DNA of 64,000 nucleotides from an uncultured Candidatus Saccharibacteria bacterium (GCA_964637575.1 CAZWVU010000004.1:14788-78787), one strand, 5' to 3'; counted from the stretch's first letter, positions 1 through 64,000 are shown. Notes: generated by a model not told the origin, from the letters alone. A program made the numbers and translations.

Positions 1-81
1 CAGCTGATGCAGGACCTGGACTGGGTGAACCAGTATATCGAAAAAGAAGTGCGGGATATCGACCGCCTGCTCGGGGCGTAA
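1..81 (+). CDS. 3' end of an upstream gene (partial); product unknown
   Basis: Open frame from the window edge to TAA at 79-81. Only 26 codons are visible. Confidence 0.3.
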   Translation, partial: QLMQDLDWVNQYIEKEVRDIDRLLGA

Positions 82-82
82 C

Positions 83-2446
83 ATGCCAAAACGAGAAACA
101 GCCCTGAAATACATCATCCGGGGGATCATCTTCCTCGCGGTGTATTTCGCCGCGGGAAAATTCGGGCTGTCGCTCGCCGTCGCGACCAAGCAGGTGACGA
201 CGGTGTGGCCGCCGACGGGGATCGCCCTCGCATTCCTCCTGCTGTTCGGCGAATGGCACTGGCCGGCGGTTTTTATCGGGGCGTTTCTGGTGAATATCAC
301 CGCGCACGAGCCGGCGCTCGCGGCGCTCGGCATCGCCATCGGCAACACGCTGGAAGCGCTGCTCGGCGCCTATCTCGCGCGGAAGGTGGCCGGGTTGGAA
401 AAATCGATCCGGCGGCTGAAGGACGCGGTGGGATTCACGGCATTCGGCGTGCTCTTCGGGCCGGCGGTGAGTGCCACCTTCGGGGCACTGACGCTGGCAT
501 GGGCAGGGCTGGCGGACTGGCAGGCGCTCGGCTCAGTCTGGATTACCTGGCTGGTCGGGGACGCGATGGGCGCCCTCGTGGTGGCACCGCTGATCCTTTC
601 GTTCGCGGACGAGAAGAATCAGAATCTCTTCCGGAAAAAGCCGGTGGAAACCTTCGCGCTGTTCGGCCTGCTGGTGCTCGCCAGCCTGTTTGTGTTCACC
701 ACGCGGACGGGCGATTCGCTGATCACCGGCCAGCTGAAATTCCTCGTGTTTCCGTTTCTCCTCTGGGCGGCGCTGGCCTTCAGCCAGCTGGGGGTGTCCA
801 TCGCCCTCCTGCTGATTACCGGCATTGCGATCACCGGCACTATTTTCGGACTGGGTCCCTTTATGGGAACGGCGGCGGTGGTTGAGCAGAACCTGATCCT
901 GCTCCAGATTTTCATGTTCACGGCCGGCGTGTCCGGATTGCTGCTCGCCGCGGCGGTGGAGGAGCGTGACGCGGCGCGGGGGGAGGCGGTGGAAGGCGAA
1001 CGCCGTTACCGCCAGCTCGTGGAGCTTTCTCCGGACGCGATGTTCATTGAACGCGCCGGCCGGTTCGTGTTCGTGAACAGCGCCACGCTGAAACTGTTCG
1101 GCGCCCGGCATCAGGACGATCTGCTGGGGCAGAATGTGGCCGACTTCATCCATCCGGATTACCTCCAGCCCAAGATGGAACGGCTGCGCGCGCTGGCTGA
1201 ACGCAAAAGACCCGTGCCGCTGGTGGAGGAAAAAATTCTCCGGCTGGACGGCCTGCCGGTGGACGTGGAAACGGCCTCAACCTGGCTTATATATAAGGGA
1301 AATCCGGCGGTGCAGGTGATCATGCGGGACATCCGCGAACGGAAAGATGCGGAGCGGAGACTGCGCATTTCCATGGAGAGCGTGGAGCGGGAGCGGGCGA
1401 AAGACGAAGCGCTCCTGGAGAGTATTGCCGAAGGCGTGGTGGCGATCGATACGGTCGGCCGCGTCATTTATATCAACGATCAGGCGGAGGAACTTTTCGG
1501 TTTCACGGAGCGCGAACTGCTGGGGAAGGTGTTTAATGAAATCGTTCCCGCCGAGGATGAAAAAGGTGTCCTTATTCCGATCAGCCGGCGCGCGCTTTCG
1601 CTCGCGGTGGCGACGAAGAAGCGCTCGCCGCTCGCCGCCGATTTCATTATCCGGAAGGACCGGACGAAGGTGCCGGTTCACGCCACCGCGTCGCCAGTGA
1701 TCCTCGAGGGCCGGGTGGTGGGCGCAATCGGCACGTACCGCGATATCACCAAAGAAAAAGAAATTGAGCGGGCCAAGAGCGAGTTTGTCTCAGTCGCGTC
1801 GCACCAGCTCCGCTCGCCGCTCACCGCCTTCAAGTGGGTGATTGAACTTTTGCGCAAAGAAAAAGTGAACCGGAGCGTGCGGACGAAAATTGAGTATCTC
1901 TACAAGTCCAACGATCGCCTGATCACGCTCGTGAACGATCTTTTAAGCGTGTCCCGCATCGAGGTCGGCACGGCGATGGTGAACAAGCAGCCATCCGACG
2001 TGAAGGGGCTGATCGGAAACGTGATCGGAGTGCTCACCCCGGACGCCGAAGCCAAAAAAGTGACGGTGCGCGTCCAGGCGAAGATTGACGTGATCAAGAG
2101 CGTGATCGATCCCAACCTTTTTTCCGAAGCGTTCAAAAATATCCTGGATAACGCGATCTGGTACGGCCCGCCGTCGTCGGAAGTGAAAGTGATGATCGAC
2201 CAGCGCGGCAAGGAATATCTGATCAGCGTCCACAATGCCGGCCCGTCCATTCTGGAAAAAGACAAGCCGAAGCTGTTTACGAAATTTTACCGCGGCACGG
2301 GTGCCGCCGATCAGAAGCCGACCGGCAGCGGACTCGGGCTTTTCATTGCGAAATCAGCCATCGAATCCAACGGAGGGAAAATCTGGTTTGAATCGGCCGC
2401 CGGGCGGGGGACGACGTTTTATTTTACGGTACCGATCACCGCCTGA
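83..2446 (+). CDS. Sensor histidine kinase: N-terminal polytopic MASE1-like membrane domain, two PAS domains, HisKA, HATPase_c
   Basis: 787-aa ORF. Hydrophobic N-terminal ~290 aa. PAS-like segments. H-box SHQLRSPL. C-terminal GSGLGL ATP-lid motif. TGA stop. Confidence 0.85.
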   Translation: MPKRETALKYIIRGIIFLAVYFAAGKFGLSLAVATKQVTTVWPPTGIALAFLLLFGEWHWPAVFIGAFLVNITAHEPALAALGIAIGNTLEALLGAYLARKVAGLEKSIRRLKDAVGFTAFGVLFGPAVSATFGALTLAWAGLADWQALGSVWITWLVGDAMGALVVAPLILSFADEKNQNLFRKKPVETFALFGLLVLASLFVFTTRTGDSLITGQLKFLVFPFLLWAALAFSQLGVSIALLLITGIAITGTIFGLGPFMGTAAVVEQNLILLQIFMFTAGVSGLLLAAAVEERDAARGEAVEGERRYRQLVELSPDAMFIERAGRFVFVNSATLKLFGARHQDDLLGQNVADFIHPDYLQPKMERLRALAERKRPVPLVEEKILRLDGLPVDVETASTWLIYKGNPAVQVIMRDIRERKDAERRLRISMESVERERAKDEALLESIAEGVVAIDTVGRVIYINDQAEELFGFTERELLGKVFNEIVPAEDEKGVLIPISRRALSLAVATKKRSPLAADFIIRKDRTKVPVHATASPVILEGRVVGAIGTYRDITKEKEIERAKSEFVSVASHQLRSPLTAFKWVIELLRKEKVNRSVRTKIEYLYKSNDRLITLVNDLLSVSRIEVGTAMVNKQPSDVKGLIGNVIGVLTPDAEAKKVTVRVQAKIDVIKSVIDPNLFSEAFKNILDNAIWYGPPSSEVKVMIDQRGKEYLISVHNAGPSILEKDKPKLFTKFYRGTGAADQKPTGSGLGLFIAKSAIESNGGKIWFESAAGRGTTFYFTVPITA

Positions 2447-2464
2447 TGTGCTACTATTAAACCC

Positions 2465-2848
2465 ATGACCAAGAAACAGACAATATTTGTGGTGGAAGAC
2501 GAGGAAATTCTCGCCAATTCGATCCGGGAATATTTACAGGGCAAGGGCTATCTCGTGGAAGTGGCGAACAACGGCGCCGAGGCGATCAAAATGATGCCCT
2601 CCGTCCGCCCCGACCTGATTGTGCTCGACATCGTCCTGCCCGAAGTGAATGGGGTGACGTTTCTGAAAGAAATCCAGAAGGCGGATTCGGAATTCAAGGA
2701 TGTCCACGTGCTCGTGCTCACCAACCTGCCGGGCGATCTGGAAAGTTTCCGCGCGATGGGCGTGAATGCCGACGGGTATTTCGTGAAGGCGAATACCAAG
2801 CTGGAAGAACTCGCGAAGAATATTAAAGCGACGTTAGGTAAGAAATAG
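2465..2848 (+). CDS. Stand-alone response regulator receiver (CheY-like)
   Basis: 127 aa with VVEDEE...DLIVLDIVLPEVNG...KA receiver motifs. Immediately downstream of the kinase. Confidence 0.85.
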   Translation: MTKKQTIFVVEDEEILANSIREYLQGKGYLVEVANNGAEAIKMMPSVRPDLIVLDIVLPEVNGVTFLKEIQKADSEFKDVHVLVLTNLPGDLESFRAMGVNADGYFVKANTKLEELAKNIKATLGKK

Positions 2849-3632
2849 CGTTTCCCACGTTCCGCGGTTTTTTCCCTTCGTACTGAATCGTTTCCGCGTC
2901 CAGCATTTTTATCCTTTTCCCGCCGATGACGGTGTAGACTCCCGGCTCCGGATTGAGCGCCCGGATCTTCCGCGCCAGCGTTCCGGGATCTTCTTTGGCA
3001 ATATCCACGAATCCGTCCGCGCTTTTAAATTTTTTCGTGAAGGTGGCTTCCGCTTCGTTTTGCGTGAGGGGATCCACGCTTCCCGCGGCGAATTTCGGCA
3101 GAATCTCCGCCAGCAGGTCGCCGGACACGTCTGCCAATTTTTCCATCAGGGTTTCATAGGTATCGCGGTTCACGATCGCCGTCACGCGCTGCGCGAGGAT
3201 GGCGCCGTGATCCACCTGCTCATCCAGCAGGAAAAGCGTGGTGCCGGTCTCGGCTTCGCCGGCGAGGATCGCGCTCTGGATCGGCGTGGTACCGCGGTAT
3301 TTGGGAAGCAGGGAAGGGTGGACGCCGACCATTCCCAGCCGCGGAAGTTTCAAGATCTCATTGGGAAGGATCTTGGCGTAAGCGGCGACGACAGCGAAAT
3401 CCATTCCGGCAATTTTCAATTTAAAATTTTCAATTTTCAGGTCATCCGGCTGGAGCACTTCAATCTTGTGCTTTTCTGCGACCACTTTTGCCGGCGGGGG
3501 AGTTATCACCTGCCTGCGTCCGACCGGCTTGTCGGGATTACAGACCACCAGCGCGGGAGGCGTGCCGGCTTTGATCAACTTTCCCAGAATGATGGCGGCG
3601 AACTTGGGGGTGCCGAAGAAAGCGTAATGCAT
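2823..3632 (-). CDS. fmt: Methionyl-tRNA formyltransferase
   Basis: 269 aa with formyltransferase N-terminal and C-terminal domain motifs (FFGTP...VVCNPDKP, HPSLLPKYRG). Adjacent to def. Confidence 0.9.
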   Translation of the reverse strand: MHYAFFGTPKFAAIILGKLIKAGTPPALVVCNPDKPVGRRQVITPPPAKVVAEKHKIEVLQPDDLKIENFKLKIAGMDFAVVAAYAKILPNEILKLPRLGMVGVHPSLLPKYRGTTPIQSAILAGEAETGTTLFLLDEQVDHGAILAQRVTAIVNRDTYETLMEKLADVSGDLLAEILPKFAAGSVDPLTQNEAEATFTKKFKSADGFVDIAKEDPGTLARKIRALNPEPGVYTVIGGKRIKMLDAETIQYEGKKPRNVGNAISYLTSL

Positions 3633-3749
3633 AATTTTAAATTCTAAATTTTAAATTTGAAATGAATAACCTAATTCTTAAATGTTTTAAAAAACATTGA
3701 GTCATTTAAAATTGATTGAAAATTAAAAATTGTAAATTTCAAATTCGTT

Positions 3750-4229
3750 TTATTTAACTACTGGCACCCGCTCCACCTGCCTTGCTTTATCGATAAAAAG
3801 CTTCCCGTTCAGATGGTCGACTTCATGCTGGAAGACGCGGGCGAGCAAGCCCCAGGCTTTGATTTTCAGCGCCTTGCCGTTCTGATCCTGTCCTTTCAGC
3901 ACGAGGCGCGCGGGACGGTCGACCGCGCCGTACACGCCCGGAATGCTCAAGCAGCCTTCATCCATCGACGCGGTTTCTTTGGAAAGCTGGGTGAGTTCGG
4001 GATTGAACACCGCGTAAAATTTATTCTCCACTTTGGCGACAAACACCTTGATATTCAATCCGATTTGGTTCGCGGAGAGACCGATGCCGTCCGCCTGCTG
4101 CATCATCTGGCGCATGGTTTTCACCAGCTCGCGGATTTCTTTTTTGCCGTACGTTGAAAAATCAAAATGCGCAGTGGGCGTGCGCAGGAATTTCTCATCT
4201 TTTTTCTCCGCGGTGGTAACTATTTTCAT
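3750..4229 (-). CDS. def: Peptide deformylase
   Basis: GIGLSANQIG, EGCLS and HEVDHLNG motifs. The true start is probably the internal MKIV, because the upstream ATG lies inside the ATGTGTGGGAT repeat. Confidence 0.9.
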   Translation of the reverse strand: MKIVTTAEKKDEKFLRTPTAHFDFSTYGKKEIRELVKTMRQMMQQADGIGLSANQIGLNIKVFVAKVENKFYAVFNPELTQLSKETASMDEGCLSIPGVYGAVDRPARLVLKGQDQNGKALKIKAWGLLARVFQHEVDHLNGKLFIDKARQVERVPVVK

Positions 4230-4524
4230 CCCACACATAACTTACGCCTGAAGGCTATCGCGAAGACGTTCTTTTAATCTTCGCAATCCCTGGGCGTGAA
4301 GTTTTAATGATTTCTCTCGACTATAGGCATCGCTTTTGGAGCGATAGCCTTCAAAGTATACCAGCTTCCAAGGTAGATATTTTGAGGTGAATTCTGAATC
4401 ACCCTCATTATGTTGAGTTAACCGCTTAGGTAGATCATTGGTGCATCCAATGTAAGTAATGCCGTGCTTCACTGATTTGAGGAGATAGACGTAATGCATG
4501 ATTAGCGTAAGTTATGTGTGGGAT
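4228..4524. repeat. Perfect 20-bp inverted repeat pair (ATCCCACACATAACTTACGC at 4228-4247, GCGTAAGTTATGTGTGGGAT at 4505-4524) enclosing the GIY-YIG gene
   Basis: The sequences are exact reverse complements. The left copy contains the GIY-YIG stop codon. The right copy abuts its start codon. Confidence 0.9.
4242..4499 (-). CDS. Small GIY-YIG nuclease-family protein (YhbQ/URI-like)
   Basis: 85 aa: YVYLLKS...YIGCTNDLPKRLTQHN...YFE matches the GIY-YIG fold. The ORF is exactly bracketed by a 20-bp perfect inverted repeat. Confidence 0.8.
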   Translation of the reverse strand: MHYVYLLKSVKHGITYIGCTNDLPKRLTQHNEGDSEFTSKYLPWKLVYFEGYRSKSDAYSREKSLKLHAQGLRRLKERLRDSLQA

Positions 4525-4527
4525 TCA

Positions 4528-4821
4528 TTATTTCTTCGTTTTTTTCGTTTTGGCCTTCCGCCTGCCTTTCAGGACTCTCATAAAATAGGCGCCCTTGCGG
4601 GTGATGTCCTTTTTTTCGGCGACCGATTTGGCGATGGTCATTACCGTGTGGTCGCCGAGCTGTTTCGCGAGCTTCATATAAAGCCCCTTGTGCTCCTGGT
4701 CATCTAAAATAGAAGCAATTTCGAGCCCTGTCAATTGATACGATTTGGTGATCTTTGATTTGTTTCCCCGGCGTTTCAGTTCATCAAAGTATTCCTTACT
4801 GGATTTAGGAAGCGGACGCAT
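4528..4821 (-). CDS. Hypothetical small basic protein
   Basis: 97-aa ORF with a Lys-rich C-terminus. No recognisable motif. An alternative + strand ORF overlaps it. Confidence 0.35.
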   Translation of the reverse strand: MRPLPKSSKEYFDELKRRGNKSKITKSYQLTGLEIASILDDQEHKGLYMKLAKQLGDHTVMTIAKSVAEKKDITRKGAYFMRVLKGRRKAKTKKTKK

Positions 4822-4837
4822 ATTATCATTGTATCAA

Positions 4838-5404
4838 ATGACGAAAAAGCGCCTTTTCATCGCCATCAATCTTCCCGAACGGATCACGCGCCCGCTTCAA
4901 AAAGAAATCGAGACAATTCAGGAAACCATTGATCCGGGCATCCGGTTTTTGAGCCGGCACACCTGGCACATCACGGTAGCGTTCCTCGGGCAGCAGTCGG
5001 CGGACGATATCAATGCCATTAATAATGTGGTTGCCGACGTCGCGTCACGCTTCGAACCGCCCTCCATCCAGTTCGACAGGATTACCTACGGGCCGGTCGG
5101 ACGCACGCCCCGGATGATCTGGCTCGTAGCCGACCGCGCCACCTCGGAGCGGATTGCCGCGATGAAATCGGAACTGGAGCGCGGGCTGTTTGAAGCGGGG
5201 ATCCAATTTGAGCAGGAGCACCGGCAGTTCCATGCCCACCTGACGCTGGCGCGTTTTGCCGCATTCAACCGCGAATCGCTTGCGCCGCTGGACGTTCCGT
5301 TCCGGCACAGTTATGAGGCGCCGGCGCTTGAGGTGATGGAGTCGCATTCGCAGCGGGGAGACGCCGAGTATGAAATCCTTGCCTCGTATAATTTTTCCGA
5401 GTAA
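4838..5404 (+). CDS. thpR: RNA 2',3'-cyclic phosphodiesterase / 2'-5' RNA ligase family (LigT/ThpR)
   Basis: Two H-x-T/S-x motifs (HITVAF, HLTLAR). ~188 aa from the ATG at 4838. Confidence 0.75.
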   Translation: MTKKRLFIAINLPERITRPLQKEIETIQETIDPGIRFLSRHTWHITVAFLGQQSADDINAINNVVADVASRFEPPSIQFDRITYGPVGRTPRMIWLVADRATSERIAAMKSELERGLFEAGIQFEQEHRQFHAHLTLARFAAFNRESLAPLDVPFRHSYEAPALEVMESHSQRGDAEYEILASYNFSE

Positions 5405-5414
5405 GATTAAGAAA

Positions 5415-6650
5415 ATGTTTCTTAAGAAGCCCATTACCATATGGATCAGCGGCGCGCTTGTCTCGCTGTTGCTAATCGGCGGTTCGCTTTTCGCCGGCTA
5501 CCGGCTGGGCGAGCAGCATCCCGAGGTGGTCACGGTGAAAAACGTCACCAACACCGACGACCCGTCCGTCAGCGCGGATTTCGGTTTGTTCTGGCAGGTG
5601 TGGCACAAACTCAAGGATTATCATATCGACGGCAACAGCATTCCCGACAAGCAGATGGTCTATGGCGCGGTGGCCGGGCTGGTGGATTCGCTCAAGGATC
5701 CTTACACGGTGTTTTTCCCGCCGGCAGAAGCGAAAAAATTCGAGCAGGACGTGAAAGGAAACTTCGGCGGCATCGGCGCCGAAATCGGCATCCGCGACGA
5801 TGTGGTGACCGTGATCGCGCCGCTCAAGGATTCCCCGGCGGAAAAAGCGGGCTTGCGGGCGAAGGACAAAGTCCTCGCCATTGACGGAGCGCCGACCGAC
5901 GGGCTGGGCGTGAATGACGCGGTGGGCAGGATCCGCGGCGAGATCGGCACGAAAGTGACGCTTACCATCTTCCGCGCCGGCTGGGACAAACCGAAGGATT
6001 TTGTGATTGTCCGCGACGAGATCCGCGTGCCGACGATTGATTCGGACGTGAAGGACGGCATCCTCGACGTGAAGTTCTACGCATTTAACCAGAACGCGCC
6101 CCAGCAGTTCTATAACGCGATCGTCAACGGGGCCAACAAGGGCGCCCGGGGGATGGTGCTGGATATGCGTAACAATCCGGGCGGCTATCTGGACGTCGCG
6201 GTGTATCTCGCCGGCTGGTTCCTGCAGAAAGGCGCCACGGTGGTTACCGAGCACGTCCGCAGCGGGCAGGACACCGTCTATACCGCCGACGGCAACGCCG
6301 CGCTCAAGGATTTTCCGGTGGTGCTGCTGCTCAACGGCGGATCCGCGTCCGCGTCTGAAATTCTCGCCGGCGCGCTCCGTGACGACCGCAGCATCAAGAT
6401 CGTGGGCGAAAAATCGTTCGGAAAGGGGACGGTGCAGGAGGTCCAGGACCTCAAGGACGGCTCCACGCTGAAGATCACCATCGCCAAATGGCTGACGCCG
6501 AGCGGCCTCACGATCGACAAGAACGGCCTTGTGCCGGACTATGAAGTAAAGCTGACCGATGACGACGTGAAGAATGACCGGGATCCCCAGCTGGACCGGG
6601 CGATGCAGGTGATCCAGTCGATTGTGGCGAGCAGCACGCCTTCCCAGTAG
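5415..6650 (+). CDS. ctpA: C-terminal processing peptidase (S41) with PDZ domain
   Basis: N-terminal TM segment. PDZ-like GIGAEIG...VIAPLKDSPAEKAGL. S41 core GGSASASEILAGAL...KGTVQ. Confidence 0.85.
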   Translation: MFLKKPITIWISGALVSLLLIGGSLFAGYRLGEQHPEVVTVKNVTNTDDPSVSADFGLFWQVWHKLKDYHIDGNSIPDKQMVYGAVAGLVDSLKDPYTVFFPPAEAKKFEQDVKGNFGGIGAEIGIRDDVVTVIAPLKDSPAEKAGLRAKDKVLAIDGAPTDGLGVNDAVGRIRGEIGTKVTLTIFRAGWDKPKDFVIVRDEIRVPTIDSDVKDGILDVKFYAFNQNAPQQFYNAIVNGANKGARGMVLDMRNNPGGYLDVAVYLAGWFLQKGATVVTEHVRSGQDTVYTADGNAALKDFPVVLLLNGGSASASEILAGALRDDRSIKIVGEKSFGKGTVQEVQDLKDGSTLKITIAKWLTPSGLTIDKNGLVPDYEVKLTDDDVKNDRDPQLDRAMQVIQSIVASSTPSQ

Positions 6651-6660
6651 TCTCCTCCTT

Positions 6661-6763
6661 CGCCAGGACGTCGGGCTACAATCCTGTCTGCGGGAAGAAG
6701 GTATGCTCGTCTTCTGTTCTTCTCCTCGCCAGGACGTCGGGCTACAATCCTGTCTGCGGGAAG
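6661..6763 (+). repeat. Two copies of a 37-nt dispersed repeat (CGCCAGGACGTCGGGCTACAATCCTGTCTGCGGGAAG at 6661-6697 and 6727-6763) separated by 29 nt
   Basis: Exact 37-nt duplication. The same unit recurs at 14038-14074 and 25635-25671. A terminator hairpin follows at ~6796-6826. Confidence 0.85.
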
Positions 6764-6821
6764 AACAGAAGACTTCGCTTTTATTTTTTTTGTGTGGAAA
6801 AAACCGCCGGCATGGGCGGTT

Positions 6822-7148
6822 TTAGTTTTGGGAGGGTTTGGCAAGATCGTTGACCACGTTTTCCTTGCGCTTCTGTTCGGATTTGTACTGCAGCGCGAAG
6901 AGACGGAGCGGCCGGATTTCTTCCTCGCTTCCTTCCAGCGCATGACAATCAATCCGTCCTTCCGAATCGTCGGCGTAGGCGAGCAGAATCACTCCCGGTT
7001 TGGAAATGTCCATGAACGAGCGGCGCGCGCCGCGGTGGTCAATGCAGGCGATAATCGCGGCCCGGGCGGCATCCGCGTCCAGCGGGCGCTTTTCCAGATC
7101 CTTGGTGGTGTCGTCCTTTTCTATTGAAAACGTACGGAGAATGATCAT
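6822..7148 (-). CDS. Hypothetical acidic protein
   Basis: 108-aa ORF divergent from rpmA. Weak resemblance to small regulatory proteins. No firm motif. Confidence 0.4.
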   Translation of the reverse strand: MIILRTFSIEKDDTTKDLEKRPLDADAARAAIIACIDHRGARRSFMDISKPGVILLAYADDSEGRIDCHALEGSEEEIRPLRLFALQYKSEQKRKENVVNDLAKPSQN

Positions 7149-7161
7149 AGCAGTCCTTTCG

Positions 7162-7191
7162 TTGACAATGAGCGTATTCCTGTACTATACT
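7162..7191 (+). promoter_or_regulatory. Sigma70-like promoter upstream of rpmA
   Basis: TTGACA (7162-7167), 18-bp spacer, TATACT (7186-7191). ~25 nt before the rpmA start. Confidence 0.45.
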
Positions 7192-7214
7192 CTTTTTATT
7201 AAATTTTTTAAGCT

Positions 7215-7499
7215 ATGGCACACACTAAATCAGGCGGTTCGACCCGGTTAGGACGCGATTCGGAGTCCAAACGCCTCGGCATAAAAGTAAACGAGAAAGA
7301 AGCCGTAAAAACCGGCGAAATTATTGTCCGCCAGCGCGGCAGCCATGTCCTTCCGGGCGCCAATGTCGCCCAGGGCGGCGATGACACGCTCTACGCGATT
7401 AAAACCGGCGTAGTGAAATTCACGGACGTGAAAAAAACACGTTTTGACGGCACCCGCCGTTACGTCAAGAAAGTCCACGTCATTACTCCGCAGAAATAG
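7215..7499 (+). CDS. rpmA: 50S ribosomal protein L27
   Basis: [16 protein letters not shown]...QRG is the typical L27 N-terminus. Confidence 0.95.
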
Positions 7500-7908
7500 A
7501 AATTTTCGCGATTCCCCTCACTCCCTTCCCGAAATCAACCGGCACCTCATGCGTGCCGGTTTTTCGCAGCGGTTTTTCCAGGCCGATCCTCACTTCGCCA
7601 TATCCTTTGGCGGCCAGCGTTTTCCGGATATCTTCGGCGGTTACCGATCCGAACACTTCGCCCTTAGCACCTGCCTTCACGCGGAATTCCAGGACGTCTT
7701 TCTTGAGCTGCGCGGCGCGCTTGGCATAGCCGTCGATCAGCGCTTTCTCTCCGGCGTCGATGTGCGCTTTCATTTTCATCGCTCCCTCGTCCGCGGGCAC
7801 CGCCAGCTTCCGCGCGAAAAGAAAATTCCGCGCGTAGCCGTCGGCGACTTCCTTCACCTCATTTTTCTTTCCTATTTTTTTAACATCCTGCAATAACAGA
7901 ACTTTCAT
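7483..7908 (-). CDS. rplI: 50S ribosomal protein L9
   Basis: [30 protein letters not shown] is the L9 N-domain signature. 141 aa. Confidence 0.9.
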
Positions 7909-7920
7909 AAGAATAATTGT

Positions 7921-9183
7921 CTATCCGAGACGGTCATTTTGTATGAAGGTAAGGAGTGCCTTGAACCAGAGCCGGATTGCCCGCCAGAACGGCATGATGG
8001 AAAGCAGATAGTTGAGCTCCACCAGTCCTTTGAGCGCCCATCCGGCGAATCCGGAAATAATAAACGGCCCCAGTTTCGCCACCGCCCACTTTCCGCCCAC
8101 CGGCACCACGTAGGGATACTCCGACGCCCGGTACTCGCGGTGGCGGGGATCGCCGGTAATATCGCACCAGACATTGTGAGCCGCCACGTCCGCCTGGGAG
8201 ATGGCCGCGCGCGCCACGCCGGGGACCGGCCGGCCGGTTGTGGGATCGGTGAAACAGATCGCGTCGCCGATGCCGTAGACTTTGCCGTAAAGATTGAGAT
8301 CCGGCGTTTGGGGAAGGCAGCGCATTTGATTTTCCACCTCCACGCGCCCGCGTTTCTCCAGCCTCAACGGCAGGTTGGCCATGAGCGAAGCCGCCTTCAC
8401 GCCGCCGGTCCAGATCAGCAGGTCATACGGCAATTCGCTGCCGCCGGCGAGCAGTATTTTTTCGGGGGCGACTTTGGCAATCGCCTGATCGGTGATGATT
8501 TCCGTGCCGAGCCCTTTCAGGCGGCCCTGGATTTTTTCAACAATAAGTCCGGGAAAGCCGAGCATCAGCGACGGTCCCGCTTCCACGAGCGTGACCCTTA
8601 CCCGGCAGCCGGGAAACTGGTCCGCCAGCTCCGCGAACCATTCCTGGATCTCCCCCGCGAGCTCCACGCCGGTCGAGCCGCCGCCGCCCACCACGATCCG
8701 GACGTCTTTTTTTTGCTGGACCGCCTCCAGCACCGCGTCGCGGATTTTCAGCGAGTCGACGAAGGTTTTGAGTGTGAGCGAATGTTCTTTCAGTCCGGGA
8801 ATATCAAAATAATTCGTTTCGGAACCGAGTGCCAGAATGAGATGGTCGGGGCGGAGCACCCGGCCGTTCACTAGATTCACGTAGCCGTCCTGGAGATCGA
8901 GCGACTGCACTTCCGACTGGATAAATTCCACGCCCATCGGCGCCACAATCGTTTCCACCGGAAAGGTGACCAAGCTTTTGATGTCGGAGTAATTCGCCGT
9001 TTCCTTCGAGGTGGTGGCCGATTCGTACAGCGTCGGCGTGTAGGTGTGATAGGCGTTGCGGTCAACTAGCACCAGTTCGCAGTGTTCCATGCCGCTCCGG
9101 CGGATTTTTTTCGCGAGCACAATGGCCGCGCGGAGACCGCCGAATCCGGCGCCGAGAATGACAATGGTGTTCTTCCGGTTCAT
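7921..9183 (-). CDS. ndh: Type II NADH dehydrogenase / FAD-dependent pyridine nucleotide-disulfide oxidoreductase
   Basis: N-terminal GAGFGG Rossmann motif and a second VVGGGGSTGVE motif. 420 aa. Confidence 0.8.
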   Translation of the reverse strand: MNRKNTIVILGAGFGGLRAAIVLAKKIRRSGMEHCELVLVDRNAYHTYTPTLYESATTSKETANYSDIKSLVTFPVETIVAPMGVEFIQSEVQSLDLQDGYVNLVNGRVLRPDHLILALGSETNYFDIPGLKEHSLTLKTFVDSLKIRDAVLEAVQQKKDVRIVVGGGGSTGVELAGEIQEWFAELADQFPGCRVRVTLVEAGPSLMLGFPGLIVEKIQGRLKGLGTEIITDQAIAKVAPEKILLAGGSELPYDLLIWTGGVKAASLMANLPLRLEKRGRVEVENQMRCLPQTPDLNLYGKVYGIGDAICFTDPTTGRPVPGVARAAISQADVAAHNVWCDITGDPRHREYRASEYPYVVPVGGKWAVAKLGPFIISGFAGWALKGLVELNYLLSIMPFWRAIRLWFKALLTFIQNDRLG

Positions 9184-9249
9184 TATTCATTAGTTTATCA
9201 TCTCCGCCGGAAGTTTGCTTCACGCGGTCGGCAATGAGATAATAAGAAC

Positions 9250-10254
9250 ATGAAATTCCTCGCGGATTGCCCGAAAAAAGATCTGGCGGGAAAAACCTGT
9301 CTCCTGCGGGTGGATTTTAACGTGGAAAGCGACAAGGACGCGCTCCGGCTTGAGGCCTCCCTGCCGACGATCAAATTTCTGCTGAAGCATGGCGCGCGCG
9401 TGCTGATGCTGAGCCACCGAGGCCGGCCCAAAGGCGCGGAGAAAACACTTTCGCTCCGGCCATTCCTCCCGTTCCTCAAGAAGCATCTCAAAAAAGAAGT
9501 TCATTTTCTGGAGACGCTGCCGGCGCGTCTGCCGGAAGGCGACGTCTTTCTGATGGAAAATCTCCGGTTCTGGCCGGAAGAAGAAGCCGATGACACCGGT
9601 TTCGCGAAGCGGCTGGCGAGGCTTGGTGATCTCTACGTGAATGACGCGTTTGCCGTCTGCCACCGCGCCAACGCTTCCGTCACCCAACTGCCGAAACTTC
9701 TGCCATCCTACGCCGGACTTCTTTTGCAGAAAGAAATCGAAACATTGTCGGAAGCGATGAAGAAACCGGAAAAGCCGCTCGTGCTTATCTTCGGAGGGAG
9801 CAAGGTGGAGGATAAGGCGCCGGTGATCAAGTATCTTTTGCCGAAGGCGGCGAAGGTGCTGCTCGGAAGCAGTGCGCTCAACAATTCTTACTCTCTGCCG
9901 AAATCGCCGAAGATTGAAAAGCCGGTGGACTGGATGGCGGAGGGCAACCTGGCGATGGATATCGGTTCCATTACCGCCGAACGGTACGCGGAAGAAATCA
10001 AACACGCGAAGACAGTCATCTGGAACGGCCCGGTCGGAAAGTTTGAAGACGCGCAGTACCGCGGCGGCTCGGTGGCGCTCGCGAAGGCGGTGGCGAAGAG
10101 CGGGGCGTTTTCCATCATCGGCGGCGGTGAGACGACCCAGCTGATCCTTTCCCTTAAGCTTCGCAACAAAATCGGTTTTCTTTCCACCGGCGGCGGCGCC
10201 ATGCTGGAATTCCTCGCCGGGAAAAAACTGCCGGGCATAGAAGCGCTCCGCTAA
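9250..10254 (+). CDS. pgk: Phosphoglycerate kinase
   Basis: LLRVDFNV, MLSHRGRPKG, VNDAFAVCHRANAS, IIGGGETT. 334 aa. Confidence 0.9.
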   Translation: MKFLADCPKKDLAGKTCLLRVDFNVESDKDALRLEASLPTIKFLLKHGARVLMLSHRGRPKGAEKTLSLRPFLPFLKKHLKKEVHFLETLPARLPEGDVFLMENLRFWPEEEADDTGFAKRLARLGDLYVNDAFAVCHRANASVTQLPKLLPSYAGLLLQKEIETLSEAMKKPEKPLVLIFGGSKVEDKAPVIKYLLPKAAKVLLGSSALNNSYSLPKSPKIEKPVDWMAEGNLAMDIGSITAERYAEEIKHAKTVIWNGPVGKFEDAQYRGGSVALAKAVAKSGAFSIIGGGETTQLILSLKLRNKIGFLSTGGGAMLEFLAGKKLPGIEALR

Positions 10255-10274
10255 AAAATTTTAAATTTAAAATT

Positions 10275-11132
10275 ATGAAACCCATTGTGATCTTCCACGG
10301 TGAATGTTGGGACGGGTTCGGGGGCGGGTACGCCGCCTGGAAAAAGTTCGGCGATGACGCCGAATATGTTCCGATGAAGCATGGCTTCGCGGCGCCGGAC
10401 GTCGCCGGCCGGGACGTGTACATCATTGATTTCTCGTTTCACCATGACGTGATGGAGGAAATTATAAAAAAGGCGCGCCGCGTCGTGGCGCTGGATCATC
10501 ACGTGAGCGCCGAACAGGCAACGAAGATGGCGCATGAATTCGTCTACGAACTGGATCATTCCGGCGCAGTGATCGCCTGGAAATATTTCCATCCGGACGA
10601 AAAAGTGCCGGAATTGCTGCTTCATATCGAAGACGTGGATATCTGGAAGTGGAACCTTCCGCATACCGCGGAATTGATGGCGTATATGGGTCTGGCGGAG
10701 TACGACTTCAAACTGTGGGATCAGATCGCCGCAGATTGGGAGGATCCAAAAAAATTGGCGGCGTACGTGGAAAAAGGATCGTATCTTTTGAAATACGAGG
10801 ACGCGATGGTGAAACGGCTGATTGACGGCGCGATGCTGGTAGAGTTTGAGGGATACAACACGCTCGTCGTGAATTCGCCGGTGCTTCATTCGGAGATTGG
10901 AATGCGGCTGACCAAACTGGTGCCGCCGATTGCGATCGTCTGGAGCGAAAAGACGGGCATCCGACGCGTCTCGCTGCGTTCCGACGGCACCGTGGATACC
11001 ACGAAGCTGGCGGCGAAATACGGCGGGGGCGGACACAGGGCCGCATCCGGCTTTGCTGTTCCATTGGACAAGCCTCTGCCCTGGAAGATTATAGACAAGA
11101 ATCCATTTAAAAAAGATGGCGAGCAAAGCTAA
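10275..11132 (+). CDS. DHH/DHHA1 phosphoesterase (NrnA-like nanoRNase / pAp phosphatase)
   Basis: HGECWDGFGGGYA, LDHHV and C-terminal GGGHRAASGF (DHHA1) motifs. Confidence 0.8.
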   Translation: MKPIVIFHGECWDGFGGGYAAWKKFGDDAEYVPMKHGFAAPDVAGRDVYIIDFSFHHDVMEEIIKKARRVVALDHHVSAEQATKMAHEFVYELDHSGAVIAWKYFHPDEKVPELLLHIEDVDIWKWNLPHTAELMAYMGLAEYDFKLWDQIAADWEDPKKLAAYVEKGSYLLKYEDAMVKRLIDGAMLVEFEGYNTLVVNSPVLHSEIGMRLTKLVPPIAIVWSEKTGIRRVSLRSDGTVDTTKLAAKYGGGGHRAASGFAVPLDKPLPWKIIDKNPFKKDGEQS

Positions 11133-11760
11133 AAAGCAAAAGTATTACGCGTGCTACATTCCGGAGACGCAAAAAAAGCTGGTGACGGATATATGGGCGG
11201 AATGCGAATCCCTCGTGAAGGGTGTGCGAGGGGCGCGGTACAAGTCGTTTGATTCCAAAGAAGAAGCCGAGCGGTGGCTGAGGGCCGGTGCCAGTTACGG
11301 GCCGCCGAAAGCGCGCGTGAAAAAAGAGAAGCAAAAAGCGCTGGAGCCGGGAATTTATTTTGACGCGGGGACGGGGAGAGGCGACGGCGTGGAGATCAGC
11401 GTCACTGATGAGAAGGGCAAGAATCTGCTGGATAAAATCCTTCTGCCGGAAGAGCTGAATAAATACGGCAAGCATCTGCTGGAAAGCGAAGAGGCGACGA
11501 ATAATTTTGGCGAACTGCTGGCCTGCCGGTACGCGCTGATGATCGCGATAGACAGCGATATCAAAAAAGTTTTCGGCGACAGCAAGCTCGTCATCGATTA
11601 CTGGTCCAAAGGATTCATCAAAAAGAAGGACGTGGCGCCGGAGACGGTGAAACTGGCGGAAGAAGTGATGAAAATCCGCAACGAATTTGAACTCGCCGGC
11701 GGCTCCCTCGGCCGTGTTTCCGGGGATATTAATCCGGCTGACCTGGGGTTTCATCGCTAG
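11116..11760 (+). CDS. rnhA: Ribonuclease H1 with N-terminal hybrid-binding (caulimovirus VI-like) domain
   Basis: HBD: KYYACY...ECESLVKGVRGARYKSFDSKEEAERWL. RNase H core: YFDAGTGRGDG, TNNFGELLACRYAL, GDSKLVIDYW. Confidence 0.8.
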   Translation: MASKAKKQKYYACYIPETQKKLVTDIWAECESLVKGVRGARYKSFDSKEEAERWLRAGASYGPPKARVKKEKQKALEPGIYFDAGTGRGDGVEISVTDEKGKNLLDKILLPEELNKYGKHLLESEEATNNFGELLACRYALMIAIDSDIKKVFGDSKLVIDYWSKGFIKKKDVAPETVKLAEEVMKIRNEFELAGGSLGRVSGDINPADLGFHR

Positions 11761-11764
11761 GACT

Positions 11765-11894
11765 GTTGGAAAGTTCCCCGGGAACCGGGTGTCCGTCGCG
11801 CTCCTGCGGCGCGACGGCACCACTAAAAACTCGGCAATTTGCAGGGCGCCAAGCCAAATTGCCTCCGTTATTTTCCCTACGGGAACTTTCCAAC
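11765..11894 (+). ncRNA. Copy 1 of an unassigned structured RNA-like element (GGGAACCGGGUGUCC family)
   Basis: 14-bp closing stem (GTTGGAAAGTTCCC / GGGAACTTTCCAAC). Conserved core with two internal hairpins. Covariation with copies at 28057, 41705 and 26268 (minus). Confidence 0.6.
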
Positions 11895-12181
11895 ATCCTT
11901 TTCCATCAATCCCGAACATATTAGGTTGCTGGCGAGGAGAAAGAGGGTGGGCTTGAGCGGCGCGGTTGGAAATAAAAAACCCGGTCAACATTTCTGTTGC
12001 CGGGTTTTGGATACTAACCTTTGCAAATGGAGCTGACGCGGATGATGCTTCCGGGAGCCGGCTTTCCGACGGTTTCCCGAAGGAGCTTGAAAAGGCCGAT
12101 ACGGAGTTTGGTCTTCGCCTTCTTCTCCAGAACCTTTTCAACCCGGACTCGGACGTGCCATTTGATGTGCATGCGGTCTCC

Positions 12182-12679
12182 TCATTTCAAAACTTTCACG
12201 TCCAGCCACTTCACACCGAAGCGACGGGCTTCGGAGTGCGACGCCATACGGACATCGATGTGAGTGATGCCGCGCTTGGCGTCCTGGCGCATCGCGCCGC
12301 CGGTGTCGTCCACCTCGCGGAGGCCGACGCCGGGGATGTCCAGGCGGGTGTGATAGGGGAGCAGCTTTGGATCCGCTGCCACCCCGTCATACCGGCGCCC
12401 GTCCTTGCCGGTCGCCGTTCTCGCGAACTTCGACCAGCTGCCGCAGCAGATGTCGCAGGTGCAGTATGCCGTTACCAGCATTCTTACCGCGACATGTTCC
12501 GCGCGGTGTTCCGGAGCTTCCGGAGCAGCGATTTTTCCCGCCGCTGGAGTCGCCGATTGCGCCACCAGGCGCGGAGCCACTTCCATGCGTTGAATCTCAT
12601 GGTTCGCTTCCCTCCGTGCAACCCAGATGACCCCTGCTCCCATCATCAACACCAGGCCGATGACAGGAGAAGTCTTCAC
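12182..12679 (-). CDS. 3D-domain (MltA/YocH-like) cell-wall-associated protein
   Basis: N-terminal TM. CTCDICCGSW...TATG...VAADP...VDDTGGAM is a 3D domain. Confidence 0.7.
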   Translation of the reverse strand: MKTSPVIGLVLMMGAGVIWVARREANHEIQRMEVAPRLVAQSATPAAGKIAAPEAPEHRAEHVAVRMLVTAYCTCDICCGSWSKFARTATGKDGRRYDGVAADPKLLPYHTRLDIPGVGLREVDDTGGAMRQDAKRGITHIDVRMASHSEARRFGVKWLDVKVLK

Positions 12680-13101
12680 CGCTCATCCTCCAACACAATG
12701 ATCTGCATCTTCGTCCGCTTGAACGCCGTCACTTCCTCGTGCGTGCGCACGCGGAAGCACAACAGAAGTTCGCCGCGCTGCGCCAGCGCCTCTTGCAGGC
12801 GCCTGCCCGTGTCGTCGACGATTTTCTCGCCGATGCCGGGAAGATACACGCGCTTGCCGAAGGGGATCGCCTTCGGGTCGGCGGCGGCGCCGTCGAAGTG
12901 TTTTGCCCCGTCCTTTCCCGTGGCGGTTTTTCCGCCGGGATTGGAGTCGCCGCAGCACTTCGCGCACATGCAGTACGCGAACACCGTCGCTTCGCGGGCA
13001 TCTTCCTTCTTCTGTTTCTGCTGGGCCATTACCGTTCCGGAATAGCCGAAGCCGAACAGGAAACTCGGAACCAGAAGCACTACGAACGCAAATTTGGTCA
13101 C
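12676..13101 (-). CDS. 3D-domain protein (paralog of the preceding gene)
   Basis: Signal/TM N-terminus. CMCAKCCGDS...TATG...AAADP...VDDTG. Confidence 0.7.
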   Translation of the reverse strand: MTKFAFVVLLVPSFLFGFGYSGTVMAQQKQKKEDAREATVFAYCMCAKCCGDSNPGGKTATGKDGAKHFDGAAADPKAIPFGKRVYLPGIGEKIVDDTGRRLQEALAQRGELLLCFRVRTHEEVTAFKRTKMQIIVLEDER

Positions 13102-13199
13102 ATTCCCTCCTCTTTTCAGTTCTCAAAGACCACAAAAATACCAGTATTTTATACCATTAAATAAGCCTACTTGTCAAGTATGACGCGGTATGGTATGGT

Positions 13200-13558
13200 G
13201 CAGGTGGCTGGCAATCCAGACAACCGCGCTCCGGTCCGCAAGGATCACGGGTGAGGAAAGTCGGAGCTCCCGTCCCGGTCGCAAGACCGAAGACAAAGGT
13301 AGCAGTTAACAACTGCCGGCAGTAATGCAGAGGTGCGAACAGTGACGTCCCGAAGCGAAAGCTGAAGGAGAGCCCCATCCCAACGTAGAAGGCTCAACCC
13401 GATTATAGGGATACAAGATCGGGGTGAAACGGCTAAATTCCTTACCGGGTGCAAGGCCGTACTCCGCAAGGAGAGTGCCGCTCGAGGTCTGCCGCGAGGT
13501 AGATCCCAGATAAATGGTTGTCCACGACAAAACTCCGCTTACGGATTGCCAGCCTTCA
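13200..13558 (+). ncRNA. rnpB: RNase P RNA (bacterial type A)
   Basis: P1 pairing GGCTGGCAATCC (13206-13217) with GGATTGCCAGCC (13543-13554). GAGGAAAGTCGGAGCTCC and GGGGTGAAACGG conserved blocks. Followed by a terminator. Confidence 0.85.
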
Positions 13559-13561
13559 AAA

Positions 13562-13583
13562 CCCCCGATTCGTCGGGGTTTTT
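13562..13583 (+). terminator. Rho-independent terminator after rnpB
   Basis: CCCCGA-TTCG-TCGGGG hairpin followed by TTTTT. Confidence 0.7.
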
Positions 13584-13656
13584 GATTTCAGATGGGGGAT
13601 TGACAAATAATAATAAATTTGTCATAGTTTCAGCAGTTCATATGGGAGGAGGCGAT

Positions 13657-13992
13657 ATGGCGAAGATTCAAACCGAGGTGGGCGAGGTGAAGCGTGTATG
13701 CGCGCCGAGCTGCAAGAAGAATCTGAAGCATGAGCCGTGCGCATGCACCGAAAAAACGAAGGTGGTAACCAAGGTGGAGATTTTCGCGGTCTTCGAAGGA
13801 GTGCGGCGGTACCGGGCCTATTTCTCCCCGAATCCCAGAAATCCCGGAAGTCTGCCGAGGATTTCCAACAAGGAGCGCTTCAATGAGCAGGGCCAGCCGG
13901 AGGAAGTGAACGTCCAGATTCCGGACACCATCTACGTGGTCATGGCCCGCCGCGCCCTTGCCATCATCAACAGCGGAGCCCCTCAACTATGA
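13657..13992 (+). CDS. Hypothetical Cys-rich small protein
   Basis: GGAGGAGG RBS before the ATG at 13657. CAPSC...CAC cluster. No known domain. Confidence 0.45.
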   Translation: MAKIQTEVGEVKRVCAPSCKKNLKHEPCACTEKTKVVTKVEIFAVFEGVRRYRAYFSPNPRNPGSLPRISNKERFNEQGQPEEVNVQIPDTIYVVMARRALAIINSGAPQL

Positions 13993-14037
13993 GGGGCTTT
14001 TTCTTTCGCAACGCCCGACGCCGGCGCTCCTTCTCCT

Positions 14038-14074
14038 CGGCAGGACGTCGGGCTACAATCCTGCCTGCGGGAAG
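14038..14074 (+). repeat. Solitary copy of the 37-nt dispersed repeat (variant CGGCAGGACGTCGGGCTACAATCCTGCCTGCGGGAAG) with complementary flanks
   Basis: 35/37 identity to the 6661 unit. Flanks GCCGGCGCTCCTT / AAGGAGTGCCGGC can pair. Confidence 0.8.
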
Positions 14075-14156
14075 GAGTGCCGGCTCATTGAGAGAAAGAG
14101 GTAAGTTTGTGTGGATTAGTTTCAAGCGCAAGTGTGTTAAAATTAGACCATACGTT

Positions 14157-15434
14157 ATGCCGGCTAAAACGGTTAAAAAACCGACGGAAAATAAGGTGGA
14201 AGAAAAGCCCGCGAAGTCAGGCGGCGCTGACGCGGTAAAAGGCGAACTTTCCAAATCACCGAGCGAACTTTCCATCATCAAGCTGGTGGACAGCCTGGTG
14301 CAGGCGGCGTTTCTGGCGCGCTCTTCCGATATCCACATCGATCCCGGCGAAAAACAGATCGCGGTGCGTTTCCGGATCGACGGAGTTCTTCATGATTTTT
14401 ATGTCTTCCCGAAAGAAATTCAGTCCGAGGTAATCAGCCGCATCAAAGTCCTCTCAGGGCTTCGGACCGACGAACACCAGGCGGCCCAGGACGGACGTTT
14501 CCGGCTCACCTTCGACACGGTCAACGTGGATGTCCGCGTCTCCATCGCGCCGACCTACTATGGGGAAAATTGCGTGATGCGTCTGCTTGCCGATCAGGCG
14601 GCGTCATTCACGCTGGAGTCGCTGGGATTTGAAGGCCGCGACCTGGAAGTAGTGAAACGGAATATCAAAAAACCGTACGGCATGATTCTCGCCACCGGCC
14701 CGACCGGCTCCGGCAAGACCACCACGCTCTATACGATTTTGAAAATGCTCAACACGAAAGATGTTTCCATCATCACCATCGAAGATCCGGTGGAATATTC
14801 CATCGACGGACTGGAACAGATCCAGGTGAACTCGCGCACCGGACTGAGCTTCGCGAGCGGGCTCCGCTCCATTCTCCGCCAGGATCCGAACATCGTCATG
14901 GTGGGCGAGATCCGCGACGAGGAGACTGCCGGCATTGCGGTAAACGCGGCGCTGACCGGCCACCTGCTTCTTTCCACGCTTCACACGAACGACGCGGCAA
15001 CCACCCTGCCGCGCCTGCTGGATATGAAAATCGAGCCGTTCCTGATCGCTTCCACCGTTAACGTGGCGGTCGGCCAGCGGCTGGTAAGAAAAATCTGCCC
15101 CGACTGCAAAGTGAAAAAACCGGTCGGCCCGGATGAATTGAAGAGTCTCGCGAGCGTGATTCCCGCCAAAGTGCTGGACGCGGCGAAGACGTTTTACCAT
15201 GGCGAAGGATGCGCCAAATGCGACCACAGCGGCTACAAGGGGCGCATCGGCATCCATGAGGTGATGGAGATCGACGACGAGGTCCGGGTGGCCTTGATGA
15301 AGAGCGCCGACGCGGGAGAAATTAAAAAGATCGCTGTGAAAAACGGCATGACGACCATGGTGGAAGACGGATTCCGCAAAGCGGTGGACGGCGTTACCAC
15401 CATCGAAGAAGTATTGCGCGTCATTCATGAATAA
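14157..15434 (+). CDS. pilB: Type IV pilus assembly ATPase PilB/GspE family (short form)
   Basis: Walker A GPTGSGKTT. Asp box, His box and tetracysteine motif (CPDC...CAKC). ~425 aa. Confidence 0.85.
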   Translation: MPAKTVKKPTENKVEEKPAKSGGADAVKGELSKSPSELSIIKLVDSLVQAAFLARSSDIHIDPGEKQIAVRFRIDGVLHDFYVFPKEIQSEVISRIKVLSGLRTDEHQAAQDGRFRLTFDTVNVDVRVSIAPTYYGENCVMRLLADQAASFTLESLGFEGRDLEVVKRNIKKPYGMILATGPTGSGKTTTLYTILKMLNTKDVSIITIEDPVEYSIDGLEQIQVNSRTGLSFASGLRSILRQDPNIVMVGEIRDEETAGIAVNAALTGHLLLSTLHTNDAATTLPRLLDMKIEPFLIASTVNVAVGQRLVRKICPDCKVKKPVGPDELKSLASVIPAKVLDAAKTFYHGEGCAKCDHSGYKGRIGIHEVMEIDDEVRVALMKSADAGEIKKIAVKNGMTTMVEDGFRKAVDGVTTIEEVLRVIHE

Positions 15435-16506
15435 AACCTCGTTTCTTTCCGGCATCTTCACCCGCGTGCCGATCGAGGATCAGGTGCTTTTGGCGCGCCA
15501 CCTTGCCGTGATGGCGAAGGCCGGGCTGCCGCTCCTGGAAAGCGTGAAGATGATCCAGAAGGAGACGAAGAGCAAGAGTCTGAAAAAAATCCTTGATCAG
15601 GTGGTGGTGGACGTGAGCAACGGCCAGTTTCTTTCCGCGAGCCTGGAAAAGCATAAAAACGTGTTCGGCAATCTTTTCATCAACATTATCCGGGTGGGCG
15701 AGTCGGCGGGCATTCTCGCGGAAAACCTTAATTACCTCGCGGACGAGCTGAAAAAGAAGCGGGAACTGAAGAAAAAAGTGACCGGCGCGCTTATTTATCC
15801 GGCGGTGATTTTTGTGGCCACCTTCGGCATCACCGGATTGCTCACCGTGTTTATCTTCCCGAAAATCCTGCCGATTTTTAAAAGTCTGAACGTCGAATTA
15901 CCGATTACCACGCGGATCCTGATCTGGCTGAGCAACGCGCTCACGAATTACGGCCTGTATCTGATCCTGGGCCTACTGGCATTGCTTCTCGGAATTTATG
16001 GCATCTCGCTGATCCAGAAAGTCCGCTATTTTCTGCACTGGGTATTGCTGAAGCTTCCCATTTTCGGCAACATTTCCCGCAGCGTCAACCTGGCTAATGC
16101 CAGCCGCACGCTCGGCCTCACGCTCAAAAGCGGCGTCCGGGTGGTGGAGGCGGCGACGATCACCGCCGAGTCCCTCACCAACCTTGTCTACCAGCGGGAA
16201 TTACTGAAGGCGGCGGATCTGGTTCAGCGGGGAGAAGCGCTCGGACCGATTCTGGAAAAGCACCCCAAACTTTTTCCCTCGATTGTCACGCAGATGGTCG
16301 CGGTGGGCGAGGCGTCCGGCAATCTAAGCGAAACGCTGCTGTATCTTTCCGACTTCTACGAAGGCGAGGTGAATGAAATTACCAAAAATCTTTCCAACGT
16401 GCTTGAGCCGATTCTGATGGTAACGATGGGCATCGTGGTGGGATTTGTCGCGATTTCCATCATTACGCCGATTTATGAAATCACTTCAAGCATCAGCCCG
16501 CGCTAA
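15427..16506 (+). CDS. pilC: Type IV pilus inner-membrane platform protein PilC/GspF
   Basis: Two GspF repeats. TM segments. Overlaps the pilB stop by 8 nt. Confidence 0.85.
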   Translation: MNKTSFLSGIFTRVPIEDQVLLARHLAVMAKAGLPLLESVKMIQKETKSKSLKKILDQVVVDVSNGQFLSASLEKHKNVFGNLFINIIRVGESAGILAENLNYLADELKKKRELKKKVTGALIYPAVIFVATFGITGLLTVFIFPKILPIFKSLNVELPITTRILIWLSNALTNYGLYLILGLLALLLGIYGISLIQKVRYFLHWVLLKLPIFGNISRSVNLANASRTLGLTLKSGVRVVEAATITAESLTNLVYQRELLKAADLVQRGEALGPILEKHPKLFPSIVTQMVAVGEASGNLSETLLYLSDFYEGEVNEITKNLSNVLEPILMVTMGIVVGFVAISIITPIYEITSSISPR

Positions 16507-16939
16507 GGGGAAGGGCGCGGGGTTCACCCTGCTGGAAACGCTGCTCGTCGTGTCCATTCTGGCGCTGCTGTTCGCGATCGGGTTGCCGGTGGCGTTCAAT
16601 TTCTATCAGGCCTACCAGTTTGATTCGGAATACGAACTCCTTTTTTCCCTACTGGAACAGGCGCGCAATCAGGCGCTGACGAATTATCATGAGGCAAGCC
16701 ACGGTCTTTCCATTAACAGCGTGAACTTCGTGCTGTTTCAGGGTTCCAGTTTCGCCGCGCGCACCGCGGCGCAGGACAAAACCTTTCCCCGCAATTCCGC
16801 CATTACCATCGCCGGCCCCTCGGAAGTGGTCTTCAGCCAGCTGGACGGTACCGTGGCGTCGAGTACGTTTACGGTGAGCAACAGCTACAAAAGCCACGAT
16901 CTTTATTTGAATTCGGAGGGATCGGTGTATTCAAAATAA
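16475..16939 (+). CDS. Prepilin-type (pseudopilin/minor pilin) protein
   Basis: Class III signal KGAGFTLLETLLVVSILAL with Glu at +5. Confidence 0.7.
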   Translation: MKSLQASARAKGKGAGFTLLETLLVVSILALLFAIGLPVAFNFYQAYQFDSEYELLFSLLEQARNQALTNYHEASHGLSINSVNFVLFQGSSFAARTAAQDKTFPRNSAITIAGPSEVVFSQLDGTVASSTFTVSNSYKSHDLYLNSEGSVYSK

Positions 16940-18408
16940 TGAAAATTTTGAATTTAAAATTTACAATTTTAAAAAAAGAAGAAGGGCAGTCGCTTGTTGA
17001 GCTCCTGGTCGCGATCGGCATTTTCAGCATCGCGACGGCCGCCGGCTTCAGTTTATTTTTCGGCGGGCAGATCATCTCCACCGACAGCTCCAATATCAAT
17101 CTGGCCACGGATTACGTCCGGGAGGCGCAGGACGCGCTCCGCGCGATCCGCAACCGCAATTTTACCGAACTGCTCACCGACGGGCCGCACGGCTTTACCT
17201 TCAACGGATCGGAGTGGCTCCTGTCGTCCAGTACCTCTGACACGAAAGATGTGTTTACGCGGCAGGTGAACATCGCCAAGGGGGATTCGGATAACATCAA
17301 GATCGCCACCACCACCGTCACCTGGTCCAGCGCCGATCCCAGCCGGACCGAAAGCCTTACCTTCGTCGAGCAGTTTACCGACTGGGAAACGCCGCTCCAG
17401 AGCAGCTGCAAGTCGCAGGCGCTGACCGGCGACTGGACGAATCCGGTTACGCTTGGTTCGGCGGATATCGGTTCGGGAAATTCCGGGACGGACGTCGTCG
17501 CCAAAGGCAGTTACGCCTACGTGAGCGGTACCGCTTCTTCCGCGAGCAAGCCGGATATTTTTGTGTTTGACGTGAGCGCGCCCGCGGCGCCGGTGCAAAA
17601 GGCTTCACTCAACGTTACCAACGGAGGAATCAACGCGCTTTTCCTGAATGGCAATTACCTCTACGCGGCTTCGCCCGACAACAGCAAGGAATTTCTGGTC
17701 TTTGACGTGACTACCCCGACCAGCATCACTCTCAAGGGTTCGCTGGATTTAACCGGCAACGATGACGCGCTTTCGGTAGTGACGATCGGCACCACTGCGA
17801 TCGTCGGACGGCAAGGAAGTGCCGCCAAACAGATCTCGTTTATTGACGTGAGCGACCCGGCCAATCCGAGCGTGATCAAAGAATTCACCAGTCCCAATGG
17901 CGGCGATATTACCGATCTCGCCTACACGGACAACCGGCTCTACGCGACGAATTATCTTGCCAACGGCACCGCCGACATCCTGACATTCGATATCACCGAT
18001 CCCAGAAACCCCACCTATATCAGCAGTTACGATGTTCCCGCCACGGACAAGCCGCTTTCCGCGTACGTGGAAATCAAAGCGGGCGGCACCAATCTTCTGC
18101 TGGGCGACGGCGACAATGAACTGGTGGCGGTGGGGGCGACAACCACGAGCGGCATGTACGTCCGGAGCCGGGTGAACGTCGGGGGCAAGGTGAATGATAC
18201 CGTCTGCGTGCTGGGCAATCTCGCGTTTCTCGCCACCGATAACCAGAACGCCGAATTTACCGTGGTGAATGTGAATAATCTCAACAGCCTTTCCGTGTAC
18301 TCAACTCTGAATTACCCGAATTTCGCGACCGGAATCGATTTCGACAGCAACAAGGTCTACATGGCGGTGCGAAGCAACGACGCGCTGCGCATTATCACGT
18401 CGCAATAA
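16939..18408 (+). CDS. Large pilin-like protein: prepilin N-terminus fused to LVIVD-repeat beta-propeller (putative pilus tip adhesin)
   Basis: Leader ...EEGQSLVELLVAIGIF with E at +5. Four or more LVIVD-type repeats (IFVFDVSAPAAP, LVFDVTTPTS, ISFIDVSDPANPS, LTFDITDPRNPT). Confidence 0.65.
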   Translation: MKILNLKFTILKKEEGQSLVELLVAIGIFSIATAAGFSLFFGGQIISTDSSNINLATDYVREAQDALRAIRNRNFTELLTDGPHGFTFNGSEWLLSSSTSDTKDVFTRQVNIAKGDSDNIKIATTTVTWSSADPSRTESLTFVEQFTDWETPLQSSCKSQALTGDWTNPVTLGSADIGSGNSGTDVVAKGSYAYVSGTASSASKPDIFVFDVSAPAAPVQKASLNVTNGGINALFLNGNYLYAASPDNSKEFLVFDVTTPTSITLKGSLDLTGNDDALSVVTIGTTAIVGRQGSAAKQISFIDVSDPANPSVIKEFTSPNGGDITDLAYTDNRLYATNYLANGTADILTFDITDPRNPTYISSYDVPATDKPLSAYVEIKAGGTNLLLGDGDNELVAVGATTTSGMYVRSRVNVGGKVNDTVCVLGNLAFLATDNQNAEFTVVNVNNLNSLSVYSTLNYPNFATGIDFDSNKVYMAVRSNDALRIITSQ

Positions 18409-18413
18409 AACTT

Positions 18414-18908
18414 ATGCAGCCAAATTTAAAATTCCGGAACAGGGGGTTCACGCTTATCGAAACGCTTATCTATTCGGCGATCACCACGCTGTTCCTGACC
18501 GCCGCCCTCCTGATGATCTATCAGATGATCAGCAGTCTCCAGCGCGGGAAGAATGAACGGGAACTCGTGGAAAATCAGAAAGTGCTTGAGCAAAAAATTT
18601 ACTGGGCGCTTCAGAGCGTGTCCGCCATCAATTCGCCGGCGGCGAACGCCACTACCACCAGCCTGTCGGTCAACCGATTGAACTACGGCTCGAATCCCAT
18701 CCTGATTGACATGAACGGCGGCGTGGCGCGGATTACGAAAGGAGCGGGAGCGGCCACCCCGGTCACCAATACGTACTCGGATCTCCAGTCCATGACTTTT
18801 CACCAGTACAGCTGGGACGGCCGGCCGGCGATCCGCGTCCAGGCCACACTGGTGAACCACGTCGCGTCCACATCCGTGAGCATCGACACCACCATCATCA
18901 CCAAATGA
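18414..18908 (+). CDS. Prepilin-type minor pilin/pseudopilin
   Basis: RGFTLIETLIYSAITTLFL class III signal. Confidence 0.7.
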   Translation: MQPNLKFRNRGFTLIETLIYSAITTLFLTAALLMIYQMISSLQRGKNERELVENQKVLEQKIYWALQSVSAINSPAANATTTSLSVNRLNYGSNPILIDMNGGVARITKGAGAATPVTNTYSDLQSMTFHQYSWDGRPAIRVQATLVNHVASTSVSIDTTIITK

Positions 18909-19300
18909 CCATTTTAAATTTCCGGGGCGGCTATATCGCCATCACCACTTCCATAATATTATCCATCGTCATTTTGGCGATCGCGGCGGCGCTCGGCAGC
19001 AATCATCTGTTTACCCGGATGAACGTTTCCGATTTTGACGACAAGCAGATGAGCCTGAGTGACGCCCGGTCCTGTCTGGACGAAGCCCGCCTGAAACTTT
19101 CGGATGATTCCAGCTATGCCGGCAATGAAACATTCAGCGTCGGGAGCGACCAGTGCACGATTGTATCCGTCAGCACCTCCGGCTCCAACAAAGTAATTGA
19201 GGCGCAGGCGGCAGTAAGCGGCGCTACCACCGATCTCCAGCTTACGGTGAAGACAGTTGATTTATCCACAGTTTCCTTAGAAGAGCTTCCCAATTTTTGA
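18905..19300 (+). CDS. Putative minor pilin-like protein (no canonical GFxxxE)
   Basis: Hydrophobic N-terminal helix. Located within the pilin gene run. Confidence 0.4.
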   Translation: MTILNFRGGYIAITTSIILSIVILAIAAALGSNHLFTRMNVSDFDDKQMSLSDARSCLDEARLKLSDDSSYAGNETFSVGSDQCTIVSVSTSGSNKVIEAQAAVSGATTDLQLTVKTVDLSTVSLEELPNF

Positions 19301-19306
19301 TATAAT
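19298..19306 (+). promoter_or_regulatory. Extended -10 element (TGATATAAT) upstream of pilA
   Basis: TGnTATAAT match ~45 nt before the pilA start. Confidence 0.4.
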
Positions 19307-19349
19307 TGGATTATTCGCTATTTGAAGCGGGAAAGGTCGTGTAACAATA

Positions 19350-19826
19350 ATGAACAACAACATGAAAAAGAACTCAGGTTTTACCCTCATTGAATTGCTC
19401 GTGGTAATCGGAATTATCGCGATTTTGGCAGGTGTGGTAATCGTAGCGTTGAACCCGGCCCGGCAATTCGCCCAGGCTCGGAACACCCAGCGCTCGGCAA
19501 ACGTGAACGCCATCTTGAACGCAGTCGGTCAGCGTCTGGCTGACAACCGCGGCACATGGCCCGTAGTTGCCGGCGATTGCGCCGCCCTCCCGACCGCGAC
19601 GACGACGATCTCCAGTTCGCAGTACAACATCTACAAGTGCATTGTGCCGAACTACATGAGCAGCCTCCCCGTAGATCCTTCGAACGGTACTCTTACCGAT
19701 GCGACGGATTACGACAGCGGCTATGAGATCGTGAAGGACACGACGACCGGACGGGTTACCGTGAACGCCAAGTACGCGGAAGCCATTGCCGGACTTGCCT
19801 CCACGACGATTTCCGTTTCACGCTAA
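19350..19826 (+). CDS. pilA: Type IV major pilin (copy 1)
   Basis: SGFTLIELLVVIGIIAILAGVV prepilin signal. 158 aa. Confidence 0.85.
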   Translation: MNNNMKKNSGFTLIELLVVIGIIAILAGVVIVALNPARQFAQARNTQRSANVNAILNAVGQRLADNRGTWPVVAGDCAALPTATTTISSSQYNIYKCIVPNYMSSLPVDPSNGTLTDATDYDSGYEIVKDTTTGRVTVNAKYAEAIAGLASTTISVSR

Positions 19827-19832
19827 ATTCCC

Positions 19833-20297
19833 ATGAATAAACAATCAGGTTTTACCCTCATTGAATTGCTCGTGGTAATCGGAATTATCGCGATTTTGGC
19901 AGGTGTGGTAATCGTAGCGTTGAACCCGGCCCGGCAATTCGCCCAGGCTCGGAACACCCAGCGCTCGGCAAACGTGAACGCCATCTTGAACGCAGTCGGT
20001 CAGCGTCTGGCTGACAACCGCGGCACATGGCCCGTAGTTGCCGGCGATTGCGCCGCCCTCCCGACCGCGACGACGACGATCTCCAGTTCGCAGTACAACA
20101 TCTACAAGTGCATTGTGCCGAACTACATGAGCAGCCTCCCCGTAGATCCTTCGAACGGTACTCTTACCGATGCGACGGATTACGACAGCGGCTATGAGAT
20201 CGTGAAGGACACGACGACCGGACGGGTTACCGTGAACGCCAAGTACGCGGAAGCCATTGCCGGACTTGCCTCCACGACGATTTCCGTAAGCAGATAG
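19833..20297 (+). CDS. pilA: Type IV major pilin (copy 2, identical mature protein)
   Basis: ~440 nt identical to copy 1. Differs only in the leader and in synonymous codons of the last 3 residues. Confidence 0.85.
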   Translation: MNKQSGFTLIELLVVIGIIAILAGVVIVALNPARQFAQARNTQRSANVNAILNAVGQRLADNRGTWPVVAGDCAALPTATTTISSSQYNIYKCIVPNYMSSLPVDPSNGTLTDATDYDSGYEIVKDTTTGRVTVNAKYAEAIAGLASTTISVSR

Positions 20298-20310
20298 TCT
20301 GCGAGAAACC

Positions 20311-20336
20311 AAAAAACCGCTTAGGCGGTTTTTTGG
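20311..20336. terminator. Bidirectional Rho-independent terminator between pilA2 and the GT2 gene
   Basis: AAAAAACCGC-TTAG-GCGGTTTTTT. Confidence 0.75.
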
Positions 20337-20338
20337 TT

Positions 20339-21019
20339 TTAGGAGAAAAGTCCGTGCTTCACTATGACCCAGAGCGCCCGGAGGCCGTCAGTCCAGCGGA
20401 TTTTTTTGCCCTCTTCAAACGTGCGCCCATAGTACGAGACGCCGATTTCATAAAACCGCCAGCGTTTTTTACCGAGCTTAATCGTCACTTCCGGTTCGAA
20501 TCCAAAATCTTCTTCAACGAGCCGGACCGACCGGATTGCCTCGCGGCGGAATACTTTATAGCAGGTTTCGATATCGGTAAGGTTGAGGTTGGCAAAAAGA
20601 TTGGTGAGAAAAGTGATGAACCGGTTGGCGAGATAATGGCCGAAGAGCATCACGCGGTGCGGCGAAGACCCGACAAAGCGGGAGCCGTACACCACGTCCG
20701 CCTTTCCTTCCGCGATCGGCTGGATCAGGCGGGGATAATCCGCCGGGTCATATTCCAGATCGGCATCCTGGATAAGGATGATATCGCCGGTCGCCGCGGC
20801 GAGTCCGGTGTGAAGCGCCGCGCCCTTGCCGCGGTTCATTTCGTGACGGAGGACGGTAGCGTTGGGCGCCTGGTAGCCGCGGAGAAACCCGCGCGTGCCG
20901 TCGGTGGAGCAGTCATCCACAATAATAATTTCATCCGGTTTCTGTTCCTGCACTTTTTTCAGGATGAGGGGCAGGGTTTTTTCCTCGTTATAGACGGGAA
21001 TGATTATGGAAAGCTTCAT
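20339..21019 (-). CDS. GT2 glycosyltransferase (polyprenyl-phosphate sugar synthase, DPM1-like)
   Basis: LSIIIPVYNEE, IIIVDDCSTDGT and DADLEYDP (DxD) motifs. Confidence 0.85.
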   Translation of the reverse strand: MKLSIIIPVYNEEKTLPLILKKVQEQKPDEIIIVDDCSTDGTRGFLRGYQAPNATVLRHEMNRGKGAALHTGLAAATGDIILIQDADLEYDPADYPRLIQPIAEGKADVVYGSRFVGSSPHRVMLFGHYLANRFITFLTNLFANLNLTDIETCYKVFRREAIRSVRLVEEDFGFEPEVTIKLGKKRWRFYEIGVSYYGRTFEEGKKIRWTDGLRALWVIVKHGLFS

Positions 21020-21140
21020 CCCGCACATAACAAAGAGTGCGTTTCACGCAATCTTTGCATAAGATCATGCCGCGACTTTTCCTTGGGTTGATTTTGCATA
21101 AATGATTATAAGGTTAATTGCTCTTTGTTATGTGTGGGAT
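21018..21140. repeat. Imperfect 20-bp inverted repeat pair (ATCCCGCACATAACAAAGAG at 21018-21037 and CTCTTTGTTATGTGTGGGAT at 21121-21140) with an 83-bp non-coding spacer
   Basis: 19/20 reverse complement. Shares the core ATCCCRCACATAAC with the GIY-YIG-flanking repeat at 4228/4505. Confidence 0.85.
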
Positions 21141-21143
21141 TCA

Positions 21144-22703
21144 TTACAGTATTTTGTATACCACCGTGTCCGGATTTTCAAACACGTTCCGGAAGGCCGG
21201 CGCGGTGGAAAGGTATTTGTTGAGCGAAGGATTCCGTGATTTTTCCAGCACGATATAAGAAGCATGGAAGTCATTTTTGAGCGCCTGATAGGTGCTTTCC
21301 ACCTGGCCGGCGGTGCAGCGCACTTCGGCGCAGGTGTAGCCGGTAGCCGCGTCTATCGAGTAGAAATGGGTCTTCCAATACAGCTGGGGATTGAAGTCAT
21401 ATTCAAAGATCGGATCCATGCCGTTGATGTAGTAGTTGTTCGGATCCCAGAAAAACAGTTCGCCAAACCGGTCCCAGTGGATGTTGAAAACGATTTCGCC
21501 GGGTTTCGTGTGCTGGCCAAGCCATTCGCCGGCTGGCTGCATCAGGAGGGGATGGAAGGCGTTGGTAACATAGGTATCAAAACGGTAGATATTCTTGAAC
21601 GGCGCGATAATCAGGGCGATTATGGCGGCGAGGACCGCCAGCGTGTGGGAAGCCGAGCGGCTGTTTTTTTGCTGATAGAAAAGAGTGGCCAGCAGCGCGA
21701 TAAAGATACTACCGAATCCGACGAAGAGTTCGTTGGAACGCCGGGCGATTCCGAAGGTCATCGCCGCGAAGATCAGGGTAAGGAGTCCGCTGCTCCAGAC
21801 GGCAACCCGGATTTCCGGGCGCAATTCCCTGAACCTTCTGCTTTTAATCAAAAACAAGAGAAACCCGGCGGCCAGTATCAGAAGGATGGTAATAGGAATA
21901 AGCTGATCGACGAAATTTTCCCAGACAAAAGGCGTCAATTCCCTGCCGAAACGGAGTGGCAGCATCTGTTGTTTCACCGACATCAGCTTTACCACCTGAA
22001 TGACCGCAAGTTTCAGCGTGCCGACGGGGTTGGGACGGGCGAGCCAGCCGGCCAGTACGCCTGTGCCGGCCGCGAGCAGCGACCGCCAGCCGGCGCCGCG
22101 CCGCGAAAGAACATGAAAGAGCGCCACGGCCAACGCCACAATCCCCGCGACCCAGATAAGCGAAATATGAATCCAGGCGAAGACCGCTGAAATCGCCGCG
22201 ATTGGCCAGAGTCCGCGGAGTGAGACGGGATTTTCCACCAGGAAAGAAAAGAGCAGCAGGGTAAGTCCGAGCGACAGGGGATGCGGACGGAGCATGGCCA
22301 GCCGGTACATCAGATCGGCGGTGATGACGGCGAAGATCATTGTCCAGAACAGCGGCCAGCGGACGCGGAGGCGCTTGAATGCCCAGAAGGCGAGAAGGAG
22401 CGAGGCGATCGTCACGGCAAAGGTGCCCCAGTAGATCCCGTATATCAGAAGATGGAACAGCGTGAAGGGGATCAGGAGGATATGGAATCCATACCAGATA
22501 TCGGAAGCATAGGTTTTGATTGAAGAATCCTGCGTCCAGGGAAAGGCAGTCTGGAACGGGCCGTTGACGCGGTATTCCCAGGCGTGCCGAATATGGTAAA
22601 ACCCGTCCGTGTCGGCGATATTCGGGAAGAGCTGGGTATGAAGCAGCAGCGCGAACAGGGTGATGACGGCAAAGGCGGCGAGCCATTCATACTTTTTAAA
22701 CAT
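21144..22703 (-). CDS. Polytopic membrane protein, putative GT-C-fold glycosyltransferase (paralog A)
   Basis: 519 aa with >10 TM segments. Conserved blocks DGFYHIRHA, FPWTQ, DIWYGFHILLIPFT and C-terminal YYINGMDPIFEY, all shared with 23177..24727. Confidence 0.55.
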   Translation of the reverse strand: MFKKYEWLAAFAVITLFALLLHTQLFPNIADTDGFYHIRHAWEYRVNGPFQTAFPWTQDSSIKTYASDIWYGFHILLIPFTLFHLLIYGIYWGTFAVTIASLLLAFWAFKRLRVRWPLFWTMIFAVITADLMYRLAMLRPHPLSLGLTLLLFSFLVENPVSLRGLWPIAAISAVFAWIHISLIWVAGIVALAVALFHVLSRRGAGWRSLLAAGTGVLAGWLARPNPVGTLKLAVIQVVKLMSVKQQMLPLRFGRELTPFVWENFVDQLIPITILLILAAGFLLFLIKSRRFRELRPEIRVAVWSSGLLTLIFAAMTFGIARRSNELFVGFGSIFIALLATLFYQQKNSRSASHTLAVLAAIIALIIAPFKNIYRFDTYVTNAFHPLLMQPAGEWLGQHTKPGEIVFNIHWDRFGELFFWDPNNYYINGMDPIFEYDFNPQLYWKTHFYSIDAATGYTCAEVRCTAGQVESTYQALKNDFHASYIVLEKSRNPSLNKYLSTAPAFRNVFENPDTVVYKIL

Positions 22704-22753
22704 TTATTGATTGTAGCAAATAAAATTCCCCGACGTATATCGGGGAATTCCGG

Positions 22754-23128
22754 TCAGACTTTCGCGGCGAGATGGAACTCCACCTTGAAGGGTCCGGGAG
22801 TCTGGCGCTCTTCTTCGTAGGCGGGCAGTTCCAGCGCTTTGCCGAAGTTTTCGTACTGCACGAAGATGACGCTGCACTCTTTCTTTCCGCTGACGGCGTA
22901 CACGCGCACGGATTCGATGAGGCCGCGGGCCTGTTCCGCCCAGATGCCGAGCGCCATAGCCTGCATCGCTCCCACGGAGGCAGCCAGGATTGCCGTTCTC
23001 CAGTCGCCGAAAGCTTCCTGCTCGATCAGCTCGAGCTCCTGAAAAATCGCCGCCATTTCCCGGGAAGCCGCTTCCGCCGAAACGTCCACGGTTTTGCCAT
23101 TTTCCTTCCGCTTCACTACGCACCTCAC
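22754..23128 (-). CDS. Hypothetical soluble protein between the two membrane paralogs
   Basis: 124-aa ORF co-directional with its neighbours. Competing ORFs overlap in this GC-rich region. Confidence 0.3.
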   Translation of the reverse strand: MRCVVKRKENGKTVDVSAEAASREMAAIFQELELIEQEAFGDWRTAILAASVGAMQAMALGIWAEQARGLIESVRVYAVSGKKECSVIFVQYENFGKALELPAYEEERQTPGPFKVEFHLAAKV

Positions 23129-23176
23129 TCAAATTTCTACCATCAAATTACTAAAAAAATGGCAAAAAGTCAAATT

Positions 23177-24727
23177 TTATTTTACTCGGTACACAAGTTC
23201 ATTTTCAGTGGCGAACACTTTTTCAAAATGCGGATCGGCGGCGAGATTCGCGGCAAAACCGGCATTGCGGTCCAGCTCCACCATCACGTATTTCGCGCGA
23301 AAGTCGCCGGCGATGGCTTCATACAGCGATTTCCCGTCTTGGGGCGTACAGGGGAGCGCCGGGCAGGTGTACGGCTTGCCGCCGACGGCAAGGAAAAAAT
23401 TCTCAAAATAAAGTTTCGGATTGTAGGCGTATTCAAAGATCGGATCAGCGCCGTTGATGTAATAATCGCGATCATTCCAGAAGAAGAGCATCGGGAAGGA
23501 ATCCCAGGAAGTGTGAAATACAGTATCGCCGGGGCGGGAATGATCCTTCAGCCACAATGAAGCAGTTCTCAACTGGTCAGCGCCGCCCGCCGGCTCGGCG
23601 GCGTAGGTGGTATAGAGATAGGAATGCCAGGTCAGCATCACCAACAAAAGGCAGCCGAACACCAGCGACACCGCCGGTTTTTTAGAATGGTGCCACCATG
23701 AAAAAAGCGACGCGGCGAGTATCACCGCGAAAAGGGCGAAAAAATCGGTGGCGCGGCGGCCGAGCGTGAAGCCGAGCGCCAGAAAGACAATCGACAGGCA
23801 GGAGGCAGACCAGACAAGACGTTTCATTTCGGAAGGAGCGGCGGAGAATTTTTTGGATTTGAGCGCGAATGCCAGAATCCCGATGGCGATCAGCCAAACG
23901 GCAAGGATGGGAATGAGTTGGGTGAGGATGACGGTGCCGTTCAGCGGCCGGAGTTCGTCGCCGGAAAGAAGCGGGACGCCAGCCCGCTTCGCGGCGATCA
24001 GCTCAAAGAGCTGAATCCACAGGATCTTCGCGGCGCCGAACGGGTTGGGGCGGGAGAGCCAGCCAAGCAGCGTGCCCGCGATCACGGACGCCGGCATCTG
24101 CCAGAAATGTTTTTTCTCCACCCGCGCAGTAACGATTGCGACCACTGCGGTAACGAGCGGGGCAATCCAAAAAAAAGCGAGGTGCAGAAAAGGGATCGCG
24201 AACGCGAGCGCCGCAAGCAGGAGCCAGGATTTTTTAGTGGCCGGCTTGGCCTGAACGGAGCCGAATGGCCTGATAAGGAAAGAAAAAATCAGGGCGAGAA
24301 ACGCGATGGTCAGTGTGTTCGGCCGGAGCTGGTTCAACCGGAAGAGCAGATTCGGCGTGGCGAAATAAAAAAGAAGCGTCCAGAAAAACGGCCAGCGGAT
24401 TTCGTGGCGTTTCAGGACGAAATAAAATCCGAGCAGGGCCAGTGCCGCGAAGAGTGTCGCCGCCATTTTTACGCCAAGCGTGAGATCGGAAAAGACCGTG
24501 AAAGGGATCAGCAAAAGATGAAAGCCGTACCAGATATCGGCCTGATATGTCTTCCAGACGGAGAATTGCGTCCATGGGAAATCGGTACGGAATATCCCGT
24601 TCTGCGCGTAAACTGCCGCGTGCGTGATGTGATAAAACTGGTCCGGTTCAATCAATTGTCCCGGACCGAACACAAACACCGCGGCAAGCGCCAGGAAAAG
24701 TAAAAACACCGGCAGCCAGAATTTCAT
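23177..24727 (-). CDS. Polytopic membrane protein, putative GT-C-fold glycosyltransferase (paralog B)
   Basis: 516 aa. DQFYHITHA, FPWTQ, DIWYGFHLLLIPFT, YYINGADPIFEY. Confidence 0.55.
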   Translation of the reverse strand: MKFWLPVFLLFLALAAVFVFGPGQLIEPDQFYHITHAAVYAQNGIFRTDFPWTQFSVWKTYQADIWYGFHLLLIPFTVFSDLTLGVKMAATLFAALALLGFYFVLKRHEIRWPFFWTLLFYFATPNLLFRLNQLRPNTLTIAFLALIFSFLIRPFGSVQAKPATKKSWLLLAALAFAIPFLHLAFFWIAPLVTAVVAIVTARVEKKHFWQMPASVIAGTLLGWLSRPNPFGAAKILWIQLFELIAAKRAGVPLLSGDELRPLNGTVILTQLIPILAVWLIAIGILAFALKSKKFSAAPSEMKRLVWSASCLSIVFLALGFTLGRRATDFFALFAVILAASLFSWWHHSKKPAVSLVFGCLLLVMLTWHSYLYTTYAAEPAGGADQLRTASLWLKDHSRPGDTVFHTSWDSFPMLFFWNDRDYYINGADPIFEYAYNPKLYFENFFLAVGGKPYTCPALPCTPQDGKSLYEAIAGDFRAKYVMVELDRNAGFAANLAADPHFEKVFATENELVYRVK

Positions 24728-24819
24728 ACATAAAAGTATATATCATGTAAGGAAAAAGCGGGTCGGGCGTCTTCTACAGTGAGCCAAAGGTCGAAACCGA
24801 AGCTCATAATTACAAAATA

Positions 24820-25566
24820 ATGAACACAAATATGAAAAATCTTCTCATGGCGTTCGCGTTTAGCGTGGCGGTAACGGCGGTAGTCGCAGTCGGTTTGCCG
24901 GTGGCATTTGCCGAGGCGGACTCGGCGACGAGCACGCCGGCAACCCATCAGCTGGCGCAGATGTCGGTGAATGTCGAACGGAACGGTAATATAAAACTGG
25001 TCGGACAATTGACCGCCGTCAGCGGCACTAATCTTACGGTGCAGAGCTGGGGAGGCGCCTGGGCGGTGGATGCTTCGGCCGCGAAGATCGTCCGCCGGTT
25101 TAACGGCGAATCCAATTTTGCCGAGTATCAGGTCGGTGACACGGTGACGGTCTGGGGTGACGCTTCCGCGAGCGGCCTTACCGTCAAGGCGAAGATGGTC
25201 AAGGATGAATCCATCCAGAAGCGGGGCGCTGACTTCATCGGAGTTATTTCCGGAGTCAATGCATCCAGCACGACCAGCTTCACGCTGACTGTGAAGAACC
25301 GCGGCGCGCTGGCGATTACGGTGAATGCGGATACCAAAATCACCATCAACGGCCAGTCCGCGTCTTCTACTGCGGGTTTGACGAACGGCATGTACGCGAG
25401 CGTTACCGGAGTTTGGGATACCACCAACTCCACGGTCATCGCGGCCACGGTGAACGCCAGGACCGCGGCGAGCGTGCTTGATGACGCGAATCCGAGCTTC
25501 CTGCAAAAGATATTCCGCTTCTTCGGAGGCAGGGGCAAGGGAGAAGGCAAGGGAAATCAGGAATAG
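24820..25566 (+). CDS. Secreted repeat protein (DUF5666-like beta repeats)
   Basis: Signal peptide MKNLLMAFAFSVAVTAVVAVGLPVAFA. Repeated VGDTVTVWGD / TVKNRGALAITVNADTKITING segments. Confidence 0.55.
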   Translation: MNTNMKNLLMAFAFSVAVTAVVAVGLPVAFAEADSATSTPATHQLAQMSVNVERNGNIKLVGQLTAVSGTNLTVQSWGGAWAVDASAAKIVRRFNGESNFAEYQVGDTVTVWGDASASGLTVKAKMVKDESIQKRGADFIGVISGVNASSTTSFTLTVKNRGALAITVNADTKITINGQSASSTAGLTNGMYASVTGVWDTTNSTVIAATVNARTAASVLDDANPSFLQKIFRFFGGRGKGEGKGNQE

Positions 25567-25634
25567 TTCACGCAAAACATCCGCTTCGGCGGATGTTTTT
25601 GGTTTCTTTGGTTTCGCGAACTCCTCCTTCTCCT

Positions 25635-25671
25635 CGCCAGGACGTCGGGCTACAATCCTGTCTGCGGGAAG
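25635..25671 (+). repeat. Solitary exact copy of the 37-nt dispersed repeat with 13-bp complementary flanks
   Basis: Identical to the 6661 unit. Flanks CGAACTCCTCCTT / AAGGAGGAGTTCG are perfect reverse complements. Preceded by a terminator hairpin at ~25571-25603. Confidence 0.85.
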
Positions 25672-25753
25672 GAGGAGTTCGCTGCCGTCTCGCAGAATGG
25701 TTTTTCAAGGGAAATCATGCTAAATTAGGAATAGTTTTTTTAGGAAAAAACGT

Positions 25754-26113
25754 ATGGACAAGCAGGGCTTGCCGGCGAATGTGAACCCGTTTTGTGTCGT
25801 GGATGATCACTGCCTGTGCGACGGCTTGCATGCGTATCACTGGCCCGGATACTTCGCTGAAATTCCGCGGTCAGAACCGAACCGCAATCCGTGTGGTGTT
25901 ACCGCGCGTGCGGATGTGCAGATGCCGGCGCTTTCCCAGCAGGAGGCGGAGGCATTTGTGCGCGACGTGCATGACCACGATTGTCTGAGTCGCGTATTTG
26001 CCGTAAAGGAAGAATGGAAGCACCTTATCCCCGCTGATTTGAGGAAATCCGTGCTGGTGGCAAAGACTACCGAAGGCCACTGCCTTTCCGACGCAACGTA
26101 TTATCTGGAATAA
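25754..26113 (+). CDS. Hypothetical Cys/His-rich protein
   Basis: 119-aa ORF. No recognised domain. Confidence 0.35.
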   Translation: MDKQGLPANVNPFCVVDDHCLCDGLHAYHWPGYFAEIPRSEPNRNPCGVTARADVQMPALSQQEAEAFVRDVHDHDCLSRVFAVKEEWKHLIPADLRKSVLVAKTTEGHCLSDATYYLE

Positions 26114-26267
26114 TCCCCGCGCCCTCTCTAGGGCGCTTTTTCCTTCCGCGCTGCTCAAATTACCTAAGGCGTACTGGTAATACTTATAAAAACGGTCTTC
26201 CTACGCCAAACATCGCGGATTTTCTTCTTTTAAAAATAACTGCGAAGTCTTCCGTTCTTCTCTGTAG

Positions 26268-26432
26268 CCAGCCGGAATATTTTCGAGGGAATATCTCGGA
26301 GCCGATTCGGCTGGCCTGGCGCATGGTTGCGCCAGGGCCAAGGGTGCCTTGCGAATCGGCGAGAGCTAAGTGGTGCCGTTGCGCCGCCGGAGCGCAACGG
26401 ACACCCGGTTCCCGAGAAGATGTTCCGGCTGG
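26268..26432 (-). ncRNA. Copy 4 (minus strand) of the GGGAACCGGGUGUCC structured element, with an expanded second hairpin
   Basis: Reverse complement reads GGGAACCGGGTGTCCGTTGCGCTCCGGCGGCGCAACGGCACCAC...GCCGATTCG[insert]CGAATCGGCTCCGAG. Closing stem TTCCCGAGAAGATGTTCCGGCTGG / CCAGCCGGAATATTTTCGAGGGAA. Confidence 0.55.
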
Positions 26433-26500
26433 TTGAGGTGGCAGGAGAAGAATGGAAGACAAGCCCACCTTGTAAGAAATATGCTATTATATCGTCGTAT

Positions 26501-27031
26501 ATGAGGGACTTGGAAAAAGAATTTTTAAAATCCTATGACCAGTACGCCGACCCGATCTTCCGCCACTGCTACTTCCGGGTTTTTAACCGTGAACGGGCGA
26601 AGGACCTGATGCAGGAAACGTTCATGAAAACCTGGGAATACATGCAGAAAGGAGAGGTAAAAAATGTCCGGGCGTTTCTCTACCGGGTGGCGAATAACCT
26701 CATCATCGACAATTCCCGCCGTAAGCAGGAGCAGTCGCTCGACCGGCTGCAGGAGGAAGGATTCGATCCGGGACAAGACACGAGAGACAGGCTGACCAAT
26801 TTTCTGGAAGGAGGCGAGGTGATCAAAGTTCTCAATAAACTGAATCCGAAATACCGGGAAGTGATCCAGCTGCGGTATATCGACGATCTCTCGCCGAAAG
26901 AAATCGCGGAGACGATCGGGGAGACCGAGAACAACGTTTCCGTGCGACTTCATCGCGGTATCAAGGAGCTCCGGGATATCCTGGAGTATGCGGAAAATCC
27001 GCTTCGGGAGCGCAATCAAAAACATGGATAA
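26501..27031 (+). CDS. ECF-type RNA polymerase sigma factor (sigma-70 family regions 2 and 4)
   Basis: Region 2 YRVANNLIIDNSRRK. Region 4 LNPKYREVIQLRYIDDLSPKEIAETIGETENNVSVRLHRG. Confidence 0.8.
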   Translation: MRDLEKEFLKSYDQYADPIFRHCYFRVFNRERAKDLMQETFMKTWEYMQKGEVKNVRAFLYRVANNLIIDNSRRKQEQSLDRLQEEGFDPGQDTRDRLTNFLEGGEVIKVLNKLNPKYREVIQLRYIDDLSPKEIAETIGETENNVSVRLHRGIKELRDILEYAENPLRERNQKHG

Positions 27032-28049
27032 TCTTATCAAAAATTTAATCAAACGGGCGAAAGGAATTTCGTTGAACGGTGTTGAGAGGGCGGAAATCCG
27101 CCATCGTCTTTCTGCGTTCGCGCGCGGGCATGAGGCCCTGGGCGCCGCATCCCGGACTCCGTGGCTGATCCGCATACTGAAGCCGGCGCTGGCCGGAGTG
27201 ATTCTTGCCGGCCTGGCGGGCGGCGGAGTTTCCTTTGCGGCTGAAAATTCTTTGCCGGGCGATCCGCTCTATCCTGTGAAGATCAATGTTATCGAACCAG
27301 TACAGGGATGGTTCGCCGTTTCTTCTGAAGCCAGAGCCGATTGGGAGGCGAAGCTGGCGGAACGGCGGCTGGAAGAAGCCGAGAAGCTCGCGGCCGAGAA
27401 CCGCCTGGACGATGAGAAGCGCGCCGAAGCCGAGTCGGAGTTCCAGAAACACGCGGAAAAAGCCAAAGAGCATATCGCCGCGCTGGAAGCCGGCGCCGAT
27501 CTCAATGCTGCCTCCAATATCAGCTCGCGCATCGAGGCGTCGTTCAAGGCGCACGGAAAAATTTTGCAGAAACTGATGCGCGGCGGGGAAGTCGGCGCCA
27601 AAGCTGACGCAGAGGCGGACATTGCTTCCACCACCCGGGCGGCGATAGAAGCGAGAATTTCCGCCGAGGAAGGTCCGGACGAGCAGTCGGCCGCCGAAGG
27701 GAAGGAGGGAGCGGCGCAGAGCAAGATCCAGGAAGTGCAGCAGTTCCTGTCCGGACTGGACGCGAGTACGACCGCGCAGGCGAACGCGCGTCTGACCGAG
27801 GCGGATACCGTATTCGCGCAGGGACAGGCGGAGCTTTCGGCCGGGCATTCTGGCGCGGCCTTCGTGCTCTTCCAGCAGGCGATGCGGATCGCCCAGGAAG
27901 CGAAATTACTGATCGAAGCGCATAAAAATTTTGAGATTGAATTGAAGCTCAACGGCAATTTCCATCTCAAAGGCGACCATGAAGATCAGCGCGCATCCGA
28001 AGGGGAGGGCAGTGCCAAAACCGAGGCGGAACTTGACTTGAATTTGTAG
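27025..28049 (+). CDS. Putative anti-sigma factor with DUF5667 domain and coiled-coil C-terminus
   Basis: Overlaps the sigma gene stop. Single TM. PGDPLYPVK motif. Long Ala/Glu-rich helical region. Confidence 0.55.
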
Positions 28050-28056
28050 TGGCTCC

Positions 28057-28194
28057 GGCCACCACCCCACTTCCTCGGGAACCGGGTGTCCGTTGCGCTC
28101 CAGCGGCGCAATGGCACCACTAAACGCTCGGCGATTTGCAGGGCACCAAGCCAAATCGCCTCCGCGATTTTCCCTGTGGAGTGTGGTGGTGGCC
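28057..28194 (+). ncRNA. Copy 2 of the GGGAACCGGGUGUCC structured element
   Basis: Closing stem GGCCACCACCCCACTTCC / GTGGAGTGTGGTGGTGGCC. Core ~90% identical to copy 1, with compensatory changes in both hairpins. Confidence 0.6.
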
Positions 28195-28252
28195 TCTTAC
28201 TTATTTTAGGAATCAAAAATCCGCCTCTTCGGCGGGTTTTTGATTTAAGAAC

Positions 28253-28570
28253 CTAGCAGCAGCGGCCTTGGCTGCCATCGCAGCACTTGCACTTTCCCTT
28301 GAACATTTTCTTCAAGCCGATGAGCGCAAGCAGAACCGGCCAGGCCATATCAACAAAATCCGATCCCAAGACGCCAAGCGCTTTCAATAAAAACGCGAGA
28401 CCGATCAGAAAAATGAAGAACCCGGTCGCTTTGTGGTGCGGGCACTTGCACATCATCCCGCCCTCTTTCATCATTCCTTCTCCTTCCATAGTGTGTAGAT
28501 TTAAAAAAATTATATCGACCTTGCGAGATTTTCTAAGTATACCACACTCTTCAATCTGACGTTTGCCCAA
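28253..28570 (-). CDS. Small Cys-rich membrane protein (hypothetical)
   Basis: Hydrophobic core FFIFLIGLAFLL...WPVLLALIGL flanked by CKCPHH and CKCCDGSQGRCC. Confidence 0.4.
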   Translation of the reverse strand: MGKRQIEECGILRKSRKVDIIFLNLHTMEGEGMMKEGGMMCKCPHHKATGFFIFLIGLAFLLKALGVLGSDFVDMAWPVLLALIGLKKMFKGKCKCCDGSQGRCC

Positions 28571-28603
28571 GATAATAAAAAATCCCCCTGTTTTCAGGGG
28601 ATT

Positions 28604-28730
28604 TGGTTGGCCCGGGAGGGATTGCCTACAACTCTCGGCTCGCCGTCGCTCGCCTCGGTCGCAGGCCGCCCCTCGTCCACGATTTTCTACTGAAAATCGG
28701 GACTGCGGGCTTCAATCCCTCCGAAACGAT
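28604..28730 (-). ncRNA. tRNA-Met-linked conserved element ending in a copy of the tRNA-Met T-arm/acceptor 3' segment
   Basis: Minus-strand read GGAGGGATTGAAGCCCGCAG...GAGGGGCGGCCTGCGA...GTTGTAGGCAATCCCTCCCGGGCCAACC(A). The 3' 21 nt equal the tRNA-Met 3' end. Duplicated terminator at 28576-28603. Confidence 0.55.
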
Positions 28731-28752
28731 AAATCCCCTGAAACAGGGGATT

Positions 28753-28829
28753 TGGTTGGCCCGGGAGGGATTGAACCTCCAACCTCGCGGATTATGAGTC
28801 CGGCGCTCTACCAGTTGAGCTACGGGCCA
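28753..28829 (-). tRNA. tRNA-Met (anticodon CAT; could also be lysidine-type Ile2), CCA encoded
   Basis: Cloverleaf: acceptor TGGCCCG/CGGGCCA, D arm GCTC/GAGC, anticodon loop CTCATAA, T arm GGAGG-TTCAATC-CCTCC. 77 nt. Confidence 0.85.
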
Positions 28830-28896
28830 CCGCTCGAATTTGCTTTTCATAATATGCCATACAACCAGATGCTTGTCAATTCTTATCAACGCTGGT

Positions 28897-29457
28897 ATGA
28901 TGTTCCCAATGAAACTGATCCTGGTCCGGCACTGTGAAACCGATTGGAATGCGGCGGGGCGCATGCAAGGACAGACGGATACGAGCCTCAACGAAACGGG
29001 CCGCCAGCAGGCTCTGGATCTTTGCGATCAGCTCTCACCCCTCGGCATTTCCCGCATCTACAGCTCCGATCTGAAACGGGCGGCGCAAACCGGATATATT
29101 ATCGGCCTCCGACTTGGAATGCCGGTGCTGGCCGAGCCGCGCCTGCGCGAGTGCCGTTTCGGAATGCTTGAGGGAATGACTTTCGCGGAAGCCGTCGGCC
29201 ATTATCCGCATCCCCACCTTTATCCGTTCAATGCCCAATTTTATACCAGCGAAAAGCAGCCGTACGATTTTACCGCGTATGGCGGGGAAAGCCGCGGGCA
29301 GGTGCTGAAGCGCCATCTGGAGTTTATTGCGGAGCTCAAAAAAAATTTCCCCGACGAAACGGTGCTACTGATCGGGCACGGAACGGCGCTGAACACGCTC
29401 CTTGCCGAATTCGGACAGGAACCGAACCTGAAACGCGGCGAAATCCGTTTTCTCTAG
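28897..29457 (+). CDS. Histidine phosphatase (phosphoglycerate mutase family)
   Basis: LVRHCETDWN (RHG-type catalytic motif) and C-terminal IGHGTA. Confidence 0.75.
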   Translation: MMFPMKLILVRHCETDWNAAGRMQGQTDTSLNETGRQQALDLCDQLSPLGISRIYSSDLKRAAQTGYIIGLRLGMPVLAEPRLRECRFGMLEGMTFAEAVGHYPHPHLYPFNAQFYTSEKQPYDFTAYGGESRGQVLKRHLEFIAELKKNFPDETVLLIGHGTALNTLLAEFGQEPNLKRGEIRFL

Positions 29458-29460
29458 TGT

Positions 29461-30171
29461 TTATTTGGTAAACGGTTTGTCGAACGCGAGCACCCAGATG
29501 AAATTCATGACGTACCGGGAAATAGTCCGGACATAGCCGTGTTTGCGGAAACGGCGGGAAGAGGAATAGACCAGAAGTCCGGGAGCAAAGATTACTTTGC
29601 CGATTTTCCGGAGCTGTTTGCCGATCTTCACGTCATCGCCGAAAAATTTGTAACTCACGTCCAGACCGCCGATTTTTTCCAGCGCTTCGCGCCGAGCCGC
29701 CACATTTCCGCCGAAGACGACGCTGCCGATGCGGAGAATGTAGTGCACCAGAAAATAGGCCGGATAGGCATATACAAGGAAGCCGTAAAACGTGATGAAT
29801 TTTCCCAGCCCGTGCTGGTCGTGATAGGCATACGGGCCGCTGACCCCGACCACGCCGGGTTTGGAAAGATGGCGGATGGCGGTCTCGCTCCAGTCGGCGG
29901 CGAGCCAGTTATCGGCGTCAATAAAGGCGATGATGTCTCCCGTGGCGATTTTCCGTCCCGCTTCACGGGCAATATTGGTGCCCGGCGTCGTTTCTACGAT
30001 CACTTTTGTCTTCGGATAAGCAGCGGCGATTTCCCGTGTCCGGTCGGAGCTGCCGTTGTCGGCAATAATAATCTCTTTGACCAGTTCCGCTGGTTGTTTT
30101 AGGATATATTCTATTGTCCGACCGATGCCTTCTTCCTCATTGCGGGCCGGGATGACAAACGAAATCTGCAT
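29461..30171 (-). CDS. GT2 glycosyltransferase
   Basis: ISFVIPARNEE, IIIADNGSSDRT, IAFIDADN. Confidence 0.85.
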   Translation of the reverse strand: MQISFVIPARNEEEGIGRTIEYILKQPAELVKEIIIADNGSSDRTREIAAAYPKTKVIVETTPGTNIAREAGRKIATGDIIAFIDADNWLAADWSETAIRHLSKPGVVGVSGPYAYHDQHGLGKFITFYGFLVYAYPAYFLVHYILRIGSVVFGGNVAARREALEKIGGLDVSYKFFGDDVKIGKQLRKIGKVIFAPGLLVYSSSRRFRKHGYVRTISRYVMNFIWVLAFDKPFTK

Positions 30172-30498
30172 ATGAATTCTTTACTTGTAAAATCTGTGTT
30201 TGCGGCAAGCGCGGCGATCCTGATCCTTGCTTCTGTATTATTCTACCTGCAACTTGCGCCAATCCGCAACGTGATTGTGGTGGGTTTTGACGGTTTCCGC
30301 GACCTGAATATACTCGGCACGAGTGCCGATATTTCCGCGATTCTGGTGTCCGGAGGGCTGCTTCTTCTGATGAACATGGGTTTGGCGGCCGTCTGGGCTC
30401 CGCGGGAACGGTTTTATGCGGCGGTACTGCCGTTTGTCTCGCTTTTTATCTCGATATTGATTTTAATTTCGGTCGGTGTTACGATTGCTAGCAATTAG
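30172..30498 (+). CDS. Hypothetical small membrane protein
   Basis: 108-aa ORF with three hydrophobic segments. Divergent from the GT2 gene. Confidence 0.4.
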   Translation: MNSLLVKSVFAASAAILILASVLFYLQLAPIRNVIVVGFDGFRDLNILGTSADISAILVSGGLLLLMNMGLAAVWAPRERFYAAVLPFVSLFISILILISVGVTIASN

Positions 30499-30504
30499 TT
30501 TCAT

Positions 30505-30831
30505 ATGTTTGCAATCATCGAAACCGGCGGCAAGCAGTACAAAGTAGCCCCCGGGCAAAAACTGAAAATTGAAAAGCTGTCCGACAAAGACGGAGCGCTT
30601 ATTAAAGTCGGCGACGCGGTGTCTTTTGACAAGGTACTTTTGCTCGCCGACGGAGAGGACGTGAAAGTCGGCATGCCGAATGTGTCCGGCGCCAAGGTGG
30701 ACGCGAAGGTGCTCCGCCAAGGACACGCCAAGACTGTGATTGTCTTTAAGTATCACTCCAAGACCCGCTATCGGAAAAAGAAAGGCCACCGGCAGCTGTT
30801 TACCGAGGTGGAAATCACCAGCGTGAAATAA
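30505..30831 (+). CDS. rplU: 50S ribosomal protein L21
   Basis: MFAIIETGGKQYKV...GHRQ. Followed by a terminator. Confidence 0.95.
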   Translation: MFAIIETGGKQYKVAPGQKLKIEKLSDKDGALIKVGDAVSFDKVLLLADGEDVKVGMPNVSGAKVDAKVLRQGHAKTVIVFKYHSKTRYRKKKGHRQLFTEVEITSVK

Positions 30832-30857
30832 AAAGAGGCTCATTGAGCCTCTTTTTA
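30831..30857 (+). terminator. Rho-independent terminator after rplU
   Basis: AAAAGAGGCTC-ATT-GAGCCTCTTTTT. Confidence 0.8.
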
Positions 30858-30900
30858 TGTAACCGTAACAATCGTCCAGAGTTCCCGCAAACGGGAATAT

Positions 30901-31470
30901 CTAGCTGCGGTTGTCCAACGCGCCGGAAAGCGTTTCTTCGTCGGCGAATTCAATTTCACCACCCGTGGGGATGCCGCGGCCGAGACGAGTAATTGTTTTC
31001 GTTGAATCCTTCAGTTCCTGGGCGATGATGGTGGAGTTGAGATCGCCGTAGGTGGTCGGGCTGATGGCGAGGATGACCTCTTCGGCATTGCTGATTGTTT
31101 TCAATCGGAGTTTTTGCATTGCGTTGAGCACGCCGTCTTTTTTAAGATCACCGAGGACGAGGTAGCGCCCGTTGAATTTTTTGGTCTTCTCCAATGAGAG
31201 GAGATCGGTTTCTTTTTCCACGATCGCGATCACATCCTTGCGGCGGCCCGGATCGGAGCAGATGGCGCAGAGATCTTTGTTGGGCGTGGTGAGAAAACAC
31301 TGGCGGCAGCCGCTCAACTCGCCGAGGCCGTTGACCGACCGGGCGATTTCAAACACTTCGCCCTTGCCGAGCGAGGCTATGTAATATGCGAGCCGGGTGG
31401 CCTGACGTGGTCCAATGCCGGGAAGTTTCGCGAAATAATCCACAAATTTTTTTATGGGCTCGGGAAGCAT
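30901..31470 (-). CDS. recR: Recombination protein RecR
   Basis: HhH LPGIGPRQA. C4 zinc finger CRQC...CAIC. Toprim region. Confidence 0.9.
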   Translation of the reverse strand: MLPEPIKKFVDYFAKLPGIGPRQATRLAYYIASLGKGEVFEIARSVNGLGELSGCRQCFLTTPNKDLCAICSDPGRRKDVIAIVEKETDLLSLEKTKKFNGRYLVLGDLKKDGVLNAMQKLRLKTISNAEEVILAISPTTYGDLNSTIIAQELKDSTKTITRLGRGIPTGGEIEFADEETLSGALDNRS

Positions 31471-31471
31471 A

Positions 31472-32824
31472 TTAATGCATGGTATCCAAATCCTTGAAGC
31501 TGGCCTTTTCCGCGTCGAAGAACAGTTCGAATTCTCCGAGCGGGCCGTTGCGGTGCTTGGCGACGTTTACCATGGCGAGGTTGCGCGCCGGATCGTTCAT
31601 GTCGTTTTTGTCGCGGGGTTCCTTGCGGGACATTAAGATTACCACGTCTGCATCCTGTTCAATAGAGCCGGATTCGCGGAGATCGGAGAGCCGGGGAGCC
31701 CGGCTGTCGCGCTGTTCGACGGCGCGGGAAAGCTGGGAGAGGGCGATGACCGGGACATTGAGTTCGCGGCCCAACGCCTTCAACTGGCGGGAGATTTCCG
31801 TGATCTGCTGGACGACGTTGTCGTTATTGAGACGCGGTTGGATGAGCTGAAGGTAGTCCACCACGATCGCGCTCAGGCCGTGTTCGGCCTGGAGACGGCG
31901 CGCCATGGAGCGCATCTGGATGATATTGGGCGACGGCGTGTCGTCCACGAAGATCGGCGCCGTGGAGAGCCGATCATAGGCGACCTGAAGCAGAGGCATA
32001 TGCTCCTCCTCATTCAGGCGGCCGCTGCGGAGCTGCCAGAGCGGCACGCCCGCTTCCGCCGACACGAGGCGGTCCAGAATCTGATCCTTGCTCATTTCCA
32101 GCGAGAAGACGCCGACGGGCTGTTTCTCGCGGACGCCGATGTGGCGGGCAATGTCCAGCGCGAAGGAAGTCTTACCGACAGAAGGACGGGCGCCGATGAC
32201 GATGAAGTCGGAGGGCCGGAGGCCGGAGAGAATGGCGTCCAGTTTCTTGAATCCGGTCGGCAGACCGCCGGGGCCGAGCTCGCCGCGCTGGAGCTTGTCG
32301 ATGCGCTCGATGGTTTTCGGAAGTTCGTCGCGCACGAGTGTGAACTTCTGGGATACGGAACGCTGGGAGATGGAAAAAATCCGCTGCTCGATTTCGTCGA
32401 GCGCCGCTTCGAGGTCGCCGCCGACGTTGAAGGCTTTTTCAGTGATCTCCGCCGAGGCGGTGATCAGATCGCGGAGCACTTTTTTCTCCTTGACGATCTT
32501 CGCGTAGTTGGCGACATGGGACGCGGTCGGCACGGCGTCCATCAGCTGGCTTAAATAGGTGGAGCCGCCGATATCTTTGAGGATGCCGCGCTCTTTCAGC
32601 TCGTTGGAAACCGTCACCAGGTCCACCGGTTGGTGTTTGGTGAAAATTTTTAAAATGGAGTCGTAAATTTCGCCGTTCTGCGGATGATAAAAATCCTGCG
32701 GCTGCAAAATATCCGCGACCTGGATGATGGCGTTCTTATCGATCAGCAGCGCGCCGAGCACGGAGTTCTCGGCTTCCAGATTCTGCGGCGGAAGTTTCAA
32801 TCCTGTTTTCTTCATGCCTGCCAT
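31472..32824 (-). CDS. dnaB: Replicative DNA helicase DnaB
   Basis: N-terminal DnaB domain. Walker A GARPSVGKTSF. RecA-like core. 450 aa. Confidence 0.9.
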   Translation of the reverse strand: MAGMKKTGLKLPPQNLEAENSVLGALLIDKNAIIQVADILQPQDFYHPQNGEIYDSILKIFTKHQPVDLVTVSNELKERGILKDIGGSTYLSQLMDAVPTASHVANYAKIVKEKKVLRDLITASAEITEKAFNVGGDLEAALDEIEQRIFSISQRSVSQKFTLVRDELPKTIERIDKLQRGELGPGGLPTGFKKLDAILSGLRPSDFIVIGARPSVGKTSFALDIARHIGVREKQPVGVFSLEMSKDQILDRLVSAEAGVPLWQLRSGRLNEEEHMPLLQVAYDRLSTAPIFVDDTPSPNIIQMRSMARRLQAEHGLSAIVVDYLQLIQPRLNNDNVVQQITEISRQLKALGRELNVPVIALSQLSRAVEQRDSRAPRLSDLRESGSIEQDADVVILMSRKEPRDKNDMNDPARNLAMVNVAKHRNGPLGEFELFFDAEKASFKDLDTMH

Positions 32825-32882
32825 TACCCTTCATACTACCCGCTTCGGAAGACCGAAAACAATAGGAAAGGGGGAGAACTTG

Positions 32883-34268
32883 TTAAGAAGTTTTTTTCGG
32901 CCAGAGAAACGGGCCGGCGGGCGTGTCTTCGAGGATGTATCCGAGCGTTTCAATCTCTTTCCGGAGCCGGTCGGAGTCGGCAAACTGCCTGGCGGCTCTG
33001 AATTTTTCCCGTGCGTTCGCCAGCTTTTCAGCTTTGGAGGGAATTTCCGGCATGTCCGGCGTGATGCCAAACAAATCCAGCTTCGCTATCAGCCATTTCC
33101 GGATTACTCCGGCTGTTTTTTTATCGAAATTCCAGATCTTCGGGTTGGCGGCGGCGATCAGCCCGAACAGCCCGGCCAGGGCGCCCGGCGTATTGAAGTC
33201 GTCTTCCAATGCCTCACGGAACTTCGTTTCGTAATTTTCAATTTCCAATTTAGGGTCTTCAATCCCGGAAGATTTTTTAGGAAACGCTAATTTAGCGAGA
33301 AACTGGGCGATGCCGTCCAGCGCCGCGGCCGACTGGCGCACCAGTTCGTCGGAGTAATCGAGCGGGGAACGGTAGTGATGGCTCAAGGTGACAAACCGGA
33401 GCAATGCCGCGGAATGATCTTTGAGAAAATCGCGGATGGTAATAAAATTGCCGAGACTTTTGGACATTTTCTGGCCGTTCACGAGGAGGTGGCCGGCGTG
33501 CATCCAGATCGCGGCCAGCGGCGCTTTTCCCGAGGCGGCTTCCTGCTGGGCGATTTCGGCTTCGTGGTGGGGGAACTTCAGGTCGATGCCGCCGCCATGG
33601 ATATCGTATTGCGGGCCGAAAAATTTTTCGGTGATGGCGGTATCCTCGATGTGCCAGCCGGGCCGGCCTTCTCCGAGCGGCGTGTTCCAGGACGGTTCTC
33701 CCGGTTTGGAGAATTTCCAAAGCGCGAAGTCGCCCTTATTTTTTTTGCCTATGCTCTCATCGATGCGCGTTACCGAGTCTTCCGCCTGTTGGACGGTGCG
33801 TTTGGCGAGTTTCCCGTATTCGGGAAAAGTGGCGATATCGAAATACCAGCCGTCGTCCTCTATTTTATAGGCATGGCCTTTGTCGATAAGCGTCTGAATC
33901 TGGGCGGTGATTTCCTTTATGTATTTGGTCGCCGGCGCGTATTTCGTGACGGAATCTATGCCGAGCGCCTTCTCGTCTTCGTGGTAGGCTTTTTCGAATT
34001 TCTTGGCGACGTCCGCGGCGCGCACCCCCTCTTCGCGGGCGCGGCGGATAATTTTATCGTCGACGTCGGTGACGTTCTGGAGATAAAACACTTTCAGGCC
34101 GCGGGAGCGGAGATAGGTTGCGAATGCGTCAAAGACAATATAGGTGCGGGCGTTGCCGATATGGGCGTAATCATATGGCGTGAGGCCGCAGACGAAAAGT
34201 TTAAGAGGGCCGCGCGCAGGCGGTACAAGAGGTTCTTTATGGCCGGAGAGAGTGTTATAGATAAACAT
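32883..34268 (-). CDS. cysS: Cysteinyl-tRNA synthetase
   Basis: HIGNART (HIGH) and KMSKSLGN motifs. 461 aa. Confidence 0.9.
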   Translation of the reverse strand: MFIYNTLSGHKEPLVPPARGPLKLFVCGLTPYDYAHIGNARTYIVFDAFATYLRSRGLKVFYLQNVTDVDDKIIRRAREEGVRAADVAKKFEKAYHEDEKALGIDSVTKYAPATKYIKEITAQIQTLIDKGHAYKIEDDGWYFDIATFPEYGKLAKRTVQQAEDSVTRIDESIGKKNKGDFALWKFSKPGEPSWNTPLGEGRPGWHIEDTAITEKFFGPQYDIHGGGIDLKFPHHEAEIAQQEAASGKAPLAAIWMHAGHLLVNGQKMSKSLGNFITIRDFLKDHSAALLRFVTLSHHYRSPLDYSDELVRQSAAALDGIAQFLAKLAFPKKSSGIEDPKLEIENYETKFREALEDDFNTPGALAGLFGLIAAANPKIWNFDKKTAGVIRKWLIAKLDLFGITPDMPEIPSKAEKLANAREKFRAARQFADSDRLRKEIETLGYILEDTPAGPFLWPKKTS

Positions 34269-34302
34269 TCAATAATTTTAAATTTCAAATTTAAAATTTG
34301 GG

Positions 34303-35211
34303 TTACAGCCACTTTTTCTTTTTGAAGAAAATGATCAGGCCGATCACGGTGATGCCGAGCACAATAAAGATCGTCCAGAACCGGAGCGGCGTCGCGGTAA
34401 TGAAGTTTCCGATAAAGCTGACGGAGAGGAGCGACGTGAACAGCCCGAGGGGAATGGCGAGAAACGCGAGGATGGTAAATCTTTGCATGACCTTGTTGGT
34501 TTTGGCACTCAAGAGCTGGCCGTTGGTCTCCTCGAGGGCCTCGATCGTGGCCTGGTAGTTTTCCACGTGCTGGGTGACTTTGGAATAATCGCCGGCGAGA
34601 TCGGAAAGATAAATCTGATTATTCTCCCCCCAGAACTTTCTTCCTGTTTCCACAAGCGATTCCAGGAGAATTTCCTGGGGCGCGCTGATGACGCTGAAGT
34701 CCAGGACGTCGCGTTTTGCGTAGGAAATCTTTTCCAGCATCTCGTCCTCCTTACCCTTGAAAATTTCCTCGGAGATGGTGCGGATGTTGTCTTCCACGTG
34801 GCGAAGCTGGCGGAGGGAAAAATGGATGATCTCCTGGATCAGGAAATAGACGCACTGGGCGGTGTCATCCAGCGCTTTGGTTTTGAAATGAACATTGTTG
34901 TTGAGCGAACGCATGAAGGCGTCGATCGGTTCGAGGTCTTCGTAGTGCACGGTGATTACCTGCTTCTTCGTGATCAGAAAATCTATTTCCGCCCGCCGGG
35001 AAGTTTTCAGGGTCTTGTCGTAGACGGGCAGATGGTAGGTGAGGAAAAGGTAGGTGGGATAAAATTCGACGCGGGAGCGGTTGGAAAGATGAAGAAGCTC
35101 GTCGAGAATGATCGGGTGGAACTTATGCTGTTTTTTTAAAAAATCAATGTCCGACTTGGTCGGTTTGAGAATATCAATCCAGGCGGCGTTGTCAGATTTG
35201 GTTATCCACAT
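34303..35211 (-). CDS. corA: CorA-family divalent cation transporter
   Basis: Cytoplasmic alpha/beta domain and two C-terminal TM helices with a GNF (GMN-like) loop. 302 aa. Confidence 0.7.
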   Translation of the reverse strand: MWITKSDNAAWIDILKPTKSDIDFLKKQHKFHPIILDELLHLSNRSRVEFYPTYLFLTYHLPVYDKTLKTSRRAEIDFLITKKQVITVHYEDLEPIDAFMRSLNNNVHFKTKALDDTAQCVYFLIQEIIHFSLRQLRHVEDNIRTISEEIFKGKEDEMLEKISYAKRDVLDFSVISAPQEILLESLVETGRKFWGENNQIYLSDLAGDYSKVTQHVENYQATIEALEETNGQLLSAKTNKVMQRFTILAFLAIPLGLFTSLLSVSFIGNFITATPLRFWTIFIVLGITVIGLIIFFKKKKWL

Positions 35212-35231
35212 CTATGTCATGATTATAATAT

Positions 35232-35882
35232 ATGAAGGAAATATTACGAAAACCGCTGGTCTGGCTGAATATTATTTCCCTTACATTTGTGGGCATTTTG
35301 ATCGCGGGTCTGGCGTTCGGCTGGAATAATCCGGTCGCGGCGCCGGCGGGGGGAAGCGGGGCGATCAGTGTAAGTCCGGCCGGAAACGTGGGCATCGGCA
35401 ACAGTGTGCCGGGCGCGAAACTGGATATTGCCGGCAACGTGCAATGGAGCGGCACGCTTCTGAACGGAGCGGTGCCATGGGCAAGGCTGTCGGCGTTTCC
35501 GGCCGCCTGTCCCGCCGGGCAGTTTGTCAGTCAGATCGGAGCCGGCCTTGTCTGCGGGGTGCCGCCATCTTCGAGCGGCGTCACCGGCAGCGGCACCATA
35601 GGAAATATTGCTGCGTGGACGGGAGTGTCATCGCTCGGGAATCTGACTGGAACCGTCACGTTTCCCGGAGATATCAATGTCCCCGGTCTTATCACGGGAT
35701 CCCAGACCACCGTTTCCGGACCTCAAGCCTTCAATTCTTCCGGCTACTGGGGAGGCGCGGCCTTTGGCACTACCGGCGGAGCCTGGTCCAAAGTCTGCCC
35801 GGCCGGGCAAATTATGGTGGGCATAGGCCAGGCAACCAACGGAAGTCTCCCGACGCCGTACATCATTTGCGCGCCTCTGTAA
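35232..35882 (+). CDS. Membrane-anchored surface protein, tail-fibre-like N-terminal motif (paralog 1)
   Basis: N-terminal TM followed by GWNNP...APAGGSGAI...GNVGIG...KLDIAGN. Gly/Thr-rich C-terminus. Confidence 0.55.
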   Translation: MKEILRKPLVWLNIISLTFVGILIAGLAFGWNNPVAAPAGGSGAISVSPAGNVGIGNSVPGAKLDIAGNVQWSGTLLNGAVPWARLSAFPAACPAGQFVSQIGAGLVCGVPPSSSGVTGSGTIGNIAAWTGVSSLGNLTGTVTFPGDINVPGLITGSQTTVSGPQAFNSSGYWGGAAFGTTGGAWSKVCPAGQIMVGIGQATNGSLPTPYIICAPL

Positions 35883-35909
35883 TACTCGATTTGCTATAAT
35901 AAAAAGCAA

Positions 35910-36539
35910 ATGAACAATCTATTGAAAAAGCCGTTATTTTGGACCAACGTCGCTGCAGTAACGTTAACCGGACTGGTAATCGCCGGGGTGGCGTTCGGGT
36001 GGAACAGTCCTCTGGCGGCTCCGACGGGCGGAAGCGGGGCGATTGTGACGGACCTATCCGGTAACGTGGGAATCGGTATTGCGGCGCCAACTCAGAAGCT
36101 GGATGTCGCGGGCAATGTCAAAGGAACCGGGCTGTGCATCGGATCCGACTGCCGCGCAGCGTGGCCGACATTTTCCGGCATCACCGGCCTGGGGACGGCA
36201 AATTATCTTCCAAAGTTTACCAGCGGCAATGCAATTGGCAATTCGCAGGTATTTGATAATGGTACGAACGTTGGTATCGGTAATGCCGCTCCAACGCAGA
36301 AGCTGGACGTGACCGGTAATGCCAACATTAGTGGCACGATCCGCGGTGCCACATACGGCTTTGGCGGAATCTACGTGAACCACGTCGGCGTTGGTGGATT
36401 TACCACGTGCTCGGTGGCCAATCCGTTCACGAATGCCTGTAACTGTCCGACAGGTTTTACGGCGAAGCTTTTTTCCTATACGGGTAGCGCTTTGAACGGC
36501 AGCATTAACGATAATCCTACTTACTTTTGCTGGAAATAA
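35910..36539 (+). CDS. Membrane-anchored surface protein (paralog 2)
   Basis: Same N-terminus (KKPLFWTNVAAVTLTGLVIAGVAFGW...GGSGAI...GNVGIG...KLDVAGN). Second NVGIGNAAPTQKLDVTGN repeat. Different C-terminus. Confidence 0.55.
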   Translation: MNNLLKKPLFWTNVAAVTLTGLVIAGVAFGWNSPLAAPTGGSGAIVTDLSGNVGIGIAAPTQKLDVAGNVKGTGLCIGSDCRAAWPTFSGITGLGTANYLPKFTSGNAIGNSQVFDNGTNVGIGNAAPTQKLDVTGNANISGTIRGATYGFGGIYVNHVGVGGFTTCSVANPFTNACNCPTGFTAKLFSYTGSALNGSINDNPTYFCWK

Positions 36540-36543
36540 TTTA

Positions 36544-37263
36544 ATGAACAATCTTTTTAAGAAACCTTTATTTTGGACCAACGTCGCCGCGGTAACCTTG
36601 ACCGGGCTGGTGATCGCCGGGGTAGCGTTCGGGTGGACCAATCCGAATGTGACGCCCGCCGGCGGCGGGGGAGCGATAACTGTTGATGCCAGTGGCAACG
36701 TGGGAATTGGCGGCCTGCCGAACGCGCTGGCCAAGCTTCGTGTGGCCGGCAACCTGCTGGTTGATAGCGGTTTTGGAATCACGCTTGGCGGAATAACCAG
36801 GACGACCTGGCCTTACGGCGGCTCGGGAGTCTTCTGTTCCACTGCGACAGGTTATCTGGATTGCTATATCGCGGGAGTGGACAAGGTCTACACCTTGACC
36901 GCCACTGCCAGTGGCGGTCCCATCACCCCATCGGTCACCTCGGTCAGCACTCCCGGCGTCATGCCGTATTCCAATATGGGTTGCAGTACTTCTACCGGAT
37001 ACCTCGACTGCTACGTTAACGCGACAGACAAGGTATACACCTTAACTGCCATTACCAGCGGCGGCCCGACCACTCCGTCAGTCACTTCTGTCAGCACCGT
37101 GGGCGTGCGACCGCTCTCCGGAAGTAAATGCACCTCCGCCACATACCTTGCGTGTTACATTACCGCCCCCGATAAAGTGTACACGTTGTCCGCTACCAGC
37201 AGCGGCGGCCCGATCACTCCGTCAGTTACTTCCGTCAGCACGGTGGGCGTGATGGTTTATTAG
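36544..37263 (+). CDS. Membrane-anchored surface protein (paralog 3) with three ~45-aa tandem repeats
   Basis: N-terminus nearly identical to paralog 2. C-terminus holds 3x repeats (TGYLDCY...DKVYTLTA..SGGP.TPSVTSVST.GV). Confidence 0.55.
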   Translation: MNNLFKKPLFWTNVAAVTLTGLVIAGVAFGWTNPNVTPAGGGGAITVDASGNVGIGGLPNALAKLRVAGNLLVDSGFGITLGGITRTTWPYGGSGVFCSTATGYLDCYIAGVDKVYTLTATASGGPITPSVTSVSTPGVMPYSNMGCSTSTGYLDCYVNATDKVYTLTAITSGGPTTPSVTSVSTVGVRPLSGSKCTSATYLACYITAPDKVYTLSATSSGGPITPSVTSVSTVGVMVY

Positions 37264-37278
37264 GTGGGCGATCGGCAG

Positions 37279-37307
37279 TTGACTCCCGGGCTTTTATTAA
37301 TTAAAAT
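37279..37307 (+). promoter_or_regulatory. Sigma70-like promoter of the grpE-dnaK-dnaJ operon
   Basis: TTGACT (37279-37284), 17-bp spacer, TAAAAT (37302-37307). ~10 nt before the grpE ATG. Confidence 0.5.
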
Positions 37308-37316
37308 TTCCCTGCA

Positions 37317-37778
37317 ATGGATGAATCACCTGTAGGAGAACTCGAACAACTGAAAAAGGAACGTGACGAATACCTCAACGGCTGGAAACGCGCCAAGGCC
37401 GATCTGATAAATTATCAGAAGGAAGAAGCGGCCCGGCTGGAAGATGTTATCCGGTATGCCAAAGCGGGAATGGTAAAAGATCTGATCGCCGTGCTGGATA
37501 GTTTTGAACTCGCGCTGTCCGTAATGGAAAAAGATGGCAGGAGTGAAAAAGGAATATTTATGATAAAGGGACAGCTGGAGGAGGCGCTCAAGCGGGCGGG
37601 AGTGGAGAAGATATCCGTCGCGGTCGGCAATCCGTTCGACGCTAATTTCCAGGAAACAGTTGCCGAGAGGGAATCCGACCAGCCGGCAGGCACTATAATG
37701 GAAGTGGCGGAACAGGGATACATGCTTCAGGGTCGCGTCATTCGTCCGGCGCGGGTAATATTAAGCAAAGAAAAATAA
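37317..37778 (+). CDS. grpE: Nucleotide exchange factor GrpE
   Basis: Coiled-coil N-terminus and GrpE C-terminal beta domain. 153 aa. Upstream of dnaK. Confidence 0.9.
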   Translation: MDESPVGELEQLKKERDEYLNGWKRAKADLINYQKEEAARLEDVIRYAKAGMVKDLIAVLDSFELALSVMEKDGRSEKGIFMIKGQLEEALKRAGVEKISVAVGNPFDANFQETVAERESDQPAGTIMEVAEQGYMLQGRVIRPARVILSKEK

Positions 37779-37790
37779 TATAATTACATC

Positions 37791-39668
37791 ATGGCAAAAA
37801 TAATCGGTATTGATCTCGGCACCACCTATTCGGAGGTCGCAGTCATGGATACGGCCGGTCCGCGCATTCTGGAAAACGCCGAAGGCATGCGGATCACGCC
37901 GTCCATGGCGGCGATCAGCAAGTCCGGCGAGCGGCTGGTCGGCCTTTTGGCGAAGCGCCAGGCGGTGACCAACCCCAAGAACACGATCTTTTCCGTGAAG
38001 CGGCTGATCGGCCGGAAATTTACCGATGCCGAGGTTCAGCGCGACAAGCAATGGCTGCCGTACGACATCCGCCAGTCCGAGAGCGGCGGCTGCGAAGTGA
38101 AAATGGGCGACCGGTGGTACAAGCCGGAGGAAATTTCGGCGATGGTGCTCGCAAAACTGAAAGCCGATGCCGAAGCGAAGCTTGGCGAGAAAGTAACGGA
38201 AGCGGTAATCACCGTGCCGGCGTATTTTGACGACAGCCAGCGCCAGGCAACCAAAAATGCCGGCGAGATCGCAGGCCTGAACGTGCGCCGCATTCTCAAC
38301 GAGCCGACCGCCGCGGCGCTCGCGTATGGTTTGAATAAACAAAAGAACGAAAAGATCGTTGTCTACGATTTCGGCGGCGGCACCTTCGACGTTTCCGTGC
38401 TGGAGGTAGGGGACGATACGGTGGAAGTGAAGGCGACCGGCGGCGACACCCATCTCGGCGGCGATGATCTGGACAAGCGGATCATTGAATATCTGGTCAA
38501 CGAATATAAAAAACTGGAGGGCGTGGACCTTTCCAAGGATGCGCTCGCGATCCAGCGTCTAAAGGAGGCCGCGGAGCGCGCCAAGCATGAGCTTTCCACC
38601 GCGTTTGAAACGGAGATCAATCTTCCCTATGTCACTTCCGACGCGTCCGGCCCCCGCCATTTCCTGATGAAACTTTCCCGGAGCAAACTGGAGGAGCTGG
38701 TCCGCGATCTGATCGACAAATCGGTGCAGATCCTTGACGCGACCATCAAAGAAGCCGGGTTCGCCACGGCGACTATCAACGAGATCGTCCTGGTCGGCGG
38801 CCAGACGCGCATGCCGGCGATGCAGGAGGCGGTCAAAAAATATTTCGGCCGCGAACCGCACAAAGATTTGAACCCCGACGAGGTAGTAGCGCTTGGCGCG
38901 GCGGTGCAGGCGGAAATTCTCGCGGCGAAAGACGAGGGCCGCAAGCCGGAGGGCGACGTGAAGGATATTCTTTTGCTCGACGTCACTCCGCTCTCCCTCG
39001 GTATTGAGACCCTGGGCGGCGTCTTCACGAAATTGATTGAGAAGAACACGACCATTCCGACCGCGAAATCACAGGTATTTTCCACCGCGGCCGACAACCA
39101 GACGTCCGTGGAAATCCATGTGTTGCAGGGAGAGCGGCCGATGTCCGCCGACAACAAAACGCTCGCCCGGTTCATTCTGGACGGCATCCCGCCGGCGGCG
39201 CGCGGCACTCCGCAGGTGGAAGTAACCTTCGATATCGACGCCAACGGTATTTTAAGTGTGTCGGCCAAGGACAAAGGCAGCGGCAAGACTCAGTCCGTGC
39301 GCATTGAAGCAAACACCAGTCTTTCCAAGGATCAGATTGAGAAGTTGAAGAACGAGGCGGCGCAGTATGCCGAACAGGACCGGCAGAAACAGTCGCTGGC
39401 GGAAGCCCGGAACAATGCCGAAAATCTCGTCTACGTCTCCGAAAAAGCGGTGAAGGACGCGGGCGACAAGATTTCCGCGGAGATAAAGGATGCCATTAAT
39501 AAAAAAATAGAAGCGCTCAAAGCGGTGAAGGACGGACAGGATGCCGGCGCGATTAAGAATGCGGCGAATGATCTTTCCTCCGAGATCCAGAAGATCGGCG
39601 CCCAGATGTACGGGAATCCTCCGGCGGGTTCGGGAAATGCCGGCGAACCGCCGAAGCAAGAACAGTAA
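37791..39668 (+). CDS. dnaK: Chaperone DnaK (Hsp70)
   Basis: [20 protein letters not shown] and full NBD plus SBD. 625 aa. Confidence 0.95.
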
Positions 39669-40594
39669 TGACCAGAGTTTCCAGTAAGAAAATCGCGCTG
39701 GGTATCGCCGGAGTATGCGCGGCGCTGCTTTTCGGATACTGCTTCAGCGGATTCATCGCCGCGGCGACCGCGGTGAGTTTCCTCGGCGTGTGCGCGAGCG
39801 CGGCGCTGTTTCTCTCCCTTTTCCTGATTCAGGTGATGGTGGCCGCGGACGTGAAAACCACCATGCTCTTTGTCGTGCTGGAAATCGCCGCGATAAGCGT
39901 GTTTCAGATCGGGAATTTTTCCCCGGTGCTGGGCGCCGGAATTCTCGCAGGTGCCGGATTCCTGATCATGGCCTACTACGGCGGAGTCTCAGAAATTAAA
40001 AGCCGCCTGGATATTGAATTCACGAAAACCTCCCGCGTCATTATGGGATCGGCCACGCTCGCGCTTGCCCTGTTTGCCAGCTTTGCCTACGTCAATTCAT
40101 TCGATCTGAAGAATCCCGCCGCGGCGCGGAAGAATCTTGAGGTGATCATCAAGCCCGCTGAGCCGATCGTGAGCCGGTACATCCCGAATTTTTCCACGCA
40201 GAACACGCTCCGCGAGATCGCGGCAAAAATGCTGCCCGCGAGCGAGCGCCTCTCCTCTCCCGCCGACCAGGCCAACACCATCTCGCAGATTTCCGTCAAT
40301 CTCACCGACGCGCTCGCCAAACTCACCGGGGCCAGAATTGCGCCGACGGACCGGGTTATTGATGTCGTGTACAAAGCCACCCTTGGGAAGGTCGTATCCC
40401 TGCCGCCGTTGACGCAGACAATCGTCCTGATTGCCTTCGGGGTGATCTTTTTCTTTTTTATCAAATTCATCCTGTTCTTCGTGGACTGGGCGGCCGTGGG
40501 GATAGGCTACGGCTGGTACCGGCTTCTGAAAGCCGCCGGCTTTTTTGCCATCGAGATGCAGAACGTTCCGAAGCGTGTTATAGTAATTCAATAG
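39668..40594 (+). CDS. Hypothetical polytopic membrane protein inside the dnaK operon
   Basis: 308 aa with several TM segments. Lies between dnaK and dnaJ. Confidence 0.5.
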
Positions 40595-40598
40595 AATC

Positions 40599-41684
40599 TT
40601 GATGAAGGACTATTACAAGATTTTGGGAGTGGAAAAAAGCGCTTCCGAGGAAGATATCAAAAAGGCCTACCGGAAGCTCGCGCACCAGTACCATCCGGAT
40701 AAATCGGGCGGCAGTACCGAGAAGTTTAAGGAAATCAGCGAGGCGTACCAGATCTTGTCGAACAAGGACAAGCGTGCCCAGTACGACCGTTTCGGCCGCG
40801 TATTCGAGGGAGGACAGCCGGGCGGGACACCGTTCGGGAACGGGTTTGAATTTGGGTTCGGATTCGATCCGAACAACCTCGATGATCTCGGGAACATCAG
40901 CGATATTTTCGAAACCTTTTTTGAAGGAATGGGAGTCAAGAAACGGAAAAGCTACCATCGCGGTTCCGACGTGGAATATATCCAAGCTATCACCCTCGAA
41001 GAAGCGTTCCGCGGCATTGAGAAAAAATTAAAGGTGAAGCTCCACATCCAGTGTGCCGCCTGCAAATCGCTCGGTTATTTTGCCGATGCGGGATTGACCG
41101 AGTGCGCGACCTGCAGCGGCCGGGGAGAAATAAAAGAGTCCCGCAGCACATTCTTCGGAAGCTTTTCCCAGGTGCGGGCGTGCCCGAAGTGCCAGGGTGT
41201 CGGCCAGATTCCCAATAAAACCTGCGGCGACTGCAAGGGCAGCGGACGCACCGCGGCGAGCAAGGAAATCGTCATCCAGATCGCGCCGGGCGTAAGCAAC
41301 GACCAGTTGATCAAACTGGTGGGCGCGGGGGAAGCGGGAGAGCGGGGAGCGGAACCGGGAGATCTTTATATCCGCGTGAAAATCGAACCGCACAAAATAT
41401 TCGAACGGCACGGCGACGACCTGCTGGTGAAAAAAGAAGTGCAGATGGTGGACGTTCTGCTGGGAACTAAAATTGAAGTGCCGACGATCGGCGGCAATGT
41501 TCTGCGGGTGGAGATTCCTTCCAATTTCAATCTGAAGGATAAATTAAGGATTCCCGGCGAGGGTATGACGAAGTTTGGCGGGTACGGCCGCGGCGATTTA
41601 TACGTCGATTGGGATGTAAAAACCCCGAAACGCGTCAGCTCCAAAGCCAAAAAGATATTGGACGACCTTAAAAAAGAATTTTAG
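40599..41684 (+). CDS. dnaJ: Chaperone DnaJ
   Basis: J domain DYYKILGV...HPDK. G/F-rich linker. Cys-rich zinc-finger region. C-terminal domains. Confidence 0.9.
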
Positions 41685-41704
41685 GAATTATTCGGGTCCC
41701 TCTT

Positions 41705-41868
41705 GGGCGATTGCTTTCGGGAACCAGCGTCCGTCTGCTCCAGCGGCAGGCGGCGCTTCAGCTCTCGGCGGTTTGCTCCGCCTTCGGCGGAGACCCAGGG
41801 GCTCTCGCCCGGTAATGGGCGAGGCAAGCCAAACCGCCTCCGAGATGTTCCCGAGAAGCAATGCGCCC
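41705..41868 (+). ncRNA. Copy 3 of the GGGAACCGGGUGUCC structured element, with a ~50-nt insertion in hairpin 2
   Basis: Closing stem GGGCGATTGCTTTCGGGAAC / GTTCCCGAGAAGCAATGCGCCC. Hairpin 2 stem GGCGGTTTG / CAAACCGCC. Confidence 0.55.
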
Positions 41869-42124
41869 TACGATCCCGAATTATTTATAGAGGAGCAACC
41901 TCCTTCTTTGAGCCAGTATTTAGCGGAGGTAACAGTTACAAATTAAGGAGCCGGGACGACAGGAAAGCCGGAACTGGTGTCTTTGAGGAATTCCGGAAGG
42001 ACTTCCGGAGTCCGGGCGACTATAATTTGTCTGAACCGCAGCGTACTGGCGAGGAGAAGGAGGTTACTCGGAGAAGACAAACCGCGGCCGTGGAGTTGCT
42101 GAAGGTTTTTGTTATAATGAATGA

Positions 42125-42487
42125 GTGTTTAAGATCATAGTTGCGCTGGTTTCTAACTTTGCCGCGATACTGGTGACGGAATACTTTGTTACCGGCTTTC
42201 ATGTGACTCATGATCCGGTCGGCCTGGCCACGGTGGTGGTGCTTTTTGCGCTGGCGAACTCGGTAGTCCTCCCGGTCCTCCGGGTTATTCTGAAGCCGTT
42301 TATCTGGCTTACCGCCGGTATTTTGGGGGTGGTGCTCAATGGCATCCTGCTCTATGTCGTTGACAAATTATCCGATGGGCTTACAATAAATGGACTCAAG
42401 GCGCTTCTGATTTCCACGCTGATTATCGGAATGGTGAACGCGACCATTTCTTACGGAGCGAAGGTGTTCAGGACCGGCCAAGGCTAA
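42125..42487 (+). CDS. Small 4-TM membrane protein (holin-like; hypothetical)
   Basis: 120 aa with four hydrophobic helices. Confidence 0.45.
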   Translation: MFKIIVALVSNFAAILVTEYFVTGFHVTHDPVGLATVVVLFALANSVVLPVLRVILKPFIWLTAGILGVVLNGILLYVVDKLSDGLTINGLKALLISTLIIGMVNATISYGAKVFRTGQG

Positions 42488-42489
42488 TT

Positions 42490-42720
42490 ATGACGCATAA
42501 CCTTATTTCCATTATTCAGGCAGTCGTTTCAATTTTGATCATCGCCCTGATTCTAATGCAGGAGCGTTCTTCCGCCGGCGGTTTGGGCGGCCTTCTTGGC
42601 GGTGGCGGTGACAGCGGTTTTTACCAGACCCGCCGCGGCCTCGAAAAGTTTTTGTTTATCGCCACTATTCTTTTGATCGTGGTATTTGCCGGGCTGGCGC
42701 TGTTGAACCTGGTAGTCTAG
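42490..42720 (+). CDS. secG: Preprotein translocase subunit SecG
   Basis: Two TM helices flanking a Gly-rich GGLGGLLGGGGD loop. 76 aa. Confidence 0.8.
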   Translation: MTHNLISIIQAVVSILIIALILMQERSSAGGLGGLLGGGGDSGFYQTRRGLEKFLFIATILLIVVFAGLALLNLVV

Positions 42721-42766
42721 CGGGTTGTCCTTTGTCCGCGCGTGAGAAAACGCTATAATTAACTAC

Positions 42767-44425
42767 ATGCTTTTTAAATTTCTCCAGCTGTTAAAAAGCC
42801 TGACCAAAAAAGAGCGCTATGTATTAGCCGGCTCCGCGTTAATCTTCCTTATTTCCGGAATCTTCTTCGGTTTACGGACGTTTTATGACCAGACGGTGCC
42901 GCAGCCGGTGGAGGGCGGCAGTTATGTGGAGGGCGTGGTCGGTCAGCCGATCGCCATCAATCCGTTGATCGCGGGCGACAACGATCCGGACCGGGATCTG
43001 ATCCAGCTTCTTTTCGCGAGCCTTTCCGATATCAGCTCTTCGATTAAGTCCGACGATTCGCAAAAGGTCTGGACCGTCACTATCAAACCCGACCTCCAAT
43101 GGACCGACGGCCAGCCGCTTACCAGCGATGATGTGCTCTTTACTATCAGTGTCATTCAGGACCCGGACGCGCATTCGCCGTTTTTTGCCACCTGGCAGGG
43201 AGTAGTCGCGGAGAAAAGCACCGAGCACGAACTGAAACTCACGCTGAAAGACCCTTATGCTTTTTTTGAGGAAAATATTAAAAATCTGAAAATAGCGCCC
43301 CAGCATATTTTTGACAATATTCCGCCGCAAAATTTCCGCCTTTCCGACTACAACCTCAAGCCGGTGGGCAGCGGCCCGTATCAATTCATGGGATACACGA
43401 AGCGCCCGGACGGATTTATCGAGCAATATGAATTGCTGGCCAACCCGAAGTATGCGGCGCAAAAAGCGTACATCCGGAATTTCACTGTCCGGTTCTTCGC
43501 GAATAAAAATGACGCGATTGCCGCCTTCAATAATAAGGAAATTGACGGGGTTGGTGGACTGGAAAAGACCGATCTGGATGCGATCACTATCAATCATCAT
43601 GTTATGAATGTAAGCCGTCCCCGGTATTACGCTATCTTTCTTAATCAGAGTACCAGTCTGCCGCTCAAGGAGCAGGCGGTGCGGCTTGCGCTCAGCTACG
43701 CGACCAACCGTGACGGTCTGCTCGCCGGCGTGCTCAACGGACAGGGTTCCGTGGAAAAAGGGCCGATCCCGCCGTCGGTGGCCGGGTATGACGATTCGGT
43801 ATTTGCCGACAGCAAGTTTGATCTGGCACTTGCCTCCACCACGCTCGACAAAGCCGGCTGGAAGATCGATGCGGACGGTATCCGTTTCAAAATGATCCAA
43901 AAAAATAAAATAAAACTGGAATTCGACCTGATTGTTCCCGAAGTCCGTTTTCTTGTGGATACCGCGAAACAGCTCCAGCAGGACTGGCATACGGCCGGCA
44001 TCAGCCTGAACCCCGTCGTGGTAAAGCCTTCGGACGTCATCACCAGCGCCATCAAGCCCCGTAATTACCAGATGGTGCTGTTCGGCAATACGCTCAACAG
44101 CAATCCCGATATTTTTTCCTTCTGGCATTCTTCCCAGCGTTTCGATCCCGGACTGAACCTTTCCCTCTTCAGCGATAAAACAGTTGACGGACTTCTGGAA
44201 TCGGTCCGGCAGGATACCAAGGAGGACAGTCGCGATCAGTCCCTTTCCAAAATCCAGAAGCTGATCAACGATCAGAAACCGGCGGTCTTTCTCTATTCGC
44301 CGGATTATCTGTACGTTACTTCCAAGAATCTTGGCGGTTTTGCCGCCACGTCCATCGCCATTTCCGCGAACCGTTTTGACGGTGTCGCCGGATGGTACCT
44401 CAAGACTGCCCGCGTATTTAAGTAA
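42767..44425 (+). CDS. ABC transporter substrate-binding protein, family 5 (OppA/DppA-like)
   Basis: N-terminal anchor and SBP_bac_5-type core. 552 aa. Confidence 0.75.
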   Translation: MLFKFLQLLKSLTKKERYVLAGSALIFLISGIFFGLRTFYDQTVPQPVEGGSYVEGVVGQPIAINPLIAGDNDPDRDLIQLLFASLSDISSSIKSDDSQKVWTVTIKPDLQWTDGQPLTSDDVLFTISVIQDPDAHSPFFATWQGVVAEKSTEHELKLTLKDPYAFFEENIKNLKIAPQHIFDNIPPQNFRLSDYNLKPVGSGPYQFMGYTKRPDGFIEQYELLANPKYAAQKAYIRNFTVRFFANKNDAIAAFNNKEIDGVGGLEKTDLDAITINHHVMNVSRPRYYAIFLNQSTSLPLKEQAVRLALSYATNRDGLLAGVLNGQGSVEKGPIPPSVAGYDDSVFADSKFDLALASTTLDKAGWKIDADGIRFKMIQKNKIKLEFDLIVPEVRFLVDTAKQLQQDWHTAGISLNPVVVKPSDVITSAIKPRNYQMVLFGNTLNSNPDIFSFWHSSQRFDPGLNLSLFSDKTVDGLLESVRQDTKEDSRDQSLSKIQKLINDQKPAVFLYSPDYLYVTSKNLGGFAATSIAISANRFDGVAGWYLKTARVFK

Positions 44426-44486
44426 GCTTGCCGGCCGGCCGGTAGTGTGATATTTTCCCCGTAGAACATTACAGAGAGGAGTAACG

Positions 44487-44840
44487 ATGGCAATCACCCT
44501 GTTTTCGGGAGTGCTCTGCGTGTATCTGGTCGCACTGGTTATCCTGATGGTGGTTCTGAATCATGCCCTGAACCGCGAAGTGCCACCGGCGGAAACGATC
44601 GCGGTCACGCTTCCCACGCGGCACTTCCGCGTCGCATTTCACGCCTTTTCCAACGGCCACGTAGAGGCGGTGTTTGTCGAGGCAGCCGCCAAAGAAGACG
44701 CGGTTCAGGCGGTCCAGTTAGTATTGGGAGATGCAGCTAAAAACTATTCTGACTTTTCTGCGGTTGAGATCTGCCGCCACTGCCACAATATGCTCGAAAA
44801 AGAAGAGATCCATCCCAGCCCCCGTGCTTCGGAAGTATAA
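44487..44840 (+). CDS. Hypothetical protein with N-terminal TM
   Basis: 117-aa ORF. No motif. Confidence 0.35.
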   Translation: MAITLFSGVLCVYLVALVILMVVLNHALNREVPPAETIAVTLPTRHFRVAFHAFSNGHVEAVFVEAAAKEDAVQAVQLVLGDAAKNYSDFSAVEICRHCHNMLEKEEIHPSPRASEV

Positions 44841-44872
44841 AACGGCCCGTCCCGCATCCAACGCGGGACTTT

Positions 44873-46120
44873 TTATTCCGCGGGAATAAACGCGCGGTTG
44901 CGGACCTGGCGGTGATAGCGGATGACGAAATTATGCGTCTGATAAATGGCGCGCTCGATCACTTCCTGCAGTTCTTTTGGAAGTTCGAGGAATGGCGTGG
45001 AGATATCGTTCGGCCGGAGTCCGTAGACCAGTTTGTGCGGTTTCGCGAATGAGATCAGGCGCACTTTTTTCGCTTCGGAAAAGCCGTCCAGCATTTTTTT
45101 GGCGGCCCGATATTGCGTAATGCCGCCGTCGATGATAATCAGGTCCGGATACGGCCATTCGGGATGATTCAGGCGGCGGGCGATCAACTCGCCGATCATG
45201 CGCGGATCATCGCGGGTCGGCGTCCAGCGGATGCGGAACTTCCGGTATCGATTCTTATCCGATTCCCAGCCGGTTTCCGTTTTGACGAGCGCGGTCATTG
45301 CGCCTACTGCCTCCTTCCCCGCGAAGTTCGAATTATCGTAGCACTCCACCCGCATGCCTGCCGGCAGCTGTTCGGCGGTGTATGCGGTAGGGACAAGCGC
45401 ATAGTTTTTCCGTTCCAGAGTTTCCGTATAGACATACGGTTTATGGGCGAAGATGGATTCCAGCGCCATCCGCTGATCCTTGTCCTGTATCGAGTTCAGT
45501 AATTTCTGGCTCTGGCCCTTCAGAATCATTTTGATCCTCCGGATTACGTTCCGGTATTCGCTGATCTTCGCAGCGTCATCGGAGAAATTTTTATTGCAGC
45601 AAAAACCGGCGCATTTTCCGATTTGCGCGTTGAGGCAGTCGCGGAGATGTTTTATGGCGCAGCTGCAGTAGGGGAGCTGGCGCCGGATCAGTTTCATTGC
45701 CGTGTACAGCGCGCCGCTGTCCGTGAAGGGCCCGATCATTTCCCGTTTCATTTTCATATCTTTCACCTTCGGTTTCTTGTGCCCAATAAAGACCCGCGGG
45801 TAATTCTCCTTGGTGAATGACACATATAAATAGCTTGTATCATCCCGGAGAACGACGTTGTAGCGCGGCCGCAGAGATTTGATCAGCTTTGCTTCCTCGA
45901 TTAGCGCTTCGATGTCCGAGCGGAGCGGAATATATTCGAGCCGGTCAGCCTCTTCGTGGAGCGACTGCGTCTTGATATCGGTGATCTTCAGATACGACTT
46001 CAGTCGCGCACGCAAATCCACCGCTTTGCCGACGTACAATACTTTTTCGCCGTTGCGGAATATGTACACGCCCGGTTCTTTCGGCGCCGTTTTTATTTTT
46101 TGGATCAGGTCCGCATTCAT
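44873..46120 (-). CDS. uvrC: UvrC-like excinuclease (GIY-YIG N-domain, Cys-rich, truncated C-terminus)
   Basis: GVYIFRNGEKVLYVGKAVDLRARL (GIY-YIG) and Cys cluster CSC...C...CAGFCC. 415 aa, lacking the HhH tail. Confidence 0.7.
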   Translation of the reverse strand: MNADLIQKIKTAPKEPGVYIFRNGEKVLYVGKAVDLRARLKSYLKITDIKTQSLHEEADRLEYIPLRSDIEALIEEAKLIKSLRPRYNVVLRDDTSYLYVSFTKENYPRVFIGHKKPKVKDMKMKREMIGPFTDSGALYTAMKLIRRQLPYCSCAIKHLRDCLNAQIGKCAGFCCNKNFSDDAAKISEYRNVIRRIKMILKGQSQKLLNSIQDKDQRMALESIFAHKPYVYTETLERKNYALVPTAYTAEQLPAGMRVECYDNSNFAGKEAVGAMTALVKTETGWESDKNRYRKFRIRWTPTRDDPRMIGELIARRLNHPEWPYPDLIIIDGGITQYRAAKKMLDGFSEAKKVRLISFAKPHKLVYGLRPNDISTPFLELPKELQEVIERAIYQTHNFVIRYHRQVRNRAFIPAE

Positions 46121-46227
46121 GCGCCAATAGTATATTGCACGAACGGGTAATTCGCAAGGAAAGGCGGCTTCCTCGGAAAAATTACTGTGAATACGATATA
46201 AGATTGAAGTGTATTATACTGTATTGT

Positions 46228-47907
46228 ATGAAATGGAAGGTTCTCTTTGTAAGCATTGCGGCGCTGAATATGGCATTATTTGCGGCCCCGGCCGAAGCGG
46301 CTGGCGCGAAGCGACTTTTGTATCATGGGTTTTTCACCGGCCCGACGCCAACACCTTCCTATATTGCCGCCAACAAGGCCTACATAGACACCCTGCCCTT
46401 TGACGGACTGGCCGTGTATATGCGGAATCCGGATCTTACCTGGAATATTTCCGATCTGACGATGAAAAGCGGCAGTATTACTTACAGTAATATCTACAGC
46501 GTCCTTCAGCCGCTTGCCGGCCTGACCTTCGCGACGGTGAAGAATAATTACGCCCTGGTGTTCGCCCACAAGCCGGGAGATTTCTTTGATGACGCGCCCT
46601 GGACGACGGTTGCCCAGAATTTTGCCAACCTTGCCAAAGCCGTGATGGACGCGGGGTTGAAAGGTATCATATTTGATAATGAGCAGTATGACAGCTGGGG
46701 CAACTATCCCGATTCAGTCAATTACGCGAATCTTTACACGTTGAGCCAGTATCAGGATAAGGCCCGACAGCGTGGCCAGCAGGTAATGGCCGCCATGGTC
46801 ACCCAATTTCCGGATATTTCCGTGATCACCTTACACGGTCCGTATGTTTCTGTGGGCAGCTCGCCCAGTCCCTGGTTCAACGGCGGCCTCGCCGCCTACA
46901 ATGAATTGCTCGGCCCGTTTTTCACCGGCTTCGTACTCGGCCGCGGCTCATCCGCGCTGGTGGAAGATGGTGGGGAATTGTACACGCTCCGGACGGCAAA
47001 TGATTTTTCCTCCGCCTACCAGTGGCAAAAATATAACATCGCCAACGCTACCGATGCCACCTTTATTCCTTCCACGCTTAAGCCCGTCTGGTCTTCCAAT
47101 GTGAGCGTAGGCTATGGCGTCTACGACAAAGATTCTCTGAACAACTATGCCGTGGATTCTCCCGCGCTCATGCAATCCAACATCACGAACGCGCTCACCC
47201 GCGCCGACGACAACGCCTGGCTTTATACGGAAAGCATGAGCTTCCTCGCCCAACCGGGACAGCCCTACTATCCGGGAGACACGTATATCGCCGCGGTCAG
47301 GAACGGCCGGGCCGCCGCTCTGCCGGCTACCGATATCCTGCCACCTTCGGCGCCCGCGAATCTTTCCGCGGCGGCGGTTTCGCCAAGCCAGATTAATCTT
47401 TCATGGACGGCGTCCACCGATAACGTGGGTGTCACGGGCTACCGCGTCTTCCGCGGCGGCGTCCAGATCGCTGTCGTGACAGCGACTTCTTATCAGGACG
47501 CGGGACTTACCTCCGCCACTTCCTATACCTATACCGTGAACGCGTTTGACGCGGCAGGAAACGTGTCACCATCCGCCGGTCCGGTAACGGCAGCAACTCT
47601 CAACGCCGCGTTTGCCCGCGGCCAGCGGGTGCAGACGGCCACCCCCCTTAATGTCCGCTCAAAACCCAACGTAAAGGGAAAAATACTCTGTGTTCAGCCA
47701 GCGGGCGCGCTCGGCACAATTACCGGCGGCCCATCCAATAGCGGCGGCTATACCTGGTGGAGCATCAATTACGACACGGGTTGCGACGGCTGGAGCGCGC
47801 AGAATTATCTGGTTCTCATAGTGTCGCAGACTGCTGACCTGGAAATGCAAATACAGCGCCTTCAGCAGGAGCTAAGCGATTTACTGGAACAGCTCCATAA
47901 AAAATAA
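46228..47907 (+). CDS. Secreted multi-domain protein with FN3 and SH3b-like domains and C-terminal coiled coil
   Basis: Signal peptide. FN3 (PSAPANLSAAAVSPSQINLSWTASTDNVGVTGYRVFRGG). SH3b-like (NVRSKPNVKGKILCVQPAG...WWSINYD). Confidence 0.55.
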   Translation: MKWKVLFVSIAALNMALFAAPAEAAGAKRLLYHGFFTGPTPTPSYIAANKAYIDTLPFDGLAVYMRNPDLTWNISDLTMKSGSITYSNIYSVLQPLAGLTFATVKNNYALVFAHKPGDFFDDAPWTTVAQNFANLAKAVMDAGLKGIIFDNEQYDSWGNYPDSVNYANLYTLSQYQDKARQRGQQVMAAMVTQFPDISVITLHGPYVSVGSSPSPWFNGGLAAYNELLGPFFTGFVLGRGSSALVEDGGELYTLRTANDFSSAYQWQKYNIANATDATFIPSTLKPVWSSNVSVGYGVYDKDSLNNYAVDSPALMQSNITNALTRADDNAWLYTESMSFLAQPGQPYYPGDTYIAAVRNGRAAALPATDILPPSAPANLSAAAVSPSQINLSWTASTDNVGVTGYRVFRGGVQIAVVTATSYQDAGLTSATSYTYTVNAFDAAGNVSPSAGPVTAATLNAAFARGQRVQTATPLNVRSKPNVKGKILCVQPAGALGTITGGPSNSGGYTWWSINYDTGCDGWSAQNYLVLIVSQTADLEMQIQRLQQELSDLLEQLHKK

Positions 47908-47940
47908 CGCCCCGGTTCTTTCGGTCATTTTGCCCCGAAC

Positions 47941-47969
47941 TTGTCAAATGGTCGCCCATGTTCTATTAT
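47941..47969 (+). promoter_or_regulatory. Sigma70-like promoter of the methyltransferase-like gene
   Basis: TTGTCA (47941-47946), 17-bp spacer, TATTAT (47964-47969). RBS AAAGGAG before the ATG at 47999. Confidence 0.55.
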
Positions 47970-47998
47970 GACCGCAGTTATTTTGAGAAAGGAGCTTT

Positions 47999-48604
47999 AT
48001 GCCCTATGACAAAAAGTTTTTCGAAAGTTATCGAAGGTATCTTGCGGAGGAATCTGTCCGGCAGAGTCACGATCTGGTGTTCAGGAATTTCGCCAGATTT
48101 GTAAAAGAGCATCAAAACAATTCCGAGATGCTCTGGGTGGTCGATCTTGGCTGCGGCCTTTGCGAGTATGATGTCTACGACCGTTGTCATTGGGGGTACG
48201 TCGGAATCGATAGGGAGCCAAGGACCCGCGCCACCAACGTGCTGAAGGCAGACTACACCGCATTTGAATTCATGGATCGCCTTCCATTCGAAGCGAATGC
48301 GTTTACCAGCCTGTTCTCGATCGAGTGTTGTTATCCGCCCGCCCGGCGCTACGAGCTTTATCATCAGATCTTCAAAAAGATCCCCTCGATCAGGTTCGGG
48401 CTTTCCGGCGGCTTCTACTACGAATCAAGACGGCATCAGCAAACCGTGAGAGAGGCCGGAGGTAATATCAGTCATCAGACGATTGAAAATCCCACGCAGT
48501 GGGTATCGAGATATTTTTCCGAAGAACGCTTCAAGATCCACACCCCCTCGAAAATGTTTGGCCCGGATGTCGTGGAGATCTGGAAATTCTTCGCGAGAAA
48601 GTAA
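47999..48604 (+). CDS. Putative class I SAM-dependent methyltransferase
   Basis: VVDLGCGLCEY glycine-rich motif I. 201 aa. Confidence 0.5.
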   Translation: MPYDKKFFESYRRYLAEESVRQSHDLVFRNFARFVKEHQNNSEMLWVVDLGCGLCEYDVYDRCHWGYVGIDREPRTRATNVLKADYTAFEFMDRLPFEANAFTSLFSIECCYPPARRYELYHQIFKKIPSIRFGLSGGFYYESRRHQQTVREAGGNISHQTIENPTQWVSRYFSEERFKIHTPSKMFGPDVVEIWKFFARK

Positions 48605-48607
48605 CAA

Positions 48608-48636
48608 CGCCGCCATCAGGCATGATGGCGGTTTTT
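48608..48636 (+). terminator. Rho-independent terminator
   Basis: CGCCGCCATCAGGCATGATGGCGGTTTTT. Confidence 0.75.
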
Positions 48637-48811
48637 ATTTCTGGTGCTTGAAAAACTGGATCTGCCGTTCGCGCTTCAGCGCTTCGGCTTTTGTCTTATA
48701 CGTACCCAGATTTTTTCCGGTCGTTTTCGAAAGCAATCGGTATCCTCCTTTTATTTTCCGGATCGTCATCTCTTATCAGTATAAAATAAATTAATCCCGT
48801 TGATTTCATGA

Positions 48812-49159
48812 TCACAATCGTTTTTTGGATAGTCTGCCAAGCACAAATCTTTGCGAAGGACTTATAGCCTTATCGGTGCGATGCGTGCAGCCATACCAGC
48901 AGCACGGGCGGCGCATTCCCTCCTTGAGCTCCGAAACGACTCTGTCGATATGTTCTTTCCTCTTCCCGGGCGTCTTAACGGAGATAGCCCAACAGATCCA
49001 TTCATTGCGGGCGAGCGGCGTGATATCTTCCCATGCCGCCCGTGCTTTAGGGCTGGACGTAAGAGCTTTTCGCAAATCTGCCGGCAGCTCATGAGTGGTG
49101 CCACCGGAAATCTTTTTTGCCATATGTTCACAGTATACAAATTTGTCGCACTCTAACAA
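48812..49159 (-). CDS. YdeI/OmpD-associated family protein (DUF1801-like)
   Basis: ITPLARNEWICWAISVKTPGKRKEHIDRV matches this small family. Confidence 0.5.
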   Translation of the reverse strand: MLECDKFVYCEHMAKKISGGTTHELPADLRKALTSSPKARAAWEDITPLARNEWICWAISVKTPGKRKEHIDRVVSELKEGMRRPCCWYGCTHRTDKAISPSQRFVLGRLSKKRL

Positions 49160-49195
49160 ATTAAAATACCCGCTTGGGATATTTTATTTCTGATG

Positions 49196-49330
49196 CGGAG
49201 GCGAAGGATTCGGCTACAAGTCCGGCCGCCGCAGCGGCCGGCTCGCAGCCCGCCCCTCGCTCATTCGCCTGCTGGCGAATTTCGCTGCGGGCTTCTCACC
49301 TTCCCCGAAATCCGTAAGCCGAAAAGCAAA
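49196..49330 (-). ncRNA. tRNA-Ser-linked conserved element ending in a copy of the tRNA-Ser T-arm/acceptor 3' segment
   Basis: Minus-strand read GGAAGGTGAGAAGCCCGCAG...GAGGGGCGGGCTGCGA...CTTGTAGCCGAATCCTTCGCCTCCGCA. Homologous blocks with the tRNA-Met-linked element. Confidence 0.55.
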
Positions 49331-49362
49331 AGCCGCCGCAAGGGCGGTTTTGTTTTCTGTTG

Positions 49363-49449
49363 CGGAGGCGGAAGGATTCGAACCTTCGGACCGGTTTCCC
49401 GGTCAACAACTTAGCAGGTTGCTGCTTTAGGCCACTCAGCCACGCCTCC
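49363..49449 (-). tRNA. tRNA-Ser (anticodon GCT), long variable arm, no encoded CCA
   Basis: GGAGGCG acceptor. Anticodon loop CTGCTAA. Variable arm TGACCGGGAAACCGGTC. T arm GAAGG-TTCGAAT-CCTTC. 87 nt. Confidence 0.85.
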
Positions 49450-49555
49450 AGAATTTAAACTTCTCGGCAGAGCCTCGATCAAAAAACTCTTATTTACTTC
49501 TCACACAATATCACTGATTAGTTTTTTTGCATATATACTGTAAAGAGAGGCATAT

Positions 49556-49909
49556 ATGAATAAAACTGCATACATAATTCTAAGAGTCGGGTTGGCGGTG
49601 ACCTTTATTTGGATAGGCATACTGATTCTGATGAACCCGGAAGCGTGGGGAAGTAATATCCAACCGTGGGCCGCCAATCTTTTGCCGGTACCGTTGATCC
49701 AAATAATGACCGTGACGGCGATTCTGGATATCGCGGTGGGCGTTGGTTTTCTTATCAATCCGCTGGTCTGGCTCGCCGCATTGCTGGGCGCACTCCACGT
49801 TGCGAGCGTGCTTCTGGTGAGCGGCGTGACTGACATTACCGTGCGGGACATCGCTATTCTCGCGGCGACTGTCGCCTTGACGATTGAAAGGTGGCCGGGA
49901 AGACGGTAA
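49556..49909 (+). CDS. Hypothetical 4-TM membrane protein
   Basis: 117 aa, hydrophobic throughout. Confidence 0.45.
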   Translation: MNKTAYIILRVGLAVTFIWIGILILMNPEAWGSNIQPWAANLLPVPLIQIMTVTAILDIAVGVGFLINPLVWLAALLGALHVASVLLVSGVTDITVRDIAILAATVALTIERWPGRR

Positions 49910-49925
49910 AAGCATGGCACGGCTA

Positions 49926-50942
49926 TCAGGAATCCTGCTGGTGCTCCTCTTCCTGATAATCTGCGCGTTGCTAGTGTATGCCGGCACGTCCCCGATCCTT
50001 CGTCCGGTTGCCGACGGCGTTTCCGACAGCGCGTCGTGGACAAGCAGCAACGGCAAGAAGTGCAACAAGACCGACTGCTCTGCTGCGGTGAAGGAGGCCC
50101 GCGGAAGTTTCTGTGATGGCAGTGATGGCGATGCTTCTTATATAGAAAGCAGGACGAAGAACGCGCGGCAGACGTTCAAATTGAATCTCTCCACGATTCC
50201 CGCCACTTCGACCATCACCAAAGTGGCCGTGACGGTCTGCGCGAAGAAGCGCGGCGCCAAGGATGCCGTCAACGCATTCCGGACATCGCTGTGCGTCAAT
50301 GGCACATGCGCCAACGGGGGAGCGGACCTTATGGCTACGACTACGTACGCGTCTTTTACGCAGGTGTTTAATGTGAGTGTGGCGAAAACCGCGACCACCA
50401 CTATCGAAATTGGCGCCGCGATCACCGGCACGAAAAACACCTTCATCCGCATCAGCAAGTTTGCCGCGCTCGCTACGTTCGGCGCTACCACCCCCGTCAT
50501 TCCGCCATCGGGAACCACCTCGCCGCCGACCGGAACCACTACGCCCCCCATGGGTACGAGCACTCCGCCGACCGGGACCACGACGCCTCCCGTCGCCACC
50601 ACCATGTCCGCTCCGGTCCGCGTTTCGTTCGGAGGAGCCGTCATCCCGACGCAGGCGTTATTTTCCGGACAGGCGTATCCCGGCGGAATAATTGAGGCGA
50701 CCTGGGCAAGTCCGGTCGCGGAACAGTACGGGATCGTGCCGGAAGAAAGAACGGACATCGCGCCGGACGGTTCATTCCGGCTGCTGCTGAAAAATTTACT
50801 GCAAGCGCCCTATACGTTTATCCTGCGGGCGTTCGATTCTGACGGACGGCCGAGCGGCCCGGTTGTATTTACGGCGGACTTTGAATCGCAGGGCCTTTTC
50901 ATGCGGGATGGATTGGTGTTTCCGCCGCGCGAAGCAGATTGA
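49926..50942 (+). CDS. Secreted/anchored protein with Thr/Pro-rich linker
   Basis: N-terminal hydrophobic segment. Cys-containing domain. PSGTTSPPTGTTTPPMGTSTPPTGTTTPP linker. Confidence 0.5.
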   Translation, partial: SGILLVLLFLIICALLVYAGTSPILRPVADGVSDSASWTSSNGKKCNKTDCSAAVKEARGSFCDGSDGDASYIESRTKNARQTFKLNLSTIPATSTITKVAVTVCAKKRGAKDAVNAFRTSLCVNGTCANGGADLMATTTYASFTQVFNVSVAKTATTTIEIGAAITGTKNTFIRISKFAALATFGATTPVIPPSGTTSPPTGTTTPPMGTSTPPTGTTTPPVATTMSAPVRVSFGGAVIPTQALFSGQAYPGGIIEATWASPVAEQYGIVPEERTDIAPDGSFRLLLKNLLQAPYTFILRAFDSDGRPSGPVVFTADFESQGLFMRDGLVFPPREAD

Positions 50943-50995
50943 CAATCGCTTCTTTCTATTTTATAATCTCGTTAGTTTTTTGAGAAAGGGTGAGC

Positions 50996-51583
50996 ATGAT
51001 CGAGGAGCTTGCGTACGAAGCGCTGCGGACACTGCCGAAGCGGCCGATTGTCCATCCCAACGGATTTATCCAGCTGTATCTGAATGAACGGCGCCGTCTG
51101 CACGTTTGGCCGGCAGCACCGATGAAAACCTCCGAGCCGATGCTCAACATCCATGATCACGTCTACGGTTTTACGAGCCGGATTCTGATCGGCCGCCTCC
51201 GGAATATCACGTACGAAGCGGTGGAGCACAGTGCGGGCAGCAATTATCTCTACAGCGTGCTGTCCTATGCCGCGACGGGTACCGAAACTCCCTTCGAGCG
51301 GTTGGATGGACGGTACAAGATGAAATACCTGGGGTGTCAGACACTGGCGGCCGGCGGTTCTTATCGGATGGAGCCGTTCGTGCTGCACGACACGGTGGCC
51401 TCCGGGCTGACCGCGACGCTGGTCGAAATCAACGATTTCGACACGAGTCTGCGCGCCCGGGTAGTCTGTCCCGTCGGGCAGGAGCCGGACGCCGGATTCC
51501 GCCGGGACGCGGAAGATCCGGAGGCGCTTTGGGGTATTATCCAGGAAGCGGTGGCCAGGATTTGTGGACAGGAGGAAGCGTGA
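50996..51583 (+). CDS. Hypothetical protein
   Basis: ~196-aa ORF. No motif recognised. Confidence 0.35.
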   Translation: MIEELAYEALRTLPKRPIVHPNGFIQLYLNERRRLHVWPAAPMKTSEPMLNIHDHVYGFTSRILIGRLRNITYEAVEHSAGSNYLYSVLSYAATGTETPFERLDGRYKMKYLGCQTLAAGGSYRMEPFVLHDTVASGLTATLVEINDFDTSLRARVVCPVGQEPDAGFRRDAEDPEALWGIIQEAVARICGQEEA

Positions 51584-51591
51584 TTCATAAG

Positions 51592-51957
51592 ATGCTCGCG
51601 GATTCGGAAACCGAATGTCGGAACATCCAGAGAGGCGAGGTGACGGCGCGGATTTTTCTCGCGAACTTCTGTCCGAAGGAATTCCAGGCGGGCGACAAGA
51701 TCATCATCTGCTTTCCGGCGCTTGACGATCCGGTCGGCGTGGTGGAAATCAGCGAGGTTCACACCTGCGATTTCCTCGGACTGGATTTTCCGCGGGACGC
51801 GGCGCCGGCCGGATTTTCCGGATTCGGCGATCTGTCCCAGCATTTCCGGGGGATATATTCCGGGGTGCAGCTGACCGACATGCTCATCGTCGTGAAGTGG
51901 AGGCAGTTCGAACCGGCGCGGCCCTGCACGGAATGCGATGACCGCGATCAGACCTGA
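51592..51957 (+). CDS. Hypothetical small protein
   Basis: GGAGG RBS before the ATG at 51592. GTG at 51580 is an alternative start overlapping the upstream stop. Confidence 0.35.
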   Translation: MLADSETECRNIQRGEVTARIFLANFCPKEFQAGDKIIICFPALDDPVGVVEISEVHTCDFLGLDFPRDAAPAGFSGFGDLSQHFRGIYSGVQLTDMLIVVKWRQFEPARPCTECDDRDQT

Positions 51958-51974
51958 CACTCAATCCTCCTTGA

Positions 51975-52092
51975 GCCCCATGCCAAACTGTTTTGGCGTG
52001 GGGCTTTTTAATTAAGACCGTTATGCTCGCACCCGGATTCCTGTCCGCGGAATCCGGGTGGGCTTTTTAATTAGGACTTTTATGACGGGCTT
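51975..52092 (+). terminator. Two tandem terminator-like hairpin modules
   Basis: GCCCCATGCC..GGCGTGGGGCTTTTTAATTAAGAC, then CACCCGGATTCC..GGAATCCGGGTGGGCTTTTTAATTAGGAC. Confidence 0.55.
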
Positions 52093-52146
52093 TTTCTTTT
52101 TCCGGGACGTGGTATAGTGGGGGCAGAAATTTGAAAGGACGAAACT

Positions 52147-52596
52147 GTGCTTGAATATCACAGAAAGATTCTCAAACGTTGCCGCGACTACGAGATCGTG
52201 GAAATCACCTGGCCGCCGGGCGCCAAAAGCCGTCCGCACGATCATGGCGACTCATTCGGATCGATTATTGTGGTGCAGGGCGTGATTTACCAGGAAGTAT
52301 TTGAAAAAACCAGCAAGCGATTCAATTTTTTTTCAACATACGGCGCGCAGAAGGTCGTTGAGGAAACCCCCGACGTGATCCACGTGATGGGCAATTACTC
52401 CCGGGAGGCGCCGGCAGTTTCCATCCACACCTATGTGCCGCGTCTGAAAATGACGTATTACGACCGGGCGATTTTCCTGCAAGCGTGCCGGCGCTGTTGC
52501 GGAACCGGCCGGGCTTTCCGGGAGCTTGAAGGCATTGAATCAAACTGCATCTATTGTCTGGGCCATGGCGAAGTCAAATACTACGCTCCGATGTAA
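52147..52596 (+). CDS. Cupin-domain protein with C-terminal Cys4 cluster
   Basis: Cupin motif PHDHGDSFGSIIVVQG. CRRCCGTG...CIYCLGHG. Confidence 0.55.
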   Translation: MLEYHRKILKRCRDYEIVEITWPPGAKSRPHDHGDSFGSIIVVQGVIYQEVFEKTSKRFNFFSTYGAQKVVEETPDVIHVMGNYSREAPAVSIHTYVPRLKMTYYDRAIFLQACRRCCGTGRAFRELEGIESNCIYCLGHGEVKYYAPM

Positions 52597-52617
52597 TTCG
52601 GAGCGTTTTATTTTATA

Positions 52618-53562
52618 ATGAATCCAACGTTACTTATGAGACAGAACAGCAAGATCCGGGTCGCGGTGCTGATGGGCGGCCCTTCTTCGGAGCATGACAT
52701 TTCCCTCAAAAGCGGCCGGATGGTCCTGGCACATCTGGACCGGAAGCAATACGCGCCGAAAGCCGTGCGCATTTCCAGAAAAGGGAAGTGGCCGATTATT
52801 CCGAGCGAACTGAAAAAGAAATTTGATGTCGTGTTTGTGGCGATGCACGGGGAATACGGGGAAGACGGCACCGTCCAGCGGATTTTGAGCAAATATAATA
52901 TTCCTTTCACCGGTTCCGGCACGAAGGCGAGCCAGATCGGCATCGATAAAGTGCGGTCTTCCGTGCTGTTTGAGGAAAGGGGACTGGCCGTACCGGATTT
53001 CGCGGTAATGGGCGGCGCCAAAAAATTCATGTTTGATTTCCCCATCGTGGTGAAGCCGGCTGACCGCGGCTCCAGCGTCGGCGTGAGCATTGTCCGCGAT
53101 ATCCGGGAACTGCCCGCGGCGCTCAAGGAAGCCGAGAAATTTTCCACGCGGGTCATGGTACAGAAATTTATCAGAGGCCGGGAACTGACCTGCGGCGTCC
53201 TGGAAATCAACGGCAAACCGCAGGCGCTTCCGCCCACGGAGATCATCACGAAAGGGAGCGCCTTTTTTGATTACCGGGCGAAATACACCGCCGGCGCCAC
53301 CCACGAAATTACTCCCGCGCGGCTTACCGGGGATGAGGTCCGCAACGTCCAGGAGCAGGCGGTGAAAGCGCATAAAATTATCGGCGCCCGGGGCATGTCG
53401 CGCAGCGATTTCATACTGGGCGATGACGGCCGGGTCTATATCCTGGAAATAAACACGATCCCGGGAATGACGAAGACCAGTCTTTTGCCCCAGCAGGCGA
53501 AAGCCGAAGGGATCAGTTTCCCGGAGCTGCTGGATCGTATTATCCAGGCGGCGTTACGGTAG
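52618..53562 (+). CDS. ddl: D-alanine--D-alanine ligase
   Basis: VLMGGPSSEHDISL, FVAMHGEYGEDGT and ATP-grasp C-terminus with EINTIPGMT. Confidence 0.9.
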   Translation: MNPTLLMRQNSKIRVAVLMGGPSSEHDISLKSGRMVLAHLDRKQYAPKAVRISRKGKWPIIPSELKKKFDVVFVAMHGEYGEDGTVQRILSKYNIPFTGSGTKASQIGIDKVRSSVLFEERGLAVPDFAVMGGAKKFMFDFPIVVKPADRGSSVGVSIVRDIRELPAALKEAEKFSTRVMVQKFIRGRELTCGVLEINGKPQALPPTEIITKGSAFFDYRAKYTAGATHEITPARLTGDEVRNVQEQAVKAHKIIGARGMSRSDFILGDDGRVYILEINTIPGMTKTSLLPQQAKAEGISFPELLDRIIQAALR

Positions 53563-53580
53563 TTTTGGTACACTAAAACA

Positions 53581-54057
53581 ATGCCTTTCAATGAAATCAG
53601 CTGGACGGGGCCGGAATTTGAACATTGGCACAAGCCCCGTCTCTGGTATCTCATACTCATCCTGATAAGCCTGCTCTTGATCATCACTGCGTTGTGGCAG
53701 GGAAATTTTCTTTTCTCGGTGTTTGTCGCGATCGCCGCGGCGCTGGTCGGCGTAACCGGAGGAAGGGCTCCGCGGATGGTGGAATACCGGCTGACCGACG
53801 AATCGCTGATCGTGGATCGCATCCGCGCCTATCTGTATGAACAGCTGGCCGGTTTCGCGACGCACCGCGTCGACGCGCTCGATGACGGATTTTCCCAGCT
53901 GGTGTTTCAGCGGAAGCAGCGGCTCGGAAGTTTTATCAAAATTTTATTTCCTACCAGCCGCACCCAGGAAATCCGCCATTTTCTTAACCGGTATCTGCAT
54001 GAAATTGAATATCAGGAATCCCTGACGGACCATCTCTTCCGCTGGATCCGATTTTAA
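53581..54057 (+). CDS. Hypothetical membrane protein
   Basis: 158 aa with two TM helices after a short N-terminus. Confidence 0.4.
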   Translation: MPFNEISWTGPEFEHWHKPRLWYLILILISLLLIITALWQGNFLFSVFVAIAAALVGVTGGRAPRMVEYRLTDESLIVDRIRAYLYEQLAGFATHRVDALDDGFSQLVFQRKQRLGSFIKILFPTSRTQEIRHFLNRYLHEIEYQESLTDHLFRWIRF

Positions 54058-54076
54058 GATAGAGTATTCGGCAATT

Positions 54077-54454
54077 ATGAAATTCACCACAAAAACTATT
54101 ATTATCGGAGTAATCGGACTGGTCGTGCTCGCGGTCGGCCTCACTTTATTCGCGAAAAGCCAGCCGGGAAAATATGACGGCCTTGCAACCTTTTTGTCAG
54201 AGAAGGGCGTCAAGTTTTATGGCGCGTTCTGGTGCCCGCACTGCCAGCGCCAGAAGGAAATGTTTGGCAATTCGGCGAGACTTTTACCCTACGTGGAATG
54301 TTCCACGCCGGACGGGCAGGGTCAGACGCAGATTTGCATTGATAATAAGATTACCGGCTATCCGACCTGGGTGTTTCCCGATGGCTCGCGCATAAGCGGT
54401 GAGACTTCACCGGAAGATCTGGCGGCGAAAATTGGGTACACGTTTCCCAAATAG
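54077..54454 (+). CDS. Membrane-anchored thioredoxin-fold protein (DsbA/VKOR-partner-like)
   Basis: N-terminal TM and WCPHC active site. Confidence 0.7.
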   Translation: MKFTTKTIIIGVIGLVVLAVGLTLFAKSQPGKYDGLATFLSEKGVKFYGAFWCPHCQRQKEMFGNSARLLPYVECSTPDGQGQTQICIDNKITGYPTWVFPDGSRISGETSPEDLAAKIGYTFPK

Positions 54455-54973
54455 ATGACGCCCCTTGTCTCTCTGATCAGTGAATGCCTTTCCGCGTGCA
54501 CGGTTCTCGCGGGGTTCCTGTTCCTCGCGCTGATCTTTATTCCGGCAGTAAGGGCCTGGTTTGGCCGGCGGGCGCTCCTCGTTTCCTTTTTGCTGGCGCT
54601 GGGGGGCGTGGCCGGCAGCCTTTTTTATTCAGAGATCGCGGGGTTCGCTCCCTGTCTCCTGTGCTGGTGGCAGAGAATTTTTCTTTATCCGCAGGCGGTC
54701 ATTTTCCTGATCGGGTTTCTGAAAAAGGATTCCCGGGCGCTGCTCTACGGCGTCTGGCTTTCCGTCCTGGCATTGCCGTTCGCGCTCTACAGCGCGTATC
54801 TGCAATTCGGCGGATTGCCGCTGGGAAATTGTTCCGCTGCGGGCGTGTCCTGCTCCATCCGTTATTTCCTGGAATTCGGTTACGTCACCATCCCGACCAT
54901 GTCGCTGACGCTGTTCGCGCTTCTCATCGCGCTTTTCTTCGCAGGCCGGCGACTTGATGGAGAGATGAAATAA
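54455..54973 (+). CDS. Disulfide bond formation protein B (DsbB/BdbC family)
   Basis: Four TM helices. CLLCWWQR loop-1 pair and CSAAGVSC loop-2 pair. Confidence 0.7.
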   Translation: MTPLVSLISECLSACTVLAGFLFLALIFIPAVRAWFGRRALLVSFLLALGGVAGSLFYSEIAGFAPCLLCWWQRIFLYPQAVIFLIGFLKKDSRALLYGVWLSVLALPFALYSAYLQFGGLPLGNCSAAGVSCSIRYFLEFGYVTIPTMSLTLFALLIALFFAGRRLDGEMK

Positions 54974-54990
54974 TTGTATAAATAGTCCAC

Positions 54991-55062
54991 GCCCTCGTCG
55001 TTCAATGGACAGGACACAAGATTGCGGATCTTGTAATGTTGGTTCGATTCCAACCGAGGGCA
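54991..55062 (+). tRNA. tRNA-Arg with anticodon GCG (by my manual fold)
   Basis: Acceptor GCCCTCG/CGAGGGC. D arm GTTC/GGAC. Anticodon stem CAAGA/TCTTG with loop TTGCGGA. T arm GTTGG-TTCGATT-CCAAC. 72 nt. Confidence 0.6.
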
Positions 55063-55078
55063 CAATAAAAAGGAGCCC

Positions 55079-55942
55079 TTAGCGGGCTCCGGGGACGCCA
55101 ACAAACGGCGTTTTGAGAAGTTGCATTCCATTTTCTCGGATGAAGGAATAGGCGGCAGGAAGCGCGATCATTCCGATAATGCTCAGCAGCGTGATATAGG
55201 CTGCGCGGTCACGTTGGCGGAGCTGGCGGGATAGCTCTTCATTATATTCCCGGTCAAGCGCCAGTATTTGTGACTTGAACATTTCGGATAGTGCGCCGCC
55301 GACGTGCTCTTCATAGGCGCGGCAGATCGCCTGCCTGGAGTCGTCTTCGAGTTCAATGCCGCGCCAGATAAGCAATTTTCTGGCAGCATGGACGGGGATC
55401 TCCAGCGTTTTCTGAAGAATGCGGCATTCCTCGAATTCAGTCGCCGGTTTTTGCTCCATCCGGATCAGCGCTTTTGCAAACCAATTGATTTTATTCCGGA
55501 AGTAGCTGCAAATGTCTTCGCGGGTCTGGTCCGGATTGAGCGCAATACGCCGCAGGGGATTTTCTTTGATGAGGCCCCCCTTTTCAACCGCAGCGGCGAG
55601 GTGGAAGGCGAAGGTCGGACTGATGGTGTGAAGCGGAGTGTTCGCGGTTTCCCAATCGAGCGGAATATACGCGAGTGGCACGTTTCGTATTCGCGCTTCC
55701 ATGCATGAATTCCGGAGCCCGCGCAGAAGTTTCTCCGACGATGCATGCCGGTGAAGCACCAAACAATCGACGTCACTGCGCGGGGTATGGGTCTTTGTGG
55801 TTACGGAACCGCAGATAATGGCGCCGACGATCGCGCGGTCGGCTTCGACATCTTTTTCAATCGCGCAGAGTACTTCGGTAAAGCGTTCCAGCTTCGGGAC
55901 CTGTTCCAGGCGGATTTCATCCCAGGTGAAAATTTTTCCCAA
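55079..55942 (-). CDS. Nucleotidyltransferase-domain protein (Pol-beta superfamily) with C-terminal TM
   Basis: GAIICGSVTTKTHTPRSDVDCLVL matches the GS...DxD NTase motif. The stop is embedded in a terminator hairpin (55072-55090). Confidence 0.55.
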   Translation of the reverse strand: MGKIFTWDEIRLEQVPKLERFTEVLCAIEKDVEADRAIVGAIICGSVTTKTHTPRSDVDCLVLHRHASSEKLLRGLRNSCMEARIRNVPLAYIPLDWETANTPLHTISPTFAFHLAAAVEKGGLIKENPLRRIALNPDQTREDICSYFRNKINWFAKALIRMEQKPATEFEECRILQKTLEIPVHAARKLLIWRGIELEDDSRQAICRAYEEHVGGALSEMFKSQILALDREYNEELSRQLRQRDRAAYITLLSIIGMIALPAAYSFIRENGMQLLKTPFVGVPGAR

Positions 55943-55996
55943 GAAGCACCTCTTGTTTGTAAATTAACTACACCAATAATCCCACGAACCCATCCC

Positions 55997-56845
55997 TTAT
56001 TTCAACTGCAGGTTCTGAAGCCGCTTGATGCGCTCTTCAATCGGCGGATGAGTGGAGAAGAGCTGGAGCAGGATGGATGGCTTGAACGGATTGACGATAA
56101 AAAGATGGGCGGCCGCTTCCTGCCGCGGCTGGCCGGAGAGCGGGTACATTCTGGAATACTGACCCAGCTTCGCGAGCGCGCTCGCGAGTCCGTTGGGATC
56201 GCCGAGGGTTGTGGCGCCGGTTTCGTCGGCGAGGTATTCGCGTGAACGGGAAATCGCGAGATGGAGGAGTGTTGCGATGATCGGCGTAAGCACTACCAGC
56301 AGGATCGCGCCGATCGGGTTGCCGCGGCGATTGCGGTCACCGGAGCCGCCGAAGATCATCCCGTAGTAGGCGAAATGGGCGACATAGGAAAGCGTGCCGG
56401 CGAGGAGTGCGGCAATGCTGGAGATCAGGATATCGCGGTTTTCAATATGGGAAAGCTCATGGGCGAGCACGCCTTCGAGTTCCCGCTCATCAAGAAGCTG
56501 GAGGATGGAGGGAGACACGGCGACTGCCGCGTGCTGTTTGTTCCGGCCGGTGGCAAAGGCATTCGGCACCGGGAGATTTACTATATACAGCCTCGGCATG
56601 GGAATATTCATTTTTCCGGCAATGCGGGCGACAATCGCGCGCAGTTCCGGGTGGACTTCTTCCGGCATCGGCTGCGCCCGGTACATCGCGAGCACGAATT
56701 TGTCCGAAAACCAGTAGCTGGCAAAGTTCATAGCCGCCGAAATTACCAGCGCGTATACCACCCCCTGCTGGCCGCCGAAGTAATAGCCGATGGCGAGTAC
56801 CAGGCCGGTTAAAATTGACAAAAATAAGAAAGTCTTGAATCGCAT
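55997..56845 (-). CDS. htpX: Heat-shock protease HtpX (M48)
   Basis: HELSH zinc motif and N-terminal TM helices. 282 aa. Confidence 0.85.
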   Translation of the reverse strand: MRFKTFLFLSILTGLVLAIGYYFGGQQGVVYALVISAAMNFASYWFSDKFVLAMYRAQPMPEEVHPELRAIVARIAGKMNIPMPRLYIVNLPVPNAFATGRNKQHAAVAVSPSILQLLDERELEGVLAHELSHIENRDILISSIAALLAGTLSYVAHFAYYGMIFGGSGDRNRRGNPIGAILLVVLTPIIATLLHLAISRSREYLADETGATTLGDPNGLASALAKLGQYSRMYPLSGQPRQEAAAHLFIVNPFKPSILLQLFSTHPPIEERIKRLQNLQLK

Positions 56846-56892
56846 ATCAACCTATTATATAGTATAGCCAGAACATTGGAAATGGAGGACAG

Positions 56893-57564
56893 GTGATCAA
56901 GAGATTTCCATCATATCGCGCGACCAACAGCCGGGTGCTCTTCAATTTTTTAGCACTTCCGGATGTCGACAGAGATGACGTCGAAGATATCCTGCTGGCA
57001 CTCGGATTCAGCTGGTCGCAACGGAATCCGGACGACATTCTGGGAATATTTTCCAAGAGCCGGCTGGGCGGGAAATCGATCTATTTCCGGACCGCCAAAC
57101 CGGCCGAAGCGCCGGATCTGGTGAATTGTTCAACGTTTACCCAGTGGTGTTACGCGCGGATCGGCATCGAGCTTCCTCTGCGCGCGATCCAGCAATACCA
57201 GATGGGGGAGCCCTTGCCCGACATGAACACAATTAAGGTCGGCGATCTTCTCTTCAAGTCCGGCGAGAAAAACTATTGGGATTATCAGGAACCAAAAATC
57301 AAAATAGGGCATGTGGCGCTGGTCCGGGATGTTGCCAGCAGGGATGGCGCGGTGATCCATGCCAGCAATAACGCCGGGGGCGTGGTGGAGATACCGGTCA
57401 ACGAGTTTCTGAAGAAGAACAGTCCCTGCATTGCCGCCTGCCGGATCGTAACCGATCTGAAGCACTGGACCACGCTCAACATTCCCCCGGAACTGTCCTG
57501 GCGGATCCAGTCTTCGGACGACGTGAAATGGCTGATTTTGGAGCACATTAAGCCGGGAGGGTAG
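56893..57564 (+). CDS. NlpC/P60-family (C40) cell-wall peptidase-like protein
   Basis: VNCSTFTQWCYARIGIELP (catalytic Cys) and IGHVALV (His). Confidence 0.6.
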   Translation: MIKRFPSYRATNSRVLFNFLALPDVDRDDVEDILLALGFSWSQRNPDDILGIFSKSRLGGKSIYFRTAKPAEAPDLVNCSTFTQWCYARIGIELPLRAIQQYQMGEPLPDMNTIKVGDLLFKSGEKNYWDYQEPKIKIGHVALVRDVASRDGAVIHASNNAGGVVEIPVNEFLKKNSPCIAACRIVTDLKHWTTLNIPPELSWRIQSSDDVKWLILEHIKPGG

Positions 57565-57862
57565 GGGTTGACCCCCGCTCTGATACCCACTGTATCGGGA
57601 TAGATTTTCACTACGCAAACTGGTCATTATGCGCGGCCCTGAAGCTGCAATCAAGGTTCCAGAGCGGGGGTTGACAAAACTACATTCATATGGCATATTG
57701 TCCGTGTACCTTTGATAGCAAAGATTTTGATTGAGGGGACTCCAACTCTCCTCAATTAAATGTTTTTCGGGGTGGCCTCAGCCACCCCGCTCTAAATCAG
57801 CTCATTACATGTGTAGCGGGCTGATATCGGAGTCTTTTGAAAATGTGAAGGGGAGGATTTGT

Positions 57863-58243
57863 ATGGACGGAACCACGCTCTTCGTTCTGCTCGGAGCGCT
57901 CGCGCTCGTGACGATCGGCCTCGTGTGGTATTCCAAGAAGCGGAGGATTCTCAAGGTGAACCTGCCCCCGTACCACGCCAGCGCCGCCCGGCTCTTTCCG
58001 GAGCTGTACTCGCAGGAAGGCATCACCGATGAGGAGATGCCCAGGCAGGCGACCTGGCTGGACGGTCCGAACGGACGCGCCCGCCGGATCTTCGGAGTCA
58101 TCGTGGCGGCGACCAAAACCCGCTTCTGGCTGATGCCCTACGGCATCCAGAGGAAAGATGGCGGCGTTGCCTCGTATGGCAACCAGAACAGGCGGGACCT
58201 GGTGCGCCGGAAGCGCAGCATCGTCCGGATCATCGGCAACTAA
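57863..58243 (+). CDS. Hypothetical membrane-anchored basic protein
   Basis: GGGAGGA RBS. N-terminal TM LFVLLGALALVTIGLVWY. Confidence 0.4.
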   Translation: MDGTTLFVLLGALALVTIGLVWYSKKRRILKVNLPPYHASAARLFPELYSQEGITDEEMPRQATWLDGPNGRARRIFGVIVAATKTRFWLMPYGIQRKDGGVASYGNQNRRDLVRRKRSIVRIIGN

Positions 58244-58411
58244 CCTGACCTCCCCGTCCGTCGCAAGACGGACAAGAACCCCCAGCCCCGGCCCTGCTGC
58301 AGATCACACGATGTGCAGCAGGGCTTTTTTATTTTCGGCGGGGGAAATTCGTTGACCGGCCTGTTAGTTTCTGGTACTCTTTTTTCCAGAACTTTTGCAA
58401 AGGAGCGAGGC

Positions 58412-58993
58412 ATGAGCGACGACGTGCGTCCCGGCGGGACGGAAGACCCGGAAATCCATCTGAGCGGGCCGGTGCCGCTGGCGGATCTTTCCACGGCGAA
58501 CGCGGTGATTGACCAGGAGCGACAGAAAGTCCACTATCTTGAACAGAAGCTCGCGGAGTCCAACCGCGCCTACGGGATTTTGGAACAGGTCAATGGCAAT
58601 CTTCGGTCTGAGATCGGCAGTTGGCGCATCAGACGGAACAGCGCCTTTGGGTTGGCCGCGTTCATGGCTTTTTTGTTTGTTGTGGCTCTGGTTGGCTTGA
58701 CGCGTGTCGCTATCCAGCGCGATGAGCACAAGGACGCGGCTGGCATGCCCATGCCGGTTCAGCAGGTCTCCACTCCAGAAATGCTTCCATCCAGCCGTTG
58801 TCAGTTTGCCGGCGAGCTGGTGGTAGCAAGCGTGTGGTGCCTGCCAAACCATCCGATCAAGGCCCTGCGTCAATGGAATTGCGATTGCGGCGAAACTCAT
58901 TATCTCACGCAGTTTGAAGATGGTAGTGAAGGATATCGGATGATCACCGCGGGCATCTACCGCGAACTACTCGCAAAACGCAGCGACGAATAA
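58412..58993 (+). CDS. Hypothetical protein with central TM
   Basis: ORF from ATG at 58412. Coiled-coil segment then TM FGLAAFMAFLFVVALVGL. Confidence 0.4.
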   Translation: MSDDVRPGGTEDPEIHLSGPVPLADLSTANAVIDQERQKVHYLEQKLAESNRAYGILEQVNGNLRSEIGSWRIRRNSAFGLAAFMAFLFVVALVGLTRVAIQRDEHKDAAGMPMPVQQVSTPEMLPSSRCQFAGELVVASVWCLPNHPIKALRQWNCDCGETHYLTQFEDGSEGYRMITAGIYRELLAKRSDE

Positions 58994-58998
58994 AACTT

Positions 58999-59023
58999 CA
59001 AAACCCCGGGAATTCCGGGGTTT
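58999..59023 (+). terminator. Rho-independent terminator
   Basis: AAAACCCCGG-GAAT-TCCGGGGTTTT. Confidence 0.8.
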
Positions 59024-59060
59024 TCTATTTCATAAAATCGTGCTAACGTATACCCAGTAT

Positions 59061-59135
59061 GGTGCCTATAGTTTAGTGGTAAAACACCGCTCTGTGGCAG
59101 CGGATTCGAGGGTTCGATTCCCTCTAGGCACCCCA
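59061..59135 (+). tRNA. tRNA-His (GTG) with encoded G-1 and CCA
   Basis: G-1 pairs with C73. Acceptor GTGCCTA/TAGGCAC. Anticodon loop CTGTGGC. T arm GAGGG-TTCGATT-CCCTC. Confidence 0.85.
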
Positions 59136-60803
59136 GACGGTATCTAATATAACCGCAGAAGGTTCGTTAGATATCATCACAGGAATCTCGGCATTACGTC
59201 GGGATTTTTGTGTTTTAGGGGCGACTAAGGCTTTTGATTTACCAGCGATCACTGGTGTGAACTCCACCGCCATGTCAGTCACGATCCGTGGTTTCTGGCA
59301 CTCTTTGTATTTCTCAGTGAAGATCAGACCTTCGGCTTGCATCAAGGCTCTTATAATCGGGCTTGGTATGACCGTCACCACTTTCTTATCCGTCACCTCA
59401 AACCGTTCCCAGTAAAGGCCTAGGAATAGTCGCTTCATTTCGTCCGGAGCTTTCATGTATGCCTCGTATGCGTTTCTCACAAAGAGCAGGATGTCTTGGA
59501 GCTCATCAATCCGCATATTAAGCTTCTTATCTTGGGCGTAGAGTTCGTCCTGTATGCTCTCGACCTGTTCTTTTATTTTCACTTTGATTCGAGTGAAGTC
59601 ATCATCTGAAATCAATCCACCGAATAATTTCTCCTCGGCAGTGTCACGCTTCTTTTCAAGTATCATCTTTTGCGTATTTAGTCCTTTCTTATCTTTATTT
59701 ATGACTTCCTTCCGACCGCTGTATATTTTCTCAATCTTGGCGACCATTCGTCCCACAAATGTCGGAGTGAATTCAATCAGTTTGAAAAGGTCAGCGATCT
59801 GCTGTTCCAAATCCCAGACTTCCACATATTTGTCCGAGCATTTGATCTGATCGCCGGAACGGTTGCAATGATAGTAAGATTTATTTTTCTTTGGGTGATG
59901 TTCGGCTGTGTATCTTTGTCCGCAGACGGCGCAGTAGGTCAGACCTCGCAGTATGAAGTTAAACTTTTGCCTACGACAGGCATAGCGGTTATGTTCGGCC
60001 ATGACCAGCTGGGTGCGTTCCCATATTTCTTTTGTGATGAGTGGTTTGTGTTTACCAACACCCACCAGTCCTCGCCAACGCATCTCCCCGTAGTAAAACT
60101 GATTCTTAAGTATCTCAATCATCTTGCTGTGAGCTAGTCGCTTACCGGCATGAGTCCTGAACCCTTTCTTATACAAAGCATCACGGACTTCGTAGACTGA
60201 ATAATCTCCAGTCACATACATGTTGAATGCTTCCTGGATAAGCGGCGCACGTTCTTCGTCTACAACAATGATCCTCTTTTTCTCATCGCTTGGATCACCG
60301 GCATTCAAGTAGCCGGAAGCCACACCTGTCGGCCACCAGCCATCTCGGAATTTCTGTTCAAGGCTCTTCAAAGTTTTTCTCGATGTGATTTGCGACTGGA
60401 GTTGGTTCACGCCAGCTATCACTAAGTCCATAAAGTTTCCTTCCGGAGAGTCAGTTATGCCGGGTTGCGATACGGAAAACAATTCAACCTCATGTTTTTT
60501 GAGGATCGCTTTGATTTGCATATGGTCGAGGGCATTTCTCGCCAGTCGGTCGGTGTCTTGAATAAATACTGCGCGGATAGCTTTATCATCTTGGACTCGA
60601 AGCAACATGTCTTGGAGCCCGGGACGATTCATATTGGTGGCGGATCGTCCTGGGTCTTCGAAGACTCCTTCGTTTGCCAGTTTGTATTTGTTGCTTTCCT
60701 CGATCGCTCGTTTACAGAGTTTGAGCTGTGTGGTGAGGGAATGGTGGCCGTCCTCGGCCTGTTCTTCAGTCGAGACTCGGCAGTAGATTAATGCATGTTC
60801 CAT
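59124..60803 (-). CDS. Large serine recombinase (resolvase N-domain, recombinase domain, zinc ribbon, coiled coil)
   Basis: LIYCRVSTEEQ catalytic Ser motif. CAVCGQRY...HCNRS zinc ribbon. 559 aa. Its last 4 codons overlap the tRNA-His 3' end. Confidence 0.85.
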   Translation of the reverse strand: MEHALIYCRVSTEEQAEDGHHSLTTQLKLCKRAIEESNKYKLANEGVFEDPGRSATNMNRPGLQDMLLRVQDDKAIRAVFIQDTDRLARNALDHMQIKAILKKHEVELFSVSQPGITDSPEGNFMDLVIAGVNQLQSQITSRKTLKSLEQKFRDGWWPTGVASGYLNAGDPSDEKKRIIVVDEERAPLIQEAFNMYVTGDYSVYEVRDALYKKGFRTHAGKRLAHSKMIEILKNQFYYGEMRWRGLVGVGKHKPLITKEIWERTQLVMAEHNRYACRRQKFNFILRGLTYCAVCGQRYTAEHHPKKNKSYYHCNRSGDQIKCSDKYVEVWDLEQQIADLFKLIEFTPTFVGRMVAKIEKIYSGRKEVINKDKKGLNTQKMILEKKRDTAEEKLFGGLISDDDFTRIKVKIKEQVESIQDELYAQDKKLNMRIDELQDILLFVRNAYEAYMKAPDEMKRLFLGLYWERFEVTDKKVVTVIPSPIIRALMQAEGLIFTEKYKECQKPRIVTDMAVEFTPVIAGKSKALVAPKTQKSRRNAEIPVMISNEPSAVILDTVWGA

Positions 60804-61100
60804 AGTATTTTCATATTAATTTTGATTAAGTTTTTGTAAGAGACCTTTCACGAACACCCTATACTAATTCGCTCGACACGCTAAGCTCTGTTGCCCACAA
60901 TCGCAACATACACCGCCCCAGTCATAAATTTTTCTGGAAATTGCTGTTTTGTGCCTATTTGGTTGGGTTTTACCGGGTTTTGTTGGGTTTATCTTTTTCA
61001 TTTTTGGTGTTATTTAGTGTTAGTTAGTGTGAGTTGGTGTAAGTCATAATTTTCGCCTTTTTGCTCAAAATGTTGCCGTTAGTTGCCGATTGTTGCTGAT
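60804..61100. repeat. Iteron-like short direct repeats (GTTGGGTTTT x2; TAGTGT/TTAGTGT x3; GTTGCCG(A/T)T x3) upstream of the rep-like gene
   Basis: Direct inspection shows clustered 6-10-bp direct repeats in a non-coding AT-rich stretch. Confidence 0.6.
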
Positions 61101-61898
61101 TTAGCCACTTTCACCGGCTATTGATAGAAGGGAGTTAAAATACGCACCTTTGTTTTTGATCGTTCCGGACGGCATTTGTTTCAATTTCTCATAGGCATTT
61201 TCTATTCTGGCCAGTCCATGAGTCTTGAGAGCTGAAAGCATAAAGTTCATATCCGGCTCCTCGAGATATCGAGCAATCTCTAAACATCTTTCTTCCTCAA
61301 ATGTTTTAGGATTGAAACTTCTTACCACACAGCGATTCGATCGATTGTTTTTATTTTCTTTTTCGTTATCGTTCTTCTGACTTCTGCCGAGTGAACTATC
61401 GGAAGTGAAAGAAAACCTTGCTACCAGCTTCTTCTTCTCGCTTTCCAACTTCTGCGAAATGTCATCGACTTCTGCCGGTGCTTCTGCTGGTGTTTGCTCT
61501 GGAGTAGTATCATCACTTCTGCCAGACTTCTGTTCAAAGTGATGTTCAATGTACTTAAATGTGCCGTCAGATAAGGGATAATTGCCGATATCCACATTGA
61601 ATGAACTTCTGCGACCTTGTTGTCTAGCAAACCATACCCACCTCTTCCGCTTTAGCTCGAGCATAATTTTATTCACCCTGTTCTTGTCATATTTTTCTTT
61701 GAAATCTTTTGAGAGTCCGGCATAACTTACATGAGCTCTTCCAGATCGGGGATTGGCAGTGAGCCAAAGCCACACCAAAATGGCATATTCCTCAAACTTC
61801 AAGTGACCGTCGATAAGGGCGGTTTTAATACTCCGTGGGAGTTTTACATAATCATTATTGTCTATTTTGAATGGCAGATTTTCCATGTTCATATTCAT
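61101..61898 (-). CDS. Hypothetical element protein (possible replication initiator)
   Basis: 265 aa. Basic/aromatic N-domain, acidic linker, C-terminal helical domain. Adjacent to the iteron-like repeats. Confidence 0.35.
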   Translation of the reverse strand: MNMNMENLPFKIDNNDYVKLPRSIKTALIDGHLKFEEYAILVWLWLTANPRSGRAHVSYAGLSKDFKEKYDKNRVNKIMLELKRKRWVWFARQQGRRSSFNVDIGNYPLSDGTFKYIEHHFEQKSGRSDDTTPEQTPAEAPAEVDDISQKLESEKKKLVARFSFTSDSSLGRSQKNDNEKENKNNRSNRCVVRSFNPKTFEEERCLEIARYLEEPDMNFMLSALKTHGLARIENAYEKLKQMPSGTIKNKGAYFNSLLSIAGESG

Positions 61899-61912
61899 TC
61901 GATTTGACCGAC

Positions 61913-62176
61913 TTAATCCATTGCATCGTTATACATGAGCGATTTAAGTTCCTTGATCGCCGAGACAAATTCTTTGGCATTCACTTCGACCAAGCCCGCA
62001 AAGAAAGCGCTTACCAGTTGGGGACGATCTGGCTCATCGGGGAAAATAAAACGAAACCGGCGTGAGTCGGCTTTGTTTATACCAAGCAACCTATATCCCT
62101 TAGCCACGAGAAAGGCGGCCACGTAGAAGTCGCTTGTTATAAAATTATTGCTGTCCAGTTGATTTCTCATTTTCAT
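61913..62176 (-). CDS. Hypothetical small element protein
   Basis: 87-aa ORF. Confidence 0.35.
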   Translation of the reverse strand: MKMRNQLDSNNFITSDFYVAAFLVAKGYRLLGINKADSRRFRFIFPDEPDRPQLVSAFFAGLVEVNAKEFVSAIKELKSLMYNDAMD

Positions 62177-62401
62177 TCTTTTTAGCTTTTTCTTTTTCTA
62201 AATATTGATGATCCAAAAGACGGACGATTAAGTCGGCTAGTCTGTCCATGAAAATTTCCTCCATCTGTTCGATAGTGAGGGTAGGGATTTTCTTTGTTGG
62301 CACCGGCTTTGGCATATTGTTTGCCAGTCCGCAAATAAAAAGCAGACTGTTTGTTCCAGTCTGTGCGCTCGCCTGTGATTCACCTTTGACTCACCAAAGT
62401 C

Positions 62402-63058
62402 TCACTTTTGTTCGTAGTCAATCCGGACCCGACCGGTACGCCAGCTTATAAAATTACTGATGCCGAAAGCATCTTTGATCCTTTTGTTAACGGCAATCTT
62501 GGCGTCATAAACGCTTCGCTTCGTGTCTTTTGCCCAGTCTGCCATATCCACGATGTCAGTTTCAGTTACCGGAGTGCCAAACGGAAGTGCGAATAAGACT
62601 TTGCAGAGAAAATACTGATTAGTGTTTATTGGGACCGGGCAAACCTTACTTCCCATAGTTATATTGCCGGTTTTCTCGTTAAATCTGATCTTGGTATCGA
62701 TTGGCGCTTCTTCTTGCAGTGCCGGCCTATTTTTAAGTTTGAAATAATAATTGTTGAGCATTGACCTGCTCGGTTTGGAAATTACAAAATCGTCACCATC
62801 CAGCTTGAAGCTAGAAACAATCTTTTTCTTTTTCAGCTCGGCAAGGACGGCTTTCTGATCGGAAATATCAAAAGTAGAGACAGGGTAATTAAAGTAGACC
62901 TTGGCAGGGAGTTTATGCGTGACATCAGTTACGGACTCAATGCTCCCCAGCAACGTCTGAATAAAGGCTAGTTTTGGATACTCATTTTTCATATTCATTT
63001 GTGAAATGGAGCCAGTTTCTTCAAAAACCAGTGAATGGGAGCTATTTTCCAGCTCCAT
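62402..63058 (-). CDS. Hypothetical element protein
   Basis: 218-aa ORF in the AT-rich region. Confidence 0.35.
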   Translation of the reverse strand: MELENSSHSLVFEETGSISQMNMKNEYPKLAFIQTLLGSIESVTDVTHKLPAKVYFNYPVSTFDISDQKAVLAELKKKKIVSSFKLDGDDFVISKPSRSMLNNYYFKLKNRPALQEEAPIDTKIRFNEKTGNITMGSKVCPVPINTNQYFLCKVLFALPFGTPVTETDIVDMADWAKDTKRSVYDAKIAVNKRIKDAFGISNFISWRTGRVRIDYEQK

Positions 63059-63204
63059 TCACCACTTTTTCTTACTACACAGCGTAATTGATGTAGTAAA
63101 AGTATTCCAAACCACAAAGTCATTATGACAAAATATGCCATCTTTGACAACGAAAATCTGAAGCGGTAAAATACAAATAAGTAATTTTATCGGGTACGAC
63201 TTTT

Positions 63205-63399
63205 ATGAATTCCAACATCGAGAAACTTTTCAGTATTGAGGAAGCCGCTAAAATTCTAAGGGTCAGTGGTCGATCTGTTACTCGTTATATTGAATCCGGA
63301 AAGCTTAAAGCATCCAAGATTGGAGTATGGCGCATCAAAGAATCTGATTTAAACGCTTTCTTGGAGGAGACAAGTAATGTTAAGTCGAAGAAAAAGTAA
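63205..63399 (+). CDS. Excisionase-family / MerR-like HTH DNA-binding protein
   Basis: LFSIEEAAKILRVSGRSVTRYIESGKLKASKIG matches the Xis/AlpA-type HTH. 64 aa. Confidence 0.6.
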   Translation: MNSNIEKLFSIEEAAKILRVSGRSVTRYIESGKLKASKIGVWRIKESDLNAFLEETSNVKSKKK

Positions 63400-63407
63400 A
63401 AAAGATT

Positions 63408-64000
63408 ATGACCACAAAACAAGCAATCCAAGACATTCAAAAGACTTTCGATATTAATGCCATCTTTGCTCATAAGGTATTTTTACTGGCTGACAAAACG
63501 AATCTCCTTGAGGATGCCGCTCGGATTATTGCTGAAAAACCAAAGCCATTTGTTAAATGGGTTGGTGGTAAGCGACAGCTACTCGCACAGTTTCGAAGAT
63601 TGAATCTCTATCCACCGGAAAAATTTGATATTAGGACAGGAAGATACTTCGAGCCTTTTGTTGGAGGTGGTGCCGTATTCTTTGATCTACTCCCAGAGAA
63701 AGGTTTTCTCTCTGATTTAAATAAAGAACTCGTTACTACTTATAACGTTATAAAAAATGGCGTTGAAGGGTTGATCGCTTCTTTGAAGAAGCATAAAACA
63801 GACAAAGAATATTTTTTAAACATACGTGCAAAGGACTCCAAATCCCTTAGTGACCTTGATGTTGCATCTCGCTTTATCTTTTTGAACCGCACCTGCTTCA
63901 ATGGTTTGTACAGAGTAAATAGTAAAGGAGGTTTCAATGTACCCTATGGTAAATATGCTAACCCACTTATTTGTGATGAGAGTAATTTGAGAAAGGTATC
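63408..64000 (+). CDS. DNA adenine methyltransferase (Dam-like, partial at window end)
   Basis: KWVGGKRQL, FVGGGAVFFD (FxGxG) and NRTCFNGLYRVN motifs. No adjacent restriction gene visible. Confidence 0.75.
   Translation, partial: MTTKQAIQDIQKTFDINAIFAHKVFLLADKTNLLEDAARIIAEKPKPFVKWVGGKRQLLAQFRRLNLYPPEKFDIRTGRYFEPFVGGGAVFFDLLPEKGFLSDLNKELVTTYNVIKNGVEGLIASLKKHKTDKEYFLNIRAKDSKSLSDLDVASRFIFLNRTCFNGLYRVNSKGGFNVPYGKYANPLICDESNLRKV

What the first reader, a model, noticed from the sequence alone, without database searches (positions are those of the whole stretch)
4228..21140. GIY-YIG nuclease gene exactly bracketed by a 20-bp perfect inverted repeat; related cargo-less inverted-repeat pair 17 kb away
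ATCCCACACATAACTTACGC (4228-4247) and its exact reverse complement (4505-4524) enclose only the 85-aa GIY-YIG ORF. The ORF's stop codon lies inside the left repeat and its start abuts the right one. At 21018-21140 a second pair, ATCCCGCACATAACAAAGAG / CTCTTTGTTATGTGTGGGAT, encloses 83 bp of non-coding sequence. The two pairs share the core ATCCCRCACATAAC but differ in their outer 6 bp. In both loci the left copy supplies an ATGTGTGGGATGAA sequence at the 5' end of a minus-strand gene (def, GT2), which is why both ORFs are predicted to start MCGMK. This could be a miniature GIY-YIG-carrying mobile or homing cassette alongside an empty or decayed site. It could also be a shared promoter or leaderless-start palindrome (TATGTG then ATG).
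Basis: seen in the sequence. Interest (0 to 1): 0.6.

Follow-up and report, generated by a model that had tools for sequence, protein, structure and literature searches.

The report
Hairpin-ended mobile element carrying GIY-YIG nuclease
Both repeat pairs are insertions of one family of tiny mobile elements with hairpin-forming ends. One copy carries an 85-residue nuclease gene and the other has none, and each sits exactly where one gene's stop codon overlaps the next gene's start, leaving both genes intact.

Summary
The core 14-mer occurs four times in the window against 0 expected. Each inverted-repeat pair is the terminus of an inserted element flanked by a 4-bp direct repeat (TGAA on the gene strand).

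Related genomes have the same two gene junctions uninterrupted (…TAATGAA…). Those sequences match the window once the element and one TGAA copy are removed.

Homologous GIY-YIG genes in about 40 other genomes carry the same termini at unrelated sites. The hosts are mostly Patescibacteria, plus Balneolaceae, WOR-3 and a gammaproteobacterium. Some copies lie inside RNase P RNA and 16S rRNA genes. One genome holds two 100% identical copies with unrelated flanks.

Cargo-less copies of 62-137 bp outnumber gene-carrying copies, and internally deleted intermediates exist. So the second window locus is a non-autonomous insertion, not an empty site.

The protein is a divergent relative of SsnA, the hairpin-specific single-stranded-DNA nuclease described in 2025 (44% identity over the catalytic core). 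Its gene sits inside a single long hairpin rather than between short hairpin repeats, so the published flanking-motif search does not detect it.

The promoter reading is not supported. That the nuclease mobilises the element, and how, is inferred.

The parts
4229..4523 (-). Element 1 (autonomous type): 295 bp, T-CCCACACATAAC...GTTATGTGTGGG-A, carrying only the GIY-YIG ORF
   Evidence: GC is 42% against 54% for the window; GC3 is 0.41 against 0.59-0.71 in the neighbouring genes. The element is absent from the orthologous junction in L075, L069/70 and L073/74.
4228..4247 (.). Terminal inverted-repeat arm next to def. It contains the GIY-YIG stop codon.
   Evidence: The same arm flanks homologues in other genomes.
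4505..4524 (.). Terminal inverted-repeat arm next to ORF97, 5 nt upstream of the GIY-YIG start codon
4242..4499 (-). 85-aa single-domain GIY-YIG nuclease gene, a divergent SsnA relative
   Evidence: PF01541 E=1.9e-17. 44% identity to the N. gonorrhoeae SsnA orthologue over 64 aa, E=5e-14; hhalign probability 97.7%. 191 homologues at 62-82% identity with catalytic positions invariant.
4225..4228 (.). Target-site duplication copy (TTCA on +, TGAA on -). It overlaps the real def start codon at 4229-4227.
4524..4527 (.). Second copy of the duplication. With 4528-4530 it forms TAATGAA, which holds the ORF97 stop codon.
21019..21139 (-). Element 2 (non-autonomous, cargo-less): 121 bp with the same outer 14 nt, a different but complementary inner 6 nt (AAAGAG/CTCTTT), and an AT-rich interior
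   Evidence: It folds as a DNA hairpin with z=-4.8 and -3.75 on the two strands. It is absent from the orthologous ORF519|GT2 junction in L077, L078 and L079. Members of the same AAAGA subfamily occur in L025 (two copies), L034, L158, L089, L129, L132, L098 and L149.
21018..21037 (.). Inverted-repeat arm next to the GT2 start
21121..21140 (.). Inverted-repeat arm next to the ORF519 stop
21038..21050 (-). Small GC hairpin (TGCGTGAAACGCA) just inside one arm. Its position is conserved and its stem sequence varies while staying complementary across the AAAGA subfamily.
21015..21018 (.). Target-site duplication copy. It overlaps the real GT2 start codon at 21019-21017.
21140..21143 (.). Second copy of the duplication. 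With 21144-21146 it forms TAATGAA, which holds the ORF519 stop codon.

Best explanation
Both loci are insertions of one family of very small transposable elements.

Anatomy. The ends are a roughly 20-bp perfect palindrome. The outer 13-14 nt (TCCCNCACATAAC) are conserved. The inner 6 nt vary between copies but stay complementary. Any single strand of the element can therefore fold into a long stem, with the rest of the element as the loop.

The two copies. Element 1 is the autonomous form. Its loop is filled almost exactly by an 85-aa GIY-YIG nuclease gene related to SsnA. Element 2 is a non-autonomous derivative with a non-coding loop.

Insertion site. Both copies went into a TAATGAA stop/start overlap and duplicated (A)TGAA. 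The upstream gene keeps its stop codon in one copy of the duplication, and the downstream gene keeps its ATG in the other. The insertion therefore costs neither neighbour its reading frame.

Inferred steps. The element has no promoter of its own, so the nuclease gene is probably transcribed by read-through from the host operon. By analogy with SsnA, the nuclease probably recognises the base of the stem and the adjacent TTCAT when the DNA is single-stranded or extruded as a cruciform. It would cut next to the hairpin, where the two element-flank junctions lie side by side, and host ligation and repair would finish excision or copying and integration at TGAA. Cargo-less copies would be mobilised in trans because they keep the recognised ends.

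Status of each step. Shown: the anatomy, the insertions, the duplication, the target preference, the autonomous and non-autonomous pair, and the homology to SsnA. Inferred: that the nuclease is the mobilising enzyme, and the chemistry of transposition.
For: Repeats. Exact repeats at the stated coordinates; 4 core hits against 0 expected.

Empty sites.
- The ORF97|def junction in L075 reads CCCTAATGAATATAGTCACCACGG. The window minus the element and one TGAA reads TAATGAAAATAGTTACCACC. L069/70 and L073/74 are also empty.
- The ORF519|GT2 junction in L077 reads ACTGTAATGAAGCTGTCC. The reconstructed window sequence is ACTGTAATGAAGCTTTCC. L078 and L079 are also empty.

Same termini elsewhere. About 40 of 50 homologues from other genomes, in unrelated contexts, are bracketed by the same kind of termini.

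Direct repeats.
- The 4-nt direct repeat is identical on both sides in 27 of 41 elements.
- Its sequence differs between loci but matches on both sides of each: TGAA, TGGA, TGAG, TCAA.
- TTGA, TATG and TATAA at further loci were read by eye from the flanks printed; no tool counted them.

Gene junctions.
- 35 of 41 elements abut an ATG that opens an ORF of at least 50 aa.
- In 12 of them the upstream gene's stop codon is the TGA inside the left ATGAAT.

Recent movement.
- L046 and L047 share a 329-bp cassette at 100% identity with unrelated flanks.
- Four cassettes in one metagenome-assembled genome are 77-93% identical to each other, while their flanks are about 50% identical.

Metagenome scan.
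- 54 distinct elements with a partner arm.
- These are 12 full-size cassettes, 2 internally deleted ones that keep only the C-terminal half of the ORF, and 40 cargo-less copies.

Protein. 44% identity to the NTS-flanked N. gonorrhoeae SsnA orthologue, E=5e-14, hhalign probability 97.7%. SsnA biochemistry is from PMC11893778.

Composition. Both elements have foreign base composition.
Against: - No GIY-YIG enzyme is known to carry out strand transfer. These enzymes hydrolyse DNA, so host factors must be invoked.
- A true staggered-cut duplication cannot be told apart from 'target tetranucleotide plus an identical tetranucleotide carried at the element's end', as in some IS200/IS605 elements.
- 14 of 41 elements lack a matching left repeat.
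- Cassettes inside rnpB and 16S rRNA genes show no duplication.
- SsnA cuts several nucleotides further from its hairpin than the element boundary inferred here.
- Mismatches in the stems show no strand bias (11 against 8, p=0.65). Folding of single-stranded DNA of one particular strand is therefore not demonstrated.
- Whole genomes could not be inspected to exclude a separate transposase.
Confidence: 0.72

Rival explanations
1. The inverted-repeat units are ordinary MITE-like elements moved by a conventional transposase encoded elsewhere. On this reading the GIY-YIG gene is only a passenger, or an addiction or defence gene.
For: GIY-YIG nucleases have no known strand-transfer activity. Cargo-less copies outnumber gene-carrying ones by about 3:1. 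Target duplications of 4-5 bp are typical of DDE transposition.
Against: The ORF is integrated into the ends: its stop codon lies in one arm and its start is 5 nt from the other. No other cargo was ever seen among about 50 cassettes across several phyla. The termini change together with the protein clade, for example CCCACAC, CCCAGCAC and CCCTCACC types. The protein's nearest characterised relative recognises hairpin repeats that flank its own gene. No transposase gene was seen in the gene tables listing Pfam families for the fetched loci.
Confidence: 0.13
2. The gene is a free-standing homing endonuclease gene. The nuclease cuts the empty TAATGAA allele, and the cassette is copied in by homologous double-strand-break repair. 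The repeats are incidental.
For: GIY-YIG enzymes are classic homing endonucleases. The same junction type (holB|frr) is occupied in two different genomes. The ORF97|def junction carries different elements in different lineages.
Against: Copies lie at many non-homologous loci within one genome. Short direct repeats flank them. Cargo-less and internally deleted derivatives keep only the ends. The protein has no DNA-binding extension, and TIGR01453 scores far below its cut-off. The J Bacteriol 2024 survey also judged the GIY-YIG inserts in CPR rRNA genes to lie outside homing.
Confidence: 0.07
3. This is a domesticated Ssn-like system. The hairpins are genomic marks that the nuclease cuts on incoming or single-stranded DNA, for example to modulate transformation as in Neisseria. 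Mobility is past or incidental.
For: This is the function shown for SsnA and NTS. Natural competence in Saccharibacteria is stated in the abstract of a preprint listed (PMC10187176); that paper was not read further. The ORF is under purifying selection, with invariant catalytic residues across 19 sequences.
Against: Only two to three such hairpins occur in 64 kb, far fewer than the hundreds of NTS copies in Neisseria. 100% identical paralogues with unrelated flanks point to ongoing movement. Pseudogenised and deleted copies behave like decaying selfish elements.
Confidence: 0.06
4. The palindrome is a regulatory element: a promoter, a leaderless-start signal, or an RNA stem processed by RNase III. 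On this reading it belongs to def and GT2 rather than to a mobile element.
For: The arm supplies the sequence immediately upstream of both start codons. The stem would also form in the polycistronic RNA. The same stem replaces P3 of RNase P RNA and the V1 hairpin of 16S rRNA in other genomes, where an RNA-level role is plausible.
Against: Orthologous def and GT2 genes have no such sequence; they start directly at a TAATG overlap. No promoter-like site lies in either element. The motif occurs nowhere else in the window.
Confidence: 0.02

Closest known systems
Ssn nucleases and their NTS/SRM hairpin repeats (Chenal et al. 2025, PMC11893778)
   Same: Both are single-domain GIY-YIG proteins of about 90 aa. 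The window protein has 44% identity to the gonococcal SsnA orthologue over the catalytic core. In both cases the gene is bracketed by hairpin-forming repeats. The stem base and flank resemble each other: (G/T)TCAT-(T)CCCGC...GCGGG(A)-AT(T)C. The authors already noted an IS-like NTS-ssnA-NTS layout.
   Different: Here the gene lies inside one hairpin with a 270-nt loop, not between complete short hairpins. The published SRM search pattern finds nothing at these elements. The C-terminal 20 residues (LHAQGLRRLKERL...) are unrelated to those of SsnA. This case also has direct evidence of insertion (empty sites and duplications) and a defined target, neither of which was reported for Ssn.
RAYT transposases with REP/REPIN repeats
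   Same: A single gene is flanked by inverted copies of a short repeat. The same repeat also occurs as cargo-less inverted doublets that are thought to be mobilised in trans.
   Different: The enzyme there is an HUH tyrosine transposase, not a GIY-YIG nuclease. REPINs are far more numerous per genome, and no target duplication or stop/start-overlap targeting is known for them (my knowledge).
IS200/IS605 single-strand 'peel and paste' elements
   Same: Both are very small elements with one small nuclease gene, and both are likely to depend on hairpins in single-stranded DNA. Both integrate next to a specific tetra- or pentanucleotide.
   Different: IS200/IS605 have subterminal hairpins at each end, not terminal inverted repeats. 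They produce no duplication and use a covalent HUH mechanism (my knowledge).
MITEs such as Neisseria Correia elements and Rickettsia palindromic elements
   Same: Both are units of about 100-150 bp with terminal inverted repeats and a short duplication, inserted at gene boundaries and co-transcribed. Rickettsia elements also sit inside RNA and protein genes.
   Different: Those elements have no cognate gene inside any copy. Correia elements duplicate TA (my knowledge).
Non-intron insertions in CPR rRNA genes that encode GIY-YIG proteins (PMC11270868)
   Same: L062 is such a case: the cassette lies in the V1 hairpin of a 16S rRNA gene.
   Different: That survey reports no inverted repeats (0 occurrences of the term) and does not link the rRNA inserts to copies between protein genes.

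Membership tests
Ssn nuclease family (cd10448) | Single-domain GIY-YIG protein of about 90-100 aa | tested here: met
   85 aa. PF01541 covers residues 1-68 with E=1.9e-17 and there is no other domain.
Ssn nuclease family (cd10448) | blastp to SsnA with E<1e-10 and at least 75% query coverage (the paper's criterion) | tested here: inconclusive
   Against the N. gonorrhoeae orthologue (L076 989-1273), E=5e-14 in a one-to-one comparison, but only residues 5-68 of 94 align, which is 68%. hhalign probability is 97.7%.
Ssn nuclease family (cd10448) | Top CDD assignment to cd10448 | not testable with these tools
   No CDD/rpsblast is available. NCBIfam gives no hit above its cut-offs.
Ssn nuclease family (cd10448) | Gene flanked on both sides by SRM hairpin motifs (HGTCWY...RNCYNB) | tested here: not met
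   The regex finds 9 hits in 2.2 kb around gonococcal ssnA. It finds only one unrelated hit in the window (35626) and 13 in 748 kb of the other loci.
Ssn nuclease family (cd10448) | Site-specific cleavage of single-stranded DNA next to the hairpin | not testable with these tools
   Biochemistry is required.
Transposable element with terminal inverted repeats (IS/MITE type) | Terminal inverted repeats | tested here: met
   20/20 and 19/20 in the window; 14-24 bp in about 40 other cassettes.
Transposable element with terminal inverted repeats (IS/MITE type) | Target-site duplication | tested here: met
   TGAA on both sides of both window elements. Identical 4-nt repeats in 27 of 41 elements, with sequences that differ between loci. 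In the scan, 52 of 54 elements match, but that scan was biased by its query.
Transposable element with terminal inverted repeats (IS/MITE type) | Uninterrupted (empty) orthologous sites | tested here: met
   L075, L069/70 and L073/74 for locus 1. L077, L078 and L079 for locus 2.
Transposable element with terminal inverted repeats (IS/MITE type) | Several copies in one genome with unrelated flanks | tested here: met
   L046/L047 are 100% identical. The four JAHILT01 copies are 77-93% identical, with flanks about 50% identical.
Transposable element with terminal inverted repeats (IS/MITE type) | Encodes a recognised transposase (DDE, HUH, serine or tyrosine) | tested here: not met
   The only ORF is the GIY-YIG domain.
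GIY-YIG homing endonucleases (I-TevI/Seg type) | Nuclease domain joined to a DNA-binding domain; one conserved homing site | tested here: not met
   85 aa with no extension. TIGR01453 scores 14.7 bits against a cut-off of 56. Insertion sites are many and unrelated.
   1zg2 scores 27 bits and 1ywl 23 bits, both weaker than SsnA at 48 bits.
Promoter or leaderless-start element | Promoter-like hexamers, and conservation upstream of orthologous genes | tested here: not met
   0 promoter-like sites in 20800-21400 and none inside element 1. The sequence is absent upstream of orthologous def and GT2.

The most novel reading that the evidence does not exclude
This may be a previously unrecognised class of prokaryotic transposon whose only protein is an 85-residue GIY-YIG nuclease, which would be a new kind of transposase. 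It would move as a hairpin whose stem brings both ends together. It targets ATGA/TAATG stop-start overlaps, so that the duplication leaves both neighbouring genes intact. It can also replace a helix inside structured RNA genes (RNase P RNA P3 and the 16S rRNA V1 hairpin). If so, it would supply the missing evidence that Ssn-type nucleases and their hairpin repeats are mobile elements.
Probability: 0.45. Interest if true: 0.85.

Novelty: new variant of a known kind. Interest (0 to 1): 0.72.

Why it matters
The 2025 Ssn paper showed that small GIY-YIG nucleases cut single-stranded DNA next to hairpin repeats that flank their own genes. It could only speculate that the unit was once an insertion sequence.

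The element here gives comparative evidence of movement: empty sites, duplications, identical paralogues, and non-autonomous and deleted derivatives. It also has a simple, testable anatomy, with one hairpin, one 85-aa protein and a 4-5-nt target.

If the nuclease drives transposition, it would be the smallest known autonomous DNA transposon, with an enzyme type not known to do this. The hairpin and nuclease pair would be of interest as a single-stranded-DNA tool.

There is also a practical consequence for annotation. The repeat carries an in-frame ATG that makes gene callers extend the downstream gene (the 'MCGMK' starts). The published SRM motif search does not detect these elements.

Tried and rejected
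- Strand bias of stem mismatches, to tell which strand folds or whether RNA is involved. A first count by eye suggested 9:2. The scripted count was 11:8 with 11 other mismatches, which is not significant.
- Viral contigs as a vector. Only one distant hit was found, so I dropped this.
- NCBIfam and PDB sequence searches, to name the protein. Nothing passed the NCBIfam cut-offs, and the only PDB matches were weak UPF0213 and SLX1 hits.
- Supplementary tables of the Ssn paper, to see whether Patescibacteria were included. None are held.
- The published SRM regex on the window. It gave one unrelated hit.
- Conservation of the interiors of cargo-less elements. The interiors are not conserved apart from a small subterminal hairpin in one subfamily, so I could not assign the loop a function.
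- The idea that GIY-YIG orientation is absolute relative to the ATGAA flanks. One reversed cassette (L083) exists. Co-orientation is therefore more likely selected than mechanistic.
- Rfam on the window. It found only four tRNAs and no known RNA family at either element.


Full report
**Observation.** ATCCCACACATAACTTACGC lies at 4228-4247 and its exact reverse complement at 4505-4524. ATCCCGCACATAACAAAGAG lies at 21018-21037 and CTCTTTGTTATGTGTGGGAT at 21121-21140, with 83 bp between them. The shared 14-mer has four hits in the window against none in 100 shuffles. A looser 12-mer search adds nothing beyond chance. The only ORF between the first pair is an 85-aa GIY-YIG domain protein on the minus strand (4242-4499; PF01541 E=1.9e-17). 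Its stop codon lies inside one arm and its start codon 5 nt from the other. The neighbours are def and fmt on one side and a 97-aa hypothetical protein and a LigT-like gene on the other. At the second pair the neighbours are a GT2 glycosyltransferase and a 519-aa membrane protein. The organism is a Paceibacteria-like member of the Patescibacteria, judged from the names of homologous proteins and loci.

Read on the minus strand, which is the coding strand of all the genes involved, both loci have the same layout. The upstream gene ends in ...TAATGAA. Then comes TCCCACACATAAC ... GTTATGTG(T/C)GGGA, followed by TGAA and the rest of the downstream gene. A 4-nt direct repeat (TGAA) therefore flanks each inverted-repeat unit. 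Removing the unit and one repeat copy leaves TAATGAA, an ordinary overlap of a stop codon with the next gene's ATG.

**Empty sites.** I tested this reconstruction in relatives.
- *Locus 1.* Homologues of the 97-aa protein led to syntenic contigs with the order LigT, small ORF, def, fmt. In L075 the junction reads CCCTAATGAATATAGTCACCACGG, with stop and start overlapping. The window minus element 1 and one TGAA reads TAATGAAAATAGTTACCACC. L069/L070 and L073/L074 are also uninterrupted. L071/L072 carry a different 118-nt inverted-repeat unit (ATCCCGCTTAGAAA...TTTCTAACGGGAT) at the same junction.
- *Locus 2.* Homologues of the 519-aa protein gave three syntenic contigs in which it overlaps GT2 directly. 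L077 reads ACTGTAATGAAGCTGTCC, and the reconstructed window sequence is ACTGTAATGAAGCTTTCC.

Both window units are therefore insertions. The second locus is not an empty site. The true starts of def and GT2 are the ATGs at 4229-4227 and 21019-21017. The 'MCGMK' N-termini come from an ATG inside the repeat.

**The cassette elsewhere.**
- *Homologues.* The protein has 191 close homologues at 62-82% identity. A profile search finds 3,660 cluster representatives at E<=1e-10.
- *Gene contexts.* The contexts of homologues differ: holB|frr, an aminoacyl-tRNA synthetase|EPSP synthase, and iPGM next to a convergent gene. The same arms still bracket the gene.
- *Species-representative genomes.* In 50 loci, about 40 homologues are bracketed by 14-24-bp inverted repeats.
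- *Termini by clade.* The terminal consensus is (A)(T/C)CCC-N-CAC(A/T)TAAC in Paceibacteria. Related variants occur in other clades: CCCAGCAC..., CCCCGCAC..., CCCTCACC.... The hosts include Saccharibacteria, Balneolaceae, WOR-3, Omnitrophota, a gammaproteobacterium and a Desulfobacteraceae genome.
- *Stop codon.* The stop codon normally lies in the downstream arm.

**Evidence of movement.**
- *Direct repeats.* Across 41 elements of the Patescibacteria type, 27 have identical 4-nt direct repeats. The repeat sequence varies by locus while matching on both sides of each element: TGAA in most, TGGA in L009 and L026, TGAG twice in L034, TCAA in L060. Reading by eye the flanks printed, I also see matching TCAA (L063), TTGA (L054, L056), TATG (L047) and TATAA (L052, L053). 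No tool counted those.
- *Gene junctions.* 35 of 41 elements abut an ATG that opens an ORF of at least 50 aa. In 12 of them the upstream gene's stop is the TGA inside the left ATGAAT, so the ancestral site was an ATGA overlap.
- *Paralogues.* Copies within one genome have unrelated flanks. L046 and L047 are 100% identical over 329 bp. Four cassettes of one metagenome-assembled genome are 77-93% identical, against about 50% for their flanks.
- *Metagenome scan.* A scan for ATGAATCCCACACATAAC returned 109 stretches. Among 54 distinct elements with a partner arm, 12 are full-size cassettes (one reversed, one frameshifted). Two are internally deleted and keep only the C-terminal half of the ORF. 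Forty are cargo-less units of 62-137 nt.
- *The window's cargo-less type.* The inner arm of element 2 (AAAGAG/CTCTTT) defines a subfamily also found in L025 (two copies), L034, L158 and others. The interiors are not conserved, except for a small GC hairpin just inside one arm.
- *Composition.* Both window elements differ from their surroundings: GC 42% and 40% against 54%, and GC3 0.41 against 0.59-0.71.

**What the protein is.** A literature search found the Ssn family (PMC11893778). These are single-domain GIY-YIG proteins of about 94 aa that bind a hairpin repeat (NTS/SRM) in single-stranded DNA and cut beside it. Their genes are typically flanked by those repeats. The authors remark that NTS-ssnA-NTS looks like an insertion sequence. 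A tblastn search of the plasmid collection happened to hit N. gonorrhoeae chromosomes filed as plasmids. The hit is a 94-aa ORF with NTS copies immediately around it, and the published SRM pattern matches nine times in 2.2 kb there. I take this to be the SsnA orthologue. The window protein is 44% identical to it over 64 residues (E=5e-14; hhalign probability 97.7%). The C-terminal 20 residues differ, and coverage is 68%, below the paper's 75% criterion. Similarity to solved UPF0213 proteins is weaker. The SRM pattern does not match the window elements. Even so, the stem base and flank look alike: TTCAT-CCCGCAC...GTGTGGG-ATTCA here against GTCAT-TCCCGC...GCGGGA-ATC in the NTS. The paper also reports that cleavage still works when the hairpin is split between two oligonucleotides. 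I read the cassette as an NTS-like hairpin with the nuclease gene in its loop. That reading is an inference.

**How it probably works.** What is shown is the anatomy, the insertions, the duplication and target preference, the autonomous and non-autonomous pair, and the homology. The remaining steps are inferred.
- The gene is transcribed by read-through. There is no room for a promoter, none is predicted, and the ORF is co-oriented with the flanking operon in all but one case.
- The nuclease recognises the folded ends. The fold is predicted on either strand, with z=-4.8 and -3.75.
- It cuts where the stem brings the two junctions together, and host enzymes complete the reaction.

Three things I could not settle. 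First, whether one particular strand folds, because mismatch types show no bias. Second, whether the flanking repeat is a true duplication or a target tetranucleotide plus a matching element end. Third, whether a separate transposase exists elsewhere in these genomes.

**Rivals.**
- A passenger gene in a conventional MITE is possible. It does not explain why the ORF is built into the ends, why no other cargo is ever seen, or why the termini change with the protein clade.
- Classical homing does not fit the many unrelated sites, the short duplications and the cargo-less derivatives.
- A domesticated Ssn-like role on incoming DNA cannot be excluded, but the repeat density is low.
- The promoter or leaderless-start idea is contradicted by the empty orthologous junctions and by the same termini occurring inside RNA genes.

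**RNA genes.** In two Balneolaceae genomes and a WOR-3 genome the cassette occupies the P3 hairpin of RNase P RNA. P1 and P2 lie upstream and GGAAAGTCC immediately downstream. In L062 it occupies the V1 hairpin of a 16S rRNA gene as a 290-nt insert. No duplication is seen at these sites. A 2024 survey had noted GIY-YIG ORFs in non-intron rRNA insertions of CPR bacteria, without mentioning repeats.

**Novelty.** No paper in the searchable library describes a GIY-YIG hairpin element with target duplications. It is best filed as a new variant of the Ssn and hairpin-repeat kind, with the first direct comparative evidence of mobility.

Noticed in passing
window 57572-57670: A third CCC...GGG inverted pair (CCCCCGCTCTG / CAGAGCGGGGG, 11 bp exact, 99-nt span). 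It is flanked by a TTGA direct repeat and is intergenic, just after an ORF that ends at 57564. It may be another non-autonomous hairpin element of a different subfamily.
   Followed up: partly
L045 5967-6270, L065 5968-6274, L049 5977-6273: The GIY-YIG cassette occupies the P3 hairpin of the RNase P RNA gene in two Balneolaceae genomes and a WOR-3 genome. P1 and P2 lie upstream and GGAAAGTCC directly downstream. The L065 ORF is a pseudogene, but its arms are intact.
   Followed up: partly
L062 5955-6264: The cassette sits in the V1 hairpin of a 16S rRNA gene as a 290-nt insert, with an intact 81-aa ORF.
   Followed up: partly
L071/L072 4293-4400: A different 118-nt inverted-repeat unit (ATCCCGCTTAGAAA...TTTCTAACGGGAT) lies at the same ORF|def junction that carries the GIY-YIG cassette in the window. 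The related CCCGTTAGA termini also occur in L020, L034 and L047.
   Followed up: partly
L005 10001-10403, L019, L036, L039, L048: An alternative layout: a GIY-YIG gene without flanking arms, followed directly by a cargo-less hairpin unit. The gene's stop codon lies in the unit's left ATGAA.
   Followed up: partly
L083 (element of 293 nt, minus strand): This is the one cassette in which the GIY-YIG ORF is reversed relative to the ATGAA flanks. Here the right junction ATG opens only a 24-codon ORF, so this copy is not at the start of a recognisable downstream gene.
   Followed up: no
window 6650-6700, 6716-6766, 14027-14077, 25624-25674: Four copies of a 51-nt palindromic repeat (CTCCTTCTCCTCGCCAGGACGTCGGGCTACAATCCTGTCTGCGGGAAGGAG), unrelated in sequence to the finding.
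   Followed up: no
window 11746-11913, 26343-26416, 28071-28175: A 74-105-nt repeat present three times at 83-89% identity. One copy is bracketed by a 33-nt inverted repeat.
   Followed up: no
window 19350-19826 and 19833-20297: Two tandem pilin-like ORFs that are 99% identical over 300 nt, which points to a recent tandem duplication.
   Followed up: no
window 3411-3754, 10257, 16944, 34274 and others: An AT-rich AATTTTAAATTT-type motif recurs in intergenic regions of this otherwise 54% GC window. It may be a promoter or UP-like element.
   Followed up: no
one search hit list; L058 5995-6675: Many family members are 210-290 aa, with the GIY-YIG domain at the N-terminus and an uncharacterised C-terminal extension.
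   Followed up: no
L076 (NZ_CP119140.1): The plasmid collection holds 2.17-Mb N. gonorrhoeae chromosomes labelled as plasmids. This was useful here as a source of the ssnA locus.
   Followed up: yes

What the first reader, a model, noticed from the sequence alone, without database searches (positions are those of the whole stretch)
6661..25671. Dispersed 37-nt repeat with locus-specific complementary flanks; one locus is a CRISPR-like doublet
CGCCAGGACGTCGGGCTACAATCCTGTCTGCGGGAAG occurs at 6661, 6727, 14038 (2 substitutions) and 25635. Every copy is flanked by short sequences that are reverse complements of each other but differ between loci: CGAACTCCTCCTT/AAGGAGGAGTTCG at 25635, GCCGGCGCTCCTT/AAGGAGTGCCGGC at 14038, GTCTTCTGTTCTTC/GAAGAACAGAAGAC at 6727. 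This gives the same architecture as the larger RNA family: a variable stem around a conserved interior. The interior has its own small stem, CAGGA..TCCTG. All copies sit in 3' intergenic regions of + strand genes (ctpA, 13657 gene, 24820 gene) and are separate from the canonical terminator hairpins next to them.
Basis: seen in the sequence. Interest (0 to 1): 0.55.

Follow-up and report, generated by a model that had tools for sequence, protein, structure and literature searches.

The report
Small mobile hairpin repeat in Parcubacteria
The 37-nt repeat is real, but it is best read as a small lineage-specific hairpin-forming DNA insertion scattered between genes of a tiny-genome (Parcubacteria-like) bacterium, not a CRISPR array or a conserved regulatory RNA. 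Its odd feature is an identical core closed by a different stem at each site.

Summary
**Observation.** The sequence observation holds. The 37-mer lies at 6661, 6727 and 25635 (exact) and at 14038 (2 substitutions), all on the + strand; 0 are expected by chance. The conserved unit is about 51 nt.

- Three copies are closed by locus-specific 14-15 bp stems, and the covariation exceeds all shuffles.
- Copy 6661 has no closing stem.

**What it is not.** There is no Rfam family, no cas gene and no transposase in the window.

**Comparative evidence for an insertion rather than a conserved RNA.**
- Short-read assemblies of the same genome break inside the copies.
- Four related genomes, plus one 97%-identical contig at the ctpA site only, lack it at the orthologous sites that could be checked. 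About 80 kb of relatives' DNA has no copy outside one insert.
- At the pilB site, both stem arms, the core and a 25-nt tail are all extra DNA relative to the relatives.
- One related MAG carries two inverted copies bounding a higher-GC, two-gene ORFan insert between fusA and tuf. An independent assembly confirms this.

**Interpretation.** It is most likely a non-autonomous mobile hairpin repeat (MITE/REP-like). The conserved apical part would be the recognised module. The basal stem is hypervariable but stays complementary.

**Open points.** The mobilising enzyme and the origin of the variable arms are unknown. Two other unrelated cores in this clade share the same architecture.

The parts
6645..6705 (+). 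Copy 1 of the doublet. The core 37-mer is at 6661-6697 and starts 10 nt after the ctpA stop codon (6648-6650). It has no 5' arm and no closing stem. Its 3' flank GAAGAAGGTATGCTCG resembles the 3' arm of the L001-left copy.
6709..6773 (+). Copy 2 of the doublet, a complete hairpin. Arms: 6709-6722 GTCTTCTGTTCTTC and 6760-6773 GAAGAACAGAAGAC. Core: 6727-6763.
   Evidence: The Logan contigs L005 and L007 end at 6758, inside this core.
6774..6792 (+). 3' tail of copy 2, TTCGCTTTTATTTTTTTT. It carries the semi-conserved TCGCTT motif and a T-run, and it precedes the bidirectional terminator hairpin at about 6800-6826.
14020..14084 (+). Copy 3, a complete hairpin. Arms: 14020-14033 GCCGGCGCTCCTTC and 14071-14084 GAAGGAGTGCCGGC (one G.T). 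Core: 14038-14074, with C3G and T27C, which make an extra G-C pair in the inner stem.
   Evidence: L005 starts at 14056, inside the core.
14085..14109 (+). 25-nt tail, TCATTGAGAGAAAGAGGTAAGTTTG. Like the hairpin, it is absent from the orthologous pilB-upstream spacer of four relatives. It lies just upstream of the conserved pilB promoter motif TGTGGATTAG...TGTGTTAAAAT.
25616..25682 (+). Copy 4, a complete hairpin. Arms: 25616-25630 GCGAACTCCTCCTTC and 25668-25682 GAAGGAGGAGTTCGC. Core: 25635-25671.
25683..25697 (+). 3' tail of copy 4, TGCCGTCTCGCAGAA. It is extra relative to the orthologous spacer of L013 and L011. TGGTTT occurs on both sides of the insert; this is a weak candidate for a target duplication because the context is low-complexity.

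Best explanation
**What it is.** It is a lineage-specific, non-autonomous mobile DNA element of about 65-90 bp, a MITE/REP-like interspersed palindrome, in a Parcubacteria-like (CPR) chromosome. Each copy is one long imperfect hairpin.

**Anatomy, from apex to base.**
- A 13-nt loop, CGTCGGGCTACAA.
- A 7-bp inner stem, GCCAGGA/TCCTGTC.
- A 5x5 internal loop, TCCTC/TGCGG.
- The first pairs of the outer stem, CTTC/GAAG.
- This apical stretch of about 50 nt is invariant. The next 6-10 bp of the stem differ completely between copies but stay complementary.
- A short 3' tail follows, with a semi-conserved (C)TCGCTT motif.

**Shown here.**
- The element is multi-copy.
- It inserts into intergenic DNA.
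- It is absent at every orthologous site that could be checked in close relatives.
- The arms belong to the inserted DNA.
- A pair of inverted copies can bound a horizontally acquired gene cassette.

**Inferred, not shown.**
- A trans-acting enzyme, not encoded in the window, recognises the conserved apical module on extruded or single-stranded hairpin DNA and moves the element. The closest analogy is an HUH/Y1 transposase or RAYT-like enzyme, or a structure-specific recombinase.
- The basal stem only has to pair. It is remodelled quickly by intra-hairpin template switching (quasipalindrome correction), which copies changes in one arm onto the other.
- Any effect on transcripts, such as 3'-end stabilisation, read-through blocking or SD-like GAAGGAGG sequestration, is a by-product.
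For: **Multi-copy in the genome.**
- Four copies lie in 64 kb, against 0 expected by chance.
- Independent short-read assemblies of the same genome break inside the cores. L005 equals window 6758-14056, and L008 and L009 end 39 nt after the ctpA stop.

**Cores identical while distal arms share nothing.**
- Cores match at 37/37, 37/37, 37/37, 35/37 and 36/37. Slow divergence of an old RNA family cannot produce this pattern.

**Empty orthologous sites.**
- ctpA 3' end: the 97.2%-identical contig L010 loses homology about 10 nt before the stop codon and carries different sequence after it. The contig ends 41 nt past the stop.
- pilB upstream: L016, L017/L018, L013 and L023 keep the terminator and promoter but lack about 90 nt, that is both arms, the core and the tail.
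- 25635 locus: L011, L013 and L023 have only a terminator there.
- No copy occurs anywhere else in about 80 kb of relatives' DNA.

**Inverted pair bounding a cassette in a related MAG.**
- MAG GCA_964432465.1 is a relative: PilB is 83% identical and the pilus locus is syntenic.
- It has the element only as an inverted pair bounding a 1.55-kb insert of two ORFan membrane-protein genes. The insert lies between fusA and tuf and has GC 53% against 47% for its surroundings.
- An independent assembly, L020, confirms it at 99.8% identity.

**Arms look like DNA palindromes.**
- They are almost perfect Watson-Crick: one G.T and one C.A in about 70 bp.
- The hairpin folds equally well on both strands and with DNA parameters.

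**Arm remodelling between the two L001 copies.**
- L001-left and L001-right differ by a 3-nt insertion in one arm, matched by a 5-nt change in the other, while their cores differ by 1 nt. Templated correction explains this better than independent point mutations.
- Quasipalindrome template switching is an established mechanism (PMC7202029, abstract).

**Not a known RNA.** There is no Rfam family, even at E<=10.
Against: - No transposase, RAYT or HUH gene occurs in the 64-kb window. Only 64 kb of an 86-kb contig could be inspected, so the mobilising enzyme is purely inferred.
- No clear target-site duplication and no conserved terminal inverted repeat were found, so it is not a textbook MITE.
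- All four window copies share one orientation and follow + strand genes. That is also what an RNA element would show, although with n=4 it proves little.
- The outer helix covaries and the inner-stem double substitution restores a pair. This fits RNA-level selection as well as DNA-level constraint.
- The relatives used for 'empty sites' are 66-80% identical in DNA, apart from one 97% contig that ends 41 nt past the ctpA stop. Loss rather than gain cannot be formally excluded at each site.
- How identical cores acquire unrelated distal arms is not explained by any demonstrated step.
Confidence: 0.55

Rival explanations
1. It is a structured cis-acting or small RNA. When transcribed from the + strand, the hairpin would act in 3' UTRs or intergenic read-through. 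It could work as a stabiliser against 3' exonucleases, a terminator helper, a protein-binding decoy, or an SD/anti-SD mimic (5' arm CUCCUCCUUC, 3' arm GAAGGAGGAG). The closing stem would be a sequence-free P1.
For: - All four window copies are co-oriented with the upstream gene.
- The fold is strong, with z down to -5.9.
- The outer helix covaries, with 7 of 12 pairs changed on both sides.
- The double substitution in copy 14038 creates a G-C pair in the inner stem.
- One G.U in the 14038 stem is tolerated only on the + strand.
- The doublet lies between the ctpA stop and the terminator, so it is probably transcribed.
- The D7 family, which has the same architecture, shows two compensatory changes in its inner helices.
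Against: - Two of the four copies lie downstream of canonical terminators and upstream of the next promoter.
- L001-right is antisense to every neighbouring gene.
- The element is absent from every orthologous site checked in the relatives.
- Every position of the cores is identical while the stems are unrelated. Old functional RNA families do not look like this.
- The stems are near-perfect Watson-Crick, with a C.A on the + strand in L001-left.
- The neighbouring genes have nothing in common: a protease, pilB, and ORFans.
- There is no Rfam match.
Confidence: 0.18
2. It is a site-specific recombination site or cassette boundary, functionally like integron attC or plasmid pdif sites. A recombinase would recognise the folded conserved core, and pairs of sites would delimit modules that are inserted, excised or inverted.
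For: - An inverted pair exactly bounds a foreign two-gene module in the fusA-tuf spacer of a relative.
- In the window, the doublet lies at the edge of a block (108-aa ORFan, L27, L9) that is inverted and expanded relative to L013, where ctpA is followed directly by L9.
- Copies sit at the 3' ends of genes, as attC sites do.
- The hairpin is imperfect, with an internal loop and a mismatch, as in folded attC.
Against: - The attC core motifs RYYYAAC/GTTRRRY are absent.
- In attC the ends are conserved and the centre is variable, which is the opposite of this element.
- No integron integrase or Xer-like gene lies next to any copy. The only recombinase in the window is a large serine recombinase in a distant low-GC island.
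- The other inversion breakpoint, around 7908-7921, has no copy.
- The solo copies at 14038 and 25635 delimit nothing.
Confidence: 0.15
3. It consists of orphan CRISPR repeats or a degenerate mini-array, the reader's 'CRISPR-like doublet'.
For: - The repeat is 37 nt long.
- Two copies lie 66 nt apart.
- There is a weak, sub-threshold resemblance to one CRISPR-DR model: 12 bits against a gathering score of 35.
Against: - There are only two tandem copies.
- The 29-nt 'spacer' is made of conserved element flanks and a stem arm.
- There are no cas genes in the window.
- Scans of 185,579 species genomes and 241 million metagenome records with the 19-mer found no array.
- The related MAG has no further exact 19-mer match anywhere.
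Confidence: 0.02

Closest known systems
REP / REPIN elements mobilised by RAYT (Y1 HUH) transposases
   Same: - Both are short extragenic imperfect palindromes, multi-copy and sometimes in pairs.
- Both form hairpins on single-stranded DNA.
- Neither has an obvious TSD.
- Here the four window copies share one orientation on a stretch with uniformly positive GC skew.
   Different: - In REP/REPINs the stem sequence itself is the conserved part and a GTAG lies at the foot of the stem. Here the distal stem is hypervariable, the conserved part is apical, and GTAG/CTAC lies in the loop.
- No RAYT gene was seen.
Bacterial MITEs (e.g. Correia/CREE, RUP, ERIC, Nezha)
   Same: - Both are small and non-coding, fold into a hairpin and occur between genes.
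- Both show presence/absence differences between relatives.
- Both can flank and co-mobilise genes as pairs.
   Different: - MITEs have conserved terminal inverted repeats that match a parent IS, and defined TSDs. Here the termini vary, no parent IS is known, and the TSD is unresolved.
- At about 65-90 bp, this element is at the small extreme.
IS200/IS605-derived palindrome-associated elements (PATEs) and IS91/Helitron-like ends
   Same: - Both have a hairpin followed about 10 nt later by a short conserved motif, here TCGC(TT).
- Neither has TIRs or a clear TSD.
- Both are strand-asymmetric, and recognition would be structural rather than by terminal sequence.
   Different: - Those elements have two distinct subterminal hairpins (LE and RE) with conserved stems.
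- No TnpA was found here.
- The TCGC motif is only semi-conserved, and its role is a guess.
Integron attC sites
   Same: - Both are imperfect hairpins at the 3' ends of genes and are structure-defined.
- Both bound gene cassettes.
- Both vary in sequence between sites while keeping their pairing.
   Different: - The attC R''/R' core motifs are absent.
- The conserved and variable parts are arranged the other way round.
- No IntI gene was found.
- The copies are not in a cassette array.
CRISPR repeats
   Same: - The repeat length is 37 nt.
- One pair has CRISPR-like spacing.
   Different: - There is no array and there are no cas genes.
- The spacer is part of the element.
- The flanks pair across the repeat.

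Membership tests
CRISPR array | Three or more regularly spaced direct repeats separated by unrelated spacers | tested here: not met
   There are at most two tandem copies (6661, 6727). The 29-nt interval is conserved flank plus a stem arm.
CRISPR array | cas genes in the locus or genome | tested here: not met
   Pfam scans of the window ORFs found none. The rest of the genome could not be inspected.
Known RNA family (Rfam 15) | Covariance-model match at or near the gathering score | tested here: not met
   Only tRNAs reach the gathering score. At E<=10 there are only generic miRNA-hairpin matches, far below threshold.
Conserved cis-regulatory RNA | Presence at orthologous loci in related genomes, in a fixed position and orientation relative to a gene class | tested here: not met
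   The element is absent at every orthologous site checked in four related genomes, and at the ctpA site of one 97%-identical contig. The neighbouring genes are unrelated to each other. One copy is antisense in L001.
Conserved cis-regulatory RNA | Covariation supporting helices | tested here: met
   In the outer helix, 7 of 12 pairs change on both sides, and 0 of 500 shuffles reach the observed score. DNA-level palindrome maintenance explains this equally well.
MITE | Small, non-coding, with insertion polymorphism between relatives | tested here: met
MITE | Conserved terminal inverted repeats shared with a parent IS | tested here: not met
   Only the stem-proximal CTTC/GAAG (+YYC) is conserved; the distal arms differ completely. 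No IS lies in the window.
MITE | Target-site duplication | tested here: inconclusive
   Candidates exist: TGGTTT at 25635 (low-complexity context) and a 7-nt GCTCGCT on both sides of L001-left. Nothing convincing is seen at 14038.
REP/REPIN-RAYT | Conserved palindromic stem with a 5' GTAG-type head | tested here: not met
   The distal stem is variable. CTAC/GTAG lies in the apical loop.
REP/REPIN-RAYT | A RAYT (Y1 transposase) gene in the genome, usually flanked by REPs | not testable with these tools
   None lies in the 64-kb window. The rest of the genome was not retrievable.
Integron attC | R''/R' core sites RYYYAAC...GTTRRRY at the outer ends, and an IntI integrase | tested here: not met
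   The motifs are absent from the arms of four of the five complete copies. No integrase lies next to any copy.
IS200/IS605-type element (PATE) | Subterminal hairpins, a conserved tetranucleotide at the cleavage sites, no TIR or TSD, strand bias | tested here: inconclusive
   A single hairpin is followed by semi-conserved TCGC(TT) 0-6 nt after the stem, and GCTC precedes the stem in 3 of 5 copies. All four window copies share one strand. No TnpA was found.

The most novel reading that the evidence does not exclude
Parcubacteria of this lineage may harbour a previously undescribed class of mobile hairpin elements. In it, an invariant structured core is carried inside a short hypervariable but self-complementary stem.

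**Support for a shared mechanism.** Three unrelated cores share this design:
- the 51-nt element studied here;
- the 105-nt D7 core;
- a 150-nt insert in L018.

**What the stem could be.** Either the variable stem is created anew at each insertion, for example by fold-back or template-switch synthesis, or it acts as a programmable specificity segment.
Probability: 0.18. Interest if true: 0.7.

Novelty: new variant of a known kind. Interest (0 to 1): 0.42.

Why it matters
- CPR/Patescibacteria genomes are small and are usually described as poor in mobile DNA. A family of tiny hairpin insertions that breaks assemblies, sits at rearrangement edges and bounds a transferred gene cassette would be a handle on how these genomes exchange and rearrange genes.
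- The unusual pattern is an identical core closed by an unrelated but complementary stem at each site, and it appears in several unrelated families. Ordinary MITE or REP biology does not explain it, so it could point to a new insertion or palindrome-maintenance mechanism.
- Practically, the element is a source of contig breaks and scaffold gaps in MAGs of this lineage.

Tried and rejected
**Searches that found nothing useful.**
1. Rfam at gathering and at E<=10: nothing but generic hairpin models.
2. Exact 19-mer scans of genome, metagenome and viral collections: one true extra locus (L001) and three chance hits.
3. Translating the element in its five open frames and searching 5.8 billion proteins for spurious ORFs over other copies: 4 word-sharing candidates, none scored.
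4. Exhaustive HMMER search of 1.84 billion representatives with the translated doublet: only low-complexity repeat proteins.
5. blastn against the phage and plasmid collections: no match.
6. Homologues of the L001 cargo protein, sought to find donor loci: it is an ORFan.
7. Extending the genome beyond the window through Logan contigs: the contigs are short and end at repeats.

**Ideas tested and dropped.**
8. The variable arms as guides that match other places in the window: no meaningful matches.
9. Pre-existing target hairpins as the source of the arms: the empty pilB sites in four relatives contain neither arm. This argues against the idea, but the relatives are only 71-82% identical there.
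10. A promoter inside the core (TACAAT): no -35 box and no scanner hit.

**Label not taken at face value.** The 'Saccharibacteria' title of the L001 MAG was not accepted as it stands. Another contig of the same assembly carries a pilus locus syntenic with the window.

Full report
**1. The observation**

The 37-mer CGCCAGGACGTCGGGCTACAATCCTGTCTGCGGGAAG occurs at 6661, 6727 and 25635 exactly, and at 14038 with two substitutions. All four copies are on the + strand, and no match is expected by chance (sequences).

Alignment of the copies shows a conserved unit of about 51 nt: CTTC TCCT CGCC...GCGG GAAG.

Three copies are closed by perfect or near-perfect locus-specific stems:
- 25616-25630 with 25668-25682;
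- 14020-14033 with 14071-14084, including one G.T;
- 6709-6722 with 6760-6773.

These three fold far better than shuffled sequence. The z-score is -4.5 to -5.9 as RNA on either strand, and -5.1 to -5.3 as DNA.

On a six-copy alignment, 7 of the 12 outer pairs change on both sides. No shuffle or slid register reaches the observed covariation.

The first copy of the doublet (6661) has no closing stem (z = -0.14 and +0.65), so 'every copy' is an overstatement.

The inner stem GCCAGGA/TCCTGTC carries a C.T mismatch. The two substitutions of copy 14038 convert it into a G-C pair.

**2. Host and context**

The window is a housekeeping stretch of a Parcubacteria-like (CPR) chromosome.
- It encodes type IV pilus genes, L9, L27, pgk, def, fmt, dnaK/grpE/dnaJ, dnaB, cysS and ddl.
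- The best PilB homologues carry Parcubacteria-group names.
- There are no cas genes and no transposases.
- The only recombinase is a large serine recombinase in a low-GC island at 59-64 kb.

Position of each copy:
- The doublet lies between the ctpA stop codon and a bidirectional terminator.
- Copies 14038 and 25635 lie after canonical terminators (13975-14000 and 25574-25599) and before the next gene's promoter.

**3. Not a known RNA and not CRISPR**

Rfam 15 gives only tRNAs at gathering score. At E<=10 the elements match only generic miRNA-precursor hairpins, at a quarter of their thresholds.

The 'spacer' of the doublet is the 3' flank of copy 1 plus the 5' arm of copy 2.

Scans of 185,579 species genomes, 241 million metagenome records and 2.9 million viral contigs with the central 19-mer found no array and only one other true locus.

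**4. Evidence that it is an insertion**

(a) *Assemblies break at the copies.* Logan assemblies of the same genome from several runs break inside the cores. L005 is window 6758-14056, that is from one copy to the next. L008 and L009 stop 39 nt after the ctpA stop. The repeat is therefore multi-copy in the genome.

(b) *A 97% contig lacks it at ctpA.* The 97.2%-identical contig L010 loses homology about 10 nt before the ctpA stop codon and continues with unrelated AT-rich sequence.

(c) *The pilB upstream site is empty in four relatives.* The terminator and the promoter motif TGTGGATTAG...TGTGTTAAAAT are conserved in L016, L017/L018, L013 and L023. The roughly 90 nt between them in the window are missing in all four: both arms, the core and a 25-nt tail. 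The arms are therefore part of the extra DNA. They are not a pre-existing target hairpin.

(d) *The 25635 locus is empty in relatives.* The orthologous spacer of L011, L013 and L023 has only a terminator.

(e) *No copies elsewhere in the relatives.* A profile of the six copies finds nothing else in about 80 kb of relatives' DNA.

**5. The second genome**

The only other genome with the element is MAG GCA_964432465.1. Its record title says Saccharibacteria. Another contig of the same assembly (L023) carries a pilus locus that is syntenic with the window and 72% identical to it, with PilB 83% identical and the same 47% GC. It is therefore a relative of the window organism, unless the bin is mixed.

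In this MAG the element occurs only as two inverted copies bounding a 1.55-kb insert.
- The copies are at L001 3395-3455 (+) and 4906-4966 (-).
- The insert holds two ORFan membrane-protein genes and lies between fusA and tuf.
- Its GC is 53%, against 47% for its surroundings and 54% for the window.
- An independent Logan assembly (L020, 99.8% identical) confirms the fusA/left copy/cargo/right copy order.
- The MAG's own pilB and sigma-factor sites are empty.

This looks like a cassette acquired from a lineage in which the element is common, with the element at both borders. The right-hand copy is antisense to all its neighbours.

**6. The variable arms**

The cores are identical or differ by 1-2 nt, whereas the distal arms share nothing. 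Conservation falls off with distance from the core:
- CTTC/GAAG is invariant.
- The next 3 bp define two subtypes: CTC (copies 25635 and 14038) and YTT (copies 6727 and 6661, and both L001 copies).
- The next 6-8 bp are unique to each copy.

Outside the stem there is again weak conservation.
- GCTC lies immediately 5' of the stem in 3 of 5 copies.
- (C)TCGCTT(K)AG lies 0-6 nt 3' of the stem in most copies.
- L001-left has the 7-mer GCTCGCT on both sides.
- The 3' flank of the stemless copy 6661 (GAAGAAGGTATGCTCG) resembles the 3' arms of both L001 copies.

The arms are therefore at least partly inherited.

L001-left and L001-right differ by a 3-nt insertion in the 5' arm, matched by a 5-nt replacement in the 3' arm, while their cores differ by a single base. 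That is what intra-hairpin template switching (quasipalindrome correction; PMC7202029, abstract) would produce.

The arms contain only one G.T and one C.A in about 70 bp, and these fall on opposite strands. Nothing therefore points to selection on one transcribed strand. How unrelated distal arms arise around identical cores remains unexplained. I found no matches of the arms elsewhere in the window.

**7. Interpretation**

The best reading (about 0.55) is a non-autonomous mobile hairpin repeat.
- Its conserved apical module would be the part recognised by a trans-acting enzyme.
- Its basal stem only has to pair.

Rival readings:
- a structured RNA acting in 3' UTRs (about 0.18);
- a recombination or cassette-boundary site (about 0.15). 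An inverted pair bounds a module, and the doublet lies at the edge of a block (108-aa ORFan, L27, L9) that is inverted relative to L013;
- orphan CRISPR repeats (about 0.02).

The element fails defining features of CRISPR, attC, REP and classical MITEs. It shares with them only general behaviour (see the membership table).

**8. Wider pattern**

Two further unrelated cores show the same design, a conserved interior inside a locus-specific closing stem.
- The D7 family lies at window 11761-11900 and 28051-28200, with a partial copy at 26343-26416. It folds as a three-way junction (z = -8.8 and -6.7), shows two compensatory changes, and is absent from the orthologous sites of relatives.
- A roughly 150-nt insert lies in the pilB promoter of L018.

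This recurrence is the most interesting aspect, and it is the basis of the novel reading (probability about 0.18).

**9. Limits**

- Only six copies, five of them with stems, could be studied.
- The rest of the source genome was not retrievable.
- All 'empty' sites except one come from relatives at 66-80% DNA identity.
- No expression data exist.

Noticed in passing
window 11761-11900 (+), 28051-28200 (+), 26343-26416 (-), fragment 41825-41852: This is a second repeat family (D7). A core of about 105 nt, 89% identical between copies, folds as a three-way junction (z = -8.8 and -6.7) and is closed by a locus-specific stem: GTTGGAAAGTTCCC/GGGAACTTTCCAAC in one copy and GGCCACCACC.../...GGTGGTGGCC in the other. 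Two compensatory changes separate copies A and B. There is no Rfam hit at E<=1. The family is absent at the orthologous sites of L013 and L011. The Logan contig L007 breaks at it.
   Followed up: partly
L018 667-812 (relative, Logan SRR8931234); the same place in L017 is a run of N: A third, unrelated hairpin-closed insert of about 150 nt sits inside the conserved pilB promoter of a relative. Its arms are CCGGGGAGTGCACCGAGCAC and GTGCTCGGTCTACTCACCCGG. TGTG occurs on both sides, a possible 4-bp target duplication. The NCBI assembly has a gap there.
   Followed up: partly
window 3411-3437, 3633-3673, 3714-3754, 10257-10283, 16944-16970, 33219-33259, 34274-34300: An AT-rich motif, AATTTTNAATTT, repeats with a 14-nt period at many gene boundaries. 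The same motif follows ctpA in the 97%-identical contig L010, in place of the doublet. It may be a promoter or UP-like element, or another repeat.
   Followed up: no
window 6822-7908 compared with L013 2618-3362: In the relative L013, ctpA is followed directly by L9(+) and L27(-). In the window the order is 108-aa ORFan(-), L27(+), L9(-). That is an inversion plus an extra gene, and the doublet lies at its left edge.
   Followed up: partly
window 59062-64000: A low-GC island (41.7% against about 54%) starts at a tRNA (59062-59132). It carries a large serine recombinase (59124-60803, -), a DUF5659 protein and an HTH_17 protein. It is probably an integrated element or prophage remnant.
   Followed up: no
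window 28595-28624 and 28744-28773: An exact 30-nt duplicate overlaps the 3' end of the tRNA at 28756-28829 (-). It looks att-like, the footprint of an integration or excision.
   Followed up: no
window 19350-19826 and 19833-20297: Two type IV pilin genes are duplicated in tandem. A 300-nt stretch is 99% identical between them.
   Followed up: no
window 42046-42062 (-) and 11929-11946 (-): There are 17/17 and 16/17 matches to the 5' part of the element (CTCCTTCTCCTCGCCAG), and both stop exactly at CGCCAG. The second is intergenic and lies next to D7 copy A. They could be truncated copies or chance matches (E about 2e-4 for the first).
   Followed up: no
L001 / L012 / L023 (GCA_964432465.1): The MAG is titled 'Candidatus Saccharibacteria', yet one of its contigs carries a pilus locus syntenic with this Parcubacteria-like window (PilB 83% identical). 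Either the label is wrong or the bin is mixed.
   Followed up: partly

Follow-up and report, generated by a model that had tools for sequence, protein, structure and literature searches.

The 64,000-nucleotide stretch of DNA analysed here (the window) contains four copies of a folded repeat of about 100 bases, a member of a family in CPR bacteria that is undescribed. On comparison of the copies and their surroundings, we consider the family somewhat more probably than otherwise to be a non-autonomous, non-coding, self-nesting and structured mobile repeat that lands in the tips of hairpins, often those of terminators. The family is widespread in CPR/Patescibacteria. The organism from which the window comes is of Parcubacteria type, and its nearest named relatives are Ca. 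Harrisonbacteria. The literature searched contains no account of such an element in CPR, and a further search gave only general reviews on repeats in bacteria.

An earlier note on this DNA had proposed four copies of the hairpin repeat, and all four were recovered where it had placed them. We built a covariance model on 14 diverse copies; the four copies reach 75-88 bits with it (E 1e-16 to 1e-19), and no fifth copy was found in the window, including with its filters off. With the core defined as GGGAACC through TTCCC, the copies (c1-c4) have in common a three-way-junction core flanked by locus-specific stems, as follows.

11759..11899, + strand: c1; core 11780-11877; arms 11759-11778 / 11881-11899; 86.5 bits
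28057..28194, + strand: c2; core 28077-28174; arms 28057-28074 / 28178-28194; 88.3 bits
28215-28243, either strand: ordinary bidirectional intrinsic terminator downstream of c2
41686..41885, + strand: c3; core 41719-41852; inner arms 41705-41718 / 41853-41868; 75.1 bits
41686-41696 / 41875-41885, + strand: outer terminator-like layer of c3, AATTATTCGGG / CCCGAATTATT
26268..26432, - strand: c4; core 26287-26413; own arms 26416-26432 / 26268-26284; 75.9 bits

The hairpin sequences quoted in the earlier note, and the compensatory differences among the four copies, were correct. Its closing stems are indeed locus-specific, with different arms mapped for each copy, and the hairpin-2 insertions that it described in c3 and c4 were seen as extra hairpins, at 41796-41825 inside the conserved ACC^AAGC bulge of c3 and at 26311-26342 at the ACC^AGC site of c4. 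The gene context also held, with the caveats that the gene upstream of c1 is known only by an RNase H1 N-terminal domain, the sole Pfam match of its protein, and that the gene upstream of c2 encodes a DUF5667 protein. c1 starts at the stop codon of its upstream gene, and its 5' arm shares the last two bases of that codon (TAG, 11758-11760); a short T run lies just past its 3' arm, and its fold has an MFE of -74.6 kcal/mol (z -8.9). c2 starts 8 nt past the DUF5667 gene (stop codon 28047-28049), which is preceded by an ECF sigma gene; since the terminator at 28215-28243 lies downstream, c2 falls within the 3' untranslated part of the transcript. The best match of the DUF5667 protein is only 48% identical. 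c3 starts 2 nt past dnaJ, and c4 is inverted and lies between a terminator (26119-26136) and the sigma gene. The copies are spaced 1.6-15 kb apart in both orientations, with c4 and c2 flanking the sigma/DUF5667 gene pair. The family also generates spurious ORFs, for example 26184-26468 and 41703-42140.

The unit is about 90-150 nt in size and has a stem of its own of ~13-19 bp. Its core is a three-way junction formed by P1 (GGGAA/UUCCC), hairpin 1, with the invariant loop GCUCCNGCGGC, and hairpin 2, whose tip varies and whose bulge, ACCAAGC, is conserved. Conservation holds for each of the unpaired motifs, GCUCCNGCGGC, ACCAAGC and CUCCGAGA, and is strict from Saccharibacteria-type through Parcubacteria-type copies. 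Two of them are located in c1 as follows.

11800..11810, + strand: GCUCCNGCGGC, hairpin-1 loop motif, example in c1
11848-11854, + strand: (A/G)CCAAGC, second conserved unpaired motif in c1

In an alignment of 23 distinct copies from other CPR/Patescibacteria contigs, 96.9% of paired cells can pair, compared with 78% in shuffles and ~45% with slid partners, and double changes occur in 20/26 pairs. The proposal of a real family with a covarying fold is therefore strongly supported in the larger alignment. The folds are very stable, at -75 to -100 kcal/mol (z -7 to -9). Conserved unpaired motifs and so complex a junction are met with more in functional RNAs than in the bacterial repeats known so far, which speaks against a mobile repeat. 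Covariation alone cannot distinguish selection on RNA from folding of DNA single strands or from DNA-level correction of palindromes. The pattern expected of a generic structured ncRNA was not found: G-U pairs make up ~1% of paired cells in the core helices, the same level as A-C (one invariant U-G set aside), and the sense and antisense strands fold with similar energies. The termini share only the 5-bp P1 and a few inner stem bases, and the outer 8-35 bp differ at each locus. The earlier note had taken this combination of conserved structure and variable termini as a sign of selection at the RNA level. This argument was not borne out, given the behaviour of a mobile DNA described below, the lack of a wobble signature and the about equal folding of the two strands. 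Mismatches in the long arms are strand-biased (26 A-C vs 4 G-U on the sense strand), a bias that a mobile repeat does not predict, and the core helices have no strand bias.

Searching contigs fetched from other genomes with model R1 yielded 34 real matches in addition to the four in the window. The alternative that the copies are a DNA-level repeat had been raised in the earlier note, and signatures of mobile DNA are what we observed: identical cores at unrelated loci, absence at a syntenic site, patchy spread and nesting in either orientation. In two contigs of one MAG (L008 and L009), the cores are identical at 98/98 positions and, over 13 bp of the inner arms, the 5' arm is identical and the 3' arm has one difference, while the outer arms and flanks are unrelated. 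Downstream of dnaJ, two related contigs (L040 and L041) have only 10 nt; the corresponding interval of the window measures about 415 nt and includes c3 with its arms as well as the adjacent hairpin at 41893..42069; DnaJ is 84% identical in this comparison, so these are not near-identical strains. No copy was seen in the roughly 75 kb covered in five relatives, even with filters off, and another contig (L051) has two divergent copies; per 64 kb, some relatives have no copy and others at least 4. The stem of hairpin 1 is specific to the genome, being TTTTGC in 3/3 nzgw437 copies and CGCGC or TGCGC in c1, c2 and c4 of the window (CTGC in c3), and this specificity persists at the syntenic RNase H locus (L007 vs c1).

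In L024 and L039, arms of 19 bp move with the core into different gene contexts. We considered these two contigs as an empty and a filled site, related by an inverted duplication of the hairpin loop, but they are not syntenic outside about 230 nt. The comparison shows only that arms can travel with the core, and a deletion may have left the small hairpin of L024 behind. c1-c3 and most copies in relatives follow a stop codon at a distance of 0-40 nt, or up to about 85 nt in L007, and run in the same direction as the gene. Among Parcubacteria-type copies, about 9/11 have the same orientation as the upstream gene, which is compatible with a role at the RNA level or with insertion or selection that depends on orientation. 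The opposite orientation is found in c4, in the first copy of L024 (7657-7766) and the second of L051 (19908-20020), and in the nested copies. No copy lies in a coding region: all are intergenic or within other repeats. Adjacent direct repeats of at least 4 nt, as a target-site duplication would leave, occur in 1/19 copies, which is the chance level, and the 14 nt outside the arms contain no motif common to the copies. The view that the element is not a classical MITE is upheld by the absence of both conserved terminal inverted repeats and target-site duplication. No transposase was found among the ~40 largest ORFs scanned (the window has about 69 ORFs of at least 100 aa). Because neither an autonomous partner nor an enzyme was found, mobility is read from comparative patterns only.

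Two hairpins of a second repeat family, D5, are associated with copies in the window.

26247..26460, - strand: D5 hairpin repeat, host of c4; only the outer stem and flanks are left (26439-26460 and 26247-26267)
41893..42069, - strand: D5-family hairpin directly downstream of c3, its tip bearing a nested insert of 125 nt that is of a third kind

c4 stands in place of the D5 apical loop, and its host flank is identical to the D5 copy at 6700-6795 at 77/88 positions. Together, the window contains three or more hairpin families that are unrelated to one another and have locus-specific arms. The family also nests in itself. At 10 metagenome loci the element is hosted by a conserved structure of ~260 nt ('RNA-X'), whose flanks suggested RNase P RNA (its P7-P12 region). 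RNase P was ruled out, as there was no Rfam match even at E<=1, and so was any other housekeeping RNA: once the nested unit is removed, the reverse complement of 'RNA-X' aligns with the family itself. 'RNA-X' is thus a family member with a second copy, inverted, at the tip of its hairpin 2, an element nested inside an element. Extra hairpins occur at ACC^AAGC in c3, c4 and L007; L038 and L039 have theirs at the tip of hairpin 2. The outermost arms of six copies (c1, c2, c3, L008, L009 and L017) are terminator-like, each a GC stem with a T run after it. We considered whether every copy had entered a pre-existing host hairpin. This holds for c4, in D5, but the empty sites that compare with c3 and with the copy nested in 'RNA-X' show no such hairpin, and insertion at hairpin tips can thus not be claimed for all copies. 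Some of the arm sequence may arise during insertion.

The failure to assign the element to a known class was confirmed by an Rfam 15 scan of the whole window at the gathering threshold, which returned 4 tRNAs only. Permissive Rfam scans over c2, c4 and five other loci gave no match on the element, and twenty related loci gave tRNAs only. For the conserved motifs, K-turn, hammerhead, twister, SRP, 6S, tmRNA and attC were compared by eye and with Rfam, and none fits. An origin from phages or plasmids was rejected for want of a match in IMG/VR, phages and plasmids.

How does the element compare with known systems? Compensatory changes are reported for bcr1. MITE-like repeats such as bcr1, Correia/NEMIS, ERIC/RU-1 and RUP (reviewed in PMC3184786, PMC2229807) resemble the element in being small, non-coding, multi-copy and intergenic, with long hairpins that are often co-transcribed. 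MITEs are defined by terminal inverted repeats common to all copies and by direct target-site duplications (PMC3184786). The element shares with them small size, lack of coding capacity, multiple copies and presence/absence differences between genomes, but its termini differ at every locus, it makes no duplication, and its asymmetric central three-way junction is conserved. SPRITE-type 3'-end repeats (listed in PMC3184786) are also found at gene 3' ends as terminator-like hairpins, and an effect at the mRNA 3' end is likely. Unlike SPRITE- or REP-type simple hairpins, the element has a branched core within a hairpin and no GTAG-type REP head. REP/REPIN sequences are imperfect palindromes of 20-40 nt with a conserved head, usually in inverted doublets and accompanied by a RAYT gene; here the branched core spans 90-150 nt, copies are single rather than in doublets, and no RAYT-like gene was found in the window ORFs scanned.

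Other comparable systems are Rickettsia palindromic elements (RPE, listed in PMC3184786), mitochondrial GC clusters and double-hairpin elements (for yeast mitochondrial elements, PMC4478555), selfish palindromes of about 100-150 nt without classical transposon ends that are patchily distributed and that both tolerate structured or functional host sequences and are tolerated in them. The element is likewise a patchy palindromic repeat without terminal repeats or target duplications, but RPEs insert in-frame in protein genes, which its copies never do, and there is no sequence similarity. We know of no description of hairpin-tip nesting with layered stems for RPE-like elements. Integron attC sites also lie 3' of genes and conserve structure over stem sequence, and a single-stranded folded form is plausible for both; however, in attC the outer R boxes (R''/R') are the constant part and the centre varies, the sites occur in arrays of co-oriented cassettes, and IntI is required; the element has none of these traits. 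IS200/IS605-derived elements have subterminal hairpins and insert 3' of a fixed tetra- or pentanucleotide, whereas the copies share no flank motif. Finally, rRNA intervening sequences, which RNase III removes, sit sporadically at host hairpin tips on a long closing stem, but the hosts of the element are terminator-like hairpins and other repeats, not rRNA.

Four other explanations have to be weighed against a mobile repeat. The element could be a cis-acting RNA module at mRNA 3' ends (a stabilising cap, a terminator or an RNase III processing cassette) whose spread is secondary, as has been argued for REP, Correia and SPRITE-type repeats. The position and co-orientation of c1-c3 and most relatives shortly past stop codons, the location of c2 upstream of a real terminator, the very stable folds and the conserved unpaired motifs all favour such a module, and the mid-arm excess of helix-breaking A-C on the sense strand could reflect selection against long perfect dsRNA. 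Yet the core helices lack G-U enrichment, the oppositely oriented copies (c4, first L024, second L051 and nested) do not fit, and close relatives without the element at the same genes use ordinary terminators, so that we regard this explanation as unlikely. Trans-acting small RNA genes, with the core as mature RNA bound by protein at the CCNGC-type loops and the long stems as processing stems like those of rRNA precursors, would account for the covarying three-way junction with invariant loops across distant CPR lineages, for double-stranded stems that suit RNase III, and for the absence of a competing Rfam family. Such genes are very improbable given that no promoter-like site adjoins c2 or c4, that copy number varies among relatives from none upward, that inverted copies nest in copies and insertions lie inside the conserved bulge of cores, and that there is no wobble signature.

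A recombination site formed by folded single-stranded DNA (of the integron attC or CTX-phage type), with the antisense strand folding and acted on by some recombinase, would explain why structure is conserved and stem sequences vary, why copies lie 3' of genes, and why arm mismatches read as G-T wobbles on the antisense strand (26 vs 4). We consider it very improbable, as a conserved centre with variable ends is the opposite of attC, c1-c4 have no RYYYAAC/GTTRRRY boxes, and the widely spaced copies in both orientations do not bracket single-gene cassettes in one orientation. Moreover, no integron integrase occurs in the window, where the sole recombinase is a large serine recombinase by tRNA-His, 17 kb from the nearest copy, and the core helices show no strand bias. 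The copies might instead have neither dedicated function nor mobility, and be by-products of error-prone replication in repair-poor CPR genomes, where template switching at quasi-palindromes would make and lengthen palindromes at random. New palindromic sequence at hairpin tips (L039 vs L024, L038, c3, c4, L007) and the several unrelated hairpin families in the window are consistent with this, but random growth leaves unexplained that Saccharibacteria-type and Parcubacteria-type contigs share an asymmetric core of 100 nt whose loops are invariant, and that separate loci have identical cores; it is largely contradicted already, and we give it hardly any weight.

Under the preferred reading of a mobile repeat, the landing sites would be terminator-like hairpins just past stop codons, other hairpin repeats and the family's own hairpin-2 tip. 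Insertion at hairpin tips would leave every copy within a layered stem, with inner layers from the donor copy and outer layers from the locus. The repeat would be co-transcribed in 3' UTRs: c1-c3 come after a stop codon and before the next signal, which makes transcription of their sense strand likely, and these copies may have an effect at the RNA level. The fold could be kept in at least two ways: the propagation machinery may recognise the single strand in its folded form by the conserved loops, or a compact fold may let the host hairpin close, making the insertion nearly harmless in the transcript. Arm-to-arm DNA copying (quasi-palindrome correction) would yield abundant double changes without G-U intermediates. 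More tentatively, and against our own expectation, the family could represent a new class of bacterial mobile element that lacks terminal repeats and target duplication and whose spread is directed at hairpin tips in DNA or RNA (terminators, other repeats, its own hairpin-2 tip). Each move would then carry part of the former host stem and build onion-like layers, through a structure-specific single-strand mechanism or template switching, with the CCNGC-type loops as a recognition or catalytic site; in one variant, the core would be an RNA needed for its own spread.

CPR genomes are roughly 1 Mb and are thought to be streamlined. Despite this view, within 64 kb of the genome studied here, hairpin repeats of three or more families have proliferated and become nested. 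The present family is unannotated and easily modelled, and it could mislead screens for RNA motifs, since it offers textbook covariation without demonstrated RNA action; it could also be of use in telling strains apart within groundwater populations of CPR. If true, targeting of hairpin tips would be a low-cost mode of insertion not described for bacterial repeats, and transcripts might gain new structured domains through it.

All four copies of the structured repeat that the earlier note had placed in the window (c1 to c4) are present in its sequence, with cores that begin GGGAACC and end TTCCC:

11780-11877, plus strand: core of c1
28077-28174, plus strand: core of c2
41719-41852, plus strand: core of c3
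26287-26413, minus strand: core of c4

The locus-specific closing stems are also borne out, as every core lies inside its own, differing, almost perfect inverted repeat (the arms), and a covariance-model search of the window matched exactly these four copies, including with filters off. c1 and c2 are 89% identical across 105 nt. With their arms, the four copies have minimum free energies of -75 to -100 kcal/mol (z -7 to -9 against dinucleotide shuffles), and their opposite strands fold about equally (-74 to -110 kcal/mol). Three ORFs called mechanically across the elements (26184-26468, minus; 41703-42140, plus; 11687-11956, plus; 89-145 aa) are almost certainly spurious, though gene callers could annotate them.

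From 14 diverse cores, RNAalifold predicted a three-way junction composed of P1 (GGGAA/UUCCC), a hairpin 1 of 13 bp whose loop, GCUCCNGCGGC, is invariant, and a hairpin 2 with a variable tip and a conserved 3' bulge, ACCAAGC; the junction strands CUCUCG and CUCCGAGAyAUUCC are conserved. The pairing was tested in a covariance-model alignment of 23 distinct copies, with 500 column shuffles and slid partners as controls. Paired cells made up 96.9%, versus 78.0% in column shuffles and 41-48% with slid partners, double changes occurred in 20 of 26 pairs, and none of the 500 shuffles reached the observed values. The conserved, covarying fold proposed from the window therefore holds on the wider alignment, and the three-way-junction structure is real. 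The earlier note had also been right to leave it without a known RNA class: in the window and in related loci, no Rfam 15 family matched the element at gathering or permissive thresholds.

Comparison between loci shows several marks of mobile DNA. Near-identical copies occur at unrelated sites. Two copies on different contigs of one MAG (L008 and L009) have identical cores (98/98) and inner stems near-identical over 13 bp, with CGGGAAATTCCTC on the 5' side of both and a single differing stem position on the 3' side; farther out, neither the stems nor the flanks are related. Two further related loci, L024 and L039, share the same core and the same 19-bp arms in different gene contexts. The sequences of a small hairpin at L024 7817-7848 (GCCAGCAG-CTTTATCTTCGAAAAG-CCGCTGGC) recur in L039 (about 166-325) as the two arms around a divergent element copy; either the loop became a stem at insertion, or the L024 hairpin is a deletion remnant.

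Sites without a copy can also be compared. The grpE-dnaK-x-dnaJ locus is syntenic with relatives, and in two of these (L040 and L041; DnaJ 84% identical) the dnaJ stop codon is followed 10 nt on by the TTTTGTTATAAT promoter of the next gene. At the same site the window has about 415 nt in between, a stretch that contains c3 together with its arms, as well as a second hairpin repeat. The window holds four copies per 64 kb and the related contig L051 two divergent ones; no copy was found in about 75 kb of five relatives with filters off. L007, a contig of the MAG nzgw437, shares synteny with 7.2-14.6 kb of the window (proteins 64-78% identical) and also carries a copy after its RNase H-like gene. 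Because the hairpin-1 stem of this copy (TTTTGC) is that of other nzgw437 copies, unlike that of c1 (CGCGC), the genome-specific stems indicate homogenisation, or separate bursts in each genome. In L051 (19316-19515), 18 nt of the tRNA-Arg 3' end are duplicated, one on either side of an element copy. The arrangement is similar to an exact 30-nt direct repeat in the window (28595-28624 and 28744-28773), made up of the tRNA-Met 3' end and terminator start, with about 120 nt of structured, GC-rich DNA enclosed, which looks like an attachment-site scar or small insert.

Copies are also found within other hairpins. D5, a second hairpin repeat family of the window, has the core CTCCTCGCCAGGACGTCGGGCTACAATCCTGTCTGCGGGAAG and, at each locus, different arms of about 14 bp; its copies often begin at a stop codon:

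6650-6700, plus strand: D5 hairpin repeat
6709-6773, plus strand: D5 hairpin repeat
about 14020-14085, plus strand: D5 hairpin repeat
25616-25682, plus strand: D5 hairpin repeat
41893-42069, minus strand: D5 hairpin repeat, host of a 125-nt insert
41919-42043, minus strand: the 125-nt insert, structured and with arms of its own (ACAAATTA / TAATTTGT), at the tip of the D5-type hairpin adjoining c3
26247-26267 / 26439-26460, minus strand: D5 hairpin repeat, host of c4

c4 lies inside a D5 copy, in place of its apical loop; in the sequence that flanks the arms of c4, 77 of 88 positions are identical to the D5 copy at 6700-6795. The 125-nt insert seems to represent a third type of nested element. 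At ten loci from metagenomes, the element sits at the end of a long stem, within a conserved structure about 260 nt in size. A first reading of this structure as RNase P RNA had no Rfam support. With the nested unit removed, its reverse complement aligns with the family through the loop CCCAGCG, CTCTCGGCC, an ACC..GCC bulge and CCTGCGAGAG, and likewise with the L039 copy, which is un-nested; the structure is a family member with an inverted second copy at its hairpin-2 tip. Differing small hairpins are inserted at the same point of the hairpin-2 bulge (ACC^AAGC) in c3, c4 and L007, and the hairpin-2 tip of L038 and L039 carries new palindromic sequence. Together, nested c4, the nested metagenome copies, these bulge and tip inserts and the D5-tip insert show that hairpin tips are recurrent insertion sites in these genomes.

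The arms consist of layers. Related copies have the inner few to 13 bp in common (TTCCTC in c2, L007, L008 and L009; UGUCUGA/CACGACA in the Saccharibacteria-type group) and the outer parts are locus-specific; the outermost layers of c1, c2, c3, L008, L009 and L017 are terminator-like, a GC stem followed by a T run. Flank comparison found no direct repeats beside the hairpins, and among the copies compared the sequence outside the arms held no common motif. As c3 and the nested copies show, the arms at least partly travel with the core or form during insertion. On the sense strand, arm mismatches comprise 26 A-C versus 4 G-U, a strong bias that the core helices do not share. The arms may pair on the antisense strand, or sense-strand changes that weaken the helix may be favoured, avoiding long dsRNA in the transcript or a hazardous hairpin on one DNA strand. 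The mismatches often fall at a similar distance from the core (about 10-20 bp) in unrelated arms.

A single pattern scan over GTDB species genomes recovered five true copies and seven chance matches in high-GC genomes. Of the true copies, the MAG 'bacterium nzgw437' has three, each on its own contig, and a Ca. Saccharibacteria MAG and an unclassified MAG have one each. One metagenome scan added 22 true copies, several on Hainich groundwater contigs labelled '01um', which we read as the 0.1-um size fraction. The best matches of the window DnaJ are unnamed groundwater MAG proteins and the nearest named are from Ca. Harrisonbacteria (58-65% identity), which makes the host a Parcubacteria-type CPR bacterium. 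We found no description of the family in phage and plasmid records (IMG/VR included) or in the literature searched. The window carries housekeeping genes, no transposase was found among its roughly 40 largest ORFs, and the sole recombinase found adjoins tRNA-His, probably at the edge of an integrated element:

59124-60803, minus strand: large serine recombinase with Resolvase, Recombinase and zinc-ribbon domains, abutting tRNA-His (59062-59135)

The ORFs downstream of it (61101-63058) had no Pfam match. Elsewhere in the window, a 300-nt tandem duplication (19361-19660 and 19832-20131; 99% identical) results in a pair of paralogous ORFs, each about 155 aa long, and AT-rich AATTTTAAATTT-type repeats recur between genes (3411-3754, 10257-10283, 16934-16973, 34257-34305 and others), which may be promoter or UP-element-like sequence.

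The best-supported reading is that the element is a non-autonomous, self-nesting structured repeat. The earlier note had argued from the conserved structure for selection at the RNA level, and this was not supported: double changes are abundant, yet G-U pairs occupy only about 1% of cells, the same as A-C, and one-sided G-U intermediates are rare, the exception being one invariant U-G adjoining the hairpin-1 loop. Helices under RNA selection usually have several per cent G-U. The pattern fits a fold required on both strands, or palindromes whose arms are kept complementary as DNA. The main rival is that the element acts in cis in 3' untranslated regions. Of 11 Parcubacteria-type copies, about 9 are co-directional with the upstream gene, a bias that is not absolute, and the sense strand of c2 is almost certainly transcribed because this copy has a stop codon before it and a genuine terminator after it; no promoter-like site was found beside c2 or c4. 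Such a role could coexist with mobility, as in REP, Correia or SPRITE elements (PMC3184786, PMC2229807).

For a self-nesting repeat, we infer that the element would bring a short stem of its own and end up in hairpin tips, often those of gene-end terminators, where its compact fold would leave the host hairpin able to form. The conserved loops would presumably be recognition points for the propagation machinery, and arm-to-arm correction would give covariation without wobble intermediates. As the earlier note had proposed, the family is not a classical MITE, since it fails the tests for terminal inverted repeats and target duplications that define MITEs (PMC3184786). It likewise fails the defining tests for REP/REPIN, attC sites and IS200/IS605-derived elements. 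Nearest in behaviour are the selfish palindromic elements (Rickettsia RPEs; mitochondrial GC-cluster or double-hairpin elements), and rRNA intervening sequences are alike in position. There is a modest chance that the family propagates in a new way.
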